Of a DNA stretch of 61,129 nucleotides, positions 1 to 61,129 are shown one piece after another. Origin of the DNA: Candidatus Omnitrophota bacterium (GTDB taxonomy: Bacteria; Omnitrophota; Gorgyraeia; 2-01-FULL-45-10). Position numbers and translations under genes: made by a program. The DNA lies in assembly GCA_903843285.1 (NCBI GenBank), contig CAIMPC010000026.1:1-61129 (forward strand), given 5' to 3'. The notes under the pieces were generated by a model that was not told the DNA's origin, ran no database searches, and worked only from the letters and a program-made list of their open reading frames with translations. Position 1 is the stretch's first letter; each line of letters starts with the position of its first letter.

Positions 1-14
1 ACACTTTTTTATTT

Positions 15-100
15 TTATAAACAAGCCTTTTATCCACATATTCACACTATTCACAAAGAAAGAAAAAGAACCAAAAAGAAAGAAACGACCGCTACTATTA
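15..100. promoter_or_regulatory. DnaA-box cluster with DnaA-trio-like motif (possible oriC or DnaA-regulated region)
   Basis: Perfect TTATCCACA at 30-38. Near-matches TTATAAACA 15-23, ATATTCACA 38-46 and CTATTCACA 47-55, all in the same orientation. GACCG-CTACTATTA at 87-100. Confidence 0.5.
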
Positions 101-220
101 TTTCTCTCTTCTAAGCACCCCACTAAATCTTACACTAACTCGCCCATCTTCCCTCCCACCCCACCCCATCGAAACCTGTTGCTCTGACACATCATTTAAG
201 GTAAAATCCGAAATAGCCGA

Positions 221-1042
221 ATGAATAGACATCTCTTCAAAATATTTCCCGCATTATTATTATGGATGACCCTGACCGGTGATCCTGCAACCGCGGCCAA
301 TGCCGGCATCGAATCGGGCACTCTGCGCACATCAGATAATATCAATATCTCCTATACTCATTTCGCTAAAGAATCTGACTCTGCCATTATAATCTGCCCC
401 GGTTTTTACAATAGCAAAAATAATCGCTGGCTGCGTAAGACCGTGGATATTCTATCCACAACTTATGATGTCATTATTTTTGACTTTAGGGGGCATGGAA
501 ATAGCAGCGGAAGCTTCACGTGGACGGCCAAAGAACACCTCGATCTGGAAGCAGTCTTAAATTATGCGAAGTACAGGGGTTATAAACATATAGGCATAGT
601 TGCCTTCTCCCTTGGCGCAGCCACAGCGATAATAACGGCTTCATCGCGAGACGATATCGAAAGCATGGTTCTGATAAGCTGTCCATCGAAGGTAAGCATG
701 ATTAATTTCCACTTCTGGGAGCCTGGAATGCTATCTGATCTTAGGGAAAATATTGAATGCGGCTGGGAAGGAAAAGGCGCGAGAATCGGAAACATATTTC
801 TTCCGAAGGTAGATCCCGTAGAAGCGATCGGCCGCATAAAGAATACATCGACGCTCTTCATACATGGTGATAACGATTGGGTGGTAAAGGATTGTCACTC
901 TAAGGTGTTATATAAAGCCGCCCACGGTAAAAAAGATCTCACGGTAATAAAAGGCGGGCTTCACGCTGAAAGGCTTATTCAATATCATCCGGAAGAGATG
1001 AAAAAACTTATCATTGATTGGTTTTTTAAAACACTGGCGTAG
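221..1042 (+). CDS. Alpha/beta-fold hydrolase with signal peptide
   Basis: FDFRGHG, nucleophile elbow AFSLG, HGDND, C-terminal GLHAE His; hydrophobic N-terminus. Confidence 0.85.
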   Translation: MNRHLFKIFPALLLWMTLTGDPATAANAGIESGTLRTSDNINISYTHFAKESDSAIIICPGFYNSKNNRWLRKTVDILSTTYDVIIFDFRGHGNSSGSFTWTAKEHLDLEAVLNYAKYRGYKHIGIVAFSLGAATAIITASSRDDIESMVLISCPSKVSMINFHFWEPGMLSDLRENIECGWEGKGARIGNIFLPKVDPVEAIGRIKNTSTLFIHGDNDWVVKDCHSKVLYKAAHGKKDLTVIKGGLHAERLIQYHPEEMKKLIIDWFFKTLA

Positions 1043-1067
1043 TATTCTATTATATAATATAAAGATT

Positions 1068-2246
1068 ATGAAAACTCTAAATTTCAAAATTAAGTTCGTC
1101 ACCATCGCAGTAGGAATTATTCTACTATCATCCGGATGTTCATCCCTGCCCGTTCGGGGCGCGAGAAATTATTTTGACAACCTCTATAAGCGCATTCCAT
1201 ATAAGACCGATGGCAGTTACAGGGTGATCGATATCTTTTATGCCACAGACAGGGAAATTTTGGGCCAAGCCTCATCATCGCCCGAATTTGGAAAAAAAAT
1301 TGCCAAAGAAATGACTTATGGACAGCTGGATGTGAAGATCGATCCGGGCATAAGGATAGGGACGATGCTTCCTAACAAACTAAAGCGGCATGGCATAATA
1401 GGCGTGCAGGACGTCGGCACGCTGGATAATGACACATTCATAAAAAAATTATCGGAGGCAGTTCAGGCCTCGCCTCATAAGTCTCTAATGATCCTCGTAT
1501 TCGGGTATAAAGATAATTTCGAGGCCACAGCAATAAAGGCGTCGTATTTCACATATATACTGGACATCAATACACCGGTGCTGTTATTCGACTGGCCCGG
1601 CGATCAAAACGTCGATATCGAAGGTTACTTAAAAGCCCGCGACTACGCCAAGGAATCGGGACCACATCTGGGAAAGCTGCTTGCCGATATCATTGATAAA
1701 GTCAAATATGAAAAATTATGGATAAATGCGTCGAGTCTCGGTTGCCAGGTGGTCTGCGATGCCTTCGATTATATGTATGATATCCCGAGCCTGGCGGATC
1801 CTGAGACCGAGATAGATCATGTCGTCTTTGCAGCGCCGGATGTGGGACAAAAGGAGTTTGATGAGAAGTTTAAAGATGAGATCTCAGCTCTTTCAAAGAA
1901 ACTCACTACTTATGTGTCATCAAATGACGATGCCCTTCTAATGAGCGCTTTCATAACAGGTGAACACAAACTCGGACGCCAGTCGTCAAAAAAACAAGAC
2001 CAGATGGATGGAGCTAAGGATATGCTATATTTAAAGTCTCTGGCACCCGACAGAATAACATTGATCGACGTCACCCCTATCAATCAAGCCTCTTACGGCC
2101 ACGGTTATTATCTGGAATCGCCCGAGTTTTACGACGACTTCTATGCGCGCATGCTTGACGGGGCTCCGAATGTAAACCGCCGGCTATATCTGATGAAGTA
2201 TAAGGGAAATACCGATTATTGGGTCCTTCAGGGTGGGAACAAATAA
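1068..2246 (+). CDS. Alpha/beta hydrolase of the esterase/lipase DUF900-like family, probable lipoprotein
   Basis: IFYATDR, FDWPG, ASSLG, AAPDV, YVSSNDDAL and HGYY motifs; lipobox-like LSSGC. ATG 1068 preferred over 1014 because it avoids overlap. Confidence 0.75.
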   Translation: MKTLNFKIKFVTIAVGIILLSSGCSSLPVRGARNYFDNLYKRIPYKTDGSYRVIDIFYATDREILGQASSSPEFGKKIAKEMTYGQLDVKIDPGIRIGTMLPNKLKRHGIIGVQDVGTLDNDTFIKKLSEAVQASPHKSLMILVFGYKDNFEATAIKASYFTYILDINTPVLLFDWPGDQNVDIEGYLKARDYAKESGPHLGKLLADIIDKVKYEKLWINASSLGCQVVCDAFDYMYDIPSLADPETEIDHVVFAAPDVGQKEFDEKFKDEISALSKKLTTYVSSNDDALLMSAFITGEHKLGRQSSKKQDQMDGAKDMLYLKSLAPDRITLIDVTPINQASYGHGYYLESPEFYDDFYARMLDGAPNVNRRLYLMKYKGNTDYWVLQGGNK

Positions 2247-2263
2247 TAACGTAAATGGCTTAT

Positions 2264-4042
2264 TTAGTTTATTTCGATCGGACTAACGCTTACTTTATTT
2301 TTGCCTGTATGCTTAGATTCATATAATGCCTTATCAGCTCTCTCGATGAGCTCATTCTTAACCTTCTCCTTATAATACTCTGCGACTCCTAAACTTATCG
2401 TGGTCGAATAGACAGCGTCGCCGAACTTAAATTTCTTCTCCGACACAGCTATCCTGATTTTATCCGCCAGGGCCGCGGCATCCACGGCATTGGCGCCACT
2501 CAGCATTATGATGAACTCTTCTCCGCCATATCTGCCAGCAACGTCCATATGCCTGCATTTAGACTGGATAACAGCGGCGATCTCACGCAGAATTGTATCA
2601 CCGGCTTGATGGCCATATGTATCGTTTACACGTTTAAAATTATCAATATCACACATTATTATAGAAAGCGTACGGAATTTAAGCGTAGATACGTTTCTGA
2701 ATTCCGCCTCAAACAATAGGTTGAAATGCCTTACGTTGTATAATTGCGTTAATCCGTCTCTAGTTGCCTGCTTAAATAGATTGGCCCTCTCTATCGATTG
2801 CAGTAGTTGCGTATAAGATGCGGTCAGCACATAAGCGAAAGCAACGGCCAGCATTGGGTAGAACGTAATTACCGAAATATTGAATACTATAAAGAGTATT
2901 ATAGAAAACAGCATGTACAATATTATGGCCGCTACCGCTATAATTACTCCGCTTAATAATCTTAAATTGCATAATGCAGTAGTAGCTACCATAGATATGA
3001 TTATCAAAATAAGAATGTTGACCCATTCGGGCGCTTCCCGCACAAAGTTTCCTGTTAATATACTCGATATCACCATCGCATTTGTACCGACTGCAGGATA
3101 GGTGCTGTCTATCGGGATCGGCTTGATATCTATCAATCCTATGGCGGTGAGCCCTATTATGCATATCTTATCCCTGAACTCATTCAGGTCTATGATCGGC
3201 TTGTCACCCTCCTGAATAGCAGCGTAGCTTTTTATGACATCAATGTAGGAGTAGTGTTTAAAATCTTTACCCCATTTCCCAACCCAGTTAATGATTAGCT
3301 GATTATTCCTATCCAGAGGCACGTTCTCAATCTTGCCATTAACAAGCCTTAACGATAGGTTGTGTCTTCCCGGGTCAAACGATATGCCATCCGGACTGAC
3401 ACCCAGAAGATCGGCACCTACCCTTATTCCCAACTGATAGGTAATATGTCCGTTCAATGCGATTACAGGCGGCGCCCTTCGTAATATACCGTCCGAGTCA
3501 GGTACAGCATTTATGTGGCCCGTACCTTTTATAACATTCTTAAAAATAGCCAACGGTTCATGAATGGCCTCGACGCCCTCTCCTCTGTAGAACGTGGGAC
3601 TATGCTCTATATCTATATCATACACGGACGGCATATAGACAACGCCGGACTGCCTAATAGCCTCGTCGAGCGCAGTATCATCCATCTGATCCTGTGTCTC
3701 AGAGAAGACGACATCGAATGCTATAGCCTTAGGTTTATACGATGAGAGTATCTTTATAAGTGCTGCGTGCCATTTTCTCGGCCATGGCCAACGGCCGATA
3801 ACATTTATACTATCCTCGGCCATATCTATGAAGACTACGTCGGAAGATCTAACCTGACCGGGTCTTACATGAAAGCGGTAATCCAATGTGAGCAATTCCA
3901 GTCTTTCGAGAAAACTGGTATGGTAGGAGATAAGTATGAATGCCGTCACGATAACAGCCAGTATCACCGCCACCTTATTTTTATGCTTAACGGTGGCCTG
4001 ATATACAACATTGTAAATATTTTTCAATACGTCTGTCGGCAT
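2264..4042 (-). CDS. CHASE2-domain diguanylate cyclase
   Basis: GRWPWPR and DSDGILRR CHASE2 motifs, TM helices, then DGLTQLYN, DIDNFKRVNDTYGH and RYGGEEF. Confidence 0.92.
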   Translation of the reverse strand: MPTDVLKNIYNVVYQATVKHKNKVAVILAVIVTAFILISYHTSFLERLELLTLDYRFHVRPGQVRSSDVVFIDMAEDSINVIGRWPWPRKWHAALIKILSSYKPKAIAFDVVFSETQDQMDDTALDEAIRQSGVVYMPSVYDIDIEHSPTFYRGEGVEAIHEPLAIFKNVIKGTGHINAVPDSDGILRRAPPVIALNGHITYQLGIRVGADLLGVSPDGISFDPGRHNLSLRLVNGKIENVPLDRNNQLIINWVGKWGKDFKHYSYIDVIKSYAAIQEGDKPIIDLNEFRDKICIIGLTAIGLIDIKPIPIDSTYPAVGTNAMVISSILTGNFVREAPEWVNILILIIISMVATTALCNLRLLSGVIIAVAAIILYMLFSIILFIVFNISVITFYPMLAVAFAYVLTASYTQLLQSIERANLFKQATRDGLTQLYNVRHFNLLFEAEFRNVSTLKFRTLSIIMCDIDNFKRVNDTYGHQAGDTILREIAAVIQSKCRHMDVAGRYGGEEFIIMLSGANAVDAAALADKIRIAVSEKKFKFGDAVYSTTISLGVAEYYKEKVKNELIERADKALYESKHTGKNKVSVSPIEIN

Positions 4043-4107
4043 AGGCTATCCAGTCAGAATACCTAATATGGCAATGTTTGTCAAGATTTGGTATAATAAA
4101 ACCACAT

Positions 4108-4782
4108 ATGAACAACGCAAATATCGGTATAGATTGGGACTGGGTGAAAGATATCCTTGAGAAAAAAGAAAGGATACCTGCAGGCAGTCAAAACGCGATA
4201 GCAAAATCTCTTTGCAATTCGATTGAAGCCGCTAAGAAATTGGCTTCACCGGAAATAGCCGCCATGAAGAAGATGATTATGTCCTTTGGAGAAAGCGCTA
4301 TAAATATTGTAGAAGGTGAAAGACTTACCGGTTCCACCCTCGCATCACATTTAAGAGGCTCAACGCATGTGCATCTCTTCATCGTGACTTTAGGACCCGC
4401 TATCGAGAATAAAGCGTCGGCGCTCATGAAAAAAGCCGATAGCCTGTCCGGATACCTTCTCGACAGGATAGGCTCGTTTGCCGTAGAATCGCTTGCGGAA
4501 AACCTGGAGCGCGCGCTACGCGCAGAATATGAATCGAAAGGCCAGAGCGTATCGATGCGTTTCAGCCCCGGTTACTGTGATTGGCCCATTGAGGAGCAGG
4601 TAAAATTAAATGCACTGTTGGATTTCTCAAAAGCAGGCGTACGGCTAAATAAGAGTTGTATGATGAAGCCCACGAAGTCCATCTCAGGGGTAATAGGCAT
4701 AGGGCCCAGAGACCTGTTTTTCAAAAAGAAATCTCAGTGTGTTATATGTAGTATGAAGAGTTGCGCTTATCGCAGGGCCTAG
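4108..4782 (+). CDS. Stand-alone vitamin B12-dependent methionine synthase activation domain protein
   Basis: FIVTLG, RFSPGYCDWP, MMKPTKSISGVIG and C-terminal CxxCxxxxCxYR. Start could be 4078 or 4108. Confidence 0.85.
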   Translation: MNNANIGIDWDWVKDILEKKERIPAGSQNAIAKSLCNSIEAAKKLASPEIAAMKKMIMSFGESAINIVEGERLTGSTLASHLRGSTHVHLFIVTLGPAIENKASALMKKADSLSGYLLDRIGSFAVESLAENLERALRAEYESKGQSVSMRFSPGYCDWPIEEQVKLNALLDFSKAGVRLNKSCMMKPTKSISGVIGIGPRDLFFKKKSQCVICSMKSCAYRRA

Positions 4783-5726
4783 GCTTGTTTTATTTCAACT
4801 GCAGGTGCTGTGAACGACTCTTTCTTCAGAAGCATTTCCCAATTCTTATCAGTAGCGGCCTGTATATCATCCAGTAACGGTTTATTTTCCGGCTTCAATA
4901 TATGCCTGAAACGACTCTGGAGCTTCAGCCATTCGTAGACCGGCTTCTTCTCTTTCGGCTTCGAAACTTTATATTGACCGTTCACCACTTCGTATAGCGG
5001 CCATACGCATGTATCGACAGATATCCTACCCATCTCGCATGTCATCTCCGGATCATACCCCCAACCCAGTCTGCATGGCTGAAATACATTAATAAACTTA
5101 GGGCCATCTATAGAAAGCGCCTTCTCAACTTTAGAGGTAAGATCCCTCCAATTACCGACCACAGATTGGGCCACATAGGGTACTCTATGAGCGGCTATGA
5201 TCTCGGTGAGATCCTTCCTGTATTGCTCTTTACCCTTTTTGATTTTACCCACCGGAGCCGTCGTTGTGTCAGCGCCTTTAGGGGTGGCTCCTGACCTTTG
5301 TACACCCGTATTCATATATGCTTCATTGTTGTAACATACATACAGTATATTATGGCCTCTCTCCATCGCTCCCGAGAGCGACTGCAATCCAATATCATAT
5401 GTGCCGCCATCCCCGCCGAATGCGATAAAATTAATCTTCTTACTATATTTACCCTGGCGCACCCAAGATTTATACAGCGACTCCACTCCGCTAATAGATG
5501 CGGCCGCATTCTCAAATGCGCTATGGACAAACGGCGTATTCCAGGCGGTAAATGGGAATATTGTCGATACTACTTCCAGACAACCGGTAGCGCTCGCCAC
5601 CACGGTGTTCGGGCCTGCTGCCATTAAAACTTGGCGCGCCACTATAGCCGCGCCGCACCCTGCGCACGCGCGATGTCCACCCGTAAATAGAGCCTTCTGC
5701 TTCGATAGATCTTTTAGATTTGCCAT
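4779..5726 (-). CDS. porB: Pyruvate:ferredoxin oxidoreductase beta subunit
   Basis: GHRACAGCG, TPP motif GGDGGTYDIG, NEAYMNTG. Confidence 0.95.
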   Translation of the reverse strand: MANLKDLSKQKALFTGGHRACAGCGAAIVARQVLMAAGPNTVVASATGCLEVVSTIFPFTAWNTPFVHSAFENAAASISGVESLYKSWVRQGKYSKKINFIAFGGDGGTYDIGLQSLSGAMERGHNILYVCYNNEAYMNTGVQRSGATPKGADTTTAPVGKIKKGKEQYRKDLTEIIAAHRVPYVAQSVVGNWRDLTSKVEKALSIDGPKFINVFQPCRLGWGYDPEMTCEMGRISVDTCVWPLYEVVNGQYKVSKPKEKKPVYEWLKLQSRFRHILKPENKPLLDDIQAATDKNWEMLLKKESFTAPAVEIKQA

Positions 5727-5727
5727 T

Positions 5728-6906
5728 TTATTCCCTTACACCTAAATAAGATATTCTGTTCTTCGACTTCCCGCTTACTGCATCCGTAAGTTCGTTGTAT
5801 ACAAAATTTATATCTTCTAATTTAATTTCACGTCCACCGAGGCCATAAATGTAATTTAGGACCGGGACTTTGATGTCGGCATCAAATAAGGCGGCTTTAA
5901 CTTCGACGCACAGCGGACCTTCCTGAGCGTTCATCGAATCAGACCTATCCATAACGGCGATCGCTTTCACATTCTTAAGCGCCTCAGCCAACTCTTCCTT
6001 TGGAAATGGCCTGAATACTCTGGGTTTAATAAGCCCCGCCTTTACACCGTTCTTCCTAAGCTCATCGACCACCACCTTAGTGGTACCGGCCGTGGATCCC
6101 ATAGCAACTATGGCGATCTGAGCGTCGTCCATCTTATATTGTTCAAATAATCCGTATGTGCGGCCGTATTTTGTGCCGAATTCCTTGGCCACATCCAGTA
6201 TAACCTTCTTAGAATCCTTAATAGCTTCGACCTGCTGGCGCTTATGCTCAAAATAGTAATCAGTCAGATCCAGAGCTCCTACAGTTATAGGCTTGTCAAA
6301 GTTCAAAAGATAGTTTTCCGGCTTATATTCCCCGACAAAATTCTTGGCATCCTCGTCCGAAAGTATCTCCAGTCTCTCCATGCCGTGGCTTATAATAAAA
6401 CCATCGGTCGTGACGACTACAGGAAGCTTTGCCGTCTCGGCTATCCTGACCGCCTGCAGCATATTGTCATACGCCTCCTGGCAATTTTCGGAAAATATCT
6501 GTATCCAACCCGCATCTCTGACCATCATCGTATCCGAATGATCGCAGTGGATGTTTATGGGACTCGAAAGCGCTCTATTAACATCGGCCATAACTATCGG
6601 AAGCCTTAAGCCTGCGGCTATATATAGCATCTCTGCCATAAGCGCCAGACCCTGGCTGGAAGTGCCTGTCATCGTCCTGCCGCCGGCGGCTGAGGACCCT
6701 ATGCACGCAGACATGGCCGAATGCTCACTCTCTACCGGAACAAACTCCGTATCTACAATACCATCCGCTACGTAGCCCGCGAATATCTGCACAACCTCAG
6801 TAGCCGGTGTTATAGGATATGCCGCAACGACATCGGGATTGATCTGGCGCATGGCTTCTGCCATCGCCTCATTACCGGTTCTTGCTACTATCTTCTCGTT
6901 CGCCAT
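5728..6906 (-). CDS. porA: Pyruvate:ferredoxin oxidoreductase alpha subunit
   Basis: AAYPITP, VESEHSAMS, TSSQGL, NIHCDHSD, GLGGR. Confidence 0.95.
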   Translation of the reverse strand: MANEKIVARTGNEAMAEAMRQINPDVVAAYPITPATEVVQIFAGYVADGIVDTEFVPVESEHSAMSACIGSSAAGGRTMTGTSSQGLALMAEMLYIAAGLRLPIVMADVNRALSSPINIHCDHSDTMMVRDAGWIQIFSENCQEAYDNMLQAVRIAETAKLPVVVTTDGFIISHGMERLEILSDEDAKNFVGEYKPENYLLNFDKPITVGALDLTDYYFEHKRQQVEAIKDSKKVILDVAKEFGTKYGRTYGLFEQYKMDDAQIAIVAMGSTAGTTKVVVDELRKNGVKAGLIKPRVFRPFPKEELAEALKNVKAIAVMDRSDSMNAQEGPLCVEVKAALFDADIKVPVLNYIYGLGGREIKLEDINFVYNELTDAVSGKSKNRISYLGVRE

Positions 6907-6908
6907 AA

Positions 6909-7235
6909 TTATTTCTTTTCGTTAGCTTTAGCTTCTTTTTCGGAAACCATCATTATCGCCTTGCCCTTCACCGGACATTCATGATAACAGATGCCGCAAC
7001 CCTTACAATGTTCGTAATCGTATCCGACTACTTTACCATCCTGAGTTATTATGGCTGCATCGGGACAATACGCCCAGCATGTAAGGCAATGTATGCATTT
7101 ATCTTTCAGGAAGATGGGTCTCTTTGATCTCCAGTCGCCTGTCTTAAACTCAAGCGCGGTACCGCCGCCTATTATGAGATCACCTTCCGGCAGTTCTTTC
7201 CAACCCGGCTTCTTAGCTTTATTCTGAATGGCCAT
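6909..7235 (-). CDS. porD: Pyruvate:ferredoxin oxidoreductase delta subunit (2x 4Fe-4S)
   Basis: KTGDWR, CIHCLTCWAYCP, CKGCGICYHECP. Confidence 0.95.
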   Translation of the reverse strand: MAIQNKAKKPGWKELPEGDLIIGGGTALEFKTGDWRSKRPIFLKDKCIHCLTCWAYCPDAAIITQDGKVVGYDYEHCKGCGICYHECPVKGKAIMMVSEKEAKANEKK

Positions 7236-7814
7236 TTATATCTTTACCTCGCTATACGCACGCTCGATAGCTTTTAAATTACCCGCTATCACTTCCGGCT
7301 TCGTCCTAAATTTCTTCTCGAGCTTCTTCTTAGTGTCATCTATCATCTCTTTAAAATCCAGAATACCTGTGGCTTTAATAAGAGCTCCGAGCATCGGCGT
7401 GTTCGGGATATCCCTGCCTATCGTCTCGGTGGATATTTTAGACGCATCGACTGTGGCGATCTTTATTCCTGCGTCGATCCCAAACTGAGCTCTGACCTCA
7501 ACGGGCGTCTTCTCTATGTTAACTAGGAGAGTTCCGCCGGAGGTCATGCCTTCGGTAACGTCTACGCTGTCCATAAGAGTGGGATCCAGGACTATTACTA
7601 TGTTAGGGCTTGTAACTCCGGAGTGCAGGCTTATCTGGGAGGATGATATCCTATTAAATGAAGCTACCGGGGCCCCCATCCTTTCGGGACCATACTCGGG
7701 GAACGCCTGTATGTATTTACCTGATGCCAAAGCAGCATCTGCAAGCAAGAGAGCGGCCGTCTTTGCTCCTTGGCCGCCTCTGCCATGCCAACGAATTTCT
7801 GTAAAATCTTTCAT
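7236..7814 (-). CDS. porC: Pyruvate:ferredoxin oxidoreductase gamma subunit
   Basis: EIRWHGRGGQG, FPEYGPERMGAP, PNTPMLGA. Confidence 0.95.
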   Translation of the reverse strand: MKDFTEIRWHGRGGQGAKTAALLLADAALASGKYIQAFPEYGPERMGAPVASFNRISSSQISLHSGVTSPNIVIVLDPTLMDSVDVTEGMTSGGTLLVNIEKTPVEVRAQFGIDAGIKIATVDASKISTETIGRDIPNTPMLGALIKATGILDFKEMIDDTKKKLEKKFRTKPEVIAGNLKAIERAYSEVKI

Positions 7815-7863
7815 CTTTCCAATCTAATTCTTATATATGCTTCAATCTACCGCTTACTATTAA

Positions 7864-8667
7864 TTATATACTGCTTGCCGCTTTTGCCGGGCTATCCTTT
7901 TTGGCCAGATAATAAGCCATGAAAGCAGCCGTAGCGACCACGCCCAGGTAGCTATTTACAATACTCGAGACTACCAGCATTAACATCTTCGCGGCACCTG
8001 TCGGAATAACTACCGACACAAGTCCCACAAGTAAACCAATAAGGAAACCCACGCCAAGCGCGATCAGGACTAGCAGAACCACAAGAAGAAGAAGTGTAAA
8101 TACCCTCGAGAACGGGTTTCTTCCTACTGCGATACCTTTCTTAAGCGCCTCTATGGGGCTTAACTCATCGCATACGATGGCATATGGTGACAGGATAAAA
8201 GGAATAAAGAAGTACAGCGCAAGCGCTATCGTTATAGCCAAAACCGCTACGATCGCTGTCCCCGATACCACGGCGCTGTTTAGTGGGGCTGTGAGACCTA
8301 TGGTAAGAGCCGCCAGAAGCGCAACCACCGCCACGAACAACAATATAATCAATCCGAGAATGAATAGGCGGACGTAATACTTCGTTCCATATTGCATAAG
8401 AGCGGAAAGCTTCATACTGCCTTCCTTTATTATGTCTCTGACAAGGCCGAGTGAACCGCCCTGTATAAAAATACTAATCAAAATGAATACGAGGCTTATG
8501 GCCAATAAAGGCAGAGTTGCCTGAGCTGTTACGGCCGAACCCGGGGTAGGGGCAAACGGAAGTGTAGCCAGATTACCTAAAAGGTTAAACACGAACAGGA
8601 CCGCCACAAGACTCATGCCTTTGGCGGTAACGCCAAAACCTTTTTTAATAGCCTCGATAACTCCCAT
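7864..8667 (-). CDS. Integral membrane protein of unknown function
   Basis: About 6 hydrophobic helices; AGGAGG RBS upstream. Confidence 0.75.
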   Translation of the reverse strand: MGVIEAIKKGFGVTAKGMSLVAVLFVFNLLGNLATLPFAPTPGSAVTAQATLPLLAISLVFILISIFIQGGSLGLVRDIIKEGSMKLSALMQYGTKYYVRLFILGLIILLFVAVVALLAALTIGLTAPLNSAVVSGTAIVAVLAITIALALYFFIPFILSPYAIVCDELSPIEALKKGIAVGRNPFSRVFTLLLLVVLLVLIALGVGFLIGLLVGLVSVVIPTGAAKMLMLVVSSIVNSYLGVVATAAFMAYYLAKKDSPAKAASSI

Positions 8668-8777
8668 AACGAGCCTCCTTTTTATGTTCCGACATTACTA
8701 ACAGTAAAAATTAATCTGTCAAATATAGCTTCCATATCGGATAAGTTTTGTCATTATACCCGAAACATCCGATAAGG

Positions 8778-9395
8778 TCAAATGCTTTTTTGCGCATTGA
8801 CCTGGCGCCTGCCCTCAAATGCCTTAGAAATTGTGGCCTGGTCGGCGTATTGAAGATCCCCCCCGACCGGAATCCCGTAAGCTACTCTGGTAATTACAGC
8901 GCCGCAGAGCTTTAACACTTTTTGCAGATAAAGCGAAGTGGCCTCGCCCTCCGTGTTAAAATCTGTAGCTATTATTATCTCTTTAAATTTCTCTTTCTTC
9001 ACCCTGTCGAGAAGTTCTTTTATCTTAATATCGGATGGGCCTATGCCGTCCAGTGGTGATAGCGATCCGAGAAGAACATGGTATATACCCTTAAAATCAC
9101 CCGAACGTTCTATCGTAATAATGTCATTAGGTTCTTCCACTATACATAGAGTCTCTTTATCGCGTAAAGAGCTCTTACATATCTCGCAGTCTTCTTCATC
9201 GCTTAAATTATTGCACACCTTACAGAACCTGACCGAATCCTTTACCTTTAATATAGCTCCGGACAACGCGGAGGCATCTTCTCTGGACGCTCTTAGTATA
9301 TAGAAAGCCAGTCTCTGCGCGCTTTTCGGCCCCACTCCCGGCATCTTAGCTAATTCGTCTATCAGACAGCGCATCGATACAGGAAAACCGTTCAT
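8778..9395 (-). CDS. recR: Recombination mediator RecR
   Basis: HhH MPGVGPKSAQRLA, C4 zinc finger, Toprim YHVL..SPLDGIGP, EGEAT. Confidence 0.97.
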   Translation of the reverse strand: MNGFPVSMRCLIDELAKMPGVGPKSAQRLAFYILRASREDASALSGAILKVKDSVRFCKVCNNLSDEEDCEICKSSLRDKETLCIVEEPNDIITIERSGDFKGIYHVLLGSLSPLDGIGPSDIKIKELLDRVKKEKFKEIIIATDFNTEGEATSLYLQKVLKLCGAVITRVAYGIPVGGDLQYADQATISKAFEGRRQVNAQKSI

Positions 9396-11137
9396 GCCGC
9401 TTTCCCTTTGCCGCTTCCACCAACCGCCAGCTTACCACCGAACATCTCGAGCGCCTTCTTAACTATCGGATCTGAGTCGTCGCTCACAATTTCGCCGGCG
9501 ACTTCATCGCCCACGTCTGTACCGACTAGATTTTTCAACTTCTGATTGGACGTACGCGCGCTCGAGTCACCCGATGCAGTGACGGTAAGGCTGACTCTCA
9601 GGTTCAGTCCGAGCATCTCGCTTATAGCCTTCTCAATTATCTTTCTATTTTCATTCGACTCCAGGACTTCTTTATGAAACTGATACTCTTTCGCAAAGCC
9701 TATGGTGAGCACGTTGTCCTCCAGGTTCAGAGGCTCTCCCTCTTGAAGGTATGAAGCAACGGAAATCTTCTTCGCCCTTATACTGCTTATCACTTTAGAC
9801 CAGGCGCCTGAAATACCATCCAGCGAGTTTCCCGTCTTAGTGTTATTTTTAGGCTGCACCTTCTCATCGTCATTCTGGGGCAATACTTTCTCATCGTCAT
9901 TCTGAAGGACCCTGAGCATAGCGGCGGGGGCTGTCTCCGACACTAACGGATCGTAGGCCCGGGAGGAAGAATCTACACTCTTCAAATCCCTCACTCCTCC
10001 ATTCTCCAGAGCCTCCACCCTCTTAATTAAATCTGCCATAGGCACTATCCCTGCATTCAAAGTCAGCTTTACGAGCGCTGTTTCAAAAGGTATCCTCGCC
10101 ATATCGGTCTTACGCATAAAGTCTATGGTATTCGACAGCGTGTATATTATGTATAACATCTCCTCGGTAGAGAATTTTGCGGACTCTTCCACGTAACGCG
10201 CAATCTTCTCCTTGCCCGCATCGATGAGCGCCCCGGGCTGGGCGAGAACCTTAGCGACAGATATATTGCGGAAATGCCCTATAAGCCCCTGCACCGTCTG
10301 AATAACATCTTTGCCATCGTTAACCAGAGAATCGATAATCTTCAGAGCAGATCTCGGATCTTTATTATGCATGGCCTCCGATAGTTTGAAAAATATTTCA
10401 TCATCCACAACGCCCAGCACCTTAGCCACATCTTCGACGCCCAGGACGCCTTTGGTAAATGCGGATATCTGGTCCAATACGACCTGAGCATCACGCATAC
10501 TGCCGTCGCTATATTTTACGATCAGCCCTAAGGCCTCGTCGCTGGCGGATAAATTCTCTTCCTTGGCGATCTGCTTAAGATTTTTCAGAATCTCCGATGA
10601 AGGGATACGCCTGAAATCAAACCTCTGACATCTGGATAATATCGTAGGTGGAACTTTATGCGCGTGTGTCGTAGCAAATATGAATTTAACGTGCGGCGGC
10701 GGCTCCTCGAGCGTCTTTAAGAGCGCATTGAAAGCCTCGTTCGATAGCATGTGAACTTCATCTATTATGTAGACTTTGAATTTGCCTCGCACAGGGGTGA
10801 ACTTCGAATTTTCCCTCAGGCTCCGTATCTCATCGATGCCCCTATTTGAAGCACCATCTATCTCGAGGATATCGAGGCTCGACCCGGAGGCTATCTCATT
10901 ACAAGATATGCACTTGCCACATGGCTTAGGAGTCGGGCCCTTTTCGCAATTCAGGGCCTTTGCCAAAATTCTAGCAGTAGTGGTCTTACCCACGCCCCGG
11001 GGACCCGCAAATAAATAGGCGTGGGCGACCCTAGAGTGCTCGATAGCGTTCTTCAGAGTGGTCGTTATATGGGATTGGCCCGTTATCTCATCGAAACTCT
11101 TAGGTCTGTACTTGCGTGCGAATACTATGTAACTCAT
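9392..11137 (-). CDS. dnaX: DNA polymerase III subunit gamma/tau
   Basis: ARKYRP, GPRGVGKTT, IDEVHML, LKTLEEPP, SRCQRF. Confidence 0.97.
   Translation of the reverse strand: MSYIVFARKYRPKSFDEITGQSHITTTLKNAIEHSRVAHAYLFAGPRGVGKTTTARILAKALNCEKGPTPKPCGKCISCNEIASGSSLDILEIDGASNRGIDEIRSLRENSKFTPVRGKFKVYIIDEVHMLSNEAFNALLKTLEEPPPHVKFIFATTHAHKVPPTILSRCQRFDFRRIPSSEILKNLKQIAKEENLSASDEALGLIVKYSDGSMRDAQVVLDQISAFTKGVLGVEDVAKVLGVVDDEIFFKLSEAMHNKDPRSALKIIDSLVNDGKDVIQTVQGLIGHFRNISVAKVLAQPGALIDAGKEKIARYVEESAKFSTEEMLYIIYTLSNTIDFMRKTDMARIPFETALVKLTLNAGIVPMADLIKRVEALENGGVRDLKSVDSSSRAYDPLVSETAPAAMLRVLQNDDEKVLPQNDDEKVQPKNNTKTGNSLDGISGAWSKVISSIRAKKISVASYLQEGEPLNLEDNVLTIGFAKEYQFHKEVLESNENRKIIEKAISEMLGLNLRVSLTVTASGDSSARTSNQKLKNLVGTDVGDEVAGEIVSDDSDPIVKKALEMFGGKLAVGGSGKGKAA
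9861..9974. repeat. 27-bp-period tandem duplication plus REP-like remnant inside the dnaX linker
   Basis: TTCTCATCGTCATTCTG at 9861-9877 and 9888-9904; GTCATTCTGA...CCCTGAGCATAGCG...GAAGAATCT at 9896-9974. Confidence 0.6.
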
Positions 11138-11213
11138 GGCGAGGTATAAGGTATCACACCGGGAGTGTTAATTCAATTGAAAACAGGAAAATGAACTATC
11201 CTTAATTTCTCTC

Positions 11214-14200
11214 CTACGCCGCTTCCAATGCTTTTCTATCGCCCTCGTAAATTCTCCTTAATGCTCCATATTCGACAGACTCGGCCTTCGGTAGAAAAAA
11301 TACAAGTCTGTCATTTCGTTTGTAACTGGTTATAACCGAGGCCTGCGGAGGCTCTTTACCTGCGGCGAGCTCTAACGTCATGTATAGAAGCCCTGCAAAC
11401 CTTATGCGGAGCTGCTTCTCGATAGACTCGTTATGCCTTGAGTAAAATTCTATTAGCTCCGACCAGTCTATGCCTGCCAGAAATGGCTTTTCACCGCTTT
11501 TTGCATCCCTTAGCGCCGAAAAACTATTGGATGTTATCGTCTGGATTGAGGCCATAACCACTACGTTGCGCAAGCTCGTATGCGTAATATTTGCTCTATC
11601 GATAATAGAAGCGGCCAGATCACTGCCGCTTCCACGAACGATTTCTACGTTATCCAACCCCTTAGATTTTAGCGCATCCCCTATCGAGCAGATCTCCTTC
11701 ATCAAAGCGCTGATAGCGTCATGCTGAAGGCTTCCCCTTACATCCACTCCCGGTATAGAGTCGGCTTCGAGACCTATTATAATCTTCTGATTCTCTTTCT
11801 TTGCATTTCTGGCCATAACGATCAACGCCGCCATAGCACCATCAGCCTCGATCTGGCCAATATTACTCTTTAAATAATTTATCTTATCCCCGATACTCCG
11901 CGAAACACCATACTTCTCCAGGCTATTTACGGTAGTAAGTGTTCGAGCCACCCTCCGCGTTATCTCGTATGATGTCATGTCATTATTGAGGGCTCTTATA
12001 TCAATGTTGATTTCTAAAACCGATTTTGCTATAAGAGAATTGGATAGTTCGTTCCCGGCATTGATGAAAATAGTTCTTCTGCTATTTAGTAAGGATGCCA
12101 CAATCTCGAAAAGCTTTGTTGTGTTAGAAGCGGCGGGGCGTGGAGAAGTAGAAGGTGTGAGCGTCTCTGCTTTTTGCTTTTTCTTTTGAGCGTAACCGGC
12201 TCCCGAAATAGCGGAGTTATATCCAATCCTGTTGAGAGCTTCTGCGGAGGCAGTGCGGACGCGGTCATTTTCATCAAAATAAAACCTACCGGTCAAATAC
12301 GGAACAGCAGATCTGTTTCTCGGATCGCCCAAAGCTATGGCCGCGGAGACTCGCGTATCTGCATTATTACTACTTAATTTCCATAAATTATAGTTTACCG
12401 GATCTGTTTCCTTCCATATTGTGAATAATACCCCAGCTACACTCCATATTCCAACAACACTCGTAATTATCGGATGGGTGGAAGCGAAATACATTAACGC
12501 GGAAAATACATCGGTGAGTATGATCGCGCTGAATCCGATGGCAAACGGATTCAAAAAATACATTGTTGTGCTTCCATTGCTCTGTATCTTTTTCAATGCG
12601 ATTTTGGCGCGTGGGCGAACAGCTGAGACTTTATCTTTTAATGCTTCATTTAGGGCAGGCATGGCTGCTACGGCTTTCGAACCCATTTTCCCGAACACTT
12701 CCATGGCGGCCCTACGGACATCGTCATTCTTATCCTCTACCGCTTTTACTATGGCAGCTACTACCTCCGGCGTGAACATTTGTATTGCCCCGAGGGCTCT
12801 TATGGCTCTCATACGAACACCAGGGTCTTCATCTGTTAGTACTGATTCTATAAGGGCGGGTACGGCGCTCCCTGCCCCTGTGTGCATATCCTTGAGAATA
12901 TGCGCAGCGTAATTGCGAACATTGGCATTCCTATCTTTTAATGCCATTGTGAGTGATAAAATTACCTCCGGTGTAATATGATCCATATGTCCTATATTTT
13001 GTACAGCATGTATACGGGCATAGTCATTTTTACTATTTACTAATATGTCCGTTAATGGCCGGATAACCTCGGATGGGTTGCTAAAGCTTATATTTTTAAG
13101 AGCATTCATGATGACCGTAGAGACATACAAATCTTCATCATCTAGTGCTTTTATGAAATCCGGGATGGCACTGGGACCCATCTTCCCGAGAATTATCTCA
13201 GCGCGTTTACGTAACTCAGAGTTTGTGTCCTTTAAAAGGTTAATCAACGCGGGGACTGCGGGTGAGCCTATTTTAGTTAAAGCGTTTACGGCGGATGATC
13301 GAACATCAGAATCTGTATCCGTCAGCGCATTGATCAGCGCAGGGACTGCCTCAGAGTCGCCAATACCACCCAGGGCTGCAGCTGCTTTTGCGCGAACACG
13401 CCATGTATTATCACCCAAAGCTTTGATCAATGCTCTAACTACAGTCTTATCACGATGATTGCTTAAAGCTTTTACCGCATCTGTGCGAGCATCTACATTA
13501 TTGCCCCCCAATTTATATAGATTGTAATTTAGCGAATCTAATTTCTTCCAGATTGCAAAAAATAGCGCAACTGCACCCACCACTCCAGTAATACCCACAA
13601 TTATCGGATACGCAAAGATGAGGTCTTTTATTGCAGACAATACCTCCGTGAACATAATGGTGCCAAATGTTATGGCAAATGGATTGAAAGAGAGCAATTT
13701 ACTTGAAGAGTTGGGGGTATGTTTTTTCTCTTGAGCGCTTACCTCAGCTATGGGTTCGCTTATAGTGACCTTCGGAGACTCTTTCATTTTAACGGTAGTC
13801 AATTCTTGCGCAACGGGTGCGGATGGCGTCTCAACGGTTTGCGAAGAGGTACCCGTATAATCCTCCGGCACATACTTCACCAGATACTTATCCGAGATGT
13901 CGTACCACTCATAACCGGGAAGGTTATCGGCAGAGACGCGGGGTTTCTTTGCAATCTGCATCAGGAATCTCTCATTGTCCTTCTCATATAATATAAAGAC
14001 TACTCCTTTATCGGGCAGATTGCCTTCAAAGCCAATTTCGTCAAGGGCCAATTTGAGCTTTTCGAGAGATTCCTTATTTTTAATATATTCGACAGGGACT
14101 ATATTGAGGATGGTGATTCCGGTATCTGTTAACTGCTTTTCGAGATCAGAACTTATGACTTCGAAAAGATGGCCGGACGGAAGCGGGCCTAAGCCTCCGG

Positions 14201-14453
14201 AAACATTGCCAAAATAGTATTCTCCTACAGCGTAAACTAATGCAATAATTGCGCTTTGTGAGAGAAAAGACTGTTGGAATCTTGCCTGCTGTTCATTAAT
14301 TGGAGGTTGTTGAAGCAGGGACGGCACGGCAAGCGTTGAATCCCCGACATTATGCTCAGGAGGATAAGCGTAGGCAATGTCGAGGGTCAGGAAGGTTATG
14401 ATTAAAAAGAAAGATATACACTTAAAGAGATGTGAATGCTTTATTCTATTCAT
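11214..14453 (-). CDS. Large membrane-anchored HEAT-repeat protein
   Basis: Signal-like N-terminus, two TM hairpins, and many PBS-lyase-type HEAT repeats (AVPALINAL.D.D..VR..A..AL). Confidence 0.85.
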   Translation of the reverse strand: MNRIKHSHLFKCISFFLIITFLTLDIAYAYPPEHNVGDSTLAVPSLLQQPPINEQQARFQQSFLSQSAIIALVYAVGEYYFGNVSGGLGPLPSGHLFEVISSDLEKQLTDTGITILNIVPVEYIKNKESLEKLKLALDEIGFEGNLPDKGVVFILYEKDNERFLMQIAKKPRVSADNLPGYEWYDISDKYLVKYVPEDYTGTSSQTVETPSAPVAQELTTVKMKESPKVTISEPIAEVSAQEKKHTPNSSSKLLSFNPFAITFGTIMFTEVLSAIKDLIFAYPIIVGITGVVGAVALFFAIWKKLDSLNYNLYKLGGNNVDARTDAVKALSNHRDKTVVRALIKALGDNTWRVRAKAAAALGGIGDSEAVPALINALTDTDSDVRSSAVNALTKIGSPAVPALINLLKDTNSELRKRAEIILGKMGPSAIPDFIKALDDEDLYVSTVIMNALKNISFSNPSEVIRPLTDILVNSKNDYARIHAVQNIGHMDHITPEVILSLTMALKDRNANVRNYAAHILKDMHTGAGSAVPALIESVLTDEDPGVRMRAIRALGAIQMFTPEVVAAIVKAVEDKNDDVRRAAMEVFGKMGSKAVAAMPALNEALKDKVSAVRPRAKIALKKIQSNGSTTMYFLNPFAIGFSAIILTDVFSALMYFASTHPIITSVVGIWSVAGVLFTIWKETDPVNYNLWKLSSNNADTRVSAAIALGDPRNRSAVPYLTGRFYFDENDRVRTASAEALNRIGYNSAISGAGYAQKKKQKAETLTPSTSPRPAASNTTKLFEIVASLLNSRRTIFINAGNELSNSLIAKSVLEINIDIRALNNDMTSYEITRRVARTLTTVNSLEKYGVSRSIGDKINYLKSNIGQIEADGAMAALIVMARNAKKENQKIIIGLEADSIPGVDVRGSLQHDAISALMKEICSIGDALKSKGLDNVEIVRGSGSDLAASIIDRANITHTSLRNVVVMASIQTITSNSFSALRDAKSGEKPFLAGIDWSELIEFYSRHNESIEKQLRIRFAGLLYMTLELAAGKEPPQASVITSYKRNDRLVFFLPKAESVEYGALRRIYEGDRKALEAA

Positions 14454-14490
14454 AGACGTGGCTCCGTTTCCTTTGTTATTTTATCAATGT

Positions 14491-15810
14491 CTATTCTTCC
14501 TCACCTGCTATAAGTCCTGAGGCAACATTGAGGCCTGAAGCTATTTCGGAGATTATTCCTATCTTCCTGTATATTGGATGTATGAGCTTCTTAATTAAAG
14601 GTAATTTCCTTGCAAAGAAAATCGAGACTGCGACACAGGCCGCTCCTCCTATGATAAGAGTGTTAACTACGCCAATATGCCCTGCCAGCACACCGGAAGC
14701 CAAGCTACCTATGGGAGCCATACCCATAAATGACATCGTGTAAAAACTCATAACTCTTCCGCGCTTATCATCATCGGATATCGTCTGGAGAATCGTATTG
14801 CAGGCGGCCATATTCACCATCATACCAAATCCGCCTATTGATAACAATATCATCGATACCCAGAGCGACTTCGATAGGGCAAATAACATAACGCTCACAG
14901 CGAATATCGTGGTCGAGATCGGGATCAGCCTGCCAAGGCCTACTATTGATTTCCTGGACGCAAGATATATCGTCGCGGCTAACGCGCCAAGACCGCCGGA
15001 GGACATAAGAAAACCGAGCGTCTCCGGGCCGCCTTTTAGTATATCCCTGGCAAATACCGGCATAAGTACCGCATATGCCATACCCATGATGCTGGTGATA
15101 CTTAAAATAATTAGTATTAATCTTATGGGCTCGAAGCCAAACGCATACCTAAACCCTTCCTTCAGCTCTTTCATGACGCGGGGCCGCCCAGGCTTCGGCC
15201 TCTGCTTCTTAATATTCATGGCAAGAAGCGACCAGATAACGGCGAAAAAGCTGGCTCCGTTGACAAGGAAGCATATTCCTTCCCCAAACAAAGCTATGAT
15301 CAATCCCGCGACACTTGGCCCGATAAGTCTGGCGGCATTGAACATCAGTGAATTTAACGCGATGGCGTTACCCAGATTTTCTTTTTTCTCGACCATCTCA
15401 ACCAGAAACGACTGCCTTATGGGGATATCGAATGAATTTATACAGCCCAGAGTAAAGCCTAAAACTATGATATGCCAGACCTGTATATGGCCCGTCAGCG
15501 CAAGAAGAGCCAGTATAAGCGCCTGCACCATCGATAATATTTGAGTTACTACAAGCATCTTATGGCGATTGAACCTATCGGCCACGACCCCACCGATGGG
15601 ACTTAATATGAACGTAGGTATCTGGCTGGAAAACCCGACGACGCCCAGGAGTAGCGGTGAACTCGTCATCCTGTATACGAGCCAACCCATCGCCACCTGT
15701 TGCATCCAGGTGCCGATTAGCGAGATATTCTGCCCCATGAAGAATAGTCGAAAGTTGCGATAATGCAGTGTCCTGAAGATGTTGTTCGCTTCCATATATT
15801 CCTTATCCAA
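14491..15810 (-). CDS. MFS transporter (EntS/DHA3-like, MFS_3)
   Basis: RNFRLFFMGQ..SLIGTWMQ, GGVVADRFNR, RGRVMS; about 12 TM helices. Confidence 0.92.
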   Translation of the reverse strand: MDKEYMEANNIFRTLHYRNFRLFFMGQNISLIGTWMQQVAMGWLVYRMTSSPLLLGVVGFSSQIPTFILSPIGGVVADRFNRHKMLVVTQILSMVQALILALLALTGHIQVWHIIVLGFTLGCINSFDIPIRQSFLVEMVEKKENLGNAIALNSLMFNAARLIGPSVAGLIIALFGEGICFLVNGASFFAVIWSLLAMNIKKQRPKPGRPRVMKELKEGFRYAFGFEPIRLILIILSITSIMGMAYAVLMPVFARDILKGGPETLGFLMSSGGLGALAATIYLASRKSIVGLGRLIPISTTIFAVSVMLFALSKSLWVSMILLSIGGFGMMVNMAACNTILQTISDDDKRGRVMSFYTMSFMGMAPIGSLASGVLAGHIGVVNTLIIGGAACVAVSIFFARKLPLIKKLIHPIYRKIGIISEIASGLNVASGLIAGEEE

Positions 15811-15818
15811 TCATTATA

Positions 15819-16021
15819 GCGAAAATATCGTATGGGTGACGCGATGGATGCCCTTGAGGCCGTAGGCGCGAAGTATGGGATGGGGCAGTACAGGTACCCG
15901 TCTCATCTTACTCAAATTGTAAACCCCATACGAGCGCCAAGACGAAAGGGCGCCTCGCGGCAGCCTGCCCGACTGACATAGTTTACATCGAGTCAGGCGG
16001 GGCCCCGAAGTATATTTTCGC
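15819..16021. repeat. ~200-nt highly palindromic intergenic element (nested REP/MITE-like repeat or structured ncRNA)
   Basis: Terminal IR GCGAAAATAT/ATATTTTCGC. Internal stems GCCCTT/AAGGGC, GGCGC/GCGCC, GTATGGG/CCCATAC and CCTGCC..GACT/AGTC..GGCGGG. Confidence 0.6.
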
Positions 16022-16034
16022 AAAACCATAATAT

Positions 16035-16589
16035 TTATTCCTGCCTATATCCGCCGGCGGATCCTTTAAGCTGGCCGCTCCTGTCGTAATATAGCACCCT
16101 CTCGCCCATCATCGGCTGAGCTTCGAACTGTTCGTAAGGATCGAAGTCCTGATCTCCAACCATCTGTCTGACGACAAGCCGCCCTGACGAATTATATATC
16201 TTGCGGGCCACCAGCTTTCCGTCCTCACCGTAGAAACTCTCCACTACCGGCCTCTTATCCTCATAACGCGCTCTCATAGCTGCCCAGCCATCCACGTTTG
16301 TCTGCATCTTTCCGTCGGCATTATAATGAATCTTTACGACCGTATTACCCTCTAGATCATACCTCTCTTCCTGCTGAAGAGTTACGCCGTCCTTCCAATA
16401 ATAGAGCTTTTGCCTAAGGTGCGCCTCGCTATCATAGCGCCTGCAGGCTCTTACGGTCTTAGTCCCCTCCCAGTAGTCGAATTCATCATAGCCCACGCTG
16501 ACAGCCCATGACTCGATACCCAGCACTAAGATTGTCAGTAGCACGATGGCTATATGCGAGCACTTGATTTCGATTTTACCCATACCCAT
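16035..16589 (-). CDS. Exported protein with YD/MORN-like beta-hairpin repeats
   Basis: Signal peptide; repeated Y..dG.l units (YDLEGN, YNADGK, YGEDGK, YNSSGR, YDRSGQ). Confidence 0.65.
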   Translation of the reverse strand: MGMGKIEIKCSHIAIVLLTILVLGIESWAVSVGYDEFDYWEGTKTVRACRRYDSEAHLRQKLYYWKDGVTLQQEERYDLEGNTVVKIHYNADGKMQTNVDGWAAMRARYEDKRPVVESFYGEDGKLVARKIYNSSGRLVVRQMVGDQDFDPYEQFEAQPMMGERVLYYDRSGQLKGSAGGYRQE

Positions 16590-16633
16590 AAGTCTATACC
16601 TGTGCCATCATTTTTTGCAACATAATCTTATGC

Positions 16634-19051
16634 TTACTGCCGGAATATTGCGTTCGCTATTCCGCCCACAACATCGCCGAAATTCGCCTGAGTCTTATAC
16701 TCCGGCTTCCCGATAGTTCCCGTTATTTTAATAACGGTGTTGCCGCTGACGGCCATCATGATCTTCTCATGGGTTCCGGAACCCATCGCGGATTCCTTGA
16801 TCTCCGGCCTAAGCATAGCATTGATAGATTTATCGATTCCTATGGTCCCTGAGCCATATAGGTTTAATAGATCGCTCTTCAACACAAAATTATTAATTAC
16901 GAAATCTTTGTTCGACATCTTCACATCGGAAGAACCTTCGGTGAATACTATATCGTTGAAGTCGCTTGAGAATATTAATGACCCCAATCCTTTAAACAGA
17001 TTTAATTGCCATAATCTGCCGCTAGTGATCGAAACCCTGCCGGCTCCGGAAAACTTCGTAGTATCCTTGAATGTGCCGGATAAGGTGGCTAACGCCTTCA
17101 TATCGCCGGAAACATATTTATCCTTAAACCCCATATCCATCTTAAGGTTCTCGAGTTTAACATCTTTGGCATCGACGTTGAAAGAGTATGGAAGCCCTTT
17201 CGTGGTCCAATCGATCTTACCCGAGGCATACAGGCTTCCGCCATATAATCCCGATCTCAAAGATTTGACCTGGCCAATGCCTCCGGATTGCACATAGTCT
17301 ATAATTACGTCGGACAGTTTTAAACCGTAAGCATATATTGATTGACTTCTCACCTTAACGCGCATAGAGCATGTCTTAATATTTTTTACGTCTCCCTTAA
17401 TACCGCACTCTGCTTTTGCCTGACCGGAAAGTTTCAATTTTTGGAGGACTGCGGAACTCTTATACAGCTTCTTAAGATCCTTCAGGTCTATGTTAACAGC
17501 GCCGCTGACTGTAGCTATAGCTTTGTCTCCGATAAAATCTATGTCGCCTACGCAAGAGAGCGCAGTCCCCAGATATCTGCCTTCCAGCTGTAGGATCTTG
17601 GTTACATTTTTATTTACGGATAATACTGACTTTATCAATATGTCTTTCGAAGAGACATCCATCTTTATTTTCGGGGAGACGAAATTAGTAAGCTCACCGG
17701 ATGACAGATATAAGGCGTCGCGGTACTTCAGCTTGACCTTAGACCATTTCGCTCCGTTAAGGTTGAATTGGACCTCACCGGTGACACCCTCGATCGGAAA
17801 ATTACCGCTGCCTAGCGATATTGTCGCGGATCTAAGCATAGCGTAACCATTGACGTTGACCGGAGCGCCAGACTGGGATTGTATAGCCAGATTAATGTCG
17901 GCCTTGCCTGAGATATCGTTCGGAAGCTTAATATTAAACTTGTTCTTCAGCATATTTTGAATATTGCTTAGCCTGGCCGTGGAGTCCGCGTATATGTCTA
18001 TCACCGGCGCGGCAAAATTAAATATATTTATCCGGGCATTCCATCTTACGCCATAAGCTTCCGCCATTACGTTTTCCGACCAAAGCCTGGAATCATCGAA
18101 TTCTATCAACGCCTTAATATTTTCTAACTTGCCTATGACATCGATGCCTTCTATATCCATCCGCTGAACGTCAAACTTGCCCGCATATTCCAATGTCTTC
18201 ACCTTCAGGTCATATCGCAGCATCATCTTTATAAACGAATCCGCCTTAAAACTAAACTTATTTTTAATTATCGATAAGCCATCTGCCCGGCCGGTGATGT
18301 CAAGCTCCAATGCGTTATCCTTTAAATGAGTATTAGCTTCCACATCTATATCCCCATCAGGGAATAGAACACCGGTGGCTTTATAATAATCTTTGAATTC
18401 GCTTAGAATCAGGCCCTTAATAGCTGTGTGCCCGGCTAATTCCTGGCTCGATATGAAATATACGCCGGCGAATTTAAAATATATGGGGTTATTTGCGGGA
18501 ATACTGCAGGAGAGATTCAGCGCTATCTTATCAGGTAAAGAAAATTTTACATCCGCGGTTATATCGTCAATCCGTTCTTTAAATATTGGATTAAGTGTCC
18601 TATCAATGAATATGGCCCGGCCGTTATGCACTATGATTCTATTGACCAGGATGGAGGCGGCACTGGGTTTATAGCCCGCCCGAATAAACTCGGAGATATT
18701 AAACGATCCGTCAGGTCTTCTGTCGAGATATATGGCCGGGGAGTCGATAGTCACCGAAGGTATTGCGGTAGACGATCCTGATATATAAGAAAACGGGACG
18801 CCGCACGATACGCTCCTGGCCCATATAAATATTGAGGCGCGATCATAAATTACCACATTTTCTAAGACCAGCCCCCTGAAGAGATTAAAATTGATCGACT
18901 GTACAAAAACTTTCTTGCCTGAAGAGCTCTCGAGTTCTCCGATGACTGTATCGTGGATTTTAACAGGTAGTGTAATGGCAGTCAGGTAGCCTAAGGCTAC
19001 CGCGAATACCACAGCGAACATTACGATGACGTGAATCAGTCTTTTGGTCAT
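16634..19051 (-). CDS. AsmA-like / DUF748 periplasmic beta-taco protein
   Basis: N-terminal TM anchor, RRPDGSFNI motif, beta-rich body, C-terminal GSGTI...KITGTIGKP. Confidence 0.8.
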   Translation of the reverse strand: MTKRLIHVIVMFAVVFAVALGYLTAITLPVKIHDTVIGELESSSGKKVFVQSINFNLFRGLVLENVVIYDRASIFIWARSVSCGVPFSYISGSSTAIPSVTIDSPAIYLDRRPDGSFNISEFIRAGYKPSAASILVNRIIVHNGRAIFIDRTLNPIFKERIDDITADVKFSLPDKIALNLSCSIPANNPIYFKFAGVYFISSQELAGHTAIKGLILSEFKDYYKATGVLFPDGDIDVEANTHLKDNALELDITGRADGLSIIKNKFSFKADSFIKMMLRYDLKVKTLEYAGKFDVQRMDIEGIDVIGKLENIKALIEFDDSRLWSENVMAEAYGVRWNARINIFNFAAPVIDIYADSTARLSNIQNMLKNKFNIKLPNDISGKADINLAIQSQSGAPVNVNGYAMLRSATISLGSGNFPIEGVTGEVQFNLNGAKWSKVKLKYRDALYLSSGELTNFVSPKIKMDVSSKDILIKSVLSVNKNVTKILQLEGRYLGTALSCVGDIDFIGDKAIATVSGAVNIDLKDLKKLYKSSAVLQKLKLSGQAKAECGIKGDVKNIKTCSMRVKVRSQSIYAYGLKLSDVIIDYVQSGGIGQVKSLRSGLYGGSLYASGKIDWTTKGLPYSFNVDAKDVKLENLKMDMGFKDKYVSGDMKALATLSGTFKDTTKFSGAGRVSITSGRLWQLNLFKGLGSLIFSSDFNDIVFTEGSSDVKMSNKDFVINNFVLKSDLLNLYGSGTIGIDKSINAMLRPEIKESAMGSGTHEKIMMAVSGNTVIKITGTIGKPEYKTQANFGDVVGGIANAIFRQ

Positions 19052-19052
19052 T

Positions 19053-19424
19053 TCAGCTTATAGCGATTAGTATTATGCCTACTGCAACCAGGAGGGTTCC
19101 TATTAACTTCATTTTGTCGATCTTTTCACCCAGAAGATAATGCGCCAGAAACAGTATCAGAATATATTGAATGCTTCCTATGGAAAATACAATGCTGAGG
19201 TCCGCTTGCGCCAGAGCTATCAGCCACACAACCATACCGATCGACATAGATAATAGCCCTACCCATATCATAGGCTTGGAGGTAATATTTTTTATAAAAC
19301 GCGCCATATTTCCGGTGGTGCGCAGGCTATGGACCTCGATAGAATTAGTGCTCTTTTTAAATAGGACCTGCCCAACGGCAGTCCATGCTTCGGCTACTAT
19401 GATTAAGAACAAAACTTTTATCAT
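19053..19424 (-). CDS. EamA/SMR-type small membrane transporter (ArnE/ArnF-like flippase subunit)
   Basis: GQVLFKK, ADLSIVF, LLGEKI; ATGA overlap with the upstream gene at 19421-19424. Confidence 0.8.
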   Translation of the reverse strand: MIKVLFLIIVAEAWTAVGQVLFKKSTNSIEVHSLRTTGNMARFIKNITSKPMIWVGLLSMSIGMVVWLIALAQADLSIVFSIGSIQYILILFLAHYLLGEKIDKMKLIGTLLVAVGIILIAIS

Positions 19425-19834
19425 GTCTTCGCCTCTCTTCCGCCTTTCGTACTCTGCGAAACAAAGTGTATGCCGAATACTATAAGTGCTATCCCCACCC
19501 ATCGAAGTAAGCTGACGTGCTCATGGAGGAATACCATAGCGACTATTGCGACAAATATATAGGAGGTGCTTCCCACCGGCATAGCGATGCTCAGGTCAAC
19601 GCGTGAAAGTATTACGATCCATAAAAAGAAGTTTAGTATTAATACTAATATGCCGAGCCAGACCAGCGGCGATGATGAGCCTTTGACCGCAAATTCCGCT
19701 ATATTGCCAAGACCTATATCATTGATTCCTACTTGATTCAAACCCTTCTTCATAAAAAACTGTGCGATCGTATCGCCTATATCATTCAGCACTATGAGCA
19801 GGAATATTTTTAATGTAAGCCCATTGTTCTTCAT
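19421..19834 (-). CDS. EamA/SMR-type small membrane transporter (ArnE/ArnF-like flippase subunit)
   Basis: AQFFMKKG, LSRVDLSIAMP, FLHEHVS..RWVG; 4 TM helices. Confidence 0.8.
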   Translation of the reverse strand: MKNNGLTLKIFLLIVLNDIGDTIAQFFMKKGLNQVGINDIGLGNIAEFAVKGSSSPLVWLGILVLILNFFLWIVILSRVDLSIAMPVGSTSYIFVAIVAMVFLHEHVSLLRWVGIALIVFGIHFVSQSTKGGREAKT

Positions 19835-21003
19835 TTGCGCGGCACCTGTTTTCTAGATGACTCTTTAGCGGCCTTTAATGCAGGATCGAAGTTCTCAAAT
19901 TTCAACAGCTGGCACGCGATCTTAAATGCAGGCCTCATCCATCTGTTGCGAAGTTTCGCATAAATGTATAGCGGCACAAATTCGAAGCCCAACCTTCTCT
20001 TGGGCTCATAACCGGTGATACCCATCTCGTACGTCTTTATTTTGTTCTTTATACACCAGTTCATGATGTCTCTGAACTTAACGAAGTACAGATGGTACTT
20101 ATGGGCGATTGAATAGTCGAGCCCGACGTAATAGTCTATCAGCCGATCCTTGGAAACCAGACATAAAAGAAATGCGACGAGCTTTCCGTCCATATGCCAC
20201 AGAAAATACTTCGTCTCTTCAGGCATATTCTTCGAAATATTTTTAAAGAACGCCATCGGAAGAAGCTCAAAACCCATGTCATGTTTATCAACTATATCCA
20301 GATAGAGCTTATATACATCTCTCAGATCATGCTCGCTGAGCATGCTGACTATCTGCATGTCCAGCTTAAATTGGCCGTCAACCTTCCTAAATTTTCTTCT
20401 TAGATCGTATCTGGACGCAGCGCTCAGAGTATTAAGATACTCCTCGAAATCTTTAAACCAAACGTTCATTTCGGTCGTGGGCAGGCTATCGAGCTTAACG
20501 TATCCCTGCCTTTGAAGCGGGTCGAGATCTCTGGTGTGCTCGCCATGGAAATCTTTAAATGCGATCACCGCGCACTTCTCTTTCCTCGCTATCTGCTCGA
20601 TTCGCCTGGTCAAAACATGGATCACCTTTTCCCGTTCACCCACGATGCCTATGTGGGCCGGGCCTATGGGTATACCGCACGCTATGGCTTTTAAGCTAAA
20701 TATATTCGGCCTAAGCTTTTTAATGGCGTTTGACAATCTGCGTAGCGGTCCGTTTACACTAGTATCGAGAGAGTATTTCATCAGGAAGCATGTGGCAGCG
20801 CCTATAGCCTTCTTGCCCTCATAAGCCATGATATAATAGAAGGAGAATTGATCCAGTGCGGATTCATCGAGCGTTCTGAAAAAATTATACCCCTCCAGAA
20901 CATCCGGATATACCTTATTCCATACCTCCGGAGAAATATCTTCTATTTTTCTAAAAACCCTGGTCTTAAGCGAAAGTCTCTTATGTCGCCTGGATATTAT
21001 CAT
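19831..21003 (-). CDS. GNAT-family (FemAB-like, double GNAT) acyl/aminoacyl transferase
   Basis: FEEYLNTLS...RYDLRRK, YVGLDY, GITGYEPKRRLG. Confidence 0.8.
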   Translation of the reverse strand: MIISRRHKRLSLKTRVFRKIEDISPEVWNKVYPDVLEGYNFFRTLDESALDQFSFYYIMAYEGKKAIGAATCFLMKYSLDTSVNGPLRRLSNAIKKLRPNIFSLKAIACGIPIGPAHIGIVGEREKVIHVLTRRIEQIARKEKCAVIAFKDFHGEHTRDLDPLQRQGYVKLDSLPTTEMNVWFKDFEEYLNTLSAASRYDLRRKFRKVDGQFKLDMQIVSMLSEHDLRDVYKLYLDIVDKHDMGFELLPMAFFKNISKNMPEETKYFLWHMDGKLVAFLLCLVSKDRLIDYYVGLDYSIAHKYHLYFVKFRDIMNWCIKNKIKTYEMGITGYEPKRRLGFEFVPLYIYAKLRNRWMRPAFKIACQLLKFENFDPALKAAKESSRKQVPRK

Positions 21004-21083
21004 TTAGCTCCGTAGAAATTCATATTTATTGTCACCATGCCATTATCATATTACATAATCGTTTATATCAAATCAATATCCTA

Positions 21084-21962
21084 TTAAATTGATTCGTGCT
21101 TAATTATATTCTTGCCCTCTTCTTTCGCCAGGTACATCAATCTATCGGCTTTCGTTATGAGCGTATCTATATTAGACGGCGGATTTATGCATGTCAGAAC
21201 TCCCATGCTTATAGTACTGAACCATCTGTTCTTATCTATCATGCTTAATATCTCTCTGCGTATTCTCCCGGCTACGACATCTCCGGATGCGTAATCTGTC
21301 TCCGGAAATAATATGGCAAATTCGTCACCGCCTATACGAGCTACCGTATCTGAAGCCCTTACACTATTCTTCAGCACATATGCTGTGGTACGCAGCATGG
21401 TGTCCCCTGCAACGTGCCCAAAAGTATCATTAATTCGTTTAAAATTATCCAAGTCTATATAAGCTAACGTCAGTGGCCTATCATATCTATTCGTTCTATT
21501 CAGTTCTTTATAGGCCATTTCATGGAAATATCTGCTGTTCGCTATTCCGGTTAGGTAGTCTATCCTTGATACGGTCTTTTCGCGATCCAGCGCCCGCCTC
21601 AAACCGTGCAAGGTATAAATAAATATCACAAAGAAGATTATTTTAATAACCAGATTCCAATAAGGAATGGCAGGATTACCGTAGTCGGGGGACCTGAGAG
21701 TTTCGTCAAAGAACCAGATCAGAACGCTCAACGCCAGAGGCGTAATACTAAACCACAGCCCTGCAAACCATGCGACCAAGGCAATAGGTATAAGATAAAA
21801 TATCTGAAAGGAAATATAAGGCCCTGCGATGTAGTCACTGTATCCCAGCGCCAAAACAACGATAGAGGAAATAATAAGAGCGGCAAATCGCAGTAATCGA
21901 TTATCGCGTTCTTTTCTATGATCCGGTATATACTCTGTAAGCATCGAATATATTATACACAA
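21084..21962 (-). CDS. Membrane-bound diguanylate cyclase
   Basis: 4 TM helices, DYLTGIANSR, DLDNFKRINDTFGH, RIGGDEF. Confidence 0.92.
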   Translation of the reverse strand: MCIIYSMLTEYIPDHRKERDNRLLRFAALIISSIVVLALGYSDYIAGPYISFQIFYLIPIALVAWFAGLWFSITPLALSVLIWFFDETLRSPDYGNPAIPYWNLVIKIIFFVIFIYTLHGLRRALDREKTVSRIDYLTGIANSRYFHEMAYKELNRTNRYDRPLTLAYIDLDNFKRINDTFGHVAGDTMLRTTAYVLKNSVRASDTVARIGGDEFAILFPETDYASGDVVAGRIRREILSMIDKNRWFSTISMGVLTCINPPSNIDTLITKADRLMYLAKEEGKNIIKHESI

Positions 21963-21996
21963 TGAAAAGCTTCTAAGCCAGATTATATATTTCTAC

Positions 21997-24900
21997 TTAT
22001 TTCGACTGTGGAGTTTCTTTATTATCTCCGGGAGGGTGTCTCCTGCTGGATTCAAACTTAGAGAATATTTCGTAAGCGCACGGAACTACAAATAGCGTTA
22101 AAATCGTGGAAAGCGTTACTCCTCCAATAACAGAAATAGCCATGGGCACCATCGTCTCCGATCCGGAACCTTTTGAAAGCGCTTCCGGTATGGCGGCGGC
22201 GATTATCGCTATGGATGTCATTAAGATCGGGCGTAATCTTATAGGGCAGGCATCCAGAAGCGCCTCTCTGACCCCCATGCCTTGTTTGCACCGTTCATTC
22301 GTAAAGTCGACCAGGAGGATAGAATTCTTTTTAACGATACCCATGAGAAGAATGAGCCCTATCATGCTGTACAGGTTAAGGGAGTTGCCGGTCAGGAAGA
22401 GCAATAAAAATGCTCCGGTGATGCTGAATGGCAGGGCTAAAAGTACCGTGACGGGATGAATAAAACTGTCAAACTGGACGCCAAGCACCATGTATGCTAC
22501 AAAAATTCCCAAAATGAGGGTAAATATCAATCCCTGAAAGGATTCTTTAAAGGCCTGGGCTCCCCCGGAGAATACTATGCGATATCCTTCCGGCAGGACC
22601 TGTTTTCCTATTTTCATGACTTCATTGAGCGCTTCCTGCTGCGAATGTTTAGGGGCTGGGTTCGCAAAGATGCTCACGGCACGCTCACGGTTTTTACGGG
22701 TGATCGAAAAAAGGCTCGGCTTAACTTCTGCCGTTACCACGCTCGATAGCGGCACGACCTCTCCGAATTGGTTGCGGACCCACATCTTATTAATATCTGC
22801 CGGGTTTGACCTGTCGGATTCGAGTAGCCGCACCCTGACATCGTAACGTTTTCCCCGGCTGGTGTACTTACCCTGACGAACTCCTCCGACCATGGCGTTG
22901 ATAGTGTCGGCTATGGAGAGCACGCTAACACCGTGTTCCGCAGCCTTTTCACGGTCAGGGTGGATCTGTAATTCCGGCATGCCAAGCTGATAGTCGGTAT
23001 CGATATCGGTCATGAAGCCCGAGGCCTTCATCTTCTTCATTATCTCCTGACCGCACTCTCCGAGCTTATCCCAATCAGACCCCCTTACCGTAAATTCGAC
23101 AGGAAACCCGCGCTGGGCGGTAAAGCCACTTAAAGAAAGATCCTGAATTACCGCACGATCGACTCCGGGAATCGCACCGAATGCCTTACGGGACTCCTGC
23201 ATAAATTCGGCCTGGGTCTCATGATGCCCGTTTATCATAGGACGTTTGTCCCGGGGCTTCATCGTAATAAAGAGAAACCCTGAATTAACCTGTCCTCCGG
23301 TAAAACTGCCGACAGCACTAAAATATGTCTCTATATCACTGCGTCCCATGAGATACTTTTCGGCCTTAAGAAATATTTCATTGGTATTCTCTATTGATGA
23401 GCCCAGAGGCAGGGTTATCCTGGCTAAAAAACGCCCCTGGTCCTGCGATGGAACGAATTCTTTCTTTATAACTGATGTTAGTGTTAAGGAAGCGATAAAT
23501 ACAATGGTCGTGATGATAAGCACTAATTTAGGCATGTCCAATAAACGGGATAGGCTGGCACGATACCATCCGGATATAGATTTCATGATCTTATCGATGA
23601 TATGACCCAGCTTCGTAGTATGCCCTACATTCAAAAATTGCGAACACCTCATCGGGGTAATGGTGATAGCTTCCAGTAAAGAGAACATTACCGCTACTGA
23701 AATAGTGACTCCGAACTGGAAGAAGAATTTGCCTATGATGCCCTGCATAAATATGACAGGTATGAATATAGCCAATATAGCGACCGATGTGGCGACAGCC
23801 GCAAAAGTTATCTCCCGCGCTCCTATAAGAGCCGAGTTCAGGCGCGACTCTCCCTTCTCCTGATAACGCGAGATATTCTCCAGGACCATAATGGCATCGT
23901 CTACTACTATACCTATGACCAGCGAAAGACCGAGCATGGTGAAGACGTTGATAGTGAAGCCCATGAAATACAGGACCAGGAATGCGCCAGCCAGAGAGAA
24001 TGGTATAGATAAGAGGACATTGATATTAGCGCTCCAGGAGCCGAGGAATACGAGGCATACAACCGATGTCAGGATGATCGAAAGGATCAGATTCCTCTCC
24101 AACTCATCCACGGAATCCTGAATAAACTGAGTTGCGTCAAATACTACCGCCAGGTGTGTGCCCGAAGGTAAAATCTTCTGCAGTTCCGCCACTTTCTTTT
24201 TTACGCCCTTAGCCACTTCCATGGCGTTAGTCCCGCGCTGTTTTACTATCCCCAGGCCGATTGCAGTCCTGCCCCAACTGCGCGACATTCTGCGGATATC
24301 CGCCAGACCATCTTCGACTTTGCCCACATCGCCGATGCGCATATTCTTCCAGATCGGGCCTCCACGTATACGTTGCGGTATTATTATATTTTCAAATTGT
24401 TCCGGCGTGGTCGCCTCGCCATAAACACGGACGTTGACCTCCTTAAGCCCGGTATCAATATATCCGGCCGGAAGATCGGCATGCTGAAAACCAATAGCTC
24501 CCAGAATGTCTTCTACAGTAAGCTGTTTCTCCTGCATCTTTCCTGCATTAAGCCACACTCTCAGGTTCGGCTCGACATAACCTCCGAGCCTGATCTCGCC
24601 GACGCCCGGAACCGTAGTGAATTGGTCTTTCAATGTTTCATTCACATAATGGATAAGCTCTTTGAGAGGCCGCTCTCCTGAAAGCGCTACAAACATTATC
24701 GGCTGATCTTCAGGATTGGTCTTGGTTACTATGGGGGGGTCTATATCCTTCGGCAGATTTCTCTGCGCCTGCGCAATCTTAGTCTGGACTTCCTGCAATG
24801 CCACATCAATATTGCGATTAAGGTTAAACTCTATCGATATCTGCGTCAGTCCCTGCATGGATGTCGAAGTAACTTCCTTAACTCCTTCGACGCTCATCAC

Positions 24901-25110
24901 GGCATCTTCGACTATATCCGTAACGTCCGTCTCCATAACCTCGGGCGCGGCACCTTCCCAGGTGATCGCTACGGATACTACCGGAAAATCGATATCGGGT
25001 AACTGGCTTACACCTAACCGGGAGAAACCGATGACGCCGAAGACGATGACACCTATCATCAGCATCCACCCAAAGACCGGCCGTTTAATAGAAAGATCAG
25101 AAAGCGTCAT
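21997..25110 (-). CDS. RND efflux permease (AcrB/AcrD/AcrF family)
   Basis: SIKRPV, GIVVDDAIMVLEN, GIVKKNSIL, RLRPILMT. Confidence 0.95.
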   Translation of the reverse strand: MTLSDLSIKRPVFGWMLMIGVIVFGVIGFSRLGVSQLPDIDFPVVSVAITWEGAAPEVMETDVTDIVEDAVMSVEGVKEVTSTSMQGLTQISIEFNLNRNIDVALQEVQTKIAQAQRNLPKDIDPPIVTKTNPEDQPIMFVALSGERPLKELIHYVNETLKDQFTTVPGVGEIRLGGYVEPNLRVWLNAGKMQEKQLTVEDILGAIGFQHADLPAGYIDTGLKEVNVRVYGEATTPEQFENIIIPQRIRGGPIWKNMRIGDVGKVEDGLADIRRMSRSWGRTAIGLGIVKQRGTNAMEVAKGVKKKVAELQKILPSGTHLAVVFDATQFIQDSVDELERNLILSIILTSVVCLVFLGSWSANINVLLSIPFSLAGAFLVLYFMGFTINVFTMLGLSLVIGIVVDDAIMVLENISRYQEKGESRLNSALIGAREITFAAVATSVAILAIFIPVIFMQGIIGKFFFQFGVTISVAVMFSLLEAITITPMRCSQFLNVGHTTKLGHIIDKIMKSISGWYRASLSRLLDMPKLVLIITTIVFIASLTLTSVIKKEFVPSQDQGRFLARITLPLGSSIENTNEIFLKAEKYLMGRSDIETYFSAVGSFTGGQVNSGFLFITMKPRDKRPMINGHHETQAEFMQESRKAFGAIPGVDRAVIQDLSLSGFTAQRGFPVEFTVRGSDWDKLGECGQEIMKKMKASGFMTDIDTDYQLGMPELQIHPDREKAAEHGVSVLSIADTINAMVGGVRQGKYTSRGKRYDVRVRLLESDRSNPADINKMWVRNQFGEVVPLSSVVTAEVKPSLFSITRKNRERAVSIFANPAPKHSQQEALNEVMKIGKQVLPEGYRIVFSGGAQAFKESFQGLIFTLILGIFVAYMVLGVQFDSFIHPVTVLLALPFSITGAFLLLFLTGNSLNLYSMIGLILLMGIVKKNSILLVDFTNERCKQGMGVREALLDACPIRLRPILMTSIAIIAAAIPEALSKGSGSETMVPMAISVIGGVTLSTILTLFVVPCAYEIFSKFESSRRHPPGDNKETPQSK

Positions 25111-26530
25111 TTAAACTCTCCGTTCCACTCTGTCCTACAGCTACTCTAAGCTGCCAATACTGGCGCTTTGACTCATAGAGCGCATGCATATAATTTCTCT
25201 CGGAGTCCTGCAGTGTCTGTATCGAAGTGAGCACGTCCAGGTTGTTGACAAGGCTTCGTAAGTAATCTTTTCTTTGCAGATGGTAATTAAGTTTAGCGGT
25301 AGTATATGTTTTACGAAGTGCTTCACATACGGCCATTGCGGTCTTCAGGGTAACGTACGTGTTCTTAATGTCATATGGCGCCGTGCGCCTTGTTCTGTGA
25401 TACAATAATCCTGCTTGATCCGCTTGTAAATTCGCCGCCTTTGAATTACCCAGCGTCAATCCACCGTCAAATATGGGTACATTCACTACCAGCGCGACAT
25501 CCCAATCCGTCCCTTTATCCAACCCGGCGCGCTGTGTATAATAGTTGGCCTCGATGTTCACTTCTGGGAAGAAACCACTGTCCGCCACCACTATATTTTC
25601 CTTTGACAATAGCCAGGTGTATTTCGCAGCTATAACATCCGGGCGGTTATCGGCCAAAGAGAGATAATACCCTTCCGAAAATAACATTGCGGGAAATTTG
25701 TATGTGTCCGAGACCTCCCCGACCGAGTGCCCTATCAGGAATTCCAATAATTGACGCGCGATGATCTCCTGGCTCTTCGAAATCTCCAGGGAGGCATCGA
25801 CACCATAGAGTTGCGCCTTCGCATAAACTATTTCACTGGGCCTCGATTTACCAATATCTGCCCTGTCCCGCAGTTCTTTAACGCGTCTGGAAAGGGCTGA
25901 TTTGGTCATAGAAAGCACCTTAATATCCTGCCGCTTCTCGATCAAGAGATAAAATGCGTTAGCCACGTCGACCAATAGCAGTTGTTCGGCGCGTATCTTC
26001 TCTTCCGTTCTCTGATTACGCTCATACTTCGAGCCCCTTATGGCGGCTATCGCCTTAAAACCATTAAAAAGGGTCTGCGTATAATTAAAATTACGCGTCG
26101 AACTCTTAAGATTCGCGAAAGCCGAAGAAGCGCCCCCTCCTACATCTTCGATAGTATTATCCGCCTGCTGGAAATCGTATGATTGAAATGAGGCGTTCGG
26201 CATCATTATCGAAATGGCCTGCAGGAAATGCGCCTCAGTCAATTTAATAAAATCTGCGTCAATAGCGATTATCTCGCTCTGCACCAGAGACATTCGATAG
26301 CAATCGGAGAGCGTAAGCGCAGGGTTAACCAGAGAATGCCGCATAGATAAATTACCGGAAGCGCCGGGCTCTATGGTCGACTTACTATTTTTAGGTTTCA
26401 CTTCCGCGGGTACTTTATGCGCGGCACTAGCCGTAGAATCACCTTCGCTCATAACATAGGATGGATTACAGCTTAGGGTTAAAGCGCAAATCATTATAAC
26501 CGCGAGTATCTTTTTCATCTTATATTTCAA
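25097..26530 (-). CDS. TolC-family outer membrane efflux protein
   Basis: Signal peptide, QTLFNGF, NRPDV, VPIFDGG; sits between MarR and RND genes. Confidence 0.9.
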   Translation of the reverse strand: MKYKMKKILAVIMICALTLSCNPSYVMSEGDSTASAAHKVPAEVKPKNSKSTIEPGASGNLSMRHSLVNPALTLSDCYRMSLVQSEIIAIDADFIKLTEAHFLQAISIMMPNASFQSYDFQQADNTIEDVGGGASSAFANLKSSTRNFNYTQTLFNGFKAIAAIRGSKYERNQRTEEKIRAEQLLLVDVANAFYLLIEKRQDIKVLSMTKSALSRRVKELRDRADIGKSRPSEIVYAKAQLYGVDASLEISKSQEIIARQLLEFLIGHSVGEVSDTYKFPAMLFSEGYYLSLADNRPDVIAAKYTWLLSKENIVVADSGFFPEVNIEANYYTQRAGLDKGTDWDVALVVNVPIFDGGLTLGNSKAANLQADQAGLLYHRTRRTAPYDIKNTYVTLKTAMAVCEALRKTYTTAKLNYHLQRKDYLRSLVNNLDVLTSIQTLQDSERNYMHALYESKRQYWQLRVAVGQSGTESLNDAF

Positions 26531-26967
26531 CCTTTAATACCATCTCTTATCTTCGACAATAACCTTAAATATTCATCTCTTTCGATTAGCGATAAAACAC
26601 TGAATAGTTTAATCACCATCTGCCGCCTGTGGCTATGGATCATCTTTACAGACTTATTACCCTTCGCTGTCAGCCTTATTTTTATGACGCGCCTGTCGGC
26701 CGGGTCGCTGATCCTGACCACATGGCCATCCCTTACCAGTCTTTCTACTATGCCTGTCATCGCGGCGGTGGTAACGCCCATACTCTTAGAGAGATCGGAC
26801 ATGTTCAGTTCACCGTTCTTAGCCAGCATATCGAGTATCACGCATTGAGGCAAGGTCAGCTTAACCTTATAATATTCGATCGTCTGATTTCTAAGAAACT
26901 CCCTCGAGAAGGCAGACATTATGTCCCCGATCTTGTCGGCAAAATCGGTAAGCGTAAGACTGCCCAT
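26527..26967 (-). CDS. MarR-family transcriptional regulator
   Basis: LTLPQ, AMTGIVERLV, DPADRRVIKIRLT; RBS AAGGGGG before ATG 26967. Confidence 0.92.
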   Translation of the reverse strand: MGSLTLTDFADKIGDIMSAFSREFLRNQTIEYYKVKLTLPQCVILDMLAKNGELNMSDLSKSMGVTTAAMTGIVERLVRDGHVVRISDPADRRVIKIRLTAKGNKSVKMIHSHRRQMVIKLFSVLSLIERDEYLRLLSKIRDGIKG

Positions 26968-26993
26968 AACTAACCCCCTTAATAGTAAATGGC

Positions 26994-27006
26994 ATTGACA
27001 ATCAAT
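26994..27006. promoter_or_regulatory. Candidate MarR operator palindrome
   Basis: ATTGA-CAA-TCAAT lies between a minus-strand TTGACA and the marR RBS. Confidence 0.4.
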
Positions 27007-27061
27007 AGTATTATATATCACATCGGCAGCATCTCTGTCAACCCATAAATTAAATAGTAAA

Positions 27062-27113
27062 AAAAGTAAGAGCTAAGGTCTTATCGATAAAACTGCCCTT
27101 ATCTCTTACTTTT
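27062..27113 (-). terminator. Probable intrinsic terminator
   Basis: AAAAGTAAGAG.TAAGG / CCTTA.CTCTTACTTTT inverted repeat followed by a T-run on the minus strand. Confidence 0.45.
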
Positions 27114-27173
27114 ACAACGTACTTCTTGTGGGCCTATTCGCAAATGGCCTACGTAACGATATCTAATAAATTA

Positions 27174-27230
27174 TTACTTTTTCTTGCCGCCTTTTTTCGT
27201 TTTCTTCGATCCACATGATCCGCAACCCAT
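27174..27230 (-). CDS. 18-aa Cys/Lys-rich peptide MGCGSCGSKKTKKGGKKK
   Basis: Strong SD GAGGGGGTGA upstream of the ATG, tandem TAA TAA stops; same SD as the upstream gene. Confidence 0.55.
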   Translation of the reverse strand: MGCGSCGSKKTKKGGKKK

Positions 27231-27286
27231 CGTTATTCACCCCCTCTGGCCTTAAATACTCGAATCGCTTGCACTCTTCTAAGTAT

Positions 27287-27463
27287 TTAGCAAGAGCATT
27301 TCTGCGATCTTACGATCTTCTCCGCTTCAAGCCAGTTTGCAAGATCACGTCCGCTTTTGCGGCCGCTCTTCTCGTAAAGCTCATAAGCTTTCTTCTTTAC
27401 CGCATCCGAAAACTGCGTCTGCGAGCAAGATGACGTCGAAGATTTCATATTAATTTTTGCCAT
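27287..27463 (-). CDS. DUF2934-domain small protein
   Basis: KKKAYELYEKSGR..GRDLANWLEAE; SD AAGGGGGTGA; TTGACT-N17-TATAGT promoter at 27509-27537. Confidence 0.85.
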   Translation of the reverse strand: MAKINMKSSTSSCSQTQFSDAVKKKAYELYEKSGRKSGRDLANWLEAEKIVRSQKCSC

Positions 27464-27668
27464 TCCAATCACCCCCTTCTTGTTTTTCTATAGAACAAAC
27501 TTAAAGTAACTATATACCATATATTGCTTTTAGTCAAACAGTTCTCGAAGGGATAATTTAATATGTCTATCTTAATCGGCGCATTTCTGCTATACTATGG
27601 TCCTATGAAGGATCGGGCAAATTCTGCATAGAAACCCAACGATATAATCAAAAGAGGTTACGGATAAT

Positions 27669-28649
27669 ATGAAGATCAAGGAATTGGCACATCTTATAGA
27701 AGGCCTGGTGGAAGGCAGTGGTGACATCGACATTAATGGCTTGAGCGGCATAGAGAAAGCAAAGCTGGGCGACCTTACCTTTGCCATAGACGAGACAAAG
27801 CTTGCCGAAGCCGAACATAGCAATGCCTCATGCGTGCTTACGAATAAAACTATAAGAAAATCCTCCAAAACGCTTATCAGGGTAACAAATCCGAAACTTT
27901 CGTTCCTGATCATCTACAACACATTTAACACGCCAAAAGACAGAGAGTCGTTCATACATCCAATGGCTACCGTATCGGATTCGGTTAATATGGGGAAGAA
28001 TGTCTGGATAGGGTCAAGCGTCTCTATAGAGGAAGGCGTGAAGATAGGAGATCGTGTCATAATAGAATCCAACTCCTCTATAAAGAAGAATTGCGAGATA
28101 GATTCGTTCTGTCATATATATCCCAACGTCACTCTATATGAAAACACAAAATTACAGAAAAACGTAACTTTGCATAGCGGCGTAGTAATCGGCTCCGATG
28201 GATTTGGCTATGTGAAGGATAAGGATAAGATATATAAATTTCCGCAACTGGGCAGGGTGATCGTCGAGAATAATGTAGAGATTGGATCTAATACTACCAT
28301 TGACAGAGGATCATTAAGCGACACTGTCATCGGCGCCGGTACAAAGATAGATAATCTGTGTCAAATCGCCCATAACGTAAAGATGGGTAAAAATTGTCTC
28401 ATAGCGGCGCAGTGCGGCATTTCCGGCAGTACCACGCTGGGAGATAATGTTACCATGGGCGGACAATCAGGAATCGCCGACAATCTGACGATCGGAGACA
28501 ACGTAATTATAGCGGCTAAAACCGGCGTTATCGGTAATTTAAAGAGCGGTGCGACTGTCCTGGGCTTTCCGGCCAGACCCATTGCCCAGGCTAAAAGGCA
28601 AATGGCCATCTTAGCACGACTTAGTAAGGACTCCAGAAAGAGAGACTGA
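27669..28649 (+). CDS. lpxD: UDP-3-O-(3-hydroxyacyl)glucosamine N-acyltransferase
   Basis: Hexapeptide repeats, [25 protein letters not shown]. Confidence 0.95.
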
Positions 28650-28650
28650 A

Positions 28651-28848
28651 TTGGCAAGAGACAATTATTCATATAAGAAATATCAAAGAGAGCTGTCGAA
28701 GAAAAAGAAAAAAGAAGAAAAGATGCAGCGCAAGATAGATAAAAAGAACGCGCAGCCTGAGGAAACCACTTCGCAGGTTACCGGCGATCTCGCCGCCAAT
28801 GCGCCTAAAGAGCAGCCACTAAATGGCAATAATAATAAAGTCCAATAG
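28651..28848 (+). CDS. Small basic hypothetical protein
   Basis: NYSYKKYQRELSKKKKKEEK; starts 1 nt after the lpxD stop. Confidence 0.6.
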   Translation: MARDNYSYKKYQRELSKKKKKEEKMQRKIDKKNAQPEETTSQVTGDLAANAPKEQPLNGNNNKVQ

Positions 28849-29023
28849 AAAACGCAGATTCTGCAGGCTTTCCAGCTGTAAGCGTCTCTTAAGTATCTAT
28901 AATTTTTCTTCGTACTGCCATGCCCATCGTCATCTCGCCTTACCTAAACAGCCTGCGTCCGCGGCCTCGGCCTAAATTTTTTTAGCCAAAATATATAATT
29001 AGCCGAATGGTTTGCTTTTTACG

Positions 29024-29052
29024 GGAACTTTTTTTCTATTCCCGGTGTCTAA
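29024..29052 (+). promoter_or_regulatory. ECF sigmaE-type promoter
   Basis: GGAACTT-N16-GTCTAA, 30 nt upstream of ATG 29083. Confidence 0.65.
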
Positions 29053-29082
29053 GTCGTAGAAGACAAAGAAAGGGGAATCAAT

Positions 29083-29664
29083 ATGTTAAAAAAATACTCT
29101 AAACACATAGCAGTGGTAGTTATCATATCGGCCCTAGCGCTTGCACTGCCTTGCTCGGAGGCGTTCGCACAGCCTCATGGCGGTAATCAGCATAGGGATG
29201 TAGACCGTGGAAGAGGAGGAGATAGGCACTATTACCGTGATGGTAGATGGTATAGGCATGGGTGGCTCGGGTTTGATATCGCCGTATCCGCACTTGTCGT
29301 CGGAGCGCTCATCGATGCTCTGCCGCCAAGGCATGCTACTATTATGGCTGGAGGCGTTCCTTACTACTATTATGATAATTATTATTATAGGCCATATGTA
29401 TACGGTGGCTACATTGTCGTTCCGCCGCCTATGTTGGTCCAACCTGCGATGATAGTAACTGAACCAGCTCCTATTACCACTGCCCCCGTCACGCAGACTT
29501 CGTCGCAATCTCAAGAAGCTTTAATAATAAACATTCCAAATTCAAGAAACGGCTATACGGCAGTAACGCTGAAAAGATCCGGTAGTGGATATGTCGGGCC
29601 ACAGGGTGAGTACTATTCCGATAATCCTACGGTAGAACAACTGAAGGTGCTATACGGGAAATGA
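29083..29664 (+). CDS. Exported hypothetical protein (DUF6515-like)
   Basis: Signal peptide, HYYRDGRWYR, GVPYYYYDNYYY..GYIVVPPP, C-terminal GYVGPQGEYY..PTVEQL. Confidence 0.75.
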   Translation: MLKKYSKHIAVVVIISALALALPCSEAFAQPHGGNQHRDVDRGRGGDRHYYRDGRWYRHGWLGFDIAVSALVVGALIDALPPRHATIMAGGVPYYYYDNYYYRPYVYGGYIVVPPPMLVQPAMIVTEPAPITTAPVTQTSSQSQEALIINIPNSRNGYTAVTLKRSGSGYVGPQGEYYSDNPTVEQLKVLYGK

Positions 29665-29750
29665 GAACTATAAAGGGTGTAATCCCTGCTTATCGCCCGC
29701 GCGTATAACAGGGTGATGTTTGACAAATTAAATAGAGCCGTTCCCTTTAT

Positions 29751-30974
29751 TTATATGGCTGAAGAATCCTTAATAGGCATTATACCCATCAGGCGGGCGT
29801 TCTGGATGTTGATAATATTATATTCCTGATCCTCTTTTTTTTGAGAATCGAATTTGTCCTTTGCTTCCCCATGCTGCTCATACCCGGTTTCGATCGCCTC
29901 GTCGAGTGTTGAATCACCCAGAGCTGTCGTCTCGATATAAATTATCTCCTTACCTTCGCTATCGAGACTAACCGCGATGAACATATGGTCAGGCACCTCG
30001 ACCAGACTTACGTCCAGGCCTATCTTTCGAAATATAGACGCCATCAGTACAGAGCCATCCACACAATTGGCTTGTCCGTAATTAATGCTCTCCCCTAACA
30101 GCCTCACATACTGACTGCTGATATATGGATTATCATCATCCGCGCTTGCAGTCATGGAACTGTAATGCATGCCCTGTTTCCTAAGGGTATCCCAGACCGC
30201 CTCAATCTCTGCCTTAACGTCATCTTTATCGCCCTGATAACCGGAAAACCCGCTCACTCTTCCGGCATCGATAGCTTCTTTCATTATCTTTTTTATGAAC
30301 GGGTGGTTCTCGTTTACATAGGCGGCAAAGAAATATGAAACGTCGTTTGTGTTACCTGAAGAATCGACAAAAGTGTATACGCTCTCGTTTATCGGCCGGA
30401 CCTGTACTCGAACGGATTTTTCATCGACGGGCTTATTGCCGATCGAGACCTCAAAACTGATAGTTTCTGGCACTGTCTGTTTAACGCCGAGTAATTTTTC
30501 ATAATCATATTTCAGTGTAGGGTAAACACAATATACGATATCCTTTTTTGCCAACATTCCGGTAAATACACTTGGCTTGATAAAACTGCTGCCGGATATC
30601 TCCACTTTTATGAGGCAATCGTCTTTTATACCACGAACCGTTATGCCGATTACTCCCCAAGGATCTCCCATATGCTGTTTATCCGTATCATCCCATAGTC
30701 CGGCCTTTAATGTAGCAGTGCTGACAATGACCGATGGATAGATACTTTCGCCCATCTCAAACAAAGGTTCCCATCTTCCAAGGCTCAACTCAGGGAGTTT
30801 TCGTTCCTCGGCATTATCGCTGTCTTCATTCTGCGCGCTCGCACCACCACCTGATACAGCTCCCCGGCGCACTGCATTGTCAGTGACTGCATGTGCAACA
30901 ATGACATGGCCCGCAATAATTAACAGACAGACCACGAGAATTAGTGGCGTAGACCATTCTACAGGATGCCGCAT
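29751..30974 (-). CDS. Exported protein with transglutaminase-like (Cys-His-acid) domain
   Basis: Signal peptide; ANCVDG, PDHMF and YIETT motifs. Confidence 0.7.
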   Translation of the reverse strand: MRHPVEWSTPLILVVCLLIIAGHVIVAHAVTDNAVRRGAVSGGGASAQNEDSDNAEERKLPELSLGRWEPLFEMGESIYPSVIVSTATLKAGLWDDTDKQHMGDPWGVIGITVRGIKDDCLIKVEISGSSFIKPSVFTGMLAKKDIVYCVYPTLKYDYEKLLGVKQTVPETISFEVSIGNKPVDEKSVRVQVRPINESVYTFVDSSGNTNDVSYFFAAYVNENHPFIKKIMKEAIDAGRVSGFSGYQGDKDDVKAEIEAVWDTLRKQGMHYSSMTASADDDNPYISSQYVRLLGESINYGQANCVDGSVLMASIFRKIGLDVSLVEVPDHMFIAVSLDSEGKEIIYIETTALGDSTLDEAIETGYEQHGEAKDKFDSQKKEDQEYNIINIQNARLMGIMPIKDSSAI

Positions 30975-30984
30975 GCAACCCTCT

Positions 30985-31896
30985 TTATTTGGCCTTCATA
31001 TCCTGAGTTATATCCGGTGCATTATCCTGATTTTTTTGATCCTTATTATCAACATCTTTACTCTTGACTACTTTGCTCTTATCGTCTTTGCCCTTGACCT
31101 TTTTAACTGTTTTCTGCTTTACTTCCCCGGTACCTGCTACAACCGTCTTACCCTCTGTGATATTCTGCACGACAGCTGGTGTGGTAATCGGCATTACACC
31201 CTGTTTATTTACGGCCTTCTTCACTGTGCTATTTGCGGAAGGAGGGATGACTTGTACACTATCTTTGCCCTGAGCGGCGACGGATACGCTCGGCTTAACG
31301 ATTTCCTTGCTTTGCGTGGGTACAGATTCCTTTGGCTTAATACTGCCTGAATTGCGAACATCTCTCACGACAGTCTTCCCCTTGTTCGCTCCGGTTGAAA
31401 CCCTTGTAACAATTCTCGGATTTTTATCATATACCACGGCCCTTTTTTCATAAGCTGTGGCAACGGTTGTCGTTGTAACCGGCTGTGAGCTGACCACCGG
31501 CCCTGTCTTCTCCTCATAACTCTCTTCTACGACACTTTCTTCTACATTTCCCTGATCAGTATTGTCGGTGGGAGTTTCTTCATATTGCGCTGATTCCTCT
31601 TCCGCAACGCCTGACGTGCTTTCAGTGCCCACCCCCCCGGCATCCGAAACACTCTCTTCGACAGTTCCTGTGCTAGCGTCGCTCTCTTCCGTGGTTACTG
31701 CACTCGAGTCACTCTCTTCGACAGTTCCCGCACCCGAATCACTCTCGTCCGCGACAGCACTTACACTGCCTCCGGCATCCGAGCCTGCGCTACCACCGTC
31801 ATCATCCTGAGCCATCGAAACGCCTCCGATGATCATCGAAAACCCCAGAACCATCACCAAACACAGCATCTTCATACTATCCATATTCACCTCCAT
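30985..31896 (-). CDS. Exported low-complexity protein with acidic repeats and a basic tail
   Basis: Signal peptide; roughly 10-aa repeats (SGAGTVEESD / SSAVTTEESD / ASTGTVEESV); Lys/Val-rich C-terminal half; GGAGG RBS. Confidence 0.75.
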   Translation of the reverse strand: MEVNMDSMKMLCLVMVLGFSMIIGGVSMAQDDDGGSAGSDAGGSVSAVADESDSGAGTVEESDSSAVTTEESDASTGTVEESVSDAGGVGTESTSGVAEEESAQYEETPTDNTDQGNVEESVVEESYEEKTGPVVSSQPVTTTTVATAYEKRAVVYDKNPRIVTRVSTGANKGKTVVRDVRNSGSIKPKESVPTQSKEIVKPSVSVAAQGKDSVQVIPPSANSTVKKAVNKQGVMPITTPAVVQNITEGKTVVAGTGEVKQKTVKKVKGKDDKSKVVKSKDVDNKDQKNQDNAPDITQDMKAK

Positions 31897-32051
31897 TTAT
31901 TCTGCAATTTCACTATATCTATCGCCATTTTACGCCACTACAAACAGAGTGTTCTCCCGCAAGCACAAAAATACTATCCAAAGATGAAGTATACTTGATT
32001 TATGCGCAAAAGCAAATCTGCTGGCGCGCAATAATTTTAATTTTTTACCTG

Positions 32052-33374
32052 TTAAAATAGACTGGCGAACCGATCCTTGATTTCATAAATACGCCGATCA
32101 AATATTATGTCGTTGTGGGTCACCGGCCGCTTAAGTCTTATACCGTCCAGGCGAGTGCATCTGCTTAATGCTACATATAGCTGGCCGTGAGTAAATGCGC
32201 CATATCCCAGATCTATTATGACCTTGTCAAAAGTCTGCCCCTGGCTCTTATGAATAGTTATTGCCCAGGCCAGCTTTATAGGGTATTGCGCAAAATCCCC
32301 CACTACCTCATCCTCTATTTTGTCTTCATCCTCATTATAGCTATACTCGATCTTCTGCCACTTAACGATGGGAACATTGCATATTCGCCCGTTAATATCT
32401 ACGACTATCGAATCGTCCGATAAGGCGACGACTTTCGCAAGCGTGCCATTCACCCATTGTTTGGCAGGATCATTTCTTATCAGCATTACCTGCGCGCCTT
32501 TTTTCAGTCTTAAGGATATTTCCGTCGGATATGCCGACTCTTCAAATTTCCCGGTTGCCATCGCCTCATATGTCATCTCTTTCCCGGGAAGCTTTGATAA
32601 GCGATCCTTGTTTATTGTGTTTGCCAAGCTGTTTGTAGTTGTCAGGATCACCACGGCATCTTTATTAGAAACCATAGCATCTCCTTGAACCCTATTATTT
32701 AATGTATTCAGGTCCTCTTCGGTATGCTCCCTATTCCTGACCCTATTTAATAGCTCCATGAACGAGTCATCTTTTTGTCTATATATATTCGACAACTCTA
32801 TGGACCTGATATGGCAACCGTCAAACACTTTAGCGCTGAAAAAATAAGAAGTTGCATATAGCTCTTTCAAAAGCTGTCTTGCTTCATTTTCAACCACAGG
32901 AGATAGCTGGAAAAGATCTCCGAAAAATACCATTTGAACTCCGCCAAATGGTGTCTTCATCTTACCGCGGTTAAGACGCAATGCATAATCGATGCCGTCC
33001 ATAAGGTCCGCTCTAACCATCGATACTTCGTCTATTATTACCATGTCAAGATTCCCGATCAAGTCCTTATCCTTAAGGCGTTTTATTGCGTCCTTTTGAA
33101 TAATCTTGGGAGGTAGCCTAAAAAATGAGTGGATGGTCTGACCGCCTATATTGATTGCCGCAACACCCGTCGGGGCTAACACGACTATCTTTTTACCCGT
33201 ATGGGCCTTAAAATATTTTAGCAGAGTTGATTTACCGGTACCCGCCTTACCTGTGATATAAAGACATTCCTTGGTATTCTCCATAAGATCAAAGGCTGTC
33301 TTAAATTCATCGTTGATATTTAGATGTATAGGTAGCTGGTCTGTTAGTATTGTTTGATCGGAATGGAGTCTCAT
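32052..33374 (-). CDS. Pif1/RecD-like SF1B helicase
   Basis: TGKAGTGKS, APTGVAA, IIDEVSMV, FGDLFQL, AITIHKSQG, YVALSR. Confidence 0.92.
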   Translation of the reverse strand: MRLHSDQTILTDQLPIHLNINDEFKTAFDLMENTKECLYITGKAGTGKSTLLKYFKAHTGKKIVVLAPTGVAAINIGGQTIHSFFRLPPKIIQKDAIKRLKDKDLIGNLDMVIIDEVSMVRADLMDGIDYALRLNRGKMKTPFGGVQMVFFGDLFQLSPVVENEARQLLKELYATSYFFSAKVFDGCHIRSIELSNIYRQKDDSFMELLNRVRNREHTEEDLNTLNNRVQGDAMVSNKDAVVILTTTNSLANTINKDRLSKLPGKEMTYEAMATGKFEESAYPTEISLRLKKGAQVMLIRNDPAKQWVNGTLAKVVALSDDSIVVDINGRICNVPIVKWQKIEYSYNEDEDKIEDEVVGDFAQYPIKLAWAITIHKSQGQTFDKVIIDLGYGAFTHGQLYVALSRCTRLDGIRLKRPVTHNDIIFDRRIYEIKDRFASLF

Positions 33375-34186
33375 AATATCTCTTTAATCTGGGTCCTTTT
33401 TGCGCGATGGGTGAGAATTAGATTACAATCCGTAATATTCTCTTTACGAATCCCATCTGATATCCGATTAATGAGAGTCCCTGACTCATTATGTCTTTCG
33501 CTAATATGTGCCAGAAAGACATGTTTTAGAGCTAAACTATCGGTAGAACCATTCTTAATTTTTATCAACGCTTCAGCGACAGCCTCATTGTTAAGATGCT
33601 CTCTCCAGGTTGATTGATTTGGCGATCTTTCCTGCGCTAACTCTGTATCATGGTTACATTCAATTATGAGACACTGGCAATCGTGCAACATCCTAATCAT
33701 GCTATCAATTACCTTGCTCGTATCTGTCAAAAAACCCACTTTGCGATACGAGTCCTCATGCTTATATTCTATGCAAAAGCCGAACGGCTTACCTACATAG
33801 CCGCCGCCGTGGAACGTTTTGAAGGGCATGATCTTCAACTCATTTATTATAAATGGCCTCTCCGTGTGATGTATTATTTCAAATTGATGATCTTTAACAC
33901 GATATCGTTTCTTAACGATTTGGTATGTATCATGGTGTATATAGATCGGTATATCGTAACGACCCGCTATTTTGAAAGTATTTTTACAGATATGATCTTC
34001 ATGACCATGCGTTATGACAATGCCGTTAATCTGGGATGGGTATAGTTCAATATCTCTTAGATCTTCTTCGATTTCCTCTAAGTCAATACCAGCGCAATCA
34101 ATCAAAATACCGGATTTAGCCGTCCAGATAGCGGTGCAATTACCGCTAGAACTGCTTCTAAGCACACATACTTTTAAATATGCCAC
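33371..34186 (-). CDS. MBL-fold metallo-hydrolase (YycJ/WalJ-like)
   Basis: SSSGNC, ILIDC, THGHEDH, IECNHD, HLNN, LAHISE. Confidence 0.85.
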   Translation of the reverse strand: MAYLKVCVLRSSSSGNCTAIWTAKSGILIDCAGIDLEEIEEDLRDIELYPSQINGIVITHGHEDHICKNTFKIAGRYDIPIYIHHDTYQIVKKRYRVKDHQFEIIHHTERPFIINELKIMPFKTFHGGGYVGKPFGFCIEYKHEDSYRKVGFLTDTSKVIDSMIRMLHDCQCLIIECNHDTELAQERSPNQSTWREHLNNEAVAEALIKIKNGSTDSLALKHVFLAHISERHNESGTLINRISDGIRKENITDCNLILTHRAKRTQIKEIL

Positions 34187-34425
34187 TTCTTTCTTATCCT
34201 CTTTTATGTATTATAGCACGATCGTGATAGCGCCTAAAGTACCCTTTCAATCATGTAGTAAGTACTTCTCAGGATTATGTAAATTAGTTACGACTATCCC
34301 TATGGACGTTCTCAGGTTGTCTTTAATAAAACTTGTGCTACAGGCGAACGCCGTGGTATCGACTCAACCTGCGCGGGAGAAAACATATATGATAAGCGGT
34401 GGCAAGCTATCCGAAACTGATATAT

Positions 34426-37359
34426 CTAAAATCTATACCTTAGCTCGGCGTAACCGTAATGGCCATAGTAGTCCTCTTTGAGTTCGAAGTCATAGTTGGC
34501 GGAGATGGTGATATTGCAATGGGTGATGAACGTGAGCTTTGCCCCGAAGTCGTAGCTCGACTGAGCCGGTGTGAAACCATTCGTCGTGAAAGCGCCGCCG
34601 CCCCCGGTGAATGTCGACGTCAGCTGCTGATCGTCACCGATCCAGTCATAGAGCCATTTTACCCGCAGTTCGGGGATGAGCGAGCCTTGCGTAAAGTCGA
34701 GCTGGCGCGCGAACTTGACTCCCAGGCCGGTCTGGGCTACATCGGTATCCTGCGCACTAACATTGAGACTGAGGGCACCTGCCCCTGTCTCCTCGTAGCT
34801 GTTAACGCGCAGATGCATGTACTGAAATGACACGATCGGCGTCACTGCCAGTTCTTTTATATCGAGACGGTATCCACCCCCTATGTAGCCGGTATACTGC
34901 TGGCCATTATAGGCGCCGGATGCGATCCGGTCTATGATGCCGGCTGCGACGTGGCGCGACGAATCATAGATATTGCAGGCGAATGCCGCAAGGACGTCGA
35001 TATATGCGCGTTCCCAACCATAAGTGCCGTAGAGAGCACCTTGGTAGCTGTCAACGTCGGTGCGAGCAGAAGAGTCTTTGGCCCTGACAAAATCCTGGGC
35101 AAATCCTCCCGACGCCCCTACCTTAAGCGGTTTTCGGACCGGCAGGTCAAATCCGAGGGCGGTGCCCCAGACAGTAGCGTCATAGCCATTCGAGTTGGCG
35201 CGCGGATCCTGGTGCATGTAGGTGCCGAACCCTTGCGTCCAGACCTCAGGAGTCTGCGGCACATAGTCATCGAGGTGGCTCTCCGGCCGCGACGACGGCT
35301 CAGCGAGCGCAGGGTCCTGAAAATTGTCAAGCCGTGAGACCGAAGCCATGACGAACTGGTTCATCCCCACCTGTGTAGTCTGCGGGATACTGTTATCGGT
35401 AGTCGGTATCATCGATTCGAGCGCGTCACCGATCGCCTGGCCAGAGGTCATAGAGTCGAGAGAGCTGAGGACTGTGAGTGTGTCGCCCGTAGCTGTGCCG
35501 CTCGCGGCGATGGAATTCAGAACAGCGCCGGCGGCAGCACCATTGGCGTTCGGGGCAAAGGAACTGTAGCTGTTCGCGCGTGCCGCGGTCAATACGAGGT
35601 CGCCGGTCGAGTCTGATCCGGACATAGAGAATACAGGGCTCGTCGTTGTGATCGTGCCGGGAACGGTCCCAATACCTGCCCCCGAGGCATCCATCACCTT
35701 GAAGGTCGTATTATTAGGGACGTATCCCTCTATCGCAACACTTATGGTGGTTGCCGCATTAAGCAGGGTGCCTGTGGTCGTAAGCCTGCCGAAATCGCTG
35801 GAGGAATTGGCCTGAAGCGTCAAGGCGGTGATGGTACCGTTAGTCACTGTCAATGCGGTATTTCCTATATCGAGCGTCGCAGGAGTTGCAACCGCCAATT
35901 TTATGCCACCCGTAATAACTCCCCTGTTGGTTATGGAGACTGTCCCGGCGCTGGCAGAACAATCGATAGCTGTCGTGCCGGTAATGGCCCCCGTATTGGT
36001 GATCTCAGTATTGCCGGCCAGGGCCTTCACCGCGGTATCCACGCCTGCACCCGGGCCAGTTATTGTGCCGTAATTATTTAGGATATTCTTCACGCTGCCG
36101 ATATATGGCGAAGAATGTGTATCGCCTTTAAAGAGCAGGGCTATATTTTCGCTACCAGTAACATTAAATTTTTTAATACCTGTAGCAGTCTCAATGGTCC
36201 CGTAATTGGTAACCGTATAATTTTGAGATCCGACGAGAATACCCTGGCCGCCGCTTATACTTCCGTTCGCGCCGACCGTAATAGTGTTGGGCGTGGCTGC
36301 GTCAAGGCTGGATAGCGCCTGAAAGCTCGCCCCAGCCCAAAGGCTGTTGCATGGGCCGGTAACATTAAAGCTGGCGTAACCGTTGCCATATTGTGAATTA
36401 TTCTTTGTATAAACATAGGATTGGATAGCATAAATACCGACTGTTATCACTACTCCGGATTCATCGGTGCCGGACGGGGATTTGGCTGCGGTATCGCCGG
36501 TGCCGCTTAGTAGTATAAACTCGGACATGCCCTGCACCTGGCTCAGCTTTTTGGGTGGGTCTTCAGCCTGGCCCCAATAGTAGGTATATCCCAGCTGCGA
36601 CCAGGGGAACTTTTTGGTACTGTACGTTTCATTTTCCTTGGTCGTGTAAGCCTTTTTATAATTGTCATATACATTATCTGCCGCAGCATCAGGCTCACTG
36701 GTGCAAAGCCCCGCGGCTTGTGCATCAGCAGGAATAGCGCCGCTTGTTCCGTAATCGCTGGTAGTAGTGCTGTACGAGGTGGGATCGGGCATACGCACTG
36801 GACGTAAAAGATGGATATTATCGCCGGAATTTCCGACAGTCACCGCCATTTCAAAGATGGTATCACTAGTGCCATTGTCAGGCATACCTAGGCCACGCTC
36901 TATGCCCTTGGCTACCGTGCTCGGGATCAAACCCTGACCGTCAATAAACGATGTCATATCATTTCCGGTAGTGACCCATGACTGCATCTTCATCGTCGCC
37001 AGATCCGGCCTGTAAATAACATAGTTAGTGCCTGCGGTTGCGGTACTTGACTCACCGTCATAGTACTTGCTCTCGGCAGCCGTTCTGACGATCAACTGAT
37101 TATTTAATGCAGCGCCGTAGTATCTCAAGCCATACGGGTTCGTTCCTACGGAACCGGCTTCGGATACGTTGATGATATCCCTGACCTTGTTGACGTCAGT
37201 GACAACCCAACCGTCCGGACTATCCGCATGCGCCTTGGCATTGTCCACTGAATTCTCATAGGTCTCAGTCGCGGCAAAAGCGGGAGATTCGGCAAGAAAA
37301 ATAAGGGATAAGAATAGGATGCGGAAGGATGAATATCTTACGCCATTAAAAGGTCTCAT
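34426..37359 (-). CDS. Autotransporter (type Va) protein
   Basis: Signal peptide, Thr/Gly-rich beta-helix stalk, C-terminal beta-barrel (WTQGFG...YEETGAG...LRYRF). Confidence 0.92.
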   Translation of the reverse strand: MRPFNGVRYSSFRILFLSLIFLAESPAFAATETYENSVDNAKAHADSPDGWVVTDVNKVRDIINVSEAGSVGTNPYGLRYYGAALNNQLIVRTAAESKYYDGESSTATAGTNYVIYRPDLATMKMQSWVTTGNDMTSFIDGQGLIPSTVAKGIERGLGMPDNGTSDTIFEMAVTVGNSGDNIHLLRPVRMPDPTSYSTTTSDYGTSGAIPADAQAAGLCTSEPDAAADNVYDNYKKAYTTKENETYSTKKFPWSQLGYTYYWGQAEDPPKKLSQVQGMSEFILLSGTGDTAAKSPSGTDESGVVITVGIYAIQSYVYTKNNSQYGNGYASFNVTGPCNSLWAGASFQALSSLDAATPNTITVGANGSISGGQGILVGSQNYTVTNYGTIETATGIKKFNVTGSENIALLFKGDTHSSPYIGSVKNILNNYGTITGPGAGVDTAVKALAGNTEITNTGAITGTTAIDCSASAGTVSITNRGVITGGIKLAVATPATLDIGNTALTVTNGTITALTLQANSSSDFGRLTTTGTLLNAATTISVAIEGYVPNNTTFKVMDASGAGIGTVPGTITTTSPVFSMSGSDSTGDLVLTAARANSYSSFAPNANGAAAGAVLNSIAASGTATGDTLTVLSSLDSMTSGQAIGDALESMIPTTDNSIPQTTQVGMNQFVMASVSRLDNFQDPALAEPSSRPESHLDDYVPQTPEVWTQGFGTYMHQDPRANSNGYDATVWGTALGFDLPVRKPLKVGASGGFAQDFVRAKDSSARTDVDSYQGALYGTYGWERAYIDVLAAFACNIYDSSRHVAAGIIDRIASGAYNGQQYTGYIGGGYRLDIKELAVTPIVSFQYMHLRVNSYEETGAGALSLNVSAQDTDVAQTGLGVKFARQLDFTQGSLIPELRVKWLYDWIGDDQQLTSTFTGGGGAFTTNGFTPAQSSYDFGAKLTFITHCNITISANYDFELKEDYYGHYGYAELRYRF

Positions 37360-37374
37360 ATGTATCTTGGGCTA

Positions 37375-37403
37375 AGTATACCTCGCACTGCTTCTTTGTG
37401 CAA
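37375..37403 (-). promoter_or_regulatory. Sigma70-type promoter of the autotransporter gene
   Basis: TTGCAC-N17-TATACT on the minus strand. Confidence 0.5.
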
Positions 37404-37425
37404 ATTTTTTCAGAAATCATAGAAA

Positions 37426-37457
37426 AAGCCCTCATCAGTACATTCTAACGAGGGCTT
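37426..37457 (-). terminator. Hairpin/terminator next to conserved element A
   Basis: AAGCCCTC/GAGGGCTT stem followed by TTTTTC on the minus strand. Confidence 0.5.
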
Positions 37458-37480
37458 CGATGCTATCTACCTATTTGTTT

Positions 37481-37555
37481 CCAGGTAAAATAAGTGGTGA
37501 GGGGCTTAACACTATCTTATAAACTCCTATCTTGTGCTTACAAAATGTCCGGTAA
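37481..37555. repeat. Conserved non-coding element, copy A (direct-repeat homolog of 60029-60105)
   Basis: CC(A/T)GGT..ATAAGTGGTGAGGGG..TTA..CTATC...CCTATCT...AA.ATGTCC is shared between the copies. Confidence 0.7.
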
Positions 37556-37648
37556 TTTTTGAATGGAAATCCTTTAACTTATTACTTCATATATAGATAC
37601 GAATGTCCGCCTTTCCTGACCCGGACTTAATCTTATATGGCTTTCACC

Positions 37649-37720
37649 TTATTTATCCTGCGAGAATATTACCACCGTGTATGGACCGATACTGGCTTTG
37701 CCAGAACAAGGTAGCCCATC
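37649..37720 (-). pseudogene. C-terminal remnant resembling a GH13 alpha-amylase/branching enzyme
   Basis: DGLPCSGKASIGPYTVVIFSQDK* resembles the terminal strand of alpha-amylase C-domains; there is no start and no catalytic domain. Confidence 0.45.
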
Positions 37721-38999
37721 AATTTTTTGGGCCATCATCCTCTGCCTCATATCCAGGTGGTGTCTTATGCCACTTATATCCGCTGATCGCGTCATCATAT
37801 CCGCGATTAAATAGTCTGCGCATCTCTTTTTTGTCAAACAGCTCTTTCAGCTGAGGTTTAAAATCGGCTGGAACATAAGCCAAATTAAAATCCAGACCCC
37901 TCCTCTTCGCATTAGCATAGAGCCTGTAGATATCCCCGCTATTCTCCGATGCCACTACCGTGTCAATAGCGCGTACGCTTATAGCTACCAAACTCTTTTT
38001 TACCTGTTGCCTAATAGGTGACATAGAACAGTTACTTAAGATATATATTTGCGGCCTGTATTTGGAGGGGTCTATACCTAAGATCTTAGCCGCACCTTCC
38101 ATATTTTTTGTTAAACGGTCAATGTAGAAGACGCCTCTCATAGTACCGGCGTCGACATGCATCTCATCATAAATATCACCGGACGCGGAAACGACTTTAA
38201 AATATACCGGAGGAAACGTCATTGGCAGCGAGTTTGAAGCCAGAATTATTTTACGGAACATCTTCACCGAATCAGGGCCGCCCTTACACGCAACAGCCCC
38301 CATGTCCCAAACAACAAATTCCTGCGCGTCAAGATTTACGGTACCTATGAATAGCCTGCGGCCGCGTTTATGCTCTTTGGCCACCCTGGCTATCAAATCC
38401 TCATCGACAAATGACGCGATCTTCTTGATCAGCGGCGCGGAACTCATGAAAGAGCCTTCAGATAATATATTGAAGACGTTGTTCCGCTTCATTATATCCT
38501 TAGTCGCTAGAGTCGTAAAAAAACTCTCGAGCCTGTCATCGTAATCTCTACCTAAGAACGCATATATGGCGATGAACGCTCCGGTGCTGACGCCTGTAAT
38601 TATTTTAAAGAGCGGCCGCGAGCCCTCCTTAGACCATCCTCTTAAGAACCCTGCCCCATAAGCGCCGTTAGCCCCGGCGCCTGAAACGGCCAGCACGGGA
38701 TAAGTCTTTATGCCGAACTCGTTAGTAGGATAATCGCCGCTACCCTCTTCTTTAAATGAATCTATCAGGCTCTTCTGCATAACGACCGGATCGGGGTCAT
38801 CAATATATGAGCGGATATCCGACATGCCGCTTATAGAAACTTTTTCACCAAAGTCTATCGGAGCTGCGCACCGTGTCCGCACAATAGTACAGCTCCGTAT
38901 CGATATTAAGCTGATCGGAAGAACAATCACTAGAATACCCGCCAGCCACTTTTTACTTATGGCCCTCACGTCCCCATACCTTATTATCCTATTCCCCAT
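37719..38999 (-). CDS. Patatin-like phospholipase (copy 2)
   Basis: SGAGANGAYGAG, GVSTG, HVDAG. Confidence 0.9.
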   Translation of the reverse strand: MGNRIIRYGDVRAISKKWLAGILVIVLPISLISIRSCTIVRTRCAAPIDFGEKVSISGMSDIRSYIDDPDPVVMQKSLIDSFKEEGSGDYPTNEFGIKTYPVLAVSGAGANGAYGAGFLRGWSKEGSRPLFKIITGVSTGAFIAIYAFLGRDYDDRLESFFTTLATKDIMKRNNVFNILSEGSFMSSAPLIKKIASFVDEDLIARVAKEHKRGRRLFIGTVNLDAQEFVVWDMGAVACKGGPDSVKMFRKIILASNSLPMTFPPVYFKVVSASGDIYDEMHVDAGTMRGVFYIDRLTKNMEGAAKILGIDPSKYRPQIYILSNCSMSPIRQQVKKSLVAISVRAIDTVVASENSGDIYRLYANAKRRGLDFNLAYVPADFKPQLKELFDKKEMRRLFNRGYDDAISGYKWHKTPPGYEAEDDGPKN

Positions 39000-39020
39000 A
39001 GCATTTTTATCATTTAGCGC

Positions 39021-39395
39021 CTACTTATTCTCTCTCTTCGCCATACCTTGCTTCGCATGTGTCTCTCTCACCAACTTTTCACAAAACTCGACATCCTTGG
39101 ATACGTCGATGTTATATTTTAGGCCAAGCTCTTTTAGTTTTAAGATAGTCTTAGTTAGATATGACTCTGCATTAGCATAAAACTCCGTTGCCCTTTGGGG
39201 TTCATGCACACCGTCTCCATTCTCTATCCATAGTATTGCTTTTTTATAGAGCCCGTTTGCCTCACCAAGCTTTGGGTTATCGGTTAGTTCTTGTTTATAT
39301 TGCGGTCTCCACGCAAAACAGTCCGCGGGAGCAATCGCAGCAACAGTAAACATCGCCAGCATTGCCAAGCTACATATTACGACATATCTTTTCAT
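39021..39395 (-). CDS. Small exported helical hypothetical protein
   Basis: GGAGG RBS before MKRYVV (39395); signal peptide. Confidence 0.7.
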   Translation of the reverse strand: MKRYVVICSLAMLAMFTVAAIAPADCFAWRPQYKQELTDNPKLGEANGLYKKAILWIENGDGVHEPQRATEFYANAESYLTKTILKLKELGLKYNIDVSKDVEFCEKLVRETHAKQGMAKRENK

Positions 39396-39426
39396 CTCAT
39401 CCTCCTGGTTAGTTCGATGATATTTT

Positions 39427-40671
39427 TCATTCCGTCTTTTCCGCTGCTTCATCCTCCGCCCCATATCCGGGAGGCGTCTTATGCCATTTATATCCGCTGA
39501 CAGCATCATCATATCCGCGTTTAAAGAGCCTCTGCATTTCTTTCGTGTCAAACAGCTCTTTTGAATTAGGCTTAAAATCGGCCGGAATATACGCTAAATT
39601 GAAATCCAGGCCCCTTCTTTTAGCAGTGGAATAGAGCCTGTAAATATCCCCGTTATTTGCTGCTGCCACCACCGTGTCAAGTGAGCGCACGCTTATATCT
39701 ACCAGGCTGTCTTTTACCTGCTGTCTATTAGGCGACATATAACCGTTGCTTAATATATAGATCTGCGGCCTGTATTTTGATGGATCGATACCGAAAAGCT
39801 TAGCCGCTCCTTCCATGTTCTTTGTTAATCGGTCAATAGAAAATACGCCTCTCATAGTACCGCCATCTACGTGCATTTCATCATAAAGCTCTCCGGACTC
39901 GGCAGAAACTTTAAAAGTTACCGGAGGAAACGTCATTGGCAGAGAACTTGAGGCCATGAGTATCTTTCGGAACATCATCAACGAATCACCGCCCCCTTTA
40001 CACGCAATAGCGCCCATATCCCATACGACAAATTCCTGCGCGTCAAGATTTACGGTACCTACGAATAGCCTGCGGCCGCGTTTATGTTCTTCGACAACCT
40101 TTGCCATTAATTTTCCATCCACAATAGATGCGATCTTTTTAGCCATCGGAGCGGAGCTCATGAGTGAGTCTCCGAATATAATTTTGAATACGTTATTTTT
40201 TCTCATTATATCTTTGGTTGATATTGTGGTAAAAAAATGCTCGAGCTGGTCATCGTAATCTTTTCCTAAAAACGCATAAAGAGCGATTAGCGACCCACTA
40301 CTGACACCTGTAATAATCTTAAAAGTCGGGCGTGAACCCTCCTTAGACCATCCTTTTAATAGCCCTGCGCCATAAGCACCGTTAGCCCCACCGCCTGAGA
40401 TAGCCAGCACAGGATAGACCTTTATGCCCAGGAAGTTAACCGGACCTTCTTCTTTAAATGACTCAACCAGGCTCTTCTGCATAACGATCGGATCGGGGTT
40501 ATCCATATCAGTGCGTATATCCGGCATGCCGCTGATAGTAACCTTTCCGGAAAAATCCATCGGCACCGCATTTCGCGGCCTAATGGTAGCGCAACCCTGA
40601 ATTAATAACGCACTCATTAAAAAAATAACTGCAAGGAAGCCTGACATCCATCCTGTTCTTACGTTTTTCAT
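39427..40671 (-). CDS. Patatin-like phospholipase lipoprotein (copy 1)
   Basis: Lipobox LIQGC, SGGGANGAYGAG, GVSSG, HVDGG. Confidence 0.92.
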   Translation of the reverse strand: MKNVRTGWMSGFLAVIFLMSALLIQGCATIRPRNAVPMDFSGKVTISGMPDIRTDMDNPDPIVMQKSLVESFKEEGPVNFLGIKVYPVLAISGGGANGAYGAGLLKGWSKEGSRPTFKIITGVSSGSLIALYAFLGKDYDDQLEHFFTTISTKDIMRKNNVFKIIFGDSLMSSAPMAKKIASIVDGKLMAKVVEEHKRGRRLFVGTVNLDAQEFVVWDMGAIACKGGGDSLMMFRKILMASSSLPMTFPPVTFKVSAESGELYDEMHVDGGTMRGVFSIDRLTKNMEGAAKLFGIDPSKYRPQIYILSNGYMSPNRQQVKDSLVDISVRSLDTVVAAANNGDIYRLYSTAKRRGLDFNLAYIPADFKPNSKELFDTKEMQRLFKRGYDDAVSGYKWHKTPPGYGAEDEAAEKTE

Positions 40672-40695
40672 ATATACCCCATCTCTATTTATTCT

Positions 40696-40812
40696 TTAAG
40701 TCGCCAGTAGGCGACCACGTAAGTCATAATTTGTATTGTAATTAGCAATGCGCAGGATTGACACGCAAATCAGAAGTGCTATCGCTATTAAGAATATCTT
40801 TTTCAATTTCAT
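40696..40812 (-). CDS. Possible 38-aa single-TM peptide
   Basis: MKLKKIFLIAIALLICVSILRIAN...; AAGGTG RBS; fills the gap within the operon. Confidence 0.35.
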   Translation of the reverse strand: MKLKKIFLIAIALLICVSILRIANYNTNYDLRGRLLAT

Positions 40813-40830
40813 TAGCTCAACACCTTTAAG

Positions 40831-40998
40831 CTATTTCTTCTTGCCAAGCAGAAAATAAAGAATCATTCCGATAACAGGCAAAATTAGTATCAGGATAATC
40901 CACAACAACTTATTACCTGCCTCCGCGGAGCTTTTCAGGATATCTACAATGGCAATAATATCCAGAATCAAAACTATAAGCGACACCATTCCTATCAT
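40831..40998 (-). CDS. PLD-nuclease N-terminal (PLDc_N) small membrane protein, copy 1
   Basis: MIGMVSLIVLILDIIAIVDILKS...KLLWIILILILPVIGMILYFLLGKKK; AGGAGG RBS. Confidence 0.85.
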   Translation of the reverse strand: MIGMVSLIVLILDIIAIVDILKSSAEAGNKLLWIILILILPVIGMILYFLLGKKK

Positions 40999-41043
40999 AA
41001 CTCCTCCTATTCAGCTTTGCGCCCTATCGCATAATCTCACCAC

Positions 41044-41424
41044 TTATACGGTGATATGTTTCTTTTGTGCGCTCGCTGGGTTGTCGACCTCTATCTTCTT
41101 TATCATATCCTTAATCGAATGCGTACCCTTATGAAAGCACCCACATACCGAACGAGAAAACGCCTTAGCATTCTTTGCGTGCGCGGAGTGAATATAAATC
41201 TTGGCAAACTCCCACCTGTTTATGAGCGTTGCTATTAACTCTGGCCCGCTTATCTCGGGCAAAAATAAATCCAAAATAATAACATCGGGAGTATATCCTG
41301 ACTTAGCTAATCCCAATACCTCGTAGCCTGCAAACGCTGTCTCTACCACATGGCCCGAACCCGTAAATCTGCATTTCATCAGTTTTACAAGATCGTGATT
41401 GTCGTCGATGATCAATACCTTCAT
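41044..41424 (-). CDS. Single-domain response regulator
   Basis: VLIIDDN, PDVIILDLFLPEISG. Confidence 0.85.
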   Translation of the reverse strand: MKVLIIDDNHDLVKLMKCRFTGSGHVVETAFAGYEVLGLAKSGYTPDVIILDLFLPEISGPELIATLINRWEFAKIYIHSAHAKNAKAFSRSVCGCFHKGTHSIKDMIKKIEVDNPASAQKKHITV

Positions 41425-41876
41425 ATCTTCTCTTCGTGGAGCGGCCCTATTTTATCAACTTCCGCATGGTATATTTTAGAGCTCCCCGGAGCATTAAGAC
41501 CCGCTGTCGCTTTTTTCAGGACATCTTCGATTTCCCATAAAAGGTCCTCAGGATCAAATGGTTTGCTTATTAAGTATTCTGCCCCGCTTTCTGTTCCGCG
41601 CCGTTGCACAGACTCTCCCAAGAGTGCCGTTACCATAATAACGGGTATATCTTTCGTTTTGACGTTTGCTTTAAGTAGCTTACATACTTCAAAACCGTTT
41701 TGCCCCGATAGTAAAACGTCTAACAGTATAACGCTCGGCTTCTCTTCAGCCGCCTTTTCGATACACTCATTCCCGCTGGATGCGGTGATAACCGTATACC
41801 CATTTTTTTCTAATCGAATCCTGATCATTTTCTGCACATCATACTCATCATCTACTACTAGAATCTTTGCTCCCAT
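41421..41876 (-). CDS. Single-domain response regulator
   Basis: ILVVDDE, ILLDVLL, IPVIMVTA, KPF. Confidence 0.9.
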   Translation of the reverse strand: MGAKILVVDDEYDVQKMIRIRLEKNGYTVITASSGNECIEKAAEEKPSVILLDVLLSGQNGFEVCKLLKANVKTKDIPVIMVTALLGESVQRRGTESGAEYLISKPFDPEDLLWEIEDVLKKATAGLNAPGSSKIYHAEVDKIGPLHEEKI

Positions 41877-42273
41877 GATCCATCTCCTTTTTCAAATTAA
41901 CGCTTTCCGATTGTTCCAGCATCTTCTTTACTGCGCTTATCAATTCTTTAGGCTGAAATGGCTTGGCAATGTATCCGTCAGCTCCGCATTCCTCAGCTCT
42001 TTGTGCCACAGAAGTGACAGTAGCAGAAATCAAAAGTATGGGGATATGCTTCAGGTCTTTATCCTCTTTTAAGATTCTGGCAACTTCATCACCGTTCATA
42101 TCCGGCATATGGAAATCGAGTATTATAAGATCCGGAATAATTTGGCGTGCCATCTCCAGCGCCTCCCGGCCATCTCTGGCACCGATCGTCTCATAACCGG
42201 TCTTATTTAATCTTAGCAATAAGATCTTTAATACATCCGGCTCATCATCTACTACCAGAATCTTCTTTGCCAC
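41848..42273 (-). CDS. Single-domain response regulator
   Basis: ILVVDDE, PDLIILDFHMPDMNG, KPF. Confidence 0.9.
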   Translation of the reverse strand: MAKKILVVDDEPDVLKILLLRLNKTGYETIGARDGREALEMARQIIPDLIILDFHMPDMNGDEVARILKEDKDLKHIPILLISATVTSVAQRAEECGADGYIAKPFQPKELISAVKKMLEQSESVNLKKEMDHGSKDSSSR

Positions 42274-42288
42274 GCTTTAGCCTCCACT

Positions 42289-44520
42289 CTATTTTATGGG
42301 CAGGGTAAAATGCAATATCGAACCTTTGCCAGGCTGCGACTCCGCCCATATATTTCCTTTATGCGCTTGAATTATCTCTTTAGATATGGCCAGCCCGAGA
42401 CCTGTACCGCCTCTCTTCTTTCCAAGTCCGCCGCCTAATTGTTCAAATGTCTGAAAGAGCTTGGGTATATCTGTGGCCTGTATCCCAAGGCCGGTATCCT
42501 CTACCATCACGTGCATCACATCAGTCTCATTTTTCGTAGTAATGGATATATTGCCTTTTTCTGTAAACTTTACGGCATTGCTCAATAAATTGGTTAAAAC
42601 CTGAATAATCTTGTCTTTATCAAACTTTGTCATGGGTATACTATCATCCGCGTTTACTGTGAAGCTCATGTCCTTCTCTTCCGCCAGAAAATTCATCTCC
42701 CTACTCGTTTCCAGCACTATCTTATTAATATCGTACTCTTTGATATCGAGCTCCATTTTTCCGGCTTCCATCTTCTGAAAATCTAAAACGTTATTAATAA
42801 GGCGCCCCAACCTGTCGATATTGCTCTTTGCGGTATCTAAAATATCTTTCTGCTCATCAGTAACGCTCCCCACCAACCCCTCCAAAACAAGATTGATGCT
42901 TTCCATAATAACTGTCAACGGACTCCTAAGCTCGTGGGATACCATAGAGGTGAACTTTGACTTTGATTCCATGGCTTCTTTAGTGGCTTCTTCGGCCTTC
43001 TTACGCTCGGTGATGTCTTCGATAGCCAGGAGAATGATACGTTCTTTCCCCAGTACTCTTTGGATTTGCCGGGCATCCAATAGCATTATGCGGCGGCCTA
43101 TAGCGGTGAAGTCGTGTTCAACCTCATAGTTATCAAAGGTTGTCTTCTGGGGAAGAATGGTTTCCAGAAGCTCCCGTAGCTTGGGAATGTTCCACTGTTT
43201 ATTGCCCAAATCATAGATAAGCTGTCCCACAGTCTCTTTAGTGTTTACTTTAAAGACTTCATAAAAAGAGCGGCTGGCGGTGACTACCCTTAGGTCCTGA
43301 TCCAAAACGATCAATGGCTCACGCACAGTGTTGATAATACTCTCCGCGTATTCACGGTCGGCATCTTCGGATATCTTAGTTATCTCCAGTTCCTTCCGGG
43401 TCTTTTCCAGTCCATCTTCTACCGCCTTGCGCTCCGTTACATCACGAAACACCAGCACGGCGCCGAACACCCGTCCCTCGCGATTAAGGATAGGCGCGCA
43501 ACTGTCGGCGATAGCGCACTCGCCGCCGCCGCGAGCAATCAGTATGGTGTGGTTAGCCAGGTTCTTCGCAGTTCCATGTGACAGGACTTCCCTTATTGGA
43601 CTGGCGGAGGGTTGACGGGTTTCCTCGTTAATTATGTTAAAGATCTCATCCGACGGTCGCCCGGAGGCTTTCGCCTGCATCCAGCCGGTAAGCTTTTCTG
43701 CAACAGCATTTAAAAATGTAACGCGACCTTCGGCATCGGTAGCCATTACCGCGTCGCCGATGGAACTGAGCGTAACTGCGAATTTTTCTTCGCTGATCTG
43801 CAGGGCAGTATTGATGAGCTGTAGCTCGTTATTCGTCTTCTCCTGAATATCGAGCAAATGTTTTGTTTCGAGATGGACTAAATTCTTAAGCCGCTGATCT
43901 GTTTCACGATATATCAAATACACGAAAGAAAGCGAAAAGAGCAATATCAGCAGACTGGCGATAACGATGAAAATAAATAATATACGTAGCTCTCCCTGAA
44001 ATTGTGCATCGTGTTGCGCCAGAGCGCCTTGTTCTACCAAGACGAAGCTCTTCATCTCGGAGCGAATCGAATCCATCAACCGCTTGTCCTGGCCACCGCG
44101 TACATTCGCCAGCGCAGTAGCAATGTCACCACTACTGTACAATTCGATGTTGCGCGCTAAATACGCCAATTTGGCATCTATCAATGGCCTCAGCGCGTCC
44201 AGATGCTTATTAGCAGCGCTACTTAAGGAAATTTGACGTAATTTTCCCAGATTACTGCTGATGCTATCGCGCACCGCCAAGTACGGCTTCAAAAAAGTCT
44301 CGTTATCAGTCAGCAAATAACCGCGCTGACCGGTCTCAGCATCTACCAATTCAGATAAAAGATCGTCCGCATTGTTTAGCACAATAAAGGTATTCTTTCG
44401 CAGTTCAGCGGATTTCTCCATGTGCATGAAAACTGATAACGATATCGTTATTACTGACATCGCCACGATCAATATCGCAACTCCAATAAGCGAAATAATA
44501 ATTTTATGACTTTTTTCCAT
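42289..44520 (-). CDS. CHASE3-PAS-PAS sensor histidine kinase
   Basis: DAETGQRGYLLT (CHASE3), two PAS domains, SHELRSPL, NLLSNAVKF, GTGLGL; RBS before ATG 44520. Confidence 0.92.
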   Translation of the reverse strand: MEKSHKIIISLIGVAILIVAMSVITISLSVFMHMEKSAELRKNTFIVLNNADDLLSELVDAETGQRGYLLTDNETFLKPYLAVRDSISSNLGKLRQISLSSAANKHLDALRPLIDAKLAYLARNIELYSSGDIATALANVRGGQDKRLMDSIRSEMKSFVLVEQGALAQHDAQFQGELRILFIFIVIASLLILLFSLSFVYLIYRETDQRLKNLVHLETKHLLDIQEKTNNELQLINTALQISEEKFAVTLSSIGDAVMATDAEGRVTFLNAVAEKLTGWMQAKASGRPSDEIFNIINEETRQPSASPIREVLSHGTAKNLANHTILIARGGGECAIADSCAPILNREGRVFGAVLVFRDVTERKAVEDGLEKTRKELEITKISEDADREYAESIINTVREPLIVLDQDLRVVTASRSFYEVFKVNTKETVGQLIYDLGNKQWNIPKLRELLETILPQKTTFDNYEVEHDFTAIGRRIMLLDARQIQRVLGKERIILLAIEDITERKKAEEATKEAMESKSKFTSMVSHELRSPLTVIMESINLVLEGLVGSVTDEQKDILDTAKSNIDRLGRLINNVLDFQKMEAGKMELDIKEYDINKIVLETSREMNFLAEEKDMSFTVNADDSIPMTKFDKDKIIQVLTNLLSNAVKFTEKGNISITTKNETDVMHVMVEDTGLGIQATDIPKLFQTFEQLGGGLGKKRGGTGLGLAISKEIIQAHKGNIWAESQPGKGSILHFTLPIK

Positions 44521-44686
44521 GTATCCTTTTAATTTCCGCGATCTGCCGCATGATCTCATCGCCTATCAGTTTATATGTCTCTTAATGCCGCTCTTCGTCT
44601 GCTTCAGCTTTCGGCCCTTTGTGCAAACACCTTCAGAAAAAATGGTGAGCATCCATAAGATAAATTTTTTGTTACCCGTTATTGCG

Positions 44687-44914
44687 TTACAGTTTATTTT
44701 CCCCTGTTTCGCTTGGTACTGCTTTCTGCTCGATAACAAGCGTTCCGGCCTGAGCGTCTATAACCTCGAGCTGTCCAATAGATTCCCGTAGGATAGGTGC
44801 CGGCATAGGATAAGCGACGATCTTACGGACCATCGTTTCTTCGTCTGTGCCTATAGAGCTGTCGATAAGCTCAATGGTAACAGGCTGGCCTGCTCTCAGA
44901 TCCTTGATTACCAC
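44687..44914 (-). pseudogene. Truncated paralog of the 56461-57492 repeat protein
   Basis: KDLRAGQPVTIEL...PMPAP...GQLEVIDAQAGTLVIEQK matches internal segments of 56461-57492; no signal peptide. Confidence 0.7.
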
Positions 44915-44968
44915 GTCACTTCCTCCTTTGTCAGTTATGCGCTATTAATTCATTATGTTTTCGACTTG

Positions 44969-45014
44969 ATCTTACTGAAAATTCGGAAATCGGTCAATTG
45001 TACATAGGTATAAT
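44969..45014 (-). promoter_or_regulatory. Palindromic box plus sigma70 promoter, copy 1
   Basis: GGTCAATTGTACATAGGTATAAT (44992-45014); minus strand TTGACC-N17-TAAGAT. Confidence 0.8.
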
Positions 45015-47734
45015 CACTTAAGTTTCACAACCTCTTCCCTTATACCAAAGGCTATCGCTTCATAATCCTCTTTGGCCCCTAATTTCAGCCCTTCATTTTT
45101 GAGCTCTTCGAAATTATGCGGCTTTCCAAATGTTATCGTAATCGGACGCAAAACAGGAAAACGCTTTGTCCTCGGCCAGGATTCATAGGAACCGTTTATG
45201 CGTACGGGAATCAGCGGGACATTCAACTCTTTCGCTAATATCCCTACGCCTTTTTTGAATTCCTGGACTTTTCCATCGATAGTCCTTTCTCCCTCCGGGA
45301 AGATACAGAGTATTTTATCGTTTTTCAGAATATAAGAAGATGCTTGCATAGATTCTATGAGGTGCGTGCCCGGATCTATGGGAATAGCTCCTATACATCT
45401 TGCTAAATTTCTGATCAAGAAATGATCAAAATAGCCTCCAAAACCGATGACGAAAAGGTCTTTTCGCAGACCCGCAGGCGTAGAAGCCATAACTATAAAA
45501 CCATCTAGATAACTGCCATGATTAACACATAAGATGCACTTGCCATTTTTCGGGATATTTTCCGTTCCAAAAATTCTGAGTAGCCAGAACAACCTGAAAA
45601 TAAGGCGCACGGTTTCGGTGAATACCCTTATTGCTAAACGCATCATCCGGCTATGCGTCAGATATAATTTATTGATCATATCTTTGGCGGGTTCTTCGCT
45701 TAAGATCTCATTCCATGAAGCCTGGCGTTTAGCTTGCGAAACGGGTCCTTGAGATTCTCCGCTTTGGGCCAATTTCTCTATCTCGAGAATAAGCTCTTTT
45801 ACTGTAAAGACCTTAGTCAATAGTTCATCGGGCATGCGATTATTAAATGCCTGCTCCAGCACCATCAGCAGCTCCACGCGGCCCAACGAATCGATACCGA
45901 GATCTAATTCAAGATGATCGGTCAGGCCGATCTTCCTTCCTGACTTTGAATGTTTACTCAGGGCTTCGATAGCCTTCCCACCAACATCAGAAGATAGCAG
46001 CTTAAGATCCTCATCTGAAACGGGAATTTCTTCCACCGGGCCTTTTACTTTTACGCCTTTAAGCTCATCCAGATATTTCTTCCTGACTTCATACCTTACT
46101 ATCTTGCCCATCCTCGTGCGCGGGATATCTTCCTTTACTATAATAAAACCCTTAATGCGCTGGTAGGAAGCAAGGCCAGCGGATATATTTTCCAGTTCCC
46201 ACTTTAGTTTACTGTTAAGGTTAACCTCCCCGAGTTTACGGTAATAGTCGGGATTTGGCACTACCACGGCAGCCAGCCTTTCCTCCTCGACTCCCTCTTC
46301 GCCGACACCGACGACGCATATCTCTTTGATGTAGGGGCTCTTAGCATAATGAGATTCGATCTCATCGGGAAAGATCTTTTTCCCGGAGCTCAAAACGATC
46401 ATCTCTTTTTTTCTTCCTGTGATATAAAGATATCCGTCCCTATCTATATGACCCAGGTCACCGGAGTAAAACCAGCCGTCCTTTAAGACGCTCGCGGTGT
46501 CGTCCGGCCGTTTATAGTAGCCTTTCATGATATTGGGGCCCTTAATCACTATTTCACCCATGCCGGAAGCGTCAGGATCGACAATCTTCACATCTACATC
46601 CGACCACACTTTTCCGACTGAACCGATCTTCTGTTTTTTTAACGGATTTAAAGCTACTCCTGGCGATGTTTCGGTAAGCCCGTATCCTTCCAGTATTGTG
46701 AAACCGATCTTGACGAGAAATCTCCCCGCTTCTTCATTTAACTTAGCGCCGCCGGATACGAAAAATCTTACAGATTCTCCAAATGGCCGGTGTATCTTCT
46801 GCAGAATTAGCCTGCTTATATTTATTCCGGTGAGTCTTCTGAACTGCCACAATACCTCTATCATACCTGACATAGGTACCCTGAGTAAAAAAGGTATTTT
46901 CTTTAGTTTTGCTGATATTTGAGTATAAAACATATAAAAAAGCTGTGGTACCCCAGGCAATACCGTTACTCCGGCCTCTCTCATCGATGTCATTAATTCA
47001 TCGGGCCTCAGGCTTGAAGCATACGTAACCCGTACCTGGCGGAAAAGGGGCAAGATCAGAGTAAGCATAAAAGGGAAGGCGTGATGTAACGGCAATATAG
47101 AAATGAAATTATCCTTATCAGAGAAGATCTTCAGCTTATCGAGACTTTGAAAATTAGAGCAAAAATTCTTGTGCGTGAGCATCACACCTTTTGGCGTGCC
47201 GGTGGTTCCTGATGTATAGATGAGCGAAGCGACATCTTCGGGCAAAACTTCGGGCCATACGATACCATTGGGCGAGACAGATTTAACCTGTGACAGGCCT
47301 ATCAGGTTATCTTTTTCTATATCCAGGTCCAGTATAACGATCTTGCTCAGGCCGCTTTTTATCTTATCTATTTTTTTTGCCTGAAAAACGGCATTGGATA
47401 CAAATATGATCTTTGCGGCACAGTCATTGATGAGATTTTCTATCTCTTTCTCCGCCAGCTGTGGGTCTAAAGGAACACAGGTCAAGCCGGCAGCCATTAT
47501 GCCTAAATAGATCACTCCCCATTCCGGTCGATTCTCCAGGCATATAGCCGCGAAGTCGCCTTTTTTATAGCTCTGACCGATAAGGAACGCGCCTATCCCC
47601 AGATAGAAGTCATCTATTTGCTTATATGTCCACCTCTCCCAGTCAGATCCTTTCTTTATCTGAAAGCATACCCTGTCTGAATATTGAGAAGAAGCTTGAG
47701 CAAACATCTTATGTATAACTAATTCGTCTTTCAT
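45014..47734 (-). CDS. Acyl-AMP ligase / ACP / PlsC acyltransferase trifunctional protein (Aas-like)
   Basis: YTSGTTGTPKG, GYGLTE, DLGIDSL (phosphopantetheine Ser), NHGSYLD, FPEG; ATGA overlap at 47731-47734. Confidence 0.92.
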   Translation of the reverse strand: MKDELVIHKMFAQASSQYSDRVCFQIKKGSDWERWTYKQIDDFYLGIGAFLIGQSYKKGDFAAICLENRPEWGVIYLGIMAAGLTCVPLDPQLAEKEIENLINDCAAKIIFVSNAVFQAKKIDKIKSGLSKIVILDLDIEKDNLIGLSQVKSVSPNGIVWPEVLPEDVASLIYTSGTTGTPKGVMLTHKNFCSNFQSLDKLKIFSDKDNFISILPLHHAFPFMLTLILPLFRQVRVTYASSLRPDELMTSMREAGVTVLPGVPQLFYMFYTQISAKLKKIPFLLRVPMSGMIEVLWQFRRLTGINISRLILQKIHRPFGESVRFFVSGGAKLNEEAGRFLVKIGFTILEGYGLTETSPGVALNPLKKQKIGSVGKVWSDVDVKIVDPDASGMGEIVIKGPNIMKGYYKRPDDTASVLKDGWFYSGDLGHIDRDGYLYITGRKKEMIVLSSGKKIFPDEIESHYAKSPYIKEICVVGVGEEGVEEERLAAVVVPNPDYYRKLGEVNLNSKLKWELENISAGLASYQRIKGFIIVKEDIPRTRMGKIVRYEVRKKYLDELKGVKVKGPVEEIPVSDEDLKLLSSDVGGKAIEALSKHSKSGRKIGLTDHLELDLGIDSLGRVELLMVLEQAFNNRMPDELLTKVFTVKELILEIEKLAQSGESQGPVSQAKRQASWNEILSEEPAKDMINKLYLTHSRMMRLAIRVFTETVRLIFRLFWLLRIFGTENIPKNGKCILCVNHGSYLDGFIVMASTPAGLRKDLFVIGFGGYFDHFLIRNLARCIGAIPIDPGTHLIESMQASSYILKNDKILCIFPEGERTIDGKVQEFKKGVGILAKELNVPLIPVRINGSYESWPRTKRFPVLRPITITFGKPHNFEELKNEGLKLGAKEDYEAIAFGIREEVVKLK

Positions 47735-49815
47735 TTTAGCGTTTCCTTGAATCTGTCCAAACATATCTTCATGAATTGATCCGGGAAGACGTCAAATACC
47801 CTCTCCGCATGTCCACCGCCCTTAATGATCGTCAGGGATTTGGGATTCCTGGCCTTGTCAAATAGAAGCTGGCTGTTACTCATCTTTACCAGCCAGTCTT
47901 TTTCACCATGAATAAATAGTACCGCTGTGGGCGATATCTTATTAACGATATCGCGGGGCCGGGTCTTCGTTAACGACGGGCTTCCCATCCTAACGCCCTT
48001 CCCACGTCCCTTTACCCCAAAATTAAGTTTCAGGTCTTCCCACATATCTTTTTCCCAAAAATGGTAATTGATACTGCCTAAACCTGATGGAGTGCTGACA
48101 GCTATCACGCTATCGATGCTCTGATTACAGCTCGCTTCGATCAATGCGATCGCAGCGCCTAGTGAAAACCCGACTACGCCAACTTTCACATACTTAGCTT
48201 CTTTCGCGTAGGCAATGATCGCCCGCAAATCCTTCTGCTCATGTGCAGTCCACGTAAAAACATCGCTCGACTTGCCATGCCCTCTAAAATCGAACACGAT
48301 AACATCGTATTCTTTACTGAATTCATCAGCCATCTTTTTAAACAAATACGTATCCTTATTATTGTAAAATCCGGGCGCAAGTATAACGACTTTAGAAAAT
48401 CCGCCTTTGATATGATTGAAAGCTATGCGCTTGCCGTCTTCTGTCATCACATAATGGTCAGGTTCGCTCTCTCCCGCCAAAGAAGGTGTCCCGCCCTGGG
48501 GGAGATCGGCGTTTGTGTCAACGATCTGTCTGGGTTCTGTCTTATTAAAATTTCCTTCGAATATCGATTTGCCAACGGAACTAAAATAATTCTTGAAAAT
48601 ATCCAGTTCCGATTTCATACGCCACAGGAACAGAAACTGAGAACTATTCTTCTTACCTACCGAAATAGACTTTCTTGATCTCGCATCTTCATATATTTCC
48701 AGCATGTGCTTGGCAGAAATGTTGATCGTATATTTCTGCGCTGTAACTCGCGCAGCTTCTTCCATGATCTTCGATTCTTCAGGAGAACTGTTTAACACAG
48801 AAAGTAACGCGTCAGCATAGCTCTGTTGGTCCATCTGATCTAACAGTCGCCCGTTCTTGCGGTCTTCTACAACGTCCCGCGCTCCCGGCGCATCCAACGC
48901 TACCACAGGAACACCTGCTGCCATGGCTTCGATGAGAACAATGCCCTGAGTCTCGCTTAAGGATGCAAAGGCAAAGAGGTCCATGGCAAAATATGCGTCT
49001 ACCAGCTCCTGATAATGCAGAACCCCGACTAAGTGCAATCTATCTTTAAGGCCGGCCTCTTTAAATGTATCCTGGATCATCTTTTCGGCAGGGCCCTTGC
49101 CGACAATAAGGGCATGGATCTTTGGGTCTTTCTTTAATGCTTCAACCATACAATTTATCAGGAAGTCCAGGTTCTTCTCCGGAGCCAGCCGTCCCGCGTG
49201 GCCGATCACCTTAGCCTCGAGAGGGATCTGATTCTTCTGACGAAAGGCCTTCCCATCGCCTTTGGAAAAATGAGCTACGTCTACCCCTGTAGGGATCACG
49301 GACATCGGAGTCTTGACGCCTCTTTTAAGCAGGATCTCCTGCACGCTTTCGGTGGGAACGATCACCCGGTCGACCATATTGGCATATCCGGCGGCAAGTT
49401 TTACAATAAATCGTTTTACTCCCTCATTTTGAACAGGCCAATCATGCACATATTGTTCAAACATACAGTGATAAGTAAAAATGAGCGGTATCGCGTGCTG
49501 GCGACTAAGGCGTAACGCAAAATCTCCCATAAAGAACGGGCAATGGCTATGCACTATATCCGGAGCGAATTCTTCCATTAGATGCGTTAAGAGCCTGGAG
49601 GCCGGAAAATTAACGGAGAAAATAGACCCGCTGAATTTTTGAAATGCCGGAATGCGAATAACGCCCGGCTCCTCTATCGGCATACCCTGAAAAGTCGGAG
49701 TAACAATTAAAACCTCATGCCCCAGTCTTCTAAATTCCTGACTAAAAGAATAAACCGATTGTTCTAACCCTCCCACGATCGGAAAATAGGTATTCGTCAT
49801 CATTACAATTCTCAT
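47731..49815 (-). CDS. GT4 glycosyltransferase fused to an alpha/beta hydrolase
   Basis: HSHCPF, GRLAPEKN, SETQGIVLIEAMAAG; C-terminal FDFRGHG, GFSLG, HGEKD, GHAE. Confidence 0.9.
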   Translation of the reverse strand: MRIVMMTNTYFPIVGGLEQSVYSFSQEFRRLGHEVLIVTPTFQGMPIEEPGVIRIPAFQKFSGSIFSVNFPASRLLTHLMEEFAPDIVHSHCPFFMGDFALRLSRQHAIPLIFTYHCMFEQYVHDWPVQNEGVKRFIVKLAAGYANMVDRVIVPTESVQEILLKRGVKTPMSVIPTGVDVAHFSKGDGKAFRQKNQIPLEAKVIGHAGRLAPEKNLDFLINCMVEALKKDPKIHALIVGKGPAEKMIQDTFKEAGLKDRLHLVGVLHYQELVDAYFAMDLFAFASLSETQGIVLIEAMAAGVPVVALDAPGARDVVEDRKNGRLLDQMDQQSYADALLSVLNSSPEESKIMEEAARVTAQKYTINISAKHMLEIYEDARSRKSISVGKKNSSQFLFLWRMKSELDIFKNYFSSVGKSIFEGNFNKTEPRQIVDTNADLPQGGTPSLAGESEPDHYVMTEDGKRIAFNHIKGGFSKVVILAPGFYNNKDTYLFKKMADEFSKEYDVIVFDFRGHGKSSDVFTWTAHEQKDLRAIIAYAKEAKYVKVGVVGFSLGAAIALIEASCNQSIDSVIAVSTPSGLGSINYHFWEKDMWEDLKLNFGVKGRGKGVRMGSPSLTKTRPRDIVNKISPTAVLFIHGEKDWLVKMSNSQLLFDKARNPKSLTIIKGGGHAERVFDVFPDQFMKICLDRFKETLK

Positions 49816-51269
49816 TATTTATCCTTTAGTTCGATAAGCGCTTTTCTGGCCGCCACGCATATAGCGTCATAACTATTTTTTGCGCCCATATCCAGCCCTT
49901 CCTTTTCCAGGTCTTCCGGAAGAAGCGGCTTGCCGAACCTCACTCTGATCAGATGGCGCTTGGGATATCTTGCAGTACTGGCCCAAGCTTCGTGAGTCCC
50001 TTCTATTGCTACAGGTACTAGCCTTGCGCCCGTTTCTTTAGACAGGACGCCAAACCCTTTCTTAAATTTTCCGACTTCGCCTGTACTGCTACGCATCCCT
50101 TCCGGAAAGTAGCACAAACCTTTGCCATGATGTAATACGAAATAACAACTGCGCAGCGCCTCTAAAAAATGCGCTGAAAAATCAAAAGGGATGATCCTCC
50201 CCATCTTTATCATATTTCTTAGCACGCGGTTCTTTAGGAACGGCCTGAAATAGTAGGGTCCAAACACGAAGTAAAATAGCTGAAAGACTGGTCTGCGCGG
50301 TAGGCTTGCGATAATGGCAGCGCCATCGAGAAAACTCGTGTGGTTGGGATATATTATATATGCTCCTTCTTCGGGCACATTCTCTGCTCCCTCTATCTTA
50401 ATACCAAAGAACAGTTTTATATATGTGCAAATTATGGCTGTGCAAATAAACCGAAACAGCCACGCAAAAAAACCGGTGCTTAATTCGAGTACTTCCAGAT
50501 TTTCTTTTTTTGGCAGCACATGTAAAGTTTCTTTCCAGTAATCCGGTCCCAGAGATATGCCCAGGTCCTCCCGGGGTATCTCCTTAGCTCCCTCGAGCGC
50601 ATCCATTACCCCCAGAATAAGGTCCTTTACACCGAACGCTCTTGAGATCGCCTCATCTTTTATATCGGCGCCAAAAGCTAACTCGAGTCGCGACGCAAGC
50701 TCTATTCTGCCTAATGAATCTATGCCAAGGTCCAGCTCTAATGAATCCTCAAGAATTATAGGTCTCTCAATGTTGCCCTGCTCTTTCAAGCATTCCAGAA
50801 TGATTTTACCGGTCTCGGACCCCGTCAGCAGAAGATCGCCTGCCGAAGGTACCCCCGGCACCGGAAGAGCGCCTTCAATTCCCGCAATAACTCTGGGTTC
50901 GTATAACTTCTTGACCGCATGTCTTTCTATCTTACCGAACAGATTATGCGGCAGATCATCCAGTGTGATCGTAAAACCTTTTATTCTTTTATAGGATGGC
51001 AGTGATTGAGAAGCATTATCAAACCTTTCCATAAGAACGGAACGCAGGTTCACTTCGTCAAATTCCCTGAATTTATCAAGATCCGGCCAAATGACAGCCC
51101 AAAGAACCTTCGCGCCCTTTTCACCCTTCATTCCGGAGACCGTAAAGACGCACATCTCTTTGATAGGAGCAACCTTTGTATAAGCCTCTTCTATCTCCTC
51201 CGGATAAATTATATTTCCGGATTTCACCATAATAAATTCCCTGAATTTATCCGTAAAAGTCTCTGTCAT
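49815..51269 (-). CDS. AMP-binding C-subdomain / ACP / PlsC acyltransferase (adenylation core missing)
   Basis: Begins at SGNIIYPEEIE; DLGIDSL; NHTSFLD; FPEG. Confidence 0.85.
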   Translation of the reverse strand: MTETFTDKFREFIMVKSGNIIYPEEIEEAYTKVAPIKEMCVFTVSGMKGEKGAKVLWAVIWPDLDKFREFDEVNLRSVLMERFDNASQSLPSYKRIKGFTITLDDLPHNLFGKIERHAVKKLYEPRVIAGIEGALPVPGVPSAGDLLLTGSETGKIILECLKEQGNIERPIILEDSLELDLGIDSLGRIELASRLELAFGADIKDEAISRAFGVKDLILGVMDALEGAKEIPREDLGISLGPDYWKETLHVLPKKENLEVLELSTGFFAWLFRFICTAIICTYIKLFFGIKIEGAENVPEEGAYIIYPNHTSFLDGAAIIASLPRRPVFQLFYFVFGPYYFRPFLKNRVLRNMIKMGRIIPFDFSAHFLEALRSCYFVLHHGKGLCYFPEGMRSSTGEVGKFKKGFGVLSKETGARLVPVAIEGTHEAWASTARYPKRHLIRVRFGKPLLPEDLEKEGLDMGAKNSYDAICVAARKALIELKDK

Positions 51270-53953
51270 TTACCCGCTCCATATTTTAATTCGATAGAGG
51301 TCGTTCCGGGCATAATTCTCACGTTCGCAAATCCGGGCAGACAAATGTCTATTGATGGCTCTTTCGTAAGCCACTGTCCATGCCATTCGATATGGATGTT
51401 TTGCCCTTTTGGCTTTATGTGTATTTGAATATCTCCAAATTTTGTTGGCGCAGGCCCAAACGCAAGCGCTTGATCTTTCTCCAGCCAAATTCGTGGAATA
51501 CCGGAACATAAAATTAATCCATCGCATTCTTCGCGTACAAAACAATTTCTTATTATCAAGACCCACTCCGCTGCAGCCCATACATGCTGCCCATCCCCCA
51601 TACATCCGCCGCCTGTACGTGGATGTACCGACTCAGGCCATTGCCCAGTAGATGACGCCAGCTTCGCCACCGCTGTCATTAAACCAAGATATCTGGAATC
51701 ACCGGCGCGCAAAAGGTTCTGAGCTAAATGTAACGTAAGATAAGGATTAATCCCCGAATGGGTCATATCATGAAAAAATCCGCCATGGACCAAACAATTT
51801 TTCATTAAATACTCGGTCGTATCCAAAATTCTTGGGTCATTTTCTTCAAAAACGTGAAGCGGATATCCGGCAACTAGTGAACCGATCGCTCCCGTATCTA
51901 AGCGTCGATAAGGAGATGCCGGTATCGCAGGGCGTTTTAATCGACCTTCCACTTTCTTTATGCTTTGATCGATACTTTTCAGCAACGTATACGCTTCCTC
52001 TTCAAAATGGCTTGCCTCGTCATTATCCTTGTATGCGGCGCTCAAAAATGCAGCTGCCCTTAATCCCGCTACAGCCCAAAAGTCATCCCAATAATAAAAA
52101 TCATTCGGCCCCAAATGCTCAGCGCTAAATCCCGATGGTAATAAACCTGCGTGGGGGGAGAGCAAATCCCCGGATAAGCGCTTTTTGCATATCCACTTGC
52201 CAGCCTTGCTTATCGAGTCTTGCCATTCTTTTGGTGGCACATTTCCTGTCATCTCACAATATTGACGAATGATCCACAAGGCCTCGCCGTTGGAATCCCA
52301 TTCCCCTTCCTGGGACAAGAAATAACCTTGCAATGTTTGACGAGAACGAAAACAATCCAATGCCCTGTAAACGCGTTCCTTCAATCCTACGCACAAGAGA
52401 CCGTATAATATAAAAGCGGCATCTCTAAACCAAAATCTGCGATAAATATATGGCCCCGGATAAACTTCCTTTGGAGAATGTAAAATCATAGTATGGATAG
52501 CGGCATCATATAGAAATTTAAAATTTTTATCGGGTATCTGTAGCGCGCAAATGCCTTTAAGACTCGTCTTCCATGTCTCTTGCGCGGTTTCTTCGTATCC
52601 CGAATATGCTACTTTTTCTATTCTATCTTTCGTTAAAGGCACTGAAATTGTAATTTCCTGTGAGCTTCCAGGTTCTATTATATATAGCGCTGCGGAGCTG
52701 GCCATACCGACTTTGCATGAAATTTCTTTTTCATTTTCCATTGATGACAGACGACTATAAACATCGCCTCGAAGATAATCTGAAAATATATATTGGCCGG
52801 GAGGCCGATCAAAATATACGATATTTTTTTTGTTTACCTGCCAACCCAACGAATCGTCAAGGAGAGCAATGTTATTTATTAAACTCACGCCTTCGGGGTT
52901 ATATGGTCTAAGGGAAACAACTATCTGTGCTTTTACGGAGGCGGACCCTTTAATCTTAACCCGACAAATAGGTGCTACAGCCGAGCCAATAACTTGCGCT
53001 TCCAATCGCAGCTTTAATGTATCAAGGCTTGATTCTGTTACCACGCAGAGGTTATCATCCATAACCATCTTTTGTAATACGTTCGGACTGCGCGATGGGA
53101 TCAACGGTTCTCCCTCGATTGGAATGACCCATACGTCAATAGACCATCCATCATAAAAGGGAGTGAATAGACCCCGAGGATCCACGAGAGGGAATTCAGT
53201 GCCGTCAGGTATTCCTACGGCTGTCCAATTTCTATGGGTAAGATTAATTTGAGTCAATGAAAAGGACCTGGGAATAAATGCCTCGTCTTGAGGATCATAT
53301 TGGCGCTCCACCCAATAAGGCCAGATCCAATCAAGATTATGCTGGATAGCTAAACTATTCATCAGGCCACGAGCGTGTAAAACAACACCTGAGCGCAACA
53401 GTTCCGTAGGAGCTGTCACCTCCGAAGGCTGCGCAAACTTCTCTAACTGAGAAAGCACTTTGATAGGATCTATAAAACCCTGCCTTCGCGCGACATCACT
53501 AACTAAAGATCTCCAGGGGAACCATTTCCACCACATAAAATATACCTTCTCCGTTAAAAGGATCCTGAAAACCCACCATTTAAAGCAAATAAAGGCAAAC
53601 AGGCTGGTGCATATGGTGGCAATTATCAATGCCGGATAAATGGCGCCATGCCAGATGTTAAGAATGATTTGATTTATTACTACGTTAATCCCTAAAGCTA
53701 AGAAATTAATCAGTGCATACCGGCCAAATTCTGAATATGAAGACTGACTGCGCTTGAATGCCCAATACTTATAAAGCAGATATCCTACAATACCCGCGCA
53801 CGTAAAAGAGATCGCTTTGGCTATACTAAAAAGCATGAAATGAAATAGGATATAATAAACGCCGAAGTCTGTAGCATTGACTATAGTACCTGCAACAAAT
53901 ACTTTGATAATCTCTTTTCTGGAATTGCTGTCTATCTTTAATAAATTTTTCAT
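51266..53953 (-). CDS. GtrA-like flippase domain fused to a six-hairpin (GH15-like) glycosidase-like protein
   Basis: N-terminal 4-TM GtrA pattern (YKYWAF, FKWWVF); PGPYIYRRFWFRDA, GEWDSNG, SAEHLGPND, GQWPE, GDGQH. Confidence 0.75.
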   Translation of the reverse strand: MKNLLKIDSNSRKEIIKVFVAGTIVNATDFGVYYILFHFMLFSIAKAISFTCAGIVGYLLYKYWAFKRSQSSYSEFGRYALINFLALGINVVINQIILNIWHGAIYPALIIATICTSLFAFICFKWWVFRILLTEKVYFMWWKWFPWRSLVSDVARRQGFIDPIKVLSQLEKFAQPSEVTAPTELLRSGVVLHARGLMNSLAIQHNLDWIWPYWVERQYDPQDEAFIPRSFSLTQINLTHRNWTAVGIPDGTEFPLVDPRGLFTPFYDGWSIDVWVIPIEGEPLIPSRSPNVLQKMVMDDNLCVVTESSLDTLKLRLEAQVIGSAVAPICRVKIKGSASVKAQIVVSLRPYNPEGVSLINNIALLDDSLGWQVNKKNIVYFDRPPGQYIFSDYLRGDVYSRLSSMENEKEISCKVGMASSAALYIIEPGSSQEITISVPLTKDRIEKVAYSGYEETAQETWKTSLKGICALQIPDKNFKFLYDAAIHTMILHSPKEVYPGPYIYRRFWFRDAAFILYGLLCVGLKERVYRALDCFRSRQTLQGYFLSQEGEWDSNGEALWIIRQYCEMTGNVPPKEWQDSISKAGKWICKKRLSGDLLSPHAGLLPSGFSAEHLGPNDFYYWDDFWAVAGLRAAAFLSAAYKDNDEASHFEEEAYTLLKSIDQSIKKVEGRLKRPAIPASPYRRLDTGAIGSLVAGYPLHVFEENDPRILDTTEYLMKNCLVHGGFFHDMTHSGINPYLTLHLAQNLLRAGDSRYLGLMTAVAKLASSTGQWPESVHPRTGGGCMGDGQHVWAAAEWVLIIRNCFVREECDGLILCSGIPRIWLEKDQALAFGPAPTKFGDIQIHIKPKGQNIHIEWHGQWLTKEPSIDICLPGFANVRIMPGTTSIELKYGAGK

Positions 53954-53990
53954 TACAGTAACCTTATATTCTCTGAGCCTTTACATGCTG

Positions 53991-55271
53991 TTAAATGTTT
54001 ATCTTGCCTGACCTGATGATCTCTTCATATTTTTTTGCCGAATCCCGGATTTTCCGTTCTTGTGTTGTATAATCAACCTCTATCAACCCAAATCTTGGCG
54101 CAAAGCCCTCAGCCCATTCAAAATTATCCAAAAGCGACCAATAGAGATAGCCAAGCACATGGACACCCTCCTTCATAGCCAAAGCTACAGACTTAATATG
54201 CTCTGCTATAAACTCCGTACGCTCACGATCATCATCTGTGCAAATGCCGTTTTCTGAAATTAAAATCGGTAATTTGTATTTTGAAAATATCCTTATGAGC
54301 GTATACAATCCTTTCGGATAGATTTCCCACCCAAGAAAATTAATCTTACCTCGAGATTTATTTAAAGCAACTTTGATTTTATCGGAGAAAATGTCGAATG
54401 GCTTAAACCCGCTATTATGGACATGTTCCCGCATATAATAATTTAAACCTATAAAATCCAGAGTTTTCGCTCTAGAAAGTCTTATACTGAAAATCCATGA
54501 AACTTTTGCTTTACCCCGAATCAAAGCCTGTACAAACAGATGATTGATCAACCTATCCCGTATACTCGCAGAAATCCAATCCCACAACGATAGGCCCGAA
54601 AAAGGCGTAAATATAAGCACTTGTTGAGCCACTCCGATGGCCGGCCTTTTCCATTTTTTTTGGACATACACTTCTTTGATCTTGCCGTAAGCCAAGACAT
54701 GCGCATCGGCCAGATTTTTTACAACTTTAAACGCTTTGCTTACTGACTTCTCTCCCGGCGGCCATTGTCCAATTATATAGCTTTTATGCGCATAAACAGC
54801 CGGCTCATTTATTGTGATCCAATAATGAATATCAGCACCCAGCGCTTCTGTCGTCTTTTCTACATATTTAGCAAAAAGTTCCGGACTTTTGTCCGATAGC
54901 CATCCTCCCTGGCCCACCAACCATAAAGGTATAGTAAAATGATTTAATGTAACGATAGGCTCGATTCCCTTGGATTTCAGCGAAAGGATCATTTTGCGAT
55001 AATGCTCAATAGCTGAACTGTTAAATTGCCCGGGTGATGGCTCAATGCGGCTCCATTCGAGGGAAAGACGATGAGCTGTAAACCCGAAAGTTTGGGCAAG
55101 TTTAAAATCCTCTTCAAAGCGATTCCAGTGATCGCAAGCCTGACCGGAACGCGACTGAAGGTCTCGAGTTTGCTCCCACTGCCACCAATCGTTATTGGTA
55201 TTATTCCCCTCGACCTGATGAGATGAAGTGGATGCGCCCCACAAGAAATCTTTTGGGAATGTAAATTCCAT
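53991..55271 (-). CDS. Glycoside hydrolase family 1 (beta-glucosidase-like)
   Basis: FLWGASTSSHQVEG, SLEWSRIEP, TINEP, ISENG, WSLLDNFEW. Confidence 0.95.
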   Translation of the reverse strand: MEFTFPKDFLWGASTSSHQVEGNNTNNDWWQWEQTRDLQSRSGQACDHWNRFEEDFKLAQTFGFTAHRLSLEWSRIEPSPGQFNSSAIEHYRKMILSLKSKGIEPIVTLNHFTIPLWLVGQGGWLSDKSPELFAKYVEKTTEALGADIHYWITINEPAVYAHKSYIIGQWPPGEKSVSKAFKVVKNLADAHVLAYGKIKEVYVQKKWKRPAIGVAQQVLIFTPFSGLSLWDWISASIRDRLINHLFVQALIRGKAKVSWIFSIRLSRAKTLDFIGLNYYMREHVHNSGFKPFDIFSDKIKVALNKSRGKINFLGWEIYPKGLYTLIRIFSKYKLPILISENGICTDDDRERTEFIAEHIKSVALAMKEGVHVLGYLYWSLLDNFEWAEGFAPRFGLIEVDYTTQERKIRDSAKKYEEIIRSGKINI

Positions 55272-55289
55272 CTTTAACTTCCTTGCCCA

Positions 55290-55421
55290 TTATTTACCGA
55301 TATTTTCAATATGTTTCCCCGCGCTTTCTATGTCTTTCCCCGCTCCCCTGGCCGCGTTGCATCCTACGGTCGAGATCATCAAAAATAAAGCTGCGAGCAC
55401 TACTAACGTAAGCTTTTTCAT
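55290..55421 (-). CDS. Entericidin A/B-family lipoprotein, copy 1
   Basis: MKKLTLVVLAALFLMISTVGC-NAARGAGKDIESAGKHIENIGK. Confidence 0.8.
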   Translation of the reverse strand: MKKLTLVVLAALFLMISTVGCNAARGAGKDIESAGKHIENIGK

Positions 55422-55587
55422 ATTTTTTCTTTACGATCAGAAAATAAAGCACCATGCCGATAACTGGCAAAATGAGTATCAGGACGATCCACAACGCCTT
55501 ATTGGCCGTATCCGCAGAACTTTTCAGAATATCAACGATTGCGCTAATATCCAGAACCAATACTAAAAACGTCGCTATTCCTATCAT
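55306..55587 (-). CDS. PLDc_N small membrane protein, copy 2 (C-terminally extended)
   Basis: LDISAIVDILKSS...KALWIVLILILPVIGMVLYFL; no stop after KKK, so it runs across the entericidin ORF in another frame. Confidence 0.75.
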   Translation of the reverse strand: MIGIATFLVLVLDISAIVDILKSSADTANKALWIVLILILPVIGMVLYFLIVKKKYEKAYVSSARSFIFDDLDRRMQRGQGSGERHRKRGETY

Positions 55588-55619
55588 ACTGCCTCCCCAA
55601 AAAATACTTTAGGATAATC

Positions 55620-55808
55620 TTATCTAATACGCACGTCGTTAATGTTACCCAATATACCGAATGCCTGCAATAACCAAATGGCGACAACAATGATCACAAC
55701 GACATTCAGGATAGACTTGATTTTACTATCCATAGGTATATAAGTATTAATCAACCATAGGGCCACGCCAACAACAACTAACACTACGACAACTGAAATT
55801 AATGACAT
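55620..55808 (-). CDS. Thivi_2564-like small membrane protein
   Basis: MSLISVVVVLVVVGVALWLINTYIPMDSKIKSILNVVV...WLLQAFG; AGGAGG RBS. Confidence 0.8.
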   Translation of the reverse strand: MSLISVVVVLVVVGVALWLINTYIPMDSKIKSILNVVVIIVVAIWLLQAFGILGNINDVRIR

Positions 55809-55843
55809 TTGTCTGCCTCCTAATGTTTTATTCCATGCCCGCA

Positions 55844-55981
55844 TCAATATTTCAAATCTTTCAAGAAATGATGTTTTACCTCACTACTACCATTGTCCGA
55901 CATAGCTTTCTGCTCATCGATTTCGACCCATTCCTTAAGCTGTGCGGCTAATTTGTCGATAAAAGTTTCTTTTTTCTTCAC
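55844..55981 (-). pseudogene. Short, probably truncated coiled-coil stress-protein-like ORF
   Basis: GGGAGG RBS, GTG start, KETFIDKLAAQLKEWVEIDE; stops after 45 aa. Confidence 0.45.
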
Positions 55982-56003
55982 TCCGACCTCCCTTCTCTGC
56001 TCC

Positions 56004-56177
56004 TTAAAACAATTTCCTCTTTTCGATCAAAAAATAAAGGATCATGCCTATAACGGGCAGGACCACAATCAAAATGATCCATAACAGTTTCTTCACTGTA
56101 TCTGCTGAACTTTTTAGGATATCAAGGATGGCAATGATATCCAGAATCAGAACTATAAGCCCAACTATTCCTATCAT
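56004..56177 (-). CDS. PLDc_N small membrane protein, copy 3
   Basis: MIGIVGLIVLILDIIAILDILKSSADTVKKLLWIILIVVLPVIGMILYFLIEKRKLF; AGGAGG RBS. Confidence 0.85.
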   Translation of the reverse strand: MIGIVGLIVLILDIIAILDILKSSADTVKKLLWIILIVVLPVIGMILYFLIEKRKLF

Positions 56178-56302
56178 GGTTCCTCCTGATTTTAAGCGTA
56201 ATAATTAAGCCATTATAGCTCGCTTGCGAGCTCATAGAAGAAACTCAAGCCTCTCCTATAAGCGGAGATAATCTAATAGCTATGTCGCTCCTTTTTTATA
56301 GT

Positions 56303-56434
56303 TTATTTGCCGATACCTTCTATGTGCTTACCCGTATCCGATATATCTCTTCCAACGCCCCTGGCTGCATTGCACCCCGATATCGACATAACCAAAAATA
56401 AAGCTACGAACATTAATAAAGAAATTTTTTTCAT
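56303..56434 (-). CDS. Entericidin A/B-family lipoprotein, copy 2
   Basis: MKKISLLMFVALFLVMSISGC-NAARGVGRDISDTGKHIEGIGK; AGGAG RBS. Confidence 0.85.
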   Translation of the reverse strand: MKKISLLMFVALFLVMSISGCNAARGVGRDISDTGKHIEGIGK

Positions 56435-56460
56435 GCTATCTCCTATGTTATGGCTACCAG

Positions 56461-57492
56461 TTACTGTTTTACGGTTGTATTTATTATGGTCGTTATAGCT
56501 GTGCTTGTTGTTTTCGAGACCGCAGAAAGTAATATAATGGATCGCGCATGTCGCTTTCCATCTCTCACTGTAAATTCAATTTTAACTACATCGCCCGGCT
56601 TTAGATCTAATTGCAGGGGATCCAAAAGCGGAGCTTTCATAACAACAACATCCTTTGGTTCAAATACGAAAAAGAACAGATTATTTTCCCCTGCTTCGCC
56701 GGGTAACGGTTTCTGCTCGATCATGAGCGTTCCAGCTTCTGCATCTATTGCCTCAAGCTCACCAGTTGCTTCCTGTAGGGCAGGTGCAGGCATAGGTTCG
56801 ACAATGATCTTTCGCGTACTTGTTGTTGTTGTGGTGGTGGTTGTGCTCGTAGTTTCCGGAGCAGCTTGAAGCAGCATAATGGAGCGTGCATGCCGCTGTC
56901 CTTCGCTCACCACGAATCCAATCTTCACTAGATCGCCCGGCCTTAGATCCAACTGCACAGGATCCGTGCTTGGTGTCCTCATAATAATTATGCTCTTTGG
57001 ATCAAAGACAAAATAGATGAAATTTCTTCTATCTTCTCTGGATAATGATTTCTGCGAAATAATAATCGTTCCGACCTGAGCATCTATAACCTCAAGCTCA
57101 CCGGTGACTTCTTGCAGGACAGGCTCCGGCATGGGATCAACGGTGATCTTCCGAGCCATCGTATCTACGATGACGCCGCTAGGACTATCGACCAATTCAA
57201 TAGTGACATGTTGACCCGGTTTTAAATCCTTAACAACGAGAAACTTCTTGTCCATTGGATCGGTCACAAGCGTCTGTTCCAAATTAAGCTTATACTCTGA
57301 TATATCTCTGGTATCTTGACCTGGATCGCTATCAAGCTGTAGCATACCGAGCTTAACATTAATCCATGAAATTATGCCGGAAACGTGGCGCATCTTTGTC
57401 TTGGCAGTCACTTCGGCTGCAGATACATGTGCTAACTCACCAAACATAAAGATCACCAAAATTCCAAATAAAACTGCCTTAAGCCTCCACAT
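56461..57492 (-). CDS. Exported protein with three OB-fold-like beta repeats and Thr-rich linkers
   Basis: Signal peptide; DLKPGQHV / DLRPGDLV / DLKPGDVV modules; modules 2 and 3 are clear duplicates. Confidence 0.75.
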   Translation of the reverse strand: MWRLKAVLFGILVIFMFGELAHVSAAEVTAKTKMRHVSGIISWINVKLGMLQLDSDPGQDTRDISEYKLNLEQTLVTDPMDKKFLVVKDLKPGQHVTIELVDSPSGVIVDTMARKITVDPMPEPVLQEVTGELEVIDAQVGTIIISQKSLSREDRRNFIYFVFDPKSIIIMRTPSTDPVQLDLRPGDLVKIGFVVSEGQRHARSIMLLQAAPETTSTTTTTTTTSTRKIIVEPMPAPALQEATGELEAIDAEAGTLMIEQKPLPGEAGENNLFFFVFEPKDVVVMKAPLLDPLQLDLKPGDVVKIEFTVRDGKRHARSIILLSAVSKTTSTAITTIINTTVKQ

Positions 57493-57543
57493 ACGTCCTC
57501 CTTCGGTTATTACTACACTTTCCCTTATCAGCCTTATGCTTGC

Positions 57544-57589
57544 ATATTAGTAAAAAATAGGGAAACGGTCAATTGTACCTGGGTATAAT
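57544..57589 (-). promoter_or_regulatory. Palindromic box plus sigma70 promoter, copy 2
   Basis: GGTCAATTGTACCTGGGTATAAT (57567-57589); minus strand TTGACC-N17-TAATAT. Confidence 0.8.
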
Positions 57590-57639
57590 CGGTCTTTGGT
57601 GACATTACGCCTCCTATCGGTTATAAACATCACTTCCAC

Positions 57640-58011
57640 CTATTTTTGAAAAGCAAGACTAATCAAATCCACCAACGCCTGGTCATTAAACGGTTTTTGC
57701 AGAAACCCTACGACCCCTGCTTTTAAAGCCTTCTCGCTAAGTCCTCCATTCTTATCCGCCGACATAATAATAACCGGACGGTTAGATCCTGACTTAAGAA
57801 GGCGCTGATGCGTTTGCCATCCGTCTAACCCCGGCATATGGATATCCAGTAGCAAACAACCTGATGCGCTATTGGGTACACTGTGAAAAAAATCCTCTGC
57901 GGAAGTAAAAGTAGCCACTGTAAATCCGTACGTACCTAACAGAGCTCTAAGCGCACGGCATACTGATTCATCATCATCTACAATGAAAATGTGGTTCTTC
58001 TTGGATAAGAT
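57640..58011 (-). CDS. Single-domain FixJ-like response regulator without a canonical start codon
   Basis: The frame extends upstream of GTG 57918 through HIFIVDDDESVCRAL to ATC 58011, just after SD GGGGAGGGAG; CLLLDIHMPGLDG, KPF. Confidence 0.75.
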   Translation of the reverse strand: MLSKKNHIFIVDDDESVCRALRALLGTYGFTVATFTSAEDFFHSVPNSASGCLLLDIHMPGLDGWQTHQRLLKSGSNRPVIIMSADKNGGLSEKALKAGVVGFLQKPFNDQALVDLISLAFQK

Positions 58012-58041
58012 TTCTGCTCCCTCCCCTAATGTTTGCGAAGG

Positions 58042-58191
58042 TTAAAGTAACTTCCGTCCACTAATGAGACGCAAAATAATAACAATAACTGCAATAACAA
58101 GCAGTATGTGGATAAACCCTCCCATGGTGTACGACGAAACCAACCCTAATAACCAAAGCACAATCAAAATAACTGCAACTGTGTACAGCAT
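58042..58191 (-). CDS. lmo0937-family small membrane protein
   Basis: MLYTVAVILIVLWLLGLVSSYTMGGFIHILLVIAVIVIILRLISGRKLL; AGGAGG RBS. Confidence 0.88.
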   Translation of the reverse strand: MLYTVAVILIVLWLLGLVSSYTMGGFIHILLVIAVIVIILRLISGRKLL

Positions 58192-58249
58192 ATCGAACCT
58201 CCTGACTGATAACGATTCACAATTCCTATAGAAGAATTTAGTATATGGT

Positions 58250-58295
58250 ATTGTATGGAAATATCAAAAAATGGTCAATTGTACTTGGGTATAAT
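58250..58295 (-). promoter_or_regulatory. Palindromic box plus sigma70 promoter, copy 3
   Basis: GGTCAATTGTACTTGGGTATAAT (58273-58295); minus strand TTGACC-N17-TACAAT. Confidence 0.8.
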
Positions 58296-58358
58296 AGTGA
58301 GATTTTACGATATGTCTTAGAAAATATTGCCTTTTAAACAATCAGGAAGAAATTAGTG

Positions 58359-58979
58359 CTAGGTGGTAGTAATACCGGCTTTTTCGGCGAAGTGGATAAG
58401 CTCTGTTACGGTTTTAGCATGCATCTTCTGCATGACCCGGCCACGATGAACCTTTATGGTTTGGAGGGAAGTCCCACGCTTGAAAGCAATCTGCTTACTC
58501 AGCATACCCTTAGCCACGAAACAAAATACCTCAAGCTCTCGGGGAGATAAGGTCTTAATGCGGCGCTGTATTCTGGCTATTTCGGCTTCTTCTTTATTTT
58601 GAGTTTTGTTTTTTTCAATTGCTCGGTTAATGGCATCCAGCAGTTTCTTTTCAGTAAATGGTTTGGGAAGAAAGTCTATTGCTCCAGCTTTCATAGCTCT
58701 CACAGTCATAGGAATATCGCCATGCCCCGTAATAAAGATGATTGGGATAGTGAGCTTCCGCGCTGCCATCGCGTCTTGAAGCGCAAGTCCATCAATATCC
58801 GGCAGGCGAATGTCAAGTACCAGACATGATGAACTCTTAGGATGCTTACACGCTAAAAAATCTGAAGCACGCATAAATGTCTGAGACTTAAATCCGTGGG
58901 ATTTTAGCAATAAAGACAAGGCCCTGCATACAGAAATATCATCATCAACTATATATACGGTATCCCTGCGCCTGTTCAC
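58359..58979 (-). CDS. FixJ/NodW-family response regulator (REC + LuxR HTH)
   Basis: VYIVDDD, CLVLDIRLP, TGHGDIPMTVRAMKAGA, LSPRE, TIKVHRGRVMQKM. Confidence 0.93.
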   Translation of the reverse strand: MNRRRDTVYIVDDDISVCRALSLLLKSHGFKSQTFMRASDFLACKHPKSSSCLVLDIRLPDIDGLALQDAMAARKLTIPIIFITGHGDIPMTVRAMKAGAIDFLPKPFTEKKLLDAINRAIEKNKTQNKEEAEIARIQRRIKTLSPRELEVFCFVAKGMLSKQIAFKRGTSLQTIKVHRGRVMQKMHAKTVTELIHFAEKAGITTT

Positions 58980-59918
58980 TTAGAGATCCCTTTTATTAAT
59001 GGGAATAGTGAAGTAGAAGGTTGCGCCACGCTTAGAATTATTCTCTATCTCCAATCGGCCTCCGTGCGCCTCAATAATGGAACGGCTAATGGATAGCCCC
59101 ATACCCAAACCGTCCGGCTTACTGGTAAAAAAGTGCGTGAAGAGCTTGGGTATACTTTGCGCAGGAATGCCGCATCCGGAATCACTTACGTTCACAATAA
59201 CATTATCTTTATCTTTACGCGAGGCGCTAACCAGGATTTCGCGTGGACCCGAAATGCTATTCATGGCATCAAAACTGTTGCTTATAAGATTCAGGAGAAC
59301 CTGTTGCAGTTGTATGCGGTCACCGCGGACAAGCGGAAGATCTCTATCTATTTTCAGTTTTAATAAAACGCTTCTTATGATAGCATCCGTTAAAATAAGT
59401 ACAATGGTATCGCTAATAAGAACGCCCACATCTATTGGTTTCATTTCGGGCGCATTCTTCTTCAGTAGTGCACGTAACCGCTGGATGACCGCAGTCGCTC
59501 GCTGATCATCATCGATGATGTACCGTAGAATTTCCCGTATCTTAGGCTCCCTATCTGCGAGCATGCGCTCGGCAGCTTGAGAATACGAAAGAATGGCCGT
59601 AAGGGGTTGACTAATTTCATGAGCAAGCGAAGATACGAACTCCGCAAGCTTTCCAACTCTGGTGACATGCAAAAGCTCCTCGCGTTGCTTAATGATCTCC
59701 AGATCCTTCTTCCGTATTGAGATAGCGTCTATGTGGATCTGCTTTTCTGACTTTATCTGCTTCTTTATCCCACTCCTCAGCTGTCTATTCTTTATCTTGA
59801 GCTTATCGGCTTGCCGCTGAACTAATCCCTCCAGGCGCACACGCTCTCCGCTTCGGGTTCTTTTTCCTTTAAGAATCCGCGGTTTACGTTTTAGTTTGGA
59901 CTGTTTTATATTTGTCAT
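58980..59918 (-). CDS. FixL-type histidine kinase lacking a sensor domain
   Basis: LAHEISQPL, DRIQLQQVLLNL, DSGCG, GMGLSISRSIIEAHGG; the N-terminus is only a basic coiled coil. Confidence 0.85.
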   Translation of the reverse strand: MTNIKQSKLKRKPRILKGKRTRSGERVRLEGLVQRQADKLKIKNRQLRSGIKKQIKSEKQIHIDAISIRKKDLEIIKQREELLHVTRVGKLAEFVSSLAHEISQPLTAILSYSQAAERMLADREPKIREILRYIIDDDQRATAVIQRLRALLKKNAPEMKPIDVGVLISDTIVLILTDAIIRSVLLKLKIDRDLPLVRGDRIQLQQVLLNLISNSFDAMNSISGPREILVSASRKDKDNVIVNVSDSGCGIPAQSIPKLFTHFFTSKPDGLGMGLSISRSIIEAHGGRLEIENNSKRGATFYFTIPINKRDL

Positions 59919-59991
59919 TATTATTTATAGGGCCTATTAAGCGAAAAAGAAAACCACTCGAAAAACTGAGGGGTTCCTTTAATAATCTAAA

Positions 59992-60038
59992 CTAACCAGG
60001 TTAGATTCAGAATACCTGACTTTTCTAACCTGGTTAGA
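59992..60038. repeat. Pair of inverted, self-palindromic 14-bp sites
   Basis: CTAACCAGGTTAGA (59992-60005) and TCTAACCTGGTTAG (60024-60037). Confidence 0.7.
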
Positions 60039-60105
60039 TATAAGTGGTGAGGGGGGTTAGCCTATCGGCTTCAGGCCTATCTGATACTCGAATATGTCCA
60101 GAAAA
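60029..60105. repeat. Conserved non-coding element, copy B
   Basis: Colinear match to 37481-37555, including ATAAGTGGTGAGGGG, CTATC, CCTATCT and ATGTCC. Confidence 0.7.
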
Positions 60106-60229
60106 AAGCCCCCTTTTGTCCACATTTTCGCTGGACACAAAGCTATAATTCATTGTAATACAAGAGATTATAAAATGTCAATGAATGTCTACGGACATTT
60201 CTATTTTGTCTAAAATGTCCGGCCTTAAA

Positions 60230-60988
60230 CTAGCCTGCAAAAATGCCTGCGCCGACGCCATCTTCGTCATCATCATCCCGCGCATCTTCTTCCGGTGTCG
60301 TGCGCCCAAAGTCTGGATGATTAAGGCCTCTGCCGTGACGGTCCTTTGCGTCATCTGTCAAAGGCAAAAAGCCGACCTGGTTTATCTCCGCCTCTCTCAA
60401 GACCATTTCCAGGGCATCGGGTCCATCGTCATGATCGCCTCTGGGAAAATATTTGAGCTGGTCAAGCAGCATGGTATGTTTTCGAGAAAACAACACAGTG
60501 CCTGTTGTAATATACGTTTCCATCCCAAAGATTCTCAACTCCTTGTTCCTGGTATTGCGGACTTCCTTGAAAGGCACGAGAATATTCTCTTTGTAGGCAC
60601 GTTCGCGCACGGTCTTCAGCAAAAGCTCCGGAAATAAGTTTGCCTCGATAACGAATTTTTCCATGTGCGGATAAATTTTGCAGTAATTGATCATGGCCTG
60701 AACCAGGTCATCCTGCGACCTTTGAGCGATATCGGCTTCTAGAACGTAAATCTTCCCCTTGTGCTTGGCTATAACAATAATGGCAGAGTAATCCGAGCGG
60801 CCATTTTTTAAGCCAACACTGGGGTCAACGCCGGCAGAAATAACATAATCGCCGTTAAAAGATTCGAGAAGTTTTGCCACTGTAGGGAATTCATCATACC
60901 AATAATAGAACTTCTCCGGATCATAGCGGCACTCTTTGGCGTTAGTTGGGTCATTCTGTTTCTCGGAGTCAAAACTATATGAACCCTC
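60230..60988 (-). pseudogene. Phage terminase large subunit, C-terminal nuclease part (5' end interrupted)
   Basis: EGSYSFDSEKQNDP, AGVDPS...SDYSAI, IEANLF, QLKYFPRGDHDDGPDAL. In-frame TGA at 60998-61000 upstream; no ATPase domain in the window. Confidence 0.85.
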
Positions 60989-61129
60989 TGTGCAACTTCA
61001 GCCAGGAGTGGACACAGAGGGCTTGTTTTTAGTTTGTAGTTTTTGATATTGGTCTGGGTGGATAGTGGGTTATAATAAATAGCCTACTGAAAGGACCAAA
61101 ATGAAAGAATCCACCGCGTTATTAGAAAA
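60989..61129 (+). mobile_element. Probable left end of an IS3-family insertion sequence with the start of its ORF (ATG 61101)
   Basis: TG...CAGCCAGGAGTGGACAC resembles the IS3 terminal IR (TG...AGTGGACAC). It coincides with the terminase breakpoint; an AAAGGA RBS precedes MKESTALLE, which runs off the window. Confidence 0.55.

Follow-up and report, generated by a model that had tools for sequence, protein, structure and literature searches.

Repeats around a lipid and signalling gene block in an Omnitrophota genome as probable relics of terminase-bearing tRNA islands

Results and discussion

Two direct repeats and their arms

The window, a 61,129-nt stretch of the genome of a Candidatus Omnitrophota bacterium (the source genome), contains two colinear direct repeats, A (37481-37555) and B (60029-60105), as a sequence-only reading of this DNA had proposed. 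They share a 15-nt core, ATAAGTGGTGAGGGG, found in the window only at 37490-37504 and 60040-60054 (two matches versus 0.06 expected; two or more were reached in 0 of 100 shuffles) and in the whole 1.96-Mb genome, with up to one mismatch allowed, only at the same two sites. Beyond the core the identity of A and B is low (61 of 109 aligned positions). In minus-strand orientation, A and B are conserved non-coding arms, and both end in CTCACCA, which is the last 7 nt of the tRNA-Lys(UUU) of the source genome.

The right-end arm of copy B (P-arm type; 60055-60229, minus strand), matched at 60038-60162 with 62 bits by R1, a model of the arm, contains five TGTCC/GGACA motifs, AGATAGG-N8-CGATAGG repeats and, according to a promoter scan, a promoter-like TTGACA-18-TACAAT (60181-60152); its core reads CCCCTCACCACTTAT on the minus strand (60040-60054), with CTCACCA at 60045-60051. 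The right-end arm of copy A (37505-37640, minus strand), delimited by alignments and by an R1 match at 37487-37588 (73 bits), contains a TGTCC...GGAC palindrome near 37604-37627, a GGACA motif and AAGATAGG-N8-AGATAGT repeats, and its core (37490-37504, minus strand) has CTCACCA at 37495-37501. TGTCC/GGACA motifs are indeed present and enriched: there are two in 156 nt on the A side and five in 175 nt on the B side, versus 1.3 per kb in the window.

On the 3' side of core A lies a piece of the opposite, P'-type arm that is about 95 nt long (37395-37489, minus strand). It is colinear with the flanks of tRNA-Lys and of junction 1 on contig C56 of the related genome G020, and over 46 nt it shares 82.6% identity with the sequence flanking the source genome's own tRNA-Lys(UUU) on contig C63. 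This piece includes a terminator hairpin (37426-37457; a 14-bp stem, then UUUUU, on the minus strand). Of the two hairpins named beforehand, this one stands and that assigned to B at 59952-59975 is weak; a strong 14-bp hairpin built on the motif CTAACCTGGTTAG is predicted after core B instead (59992-60037, minus strand), and the same motif occurs 3' of two tRNA-Leu genes in the source genome. The inverted 13-nt copy of the core noted earlier (CTCACCACTTATA, 41036-41048, plus strand) is also present, overlapping the stop codon of a receiver gene (41044-41424). It coincides with a local difference in gene order from the congener G004, and may be due to chance, since by our estimate about one such 13-nt match is expected per genome.

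Remains of a terminase gene

The open reading frame directly before copy B encodes a terminase large subunit (TerL), as had been read from the sequence, of which only the C-terminal nuclease part is left (60230-60997, minus strand; 255 amino acids stop to stop; Pfam Terminase_6C). It has 77% amino-acid identity to the C-terminal 253 residues of a longer gene in genome G012, which has a Walker B motif upstream of the shared part. When a 565-residue relative was compared by tblastn with the whole source genome, residues 313-543 alone were matched. Only the C-terminal 40% of TerL is left. The gene is cut by a 141-nt repeat at the contig end (60989-61129; a plus-strand open reading frame starts near 61096). 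A sequence identical to this repeat forms the end of C27, a contig with a broken serine recombinase gene and DUF2924. For the repeat, contig depth in sequencing run X2 was 208, versus about 44, and several different loose ends meet at 60988/60989.

The portal gene that had been thought missing after the terminase gene is not to be expected there: in the capsid-less islands described below, normally no further gene separates TerL from the arm, and in G012 and G050 the same type of arm lies directly 3' of TerL. The window and its contig have no gene for a serine recombinase (as had been said of an integrase in the window), a TerS-like protein, a ParB-methylase or the N-terminal part of TerL, and the contig has no tRNA gene. 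TerS and ParB-methylase have no match anywhere in the source genome, and serine recombinases are found in it only on C1, C27 (broken), C33 and C73. The island system is dead in the window, with TerL cut by the repeat and the recombinase, TerS, ParB-methylase and tRNA gone.

The gene block between the repeats

The block between the two cores (about 21 to 22.5 kb; genes at 37719-59918, minus strand, assigned by Pfam family) encodes a HisKA kinase with a LuxR-type regulator, a lipid/glycolipid cluster, a CHASE3-PAS kinase, three receiver proteins and two patatin-like proteins, and a Pfam scan of its open reading frames found no mobility genes, recombinases included. Positions 39031-59928 are colinear with G004:C5:63500-81724 at 74-85% identity. 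G004 carries the block between two genes that adjoin each other in the source genome, with neither arm nor tRNA at its borders. Genome G001 (99% complete) has only short, weak matches of at most 228 nt to window positions 30000-61129.

The ends of the block had been described as broken, for which no support was found. No GH13 domain, a remnant of which had been placed beside A, was detected among 19 open reading frames scanned at 34426-60880; the neighbours of A are an intact patatin gene and an autotransporter gene (34426-37404, minus strand; PF03797), which lies downstream of the terminator of A and has a promoter-like site of its own in the promoter scan (TTTGCA-18-TATACT, 37404-37375). The supposedly broken kinase beside B, of 312 amino acids, is not broken: its G004 orthologue has 314 amino acids (75% nucleotide identity). 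The core of B is followed by neither a P'-type arm nor a recombinase gene, and the 22.5-kb block is therefore not a canonical island unit. The analysis shows the lipid and signalling block (about 21 kb) to be accessory and probably to lie inside an island array.

Related loci in the family and phylum

The 40 genomes of the family were searched with R1, as were 151 genomes sampled across the phylum, of which 8 had matches under stricter filters. New here is a single upstream arm module, with GGACA repeats, that is common to at least five different tRNA-end cores, has an outward sigma-70-like promoter predicted in most copies, and is present in 25 of the 40 family genomes. A stricter pattern, GATAG-N7-CCCCTCACCAC, was found in 5 of the 40, with no control matches. 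Arms are repeated in tandem and in the same orientation, at spacings of 1.7 to 22.5 kb, in five genomes. TerL homologues gave 15 matches in 11 of the 40 genomes; at 7 of the 15 an arm follows on the same strand, at a distance of 8 nt to 13.2 kb downstream.

Homology among the arms stops directly behind a stretch identical to a tRNA 3' end, CCA included. The matching tRNA gene lies upstream on the same strand, 3.5 to 51.4 kb away, in 5 of the 5 loci with contigs that reach far enough: tRNA-Lys in G018:C95 (3.5 kb) and G020:C56 (20.2 and 21.9 kb), tRNA-Glu(CUC) in G050:C2 (51.4 kb), tRNA-His in G008:C6 (25.3 kb) and tRNA-Arg(UCU) in G018:C36 (6.1 and 17.3 kb). Outside this count are four further arm loci that end too soon upstream, including the source window, the contig of which ends 1 kb upstream of B. 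In G020:C56, G050:C2 and G008:C6, the three of the five judged loci in which it was looked for, a large serine recombinase gene with DUF2924 is situated 240-307 nt from the tRNA gene. Recombinase genes of this kind are also found on C1 (tRNA-His) and C73 (tRNA-Glu) of the source genome, and the distance to the tRNA gene over all five cases is 240-314 nt. In the same three related loci the stretch from tRNA to arm contains the ParB-methylase/TerS/TerL unit; the intact trio of ParB-N/DNA methylase, TerS-like protein and TerL is present in at least five related loci. An empty site was also recognized: the 11.7 kb ending with the G050 arm are unmatched in five congeners of G050, and the flank beyond the G050 core matches the sequence directly 3' of tRNA-Glu in two of the congeners (G048 and G051).

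In none of five island-carrying genomes did Pfam searches find an HK97-type capsid (PF05065) or portal (PF04860) protein, and no head or tail family is among the 25 listed of the 74 PHROG families matched by 47 island open reading frames. No match to the tyrosine recombinase family PF00589 was obtained on G008:C6, G050:C2, G020:C56, G005:C40 or the contig of the window.

Origin of the repeats

The architecture of these loci, the identity of their cores with tRNA ends, their linkage to recombinase and TerL genes and the one empty-site comparison, all established at the level of sequence, lead us to regard A and B as probable relics (probability roughly 0.7) of site-specific recombination junctions from terminase-bearing tRNA islands in a decayed tandem array, because the related arms end in tRNA 3' ends and are linked to a recombinase and TerL unit. 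Each junction would join a right-end arm of about 150-200 nt to a short crossover core, the sequence of which repeats the very 3' end of a tRNA gene. The order in the islands of this family is tRNA, P'-type arm, large serine recombinase with DUF2924, cro-like HTH protein, ParB-N/DNA methylase, TerS-like protein, TerL, optional cargo, and right arm with core. A newcomer would enter the regenerated tRNA and shift older islands outward, and repeated entry would produce co-oriented arrays of arm and core with cargo between them; on the minus strand the window would then read as TerL remnant, B, 22.5 kb of cargo, A with its P'-arm piece, and autotransporter gene. The serine recombinase is the putative maker of the junctions, with the crossover presumably inside the 6-13-nt core.

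Both copies show one type of arm, the right arm with its core, and would come from successive units of the array. The earlier idea that they are the ends of a terminase-bearing element is thus right for the island family and wrong in taking them as opposite ends, while the tandem accumulation of cargo that it envisaged is seen at family level, where islands stack behind tRNA genes, and a role of the conserved site in recombination has comparative support. Several observations speak against this origin: the window has no tRNA, serine recombinase, TerS-like or ParB-methylase gene and no N-terminal part of TerL; the sole tRNA-Lys(UUU) of the source genome is on another contig, C63, where it is followed by a nikR-like gene (read from its translation) and not by a recombinase gene; in both A and B no more than 7 nt of the core agree with the tRNA; neither a P'-type arm nor a recombinase gene comes after the core of B; the cargo block of G004, between two genes that are neighbours in the source genome, lacks arm and tRNA at its borders; some arms are found immediately 5' of housekeeping genes; and the length of the arm is more than recombination alone would explain.

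A and B might alternatively be paralogous small-RNA genes of the host, or regulated promoter-leader cassettes, unrelated to mobility: a regulator would bind the GGACA repeats, and a short RNA with a C-rich CCCCUCACCAC seed would end at an intrinsic terminator. Such RNAs would account for the hairpin and U-run after the core in seven of eight copies with a CCCCTCACCA core, for the TTGAnn-N17-TATAAT promoter about 40-50 nt 5' of the core in most other copies, for the arms that run straight into the housekeeping genes greA, der or an asmA-like gene, and for the 13-nt complement of the seed on the mRNA strand of the block at 41036-41048. They leave unexplained why arms terminate in tRNA 3' ends with the matching tRNA upstream, why they are linked to TerL and a serine recombinase, and why arm and island are jointly absent from congeners. 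Moreover, GGACA repeats are not enriched elsewhere in the source genome, Rfam 15 has no gathering-score match in the window or 11 related loci (chance-level matches only, with E up to 5), and compensatory change was seen in 0 of 9 pairs of the predicted 5' domain of the commonest arm subtype. We consider this origin unlikely, although an arm transcript may still exist, so that it is partly compatible with an island origin.

Less probable again is that A and B are attL and attR of a single 22.5-kb mobile element, the block itself. Direct repeats with an identical 15-nt core do flank an accessory block, which is at a different locus in G004 and is represented only by the short matches mentioned above in G001. 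However, the same arm lies on the same side of the core in both copies, which are therefore not hybrid sites; the block has no recombinase gene, its counterpart in G004 is bordered by neither arms nor tRNA, and contigs from two studies span B unchanged. None of the joints and loose ends listed is at the core. Chance similarity, or a generic terminator or REP-type repeat, for which it could be said that the hairpin motif of B is common 3' of tRNA genes, is refuted by the shuffles, by the stricter pattern with its lack of control matches and by the R1 family matches, with homologues of 48-88 bits in four other genomes.

Possible function of the arm

Large serine recombinases need sites of only about 40-50 bp, and recombination alone therefore does not explain a conserved arm of 150-200 nt in the islands to which we attribute A and B. 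The GGACA repeats and, in most copies, the outward promoter, with a short terminated RNA predicted across the core, suggest that the arm may act in cis. Tentatively, and with more doubt than belief, the arm of about 200 nt could supply a pac site for the island's TerS, TerL and ParB-methylase, in the form of its GGACA/TGTCC cluster beside TerL and the crossover core, as well as the promoter of a core-spanning RNA that times the recombination or packaging of the island, array packaging being what moves the cargo. If so, packaging from one arm would run into the next array unit, and blocks made up of cargo alone, like the 22.5-kb one with lipid and signalling genes, could be moved between cells without mobility genes of their own.

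The Omnitrophota are uncultivated and abundant, and to our knowledge little is known of gene exchange among them. The arm with its tRNA-end core is a usable sequence marker for these islands. In fragmentary genomes from metagenomes it allows their borders to be mapped, along with tandem arrays and decayed cargo; if the arm is a packaging or control site, it would also offer a handle on the movement of capsid-less satellites and of their neighbours' cargo.

Relation to known elements

No description of these islands was found in literature listings, the openings of abstracts and passages of two papers. We know of no helper phage for them. Passages on the tycheposons of Prochlorococcus (bioRxiv 10.1101/2020.12.28.424599) describe tRNA-seeded islands with partial tRNA copies between successive integrations, in which older elements are shifted outward and degenerate remnants and cargo build up; some are PICI-like with packaging genes. 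Nearly all tycheposons (474 of 501) use tyrosine recombinases, and tycheposons carry terS and MCP labels. As far as those passages go, the Omnitrophota islands are likewise tRNA-seeded and stacked, with remnants and cargo, but use a large serine recombinase, carry TerL, and repeat a unit of an arm of about 200 nt with only 6-13 nt of tRNA. The core set of PICIs is given in the relevant passages as integrase, AlpA/Stl-type regulation, primase-replicase and terS, to which cfPICIs add capsid and head-tail connector genes and also terL (PMC10085698). By that account the Omnitrophota islands resemble both in being small and integrative, with a regulator and packaging genes and without most virion genes, and share terL with cfPICIs, whereas their contigs have no match to a tyrosine integrase, five genomes with such islands have none to an HK97-type capsid or portal, and their packaging set is ParB-methylase, TerS-like protein and TerL.

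The islands can also be set beside prophages with large serine recombinases and phages with lambda-type integration. In the phiC31, Bxb1 and A118 prophages the recombinase gene adjoins the attachment site and a short core is common to both partners, the att sites being about 40-50 bp without long arms, and lambda-type attP has arms with accessory sites. The Omnitrophota islands are like the former in having a recombinase near the site and a short shared core, and unlike them in having an arm of 150-200 nt with repeats, which in appearance more closely resembles the accessory-site arms of lambda-type attP.

Repeats A and B and their neighbours

The window is the entire contig C26 of a genome (G000) of 1.96 Mb in 73 contigs, with 45% G+C. 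All 19 large ORFs scanned between 34426 and 60880 are on the minus strand, and the repeats A (37481-37555) and B (60029-60105) were therefore read on that strand. They are colinear, as the sequence-only reading had it, but only 61 of 109 positions around the core are identical. The 15-nt core itself, CCCCTCACCACTTAT, is identical in the two (A, 37490-37504; B, 60040-60054; minus strand); these two copies compare with 0.06 expected in the window, two copies occurred in none of 100 shuffles, and a whole-genome search allowing up to one mismatch found no other. In both repeats the core is preceded, on the minus strand, by two AGATAGG-type repeats at constant spacing. Still further upstream, the TGTCC/GGACA motifs that had been noted beside the repeats are indeed enriched (2 in 156 nt on the A side and 5 in 175 nt on the B side, versus 1.3 per kb in the window). 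On folding the minus strand, the A core is followed by a 14-bp hairpin and U-run (37457-37426) and the B core by a 14-bp hairpin (60037-59992). An inverted 13-nt copy of the core is present at 41036-41048, as claimed, where it coincides with a difference in gene order relative to the congener G004; a 13-nt match of this kind is estimated to occur about once per genome by chance.

An nhmmer search of the window's genome for further arm copies returned A and B only, and a third copy of CCCCTCACCAC (C1:7290-7300), being devoid of the flanking motifs, was put down to chance. Within the window, ARAGORN found no tRNA and no Rfam family matched. Sigma-54, sigma-28, ECF and Pho-box promoter readings of the repeats, considered by eye, were dropped because the spacings did not fit. 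A genome-wide GGACA regulon was also rejected, with one match to GGACA-N5-GGACA versus three in the reversed control and four matches to TGTCC-N12-16-GGACA versus 12 in the control. Contigs of four DNA runs on 41200-61129 pass B unchanged, with no core joint or loose end among those listed.

A has an intact patatin gene (37719-38999, minus strand) on one side and, on the other, an autotransporter gene (34426-37359, minus strand) that has its own promoter-like site; B is flanked by a terminase fragment and by a kinase/LuxR-regulator pair. The broken cargo ends previously suspected found no support: none of the 19 scanned ORFs gave a GH13 domain that would fit the GH13-like remnant suggested beside A, and the kinase beside B is full length (312 aa versus 314 aa in the G004 orthologue). 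The terminase does adjoin B, but it is not a complete gene, only the C-terminal part of its relatives being matched. Its ORF of 255 aa from stop to stop breaks off at 60989, where a 141-nt repeat starts; this repeat is identical to the terminal sequence of C27, and its depth in public contigs is about five-fold.

A conserved arm linked to terminase genes

The core is preceded by a non-coding right arm of about 150-200 nt, of which seven copies were used to make a sequence model (R1). R1 matched 25 of 40 family genomes and, under stricter filters, 8 of 151 genomes in a phylum-wide sample; the strict pattern GATAG-N7-CCCCTCACCAC has copies in 5 of the 40 family genomes and none in the control. 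Most R1 matches cover only the upstream half, which consists, in order, of a hairpin-like TGTCC...GGACA palindrome and a conserved stretch ending in GGACA-N5-GGACA, usually followed by a predicted TTGAnn-N17-TATAAT promoter and then about 40-140 nt. In all subtypes, homology between genomes breaks off at a short CCA-ended string (ACCCCA, CTCACCA, GGGCTACCA or GGGACGCCA). The string is followed in some cases by a hairpin with a U-run, including 7 of 8 CCCCTCACCA-subtype copies, and in others immediately by a gene (greA, der and an asmA-like gene are examples). No Rfam family matches the arm element, and RNA folding of its commonest subtype predicts nine pairs with no compensatory changes. Matches with one mismatch in G004, G008 and G032 and a G052 match to the strict pattern lack the flanking motifs and were put down to chance.

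The gene immediately behind the arm encodes a small GIY-YIG nuclease in four genomes (L048 of G002:C30, L034 of G011:C23, L055 of G109:C68 and L053 of G064:C24) and Fic in three (L045, L046 and L050). A complementary stretch immediately ahead of the GIY-YIG gene pairs with the core in L009/L048 and L055.

The link between the repeat and terminase genes, suggested from B, was borne out across genomes. In G012, which is of another genus, a B-type copy likewise comes immediately after the terminase gene (77% amino-acid identity), and a search with the G012 terminase gave 15 matches in 11 of the 40 family genomes. For seven of these matches (G000, G012, G050 twice, G008, G005 and G020:C56), the arm comes after the terminase on the same strand, at a distance of 8 nt to 13.2 kb. 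In G020:C22 it precedes the ParB-methylase gene at the head of the unit by about 4.3 kb, and several of the other seven matches are on very short contigs.

The conserved unit encodes a cro-like HTH protein, a ParB-N/DNA methylase, an HTH protein of about 225 aa in the place of TerS and, last, TerL (phrog_38), with DUF2924 and a large serine recombinase of 531-546 aa nearby on the opposite strand. The end of the recombinase gene is 240-314 nt from a tRNA in G020:C56, G050:C2 and G008:C6, and also in the window's genome, at tRNA-His (C1) and tRNA-Glu (C73). No tyrosine integrase was found on the island contigs searched. Portal and capsid genes are absent after the G050 arm, where saccharopine dehydrogenase and epimerase genes come next; PF05065 and PF04860 were found in none of five genomes, and there are no capsid or portal families among the 25 of 74 PHROG families listed.

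In the window's genome, the recombinase/DUF2924 pair abutting tRNA-His (G000:C1:885-3352) is apparently intact, that abutting tRNA-Glu(CUC) (G000:C73:84865-87660) aligns in two pieces and is possibly frameshifted, and a broken copy is present on C27. No TerL lies beside these three copies in the assembly.

Cores as tRNA ends and the window as a probable decayed array

In G048, GGGCTACCA and its terminator form the end of tRNA-Glu(CUC). The tRNA-Lys(UUU) of the window's genome, on contig C63, ends ...GGCTCACCA, and the sequence flanking it shares 82.6% identity over 46 nt with the sequence past the A core. Judged by such sequence matches, the CCA-ended strings at arm ends are tRNA ends. At all five loci with contigs long enough, the matching tRNA is found upstream on the same strand: tRNA-Lys 3.5 kb from the arm in G018:C95 and 20.2 and 21.9 kb in G020:C56, tRNA-Glu(CUC) 51.4 kb in G050:C2, tRNA-His 25.3 kb in G008:C6, and tRNA-Arg(UCU) 6.1 and 17.3 kb in G018:C36. 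Outside this count are the window, G010:C26, G005:C40 and G020:C22, where the contig extends only 0.1-2.8 kb upstream beyond the outermost arm or terminase. In empty-site comparisons, the 11.7 kb ending in the G050 arm has no match in five G050 congeners, and the flank past the G050 core matches the sequence directly after tRNA-Glu in G048 and G051; in G053 (61% complete) the relevant pieces are on separate contigs.

At an internal junction in G050, the TerL of the first unit is directly followed by an arm with its core (CTACCA), after which come a second conserved stretch and then the next unit's recombinase. This second stretch, the P'-type arm, also follows tRNA-Lys in the window's genome and G020, tRNA-Arg in G018:C36, and tRNA-Glu in G050 and the window's genome, as well as the cores of A, G020 junction 1 and G018:C36 junction 1. 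On C63, tRNA-Lys(UUU) is followed by the P'-type flank and a nikR-like gene, 1.4 kb beyond which is a repeat found at 16 or more contig ends.

Read on the minus strand, the window runs from a TerL remnant through B (right arm and core) and 22.5 kb of cargo to A, which consists of a right arm, a core and the initial 95 nt of a P'-type arm, and then on to the autotransporter gene. Intact tandem arrays of this layout are present in G020:C56, G050:C2 and G018:C36; the one in the window is decayed. The B core has no P' arm behind it, and no recombinase, TerS or methylase was found in the window.

The arm was first read as a small-RNA or promoter-leader cassette, a reading replaced after the linkage to TerL and the tRNA ends had been found. 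Large serine recombinases need only short sites; a conserved arm of 150-200 nt thus calls for another role. It is a candidate for operator sites of the island HTH proteins, for the source of an RNA across the core, or for a packaging site; as a further candidate role, to which the arms leading into greA, der or an asmA-like gene point, its outward promoter would restore transcription of host genes behind the tRNA. An arm with a tRNA-His-type core in L059 (G010:C26), at 5133-5305, reads into greA with no terminator between, and its outward promoter may drive this housekeeping gene.

Two further sequences were noted at tRNA genes and contig ends. The last 20 nt or so of the tRNA are duplicated about 130-170 nt downstream at tRNA-Tyr (G000:C62:3460-3720) and tRNA-Leu (L082 of G048:C16, 2190-2330), around similar G+C-rich inserts (...gcc..cggg..ggctgg.caggagg.gcc...), and a similar G+C-rich sequence follows G020 junction 2 (L046 of G020:C56, about 2560-2690); there may be a small second type of element aimed at tRNA ends. 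A sequence of about 140 nt is found, with 97-100% identity, at G000:C63:1-140 and at a minimum of 16 further contig ends; it is probably the end of an insertion sequence whose multiple copies interrupt the assembly.

Comparison with known systems

Tycheposons (bioRxiv 10.1101/2020.12.28.424599) are likewise tRNA-seeded island arrays, and phage satellites with packaging genes (PMC10085698) have a similar working layout. Relative to both, the Omnitrophota islands differ in using a large serine recombinase, in having TerL with no capsid or portal genes found, and in their long conserved arm. No description of this terminase-island family was found in the literature at the level of abstracts.

The block between A and B

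The interval 39031-59928 is colinear with G004:C5:63500-81724, at 74-85% identity. The G004 block (G004:C5:60854-81744, loci L051 and L052) has two extra genes and separates gltD-like and Glu_synthase-like genes that are adjacent, 42 nt apart, in the window's genome (G000:C16:30734-30776). G001, which is 99% complete, has three short weak matches of at most 228 nt to 30000-61129. The different locus in G004 and the short weak matches in G001 indicate that the block is accessory and has moved. At its borders in G004 neither an R1 arm (best E-value 0.45) nor a tRNA is present, and no repeats or mobility genes were seen; the arms are not the block's own ends in that genome.

Genes of the block, about 21 kb, encode kinases and regulators, AMP-binding, ACP and acyltransferase proteins, a GT4-hydrolase, a GtrA-like protein, GH1 and patatin. 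A segment of about 190 nt is present in three copies with 75% identity (40816-41008, 55405-55597 and 55995-56187) that encode small membrane proteins of the PLDc_N type. Genes of two patatin phospholipases and a lipid-building cluster are their neighbours, and together these genes may constitute a membrane-lipid remodelling island. An intergenic sequence of 47 nt is also present in three copies (44969-45015, 57544-57590 and 58250-58296), which are 72-81% identical, have GGTCAATTGTAC..GGTATAAT in common, and could be a promoter or operator shared within the block.
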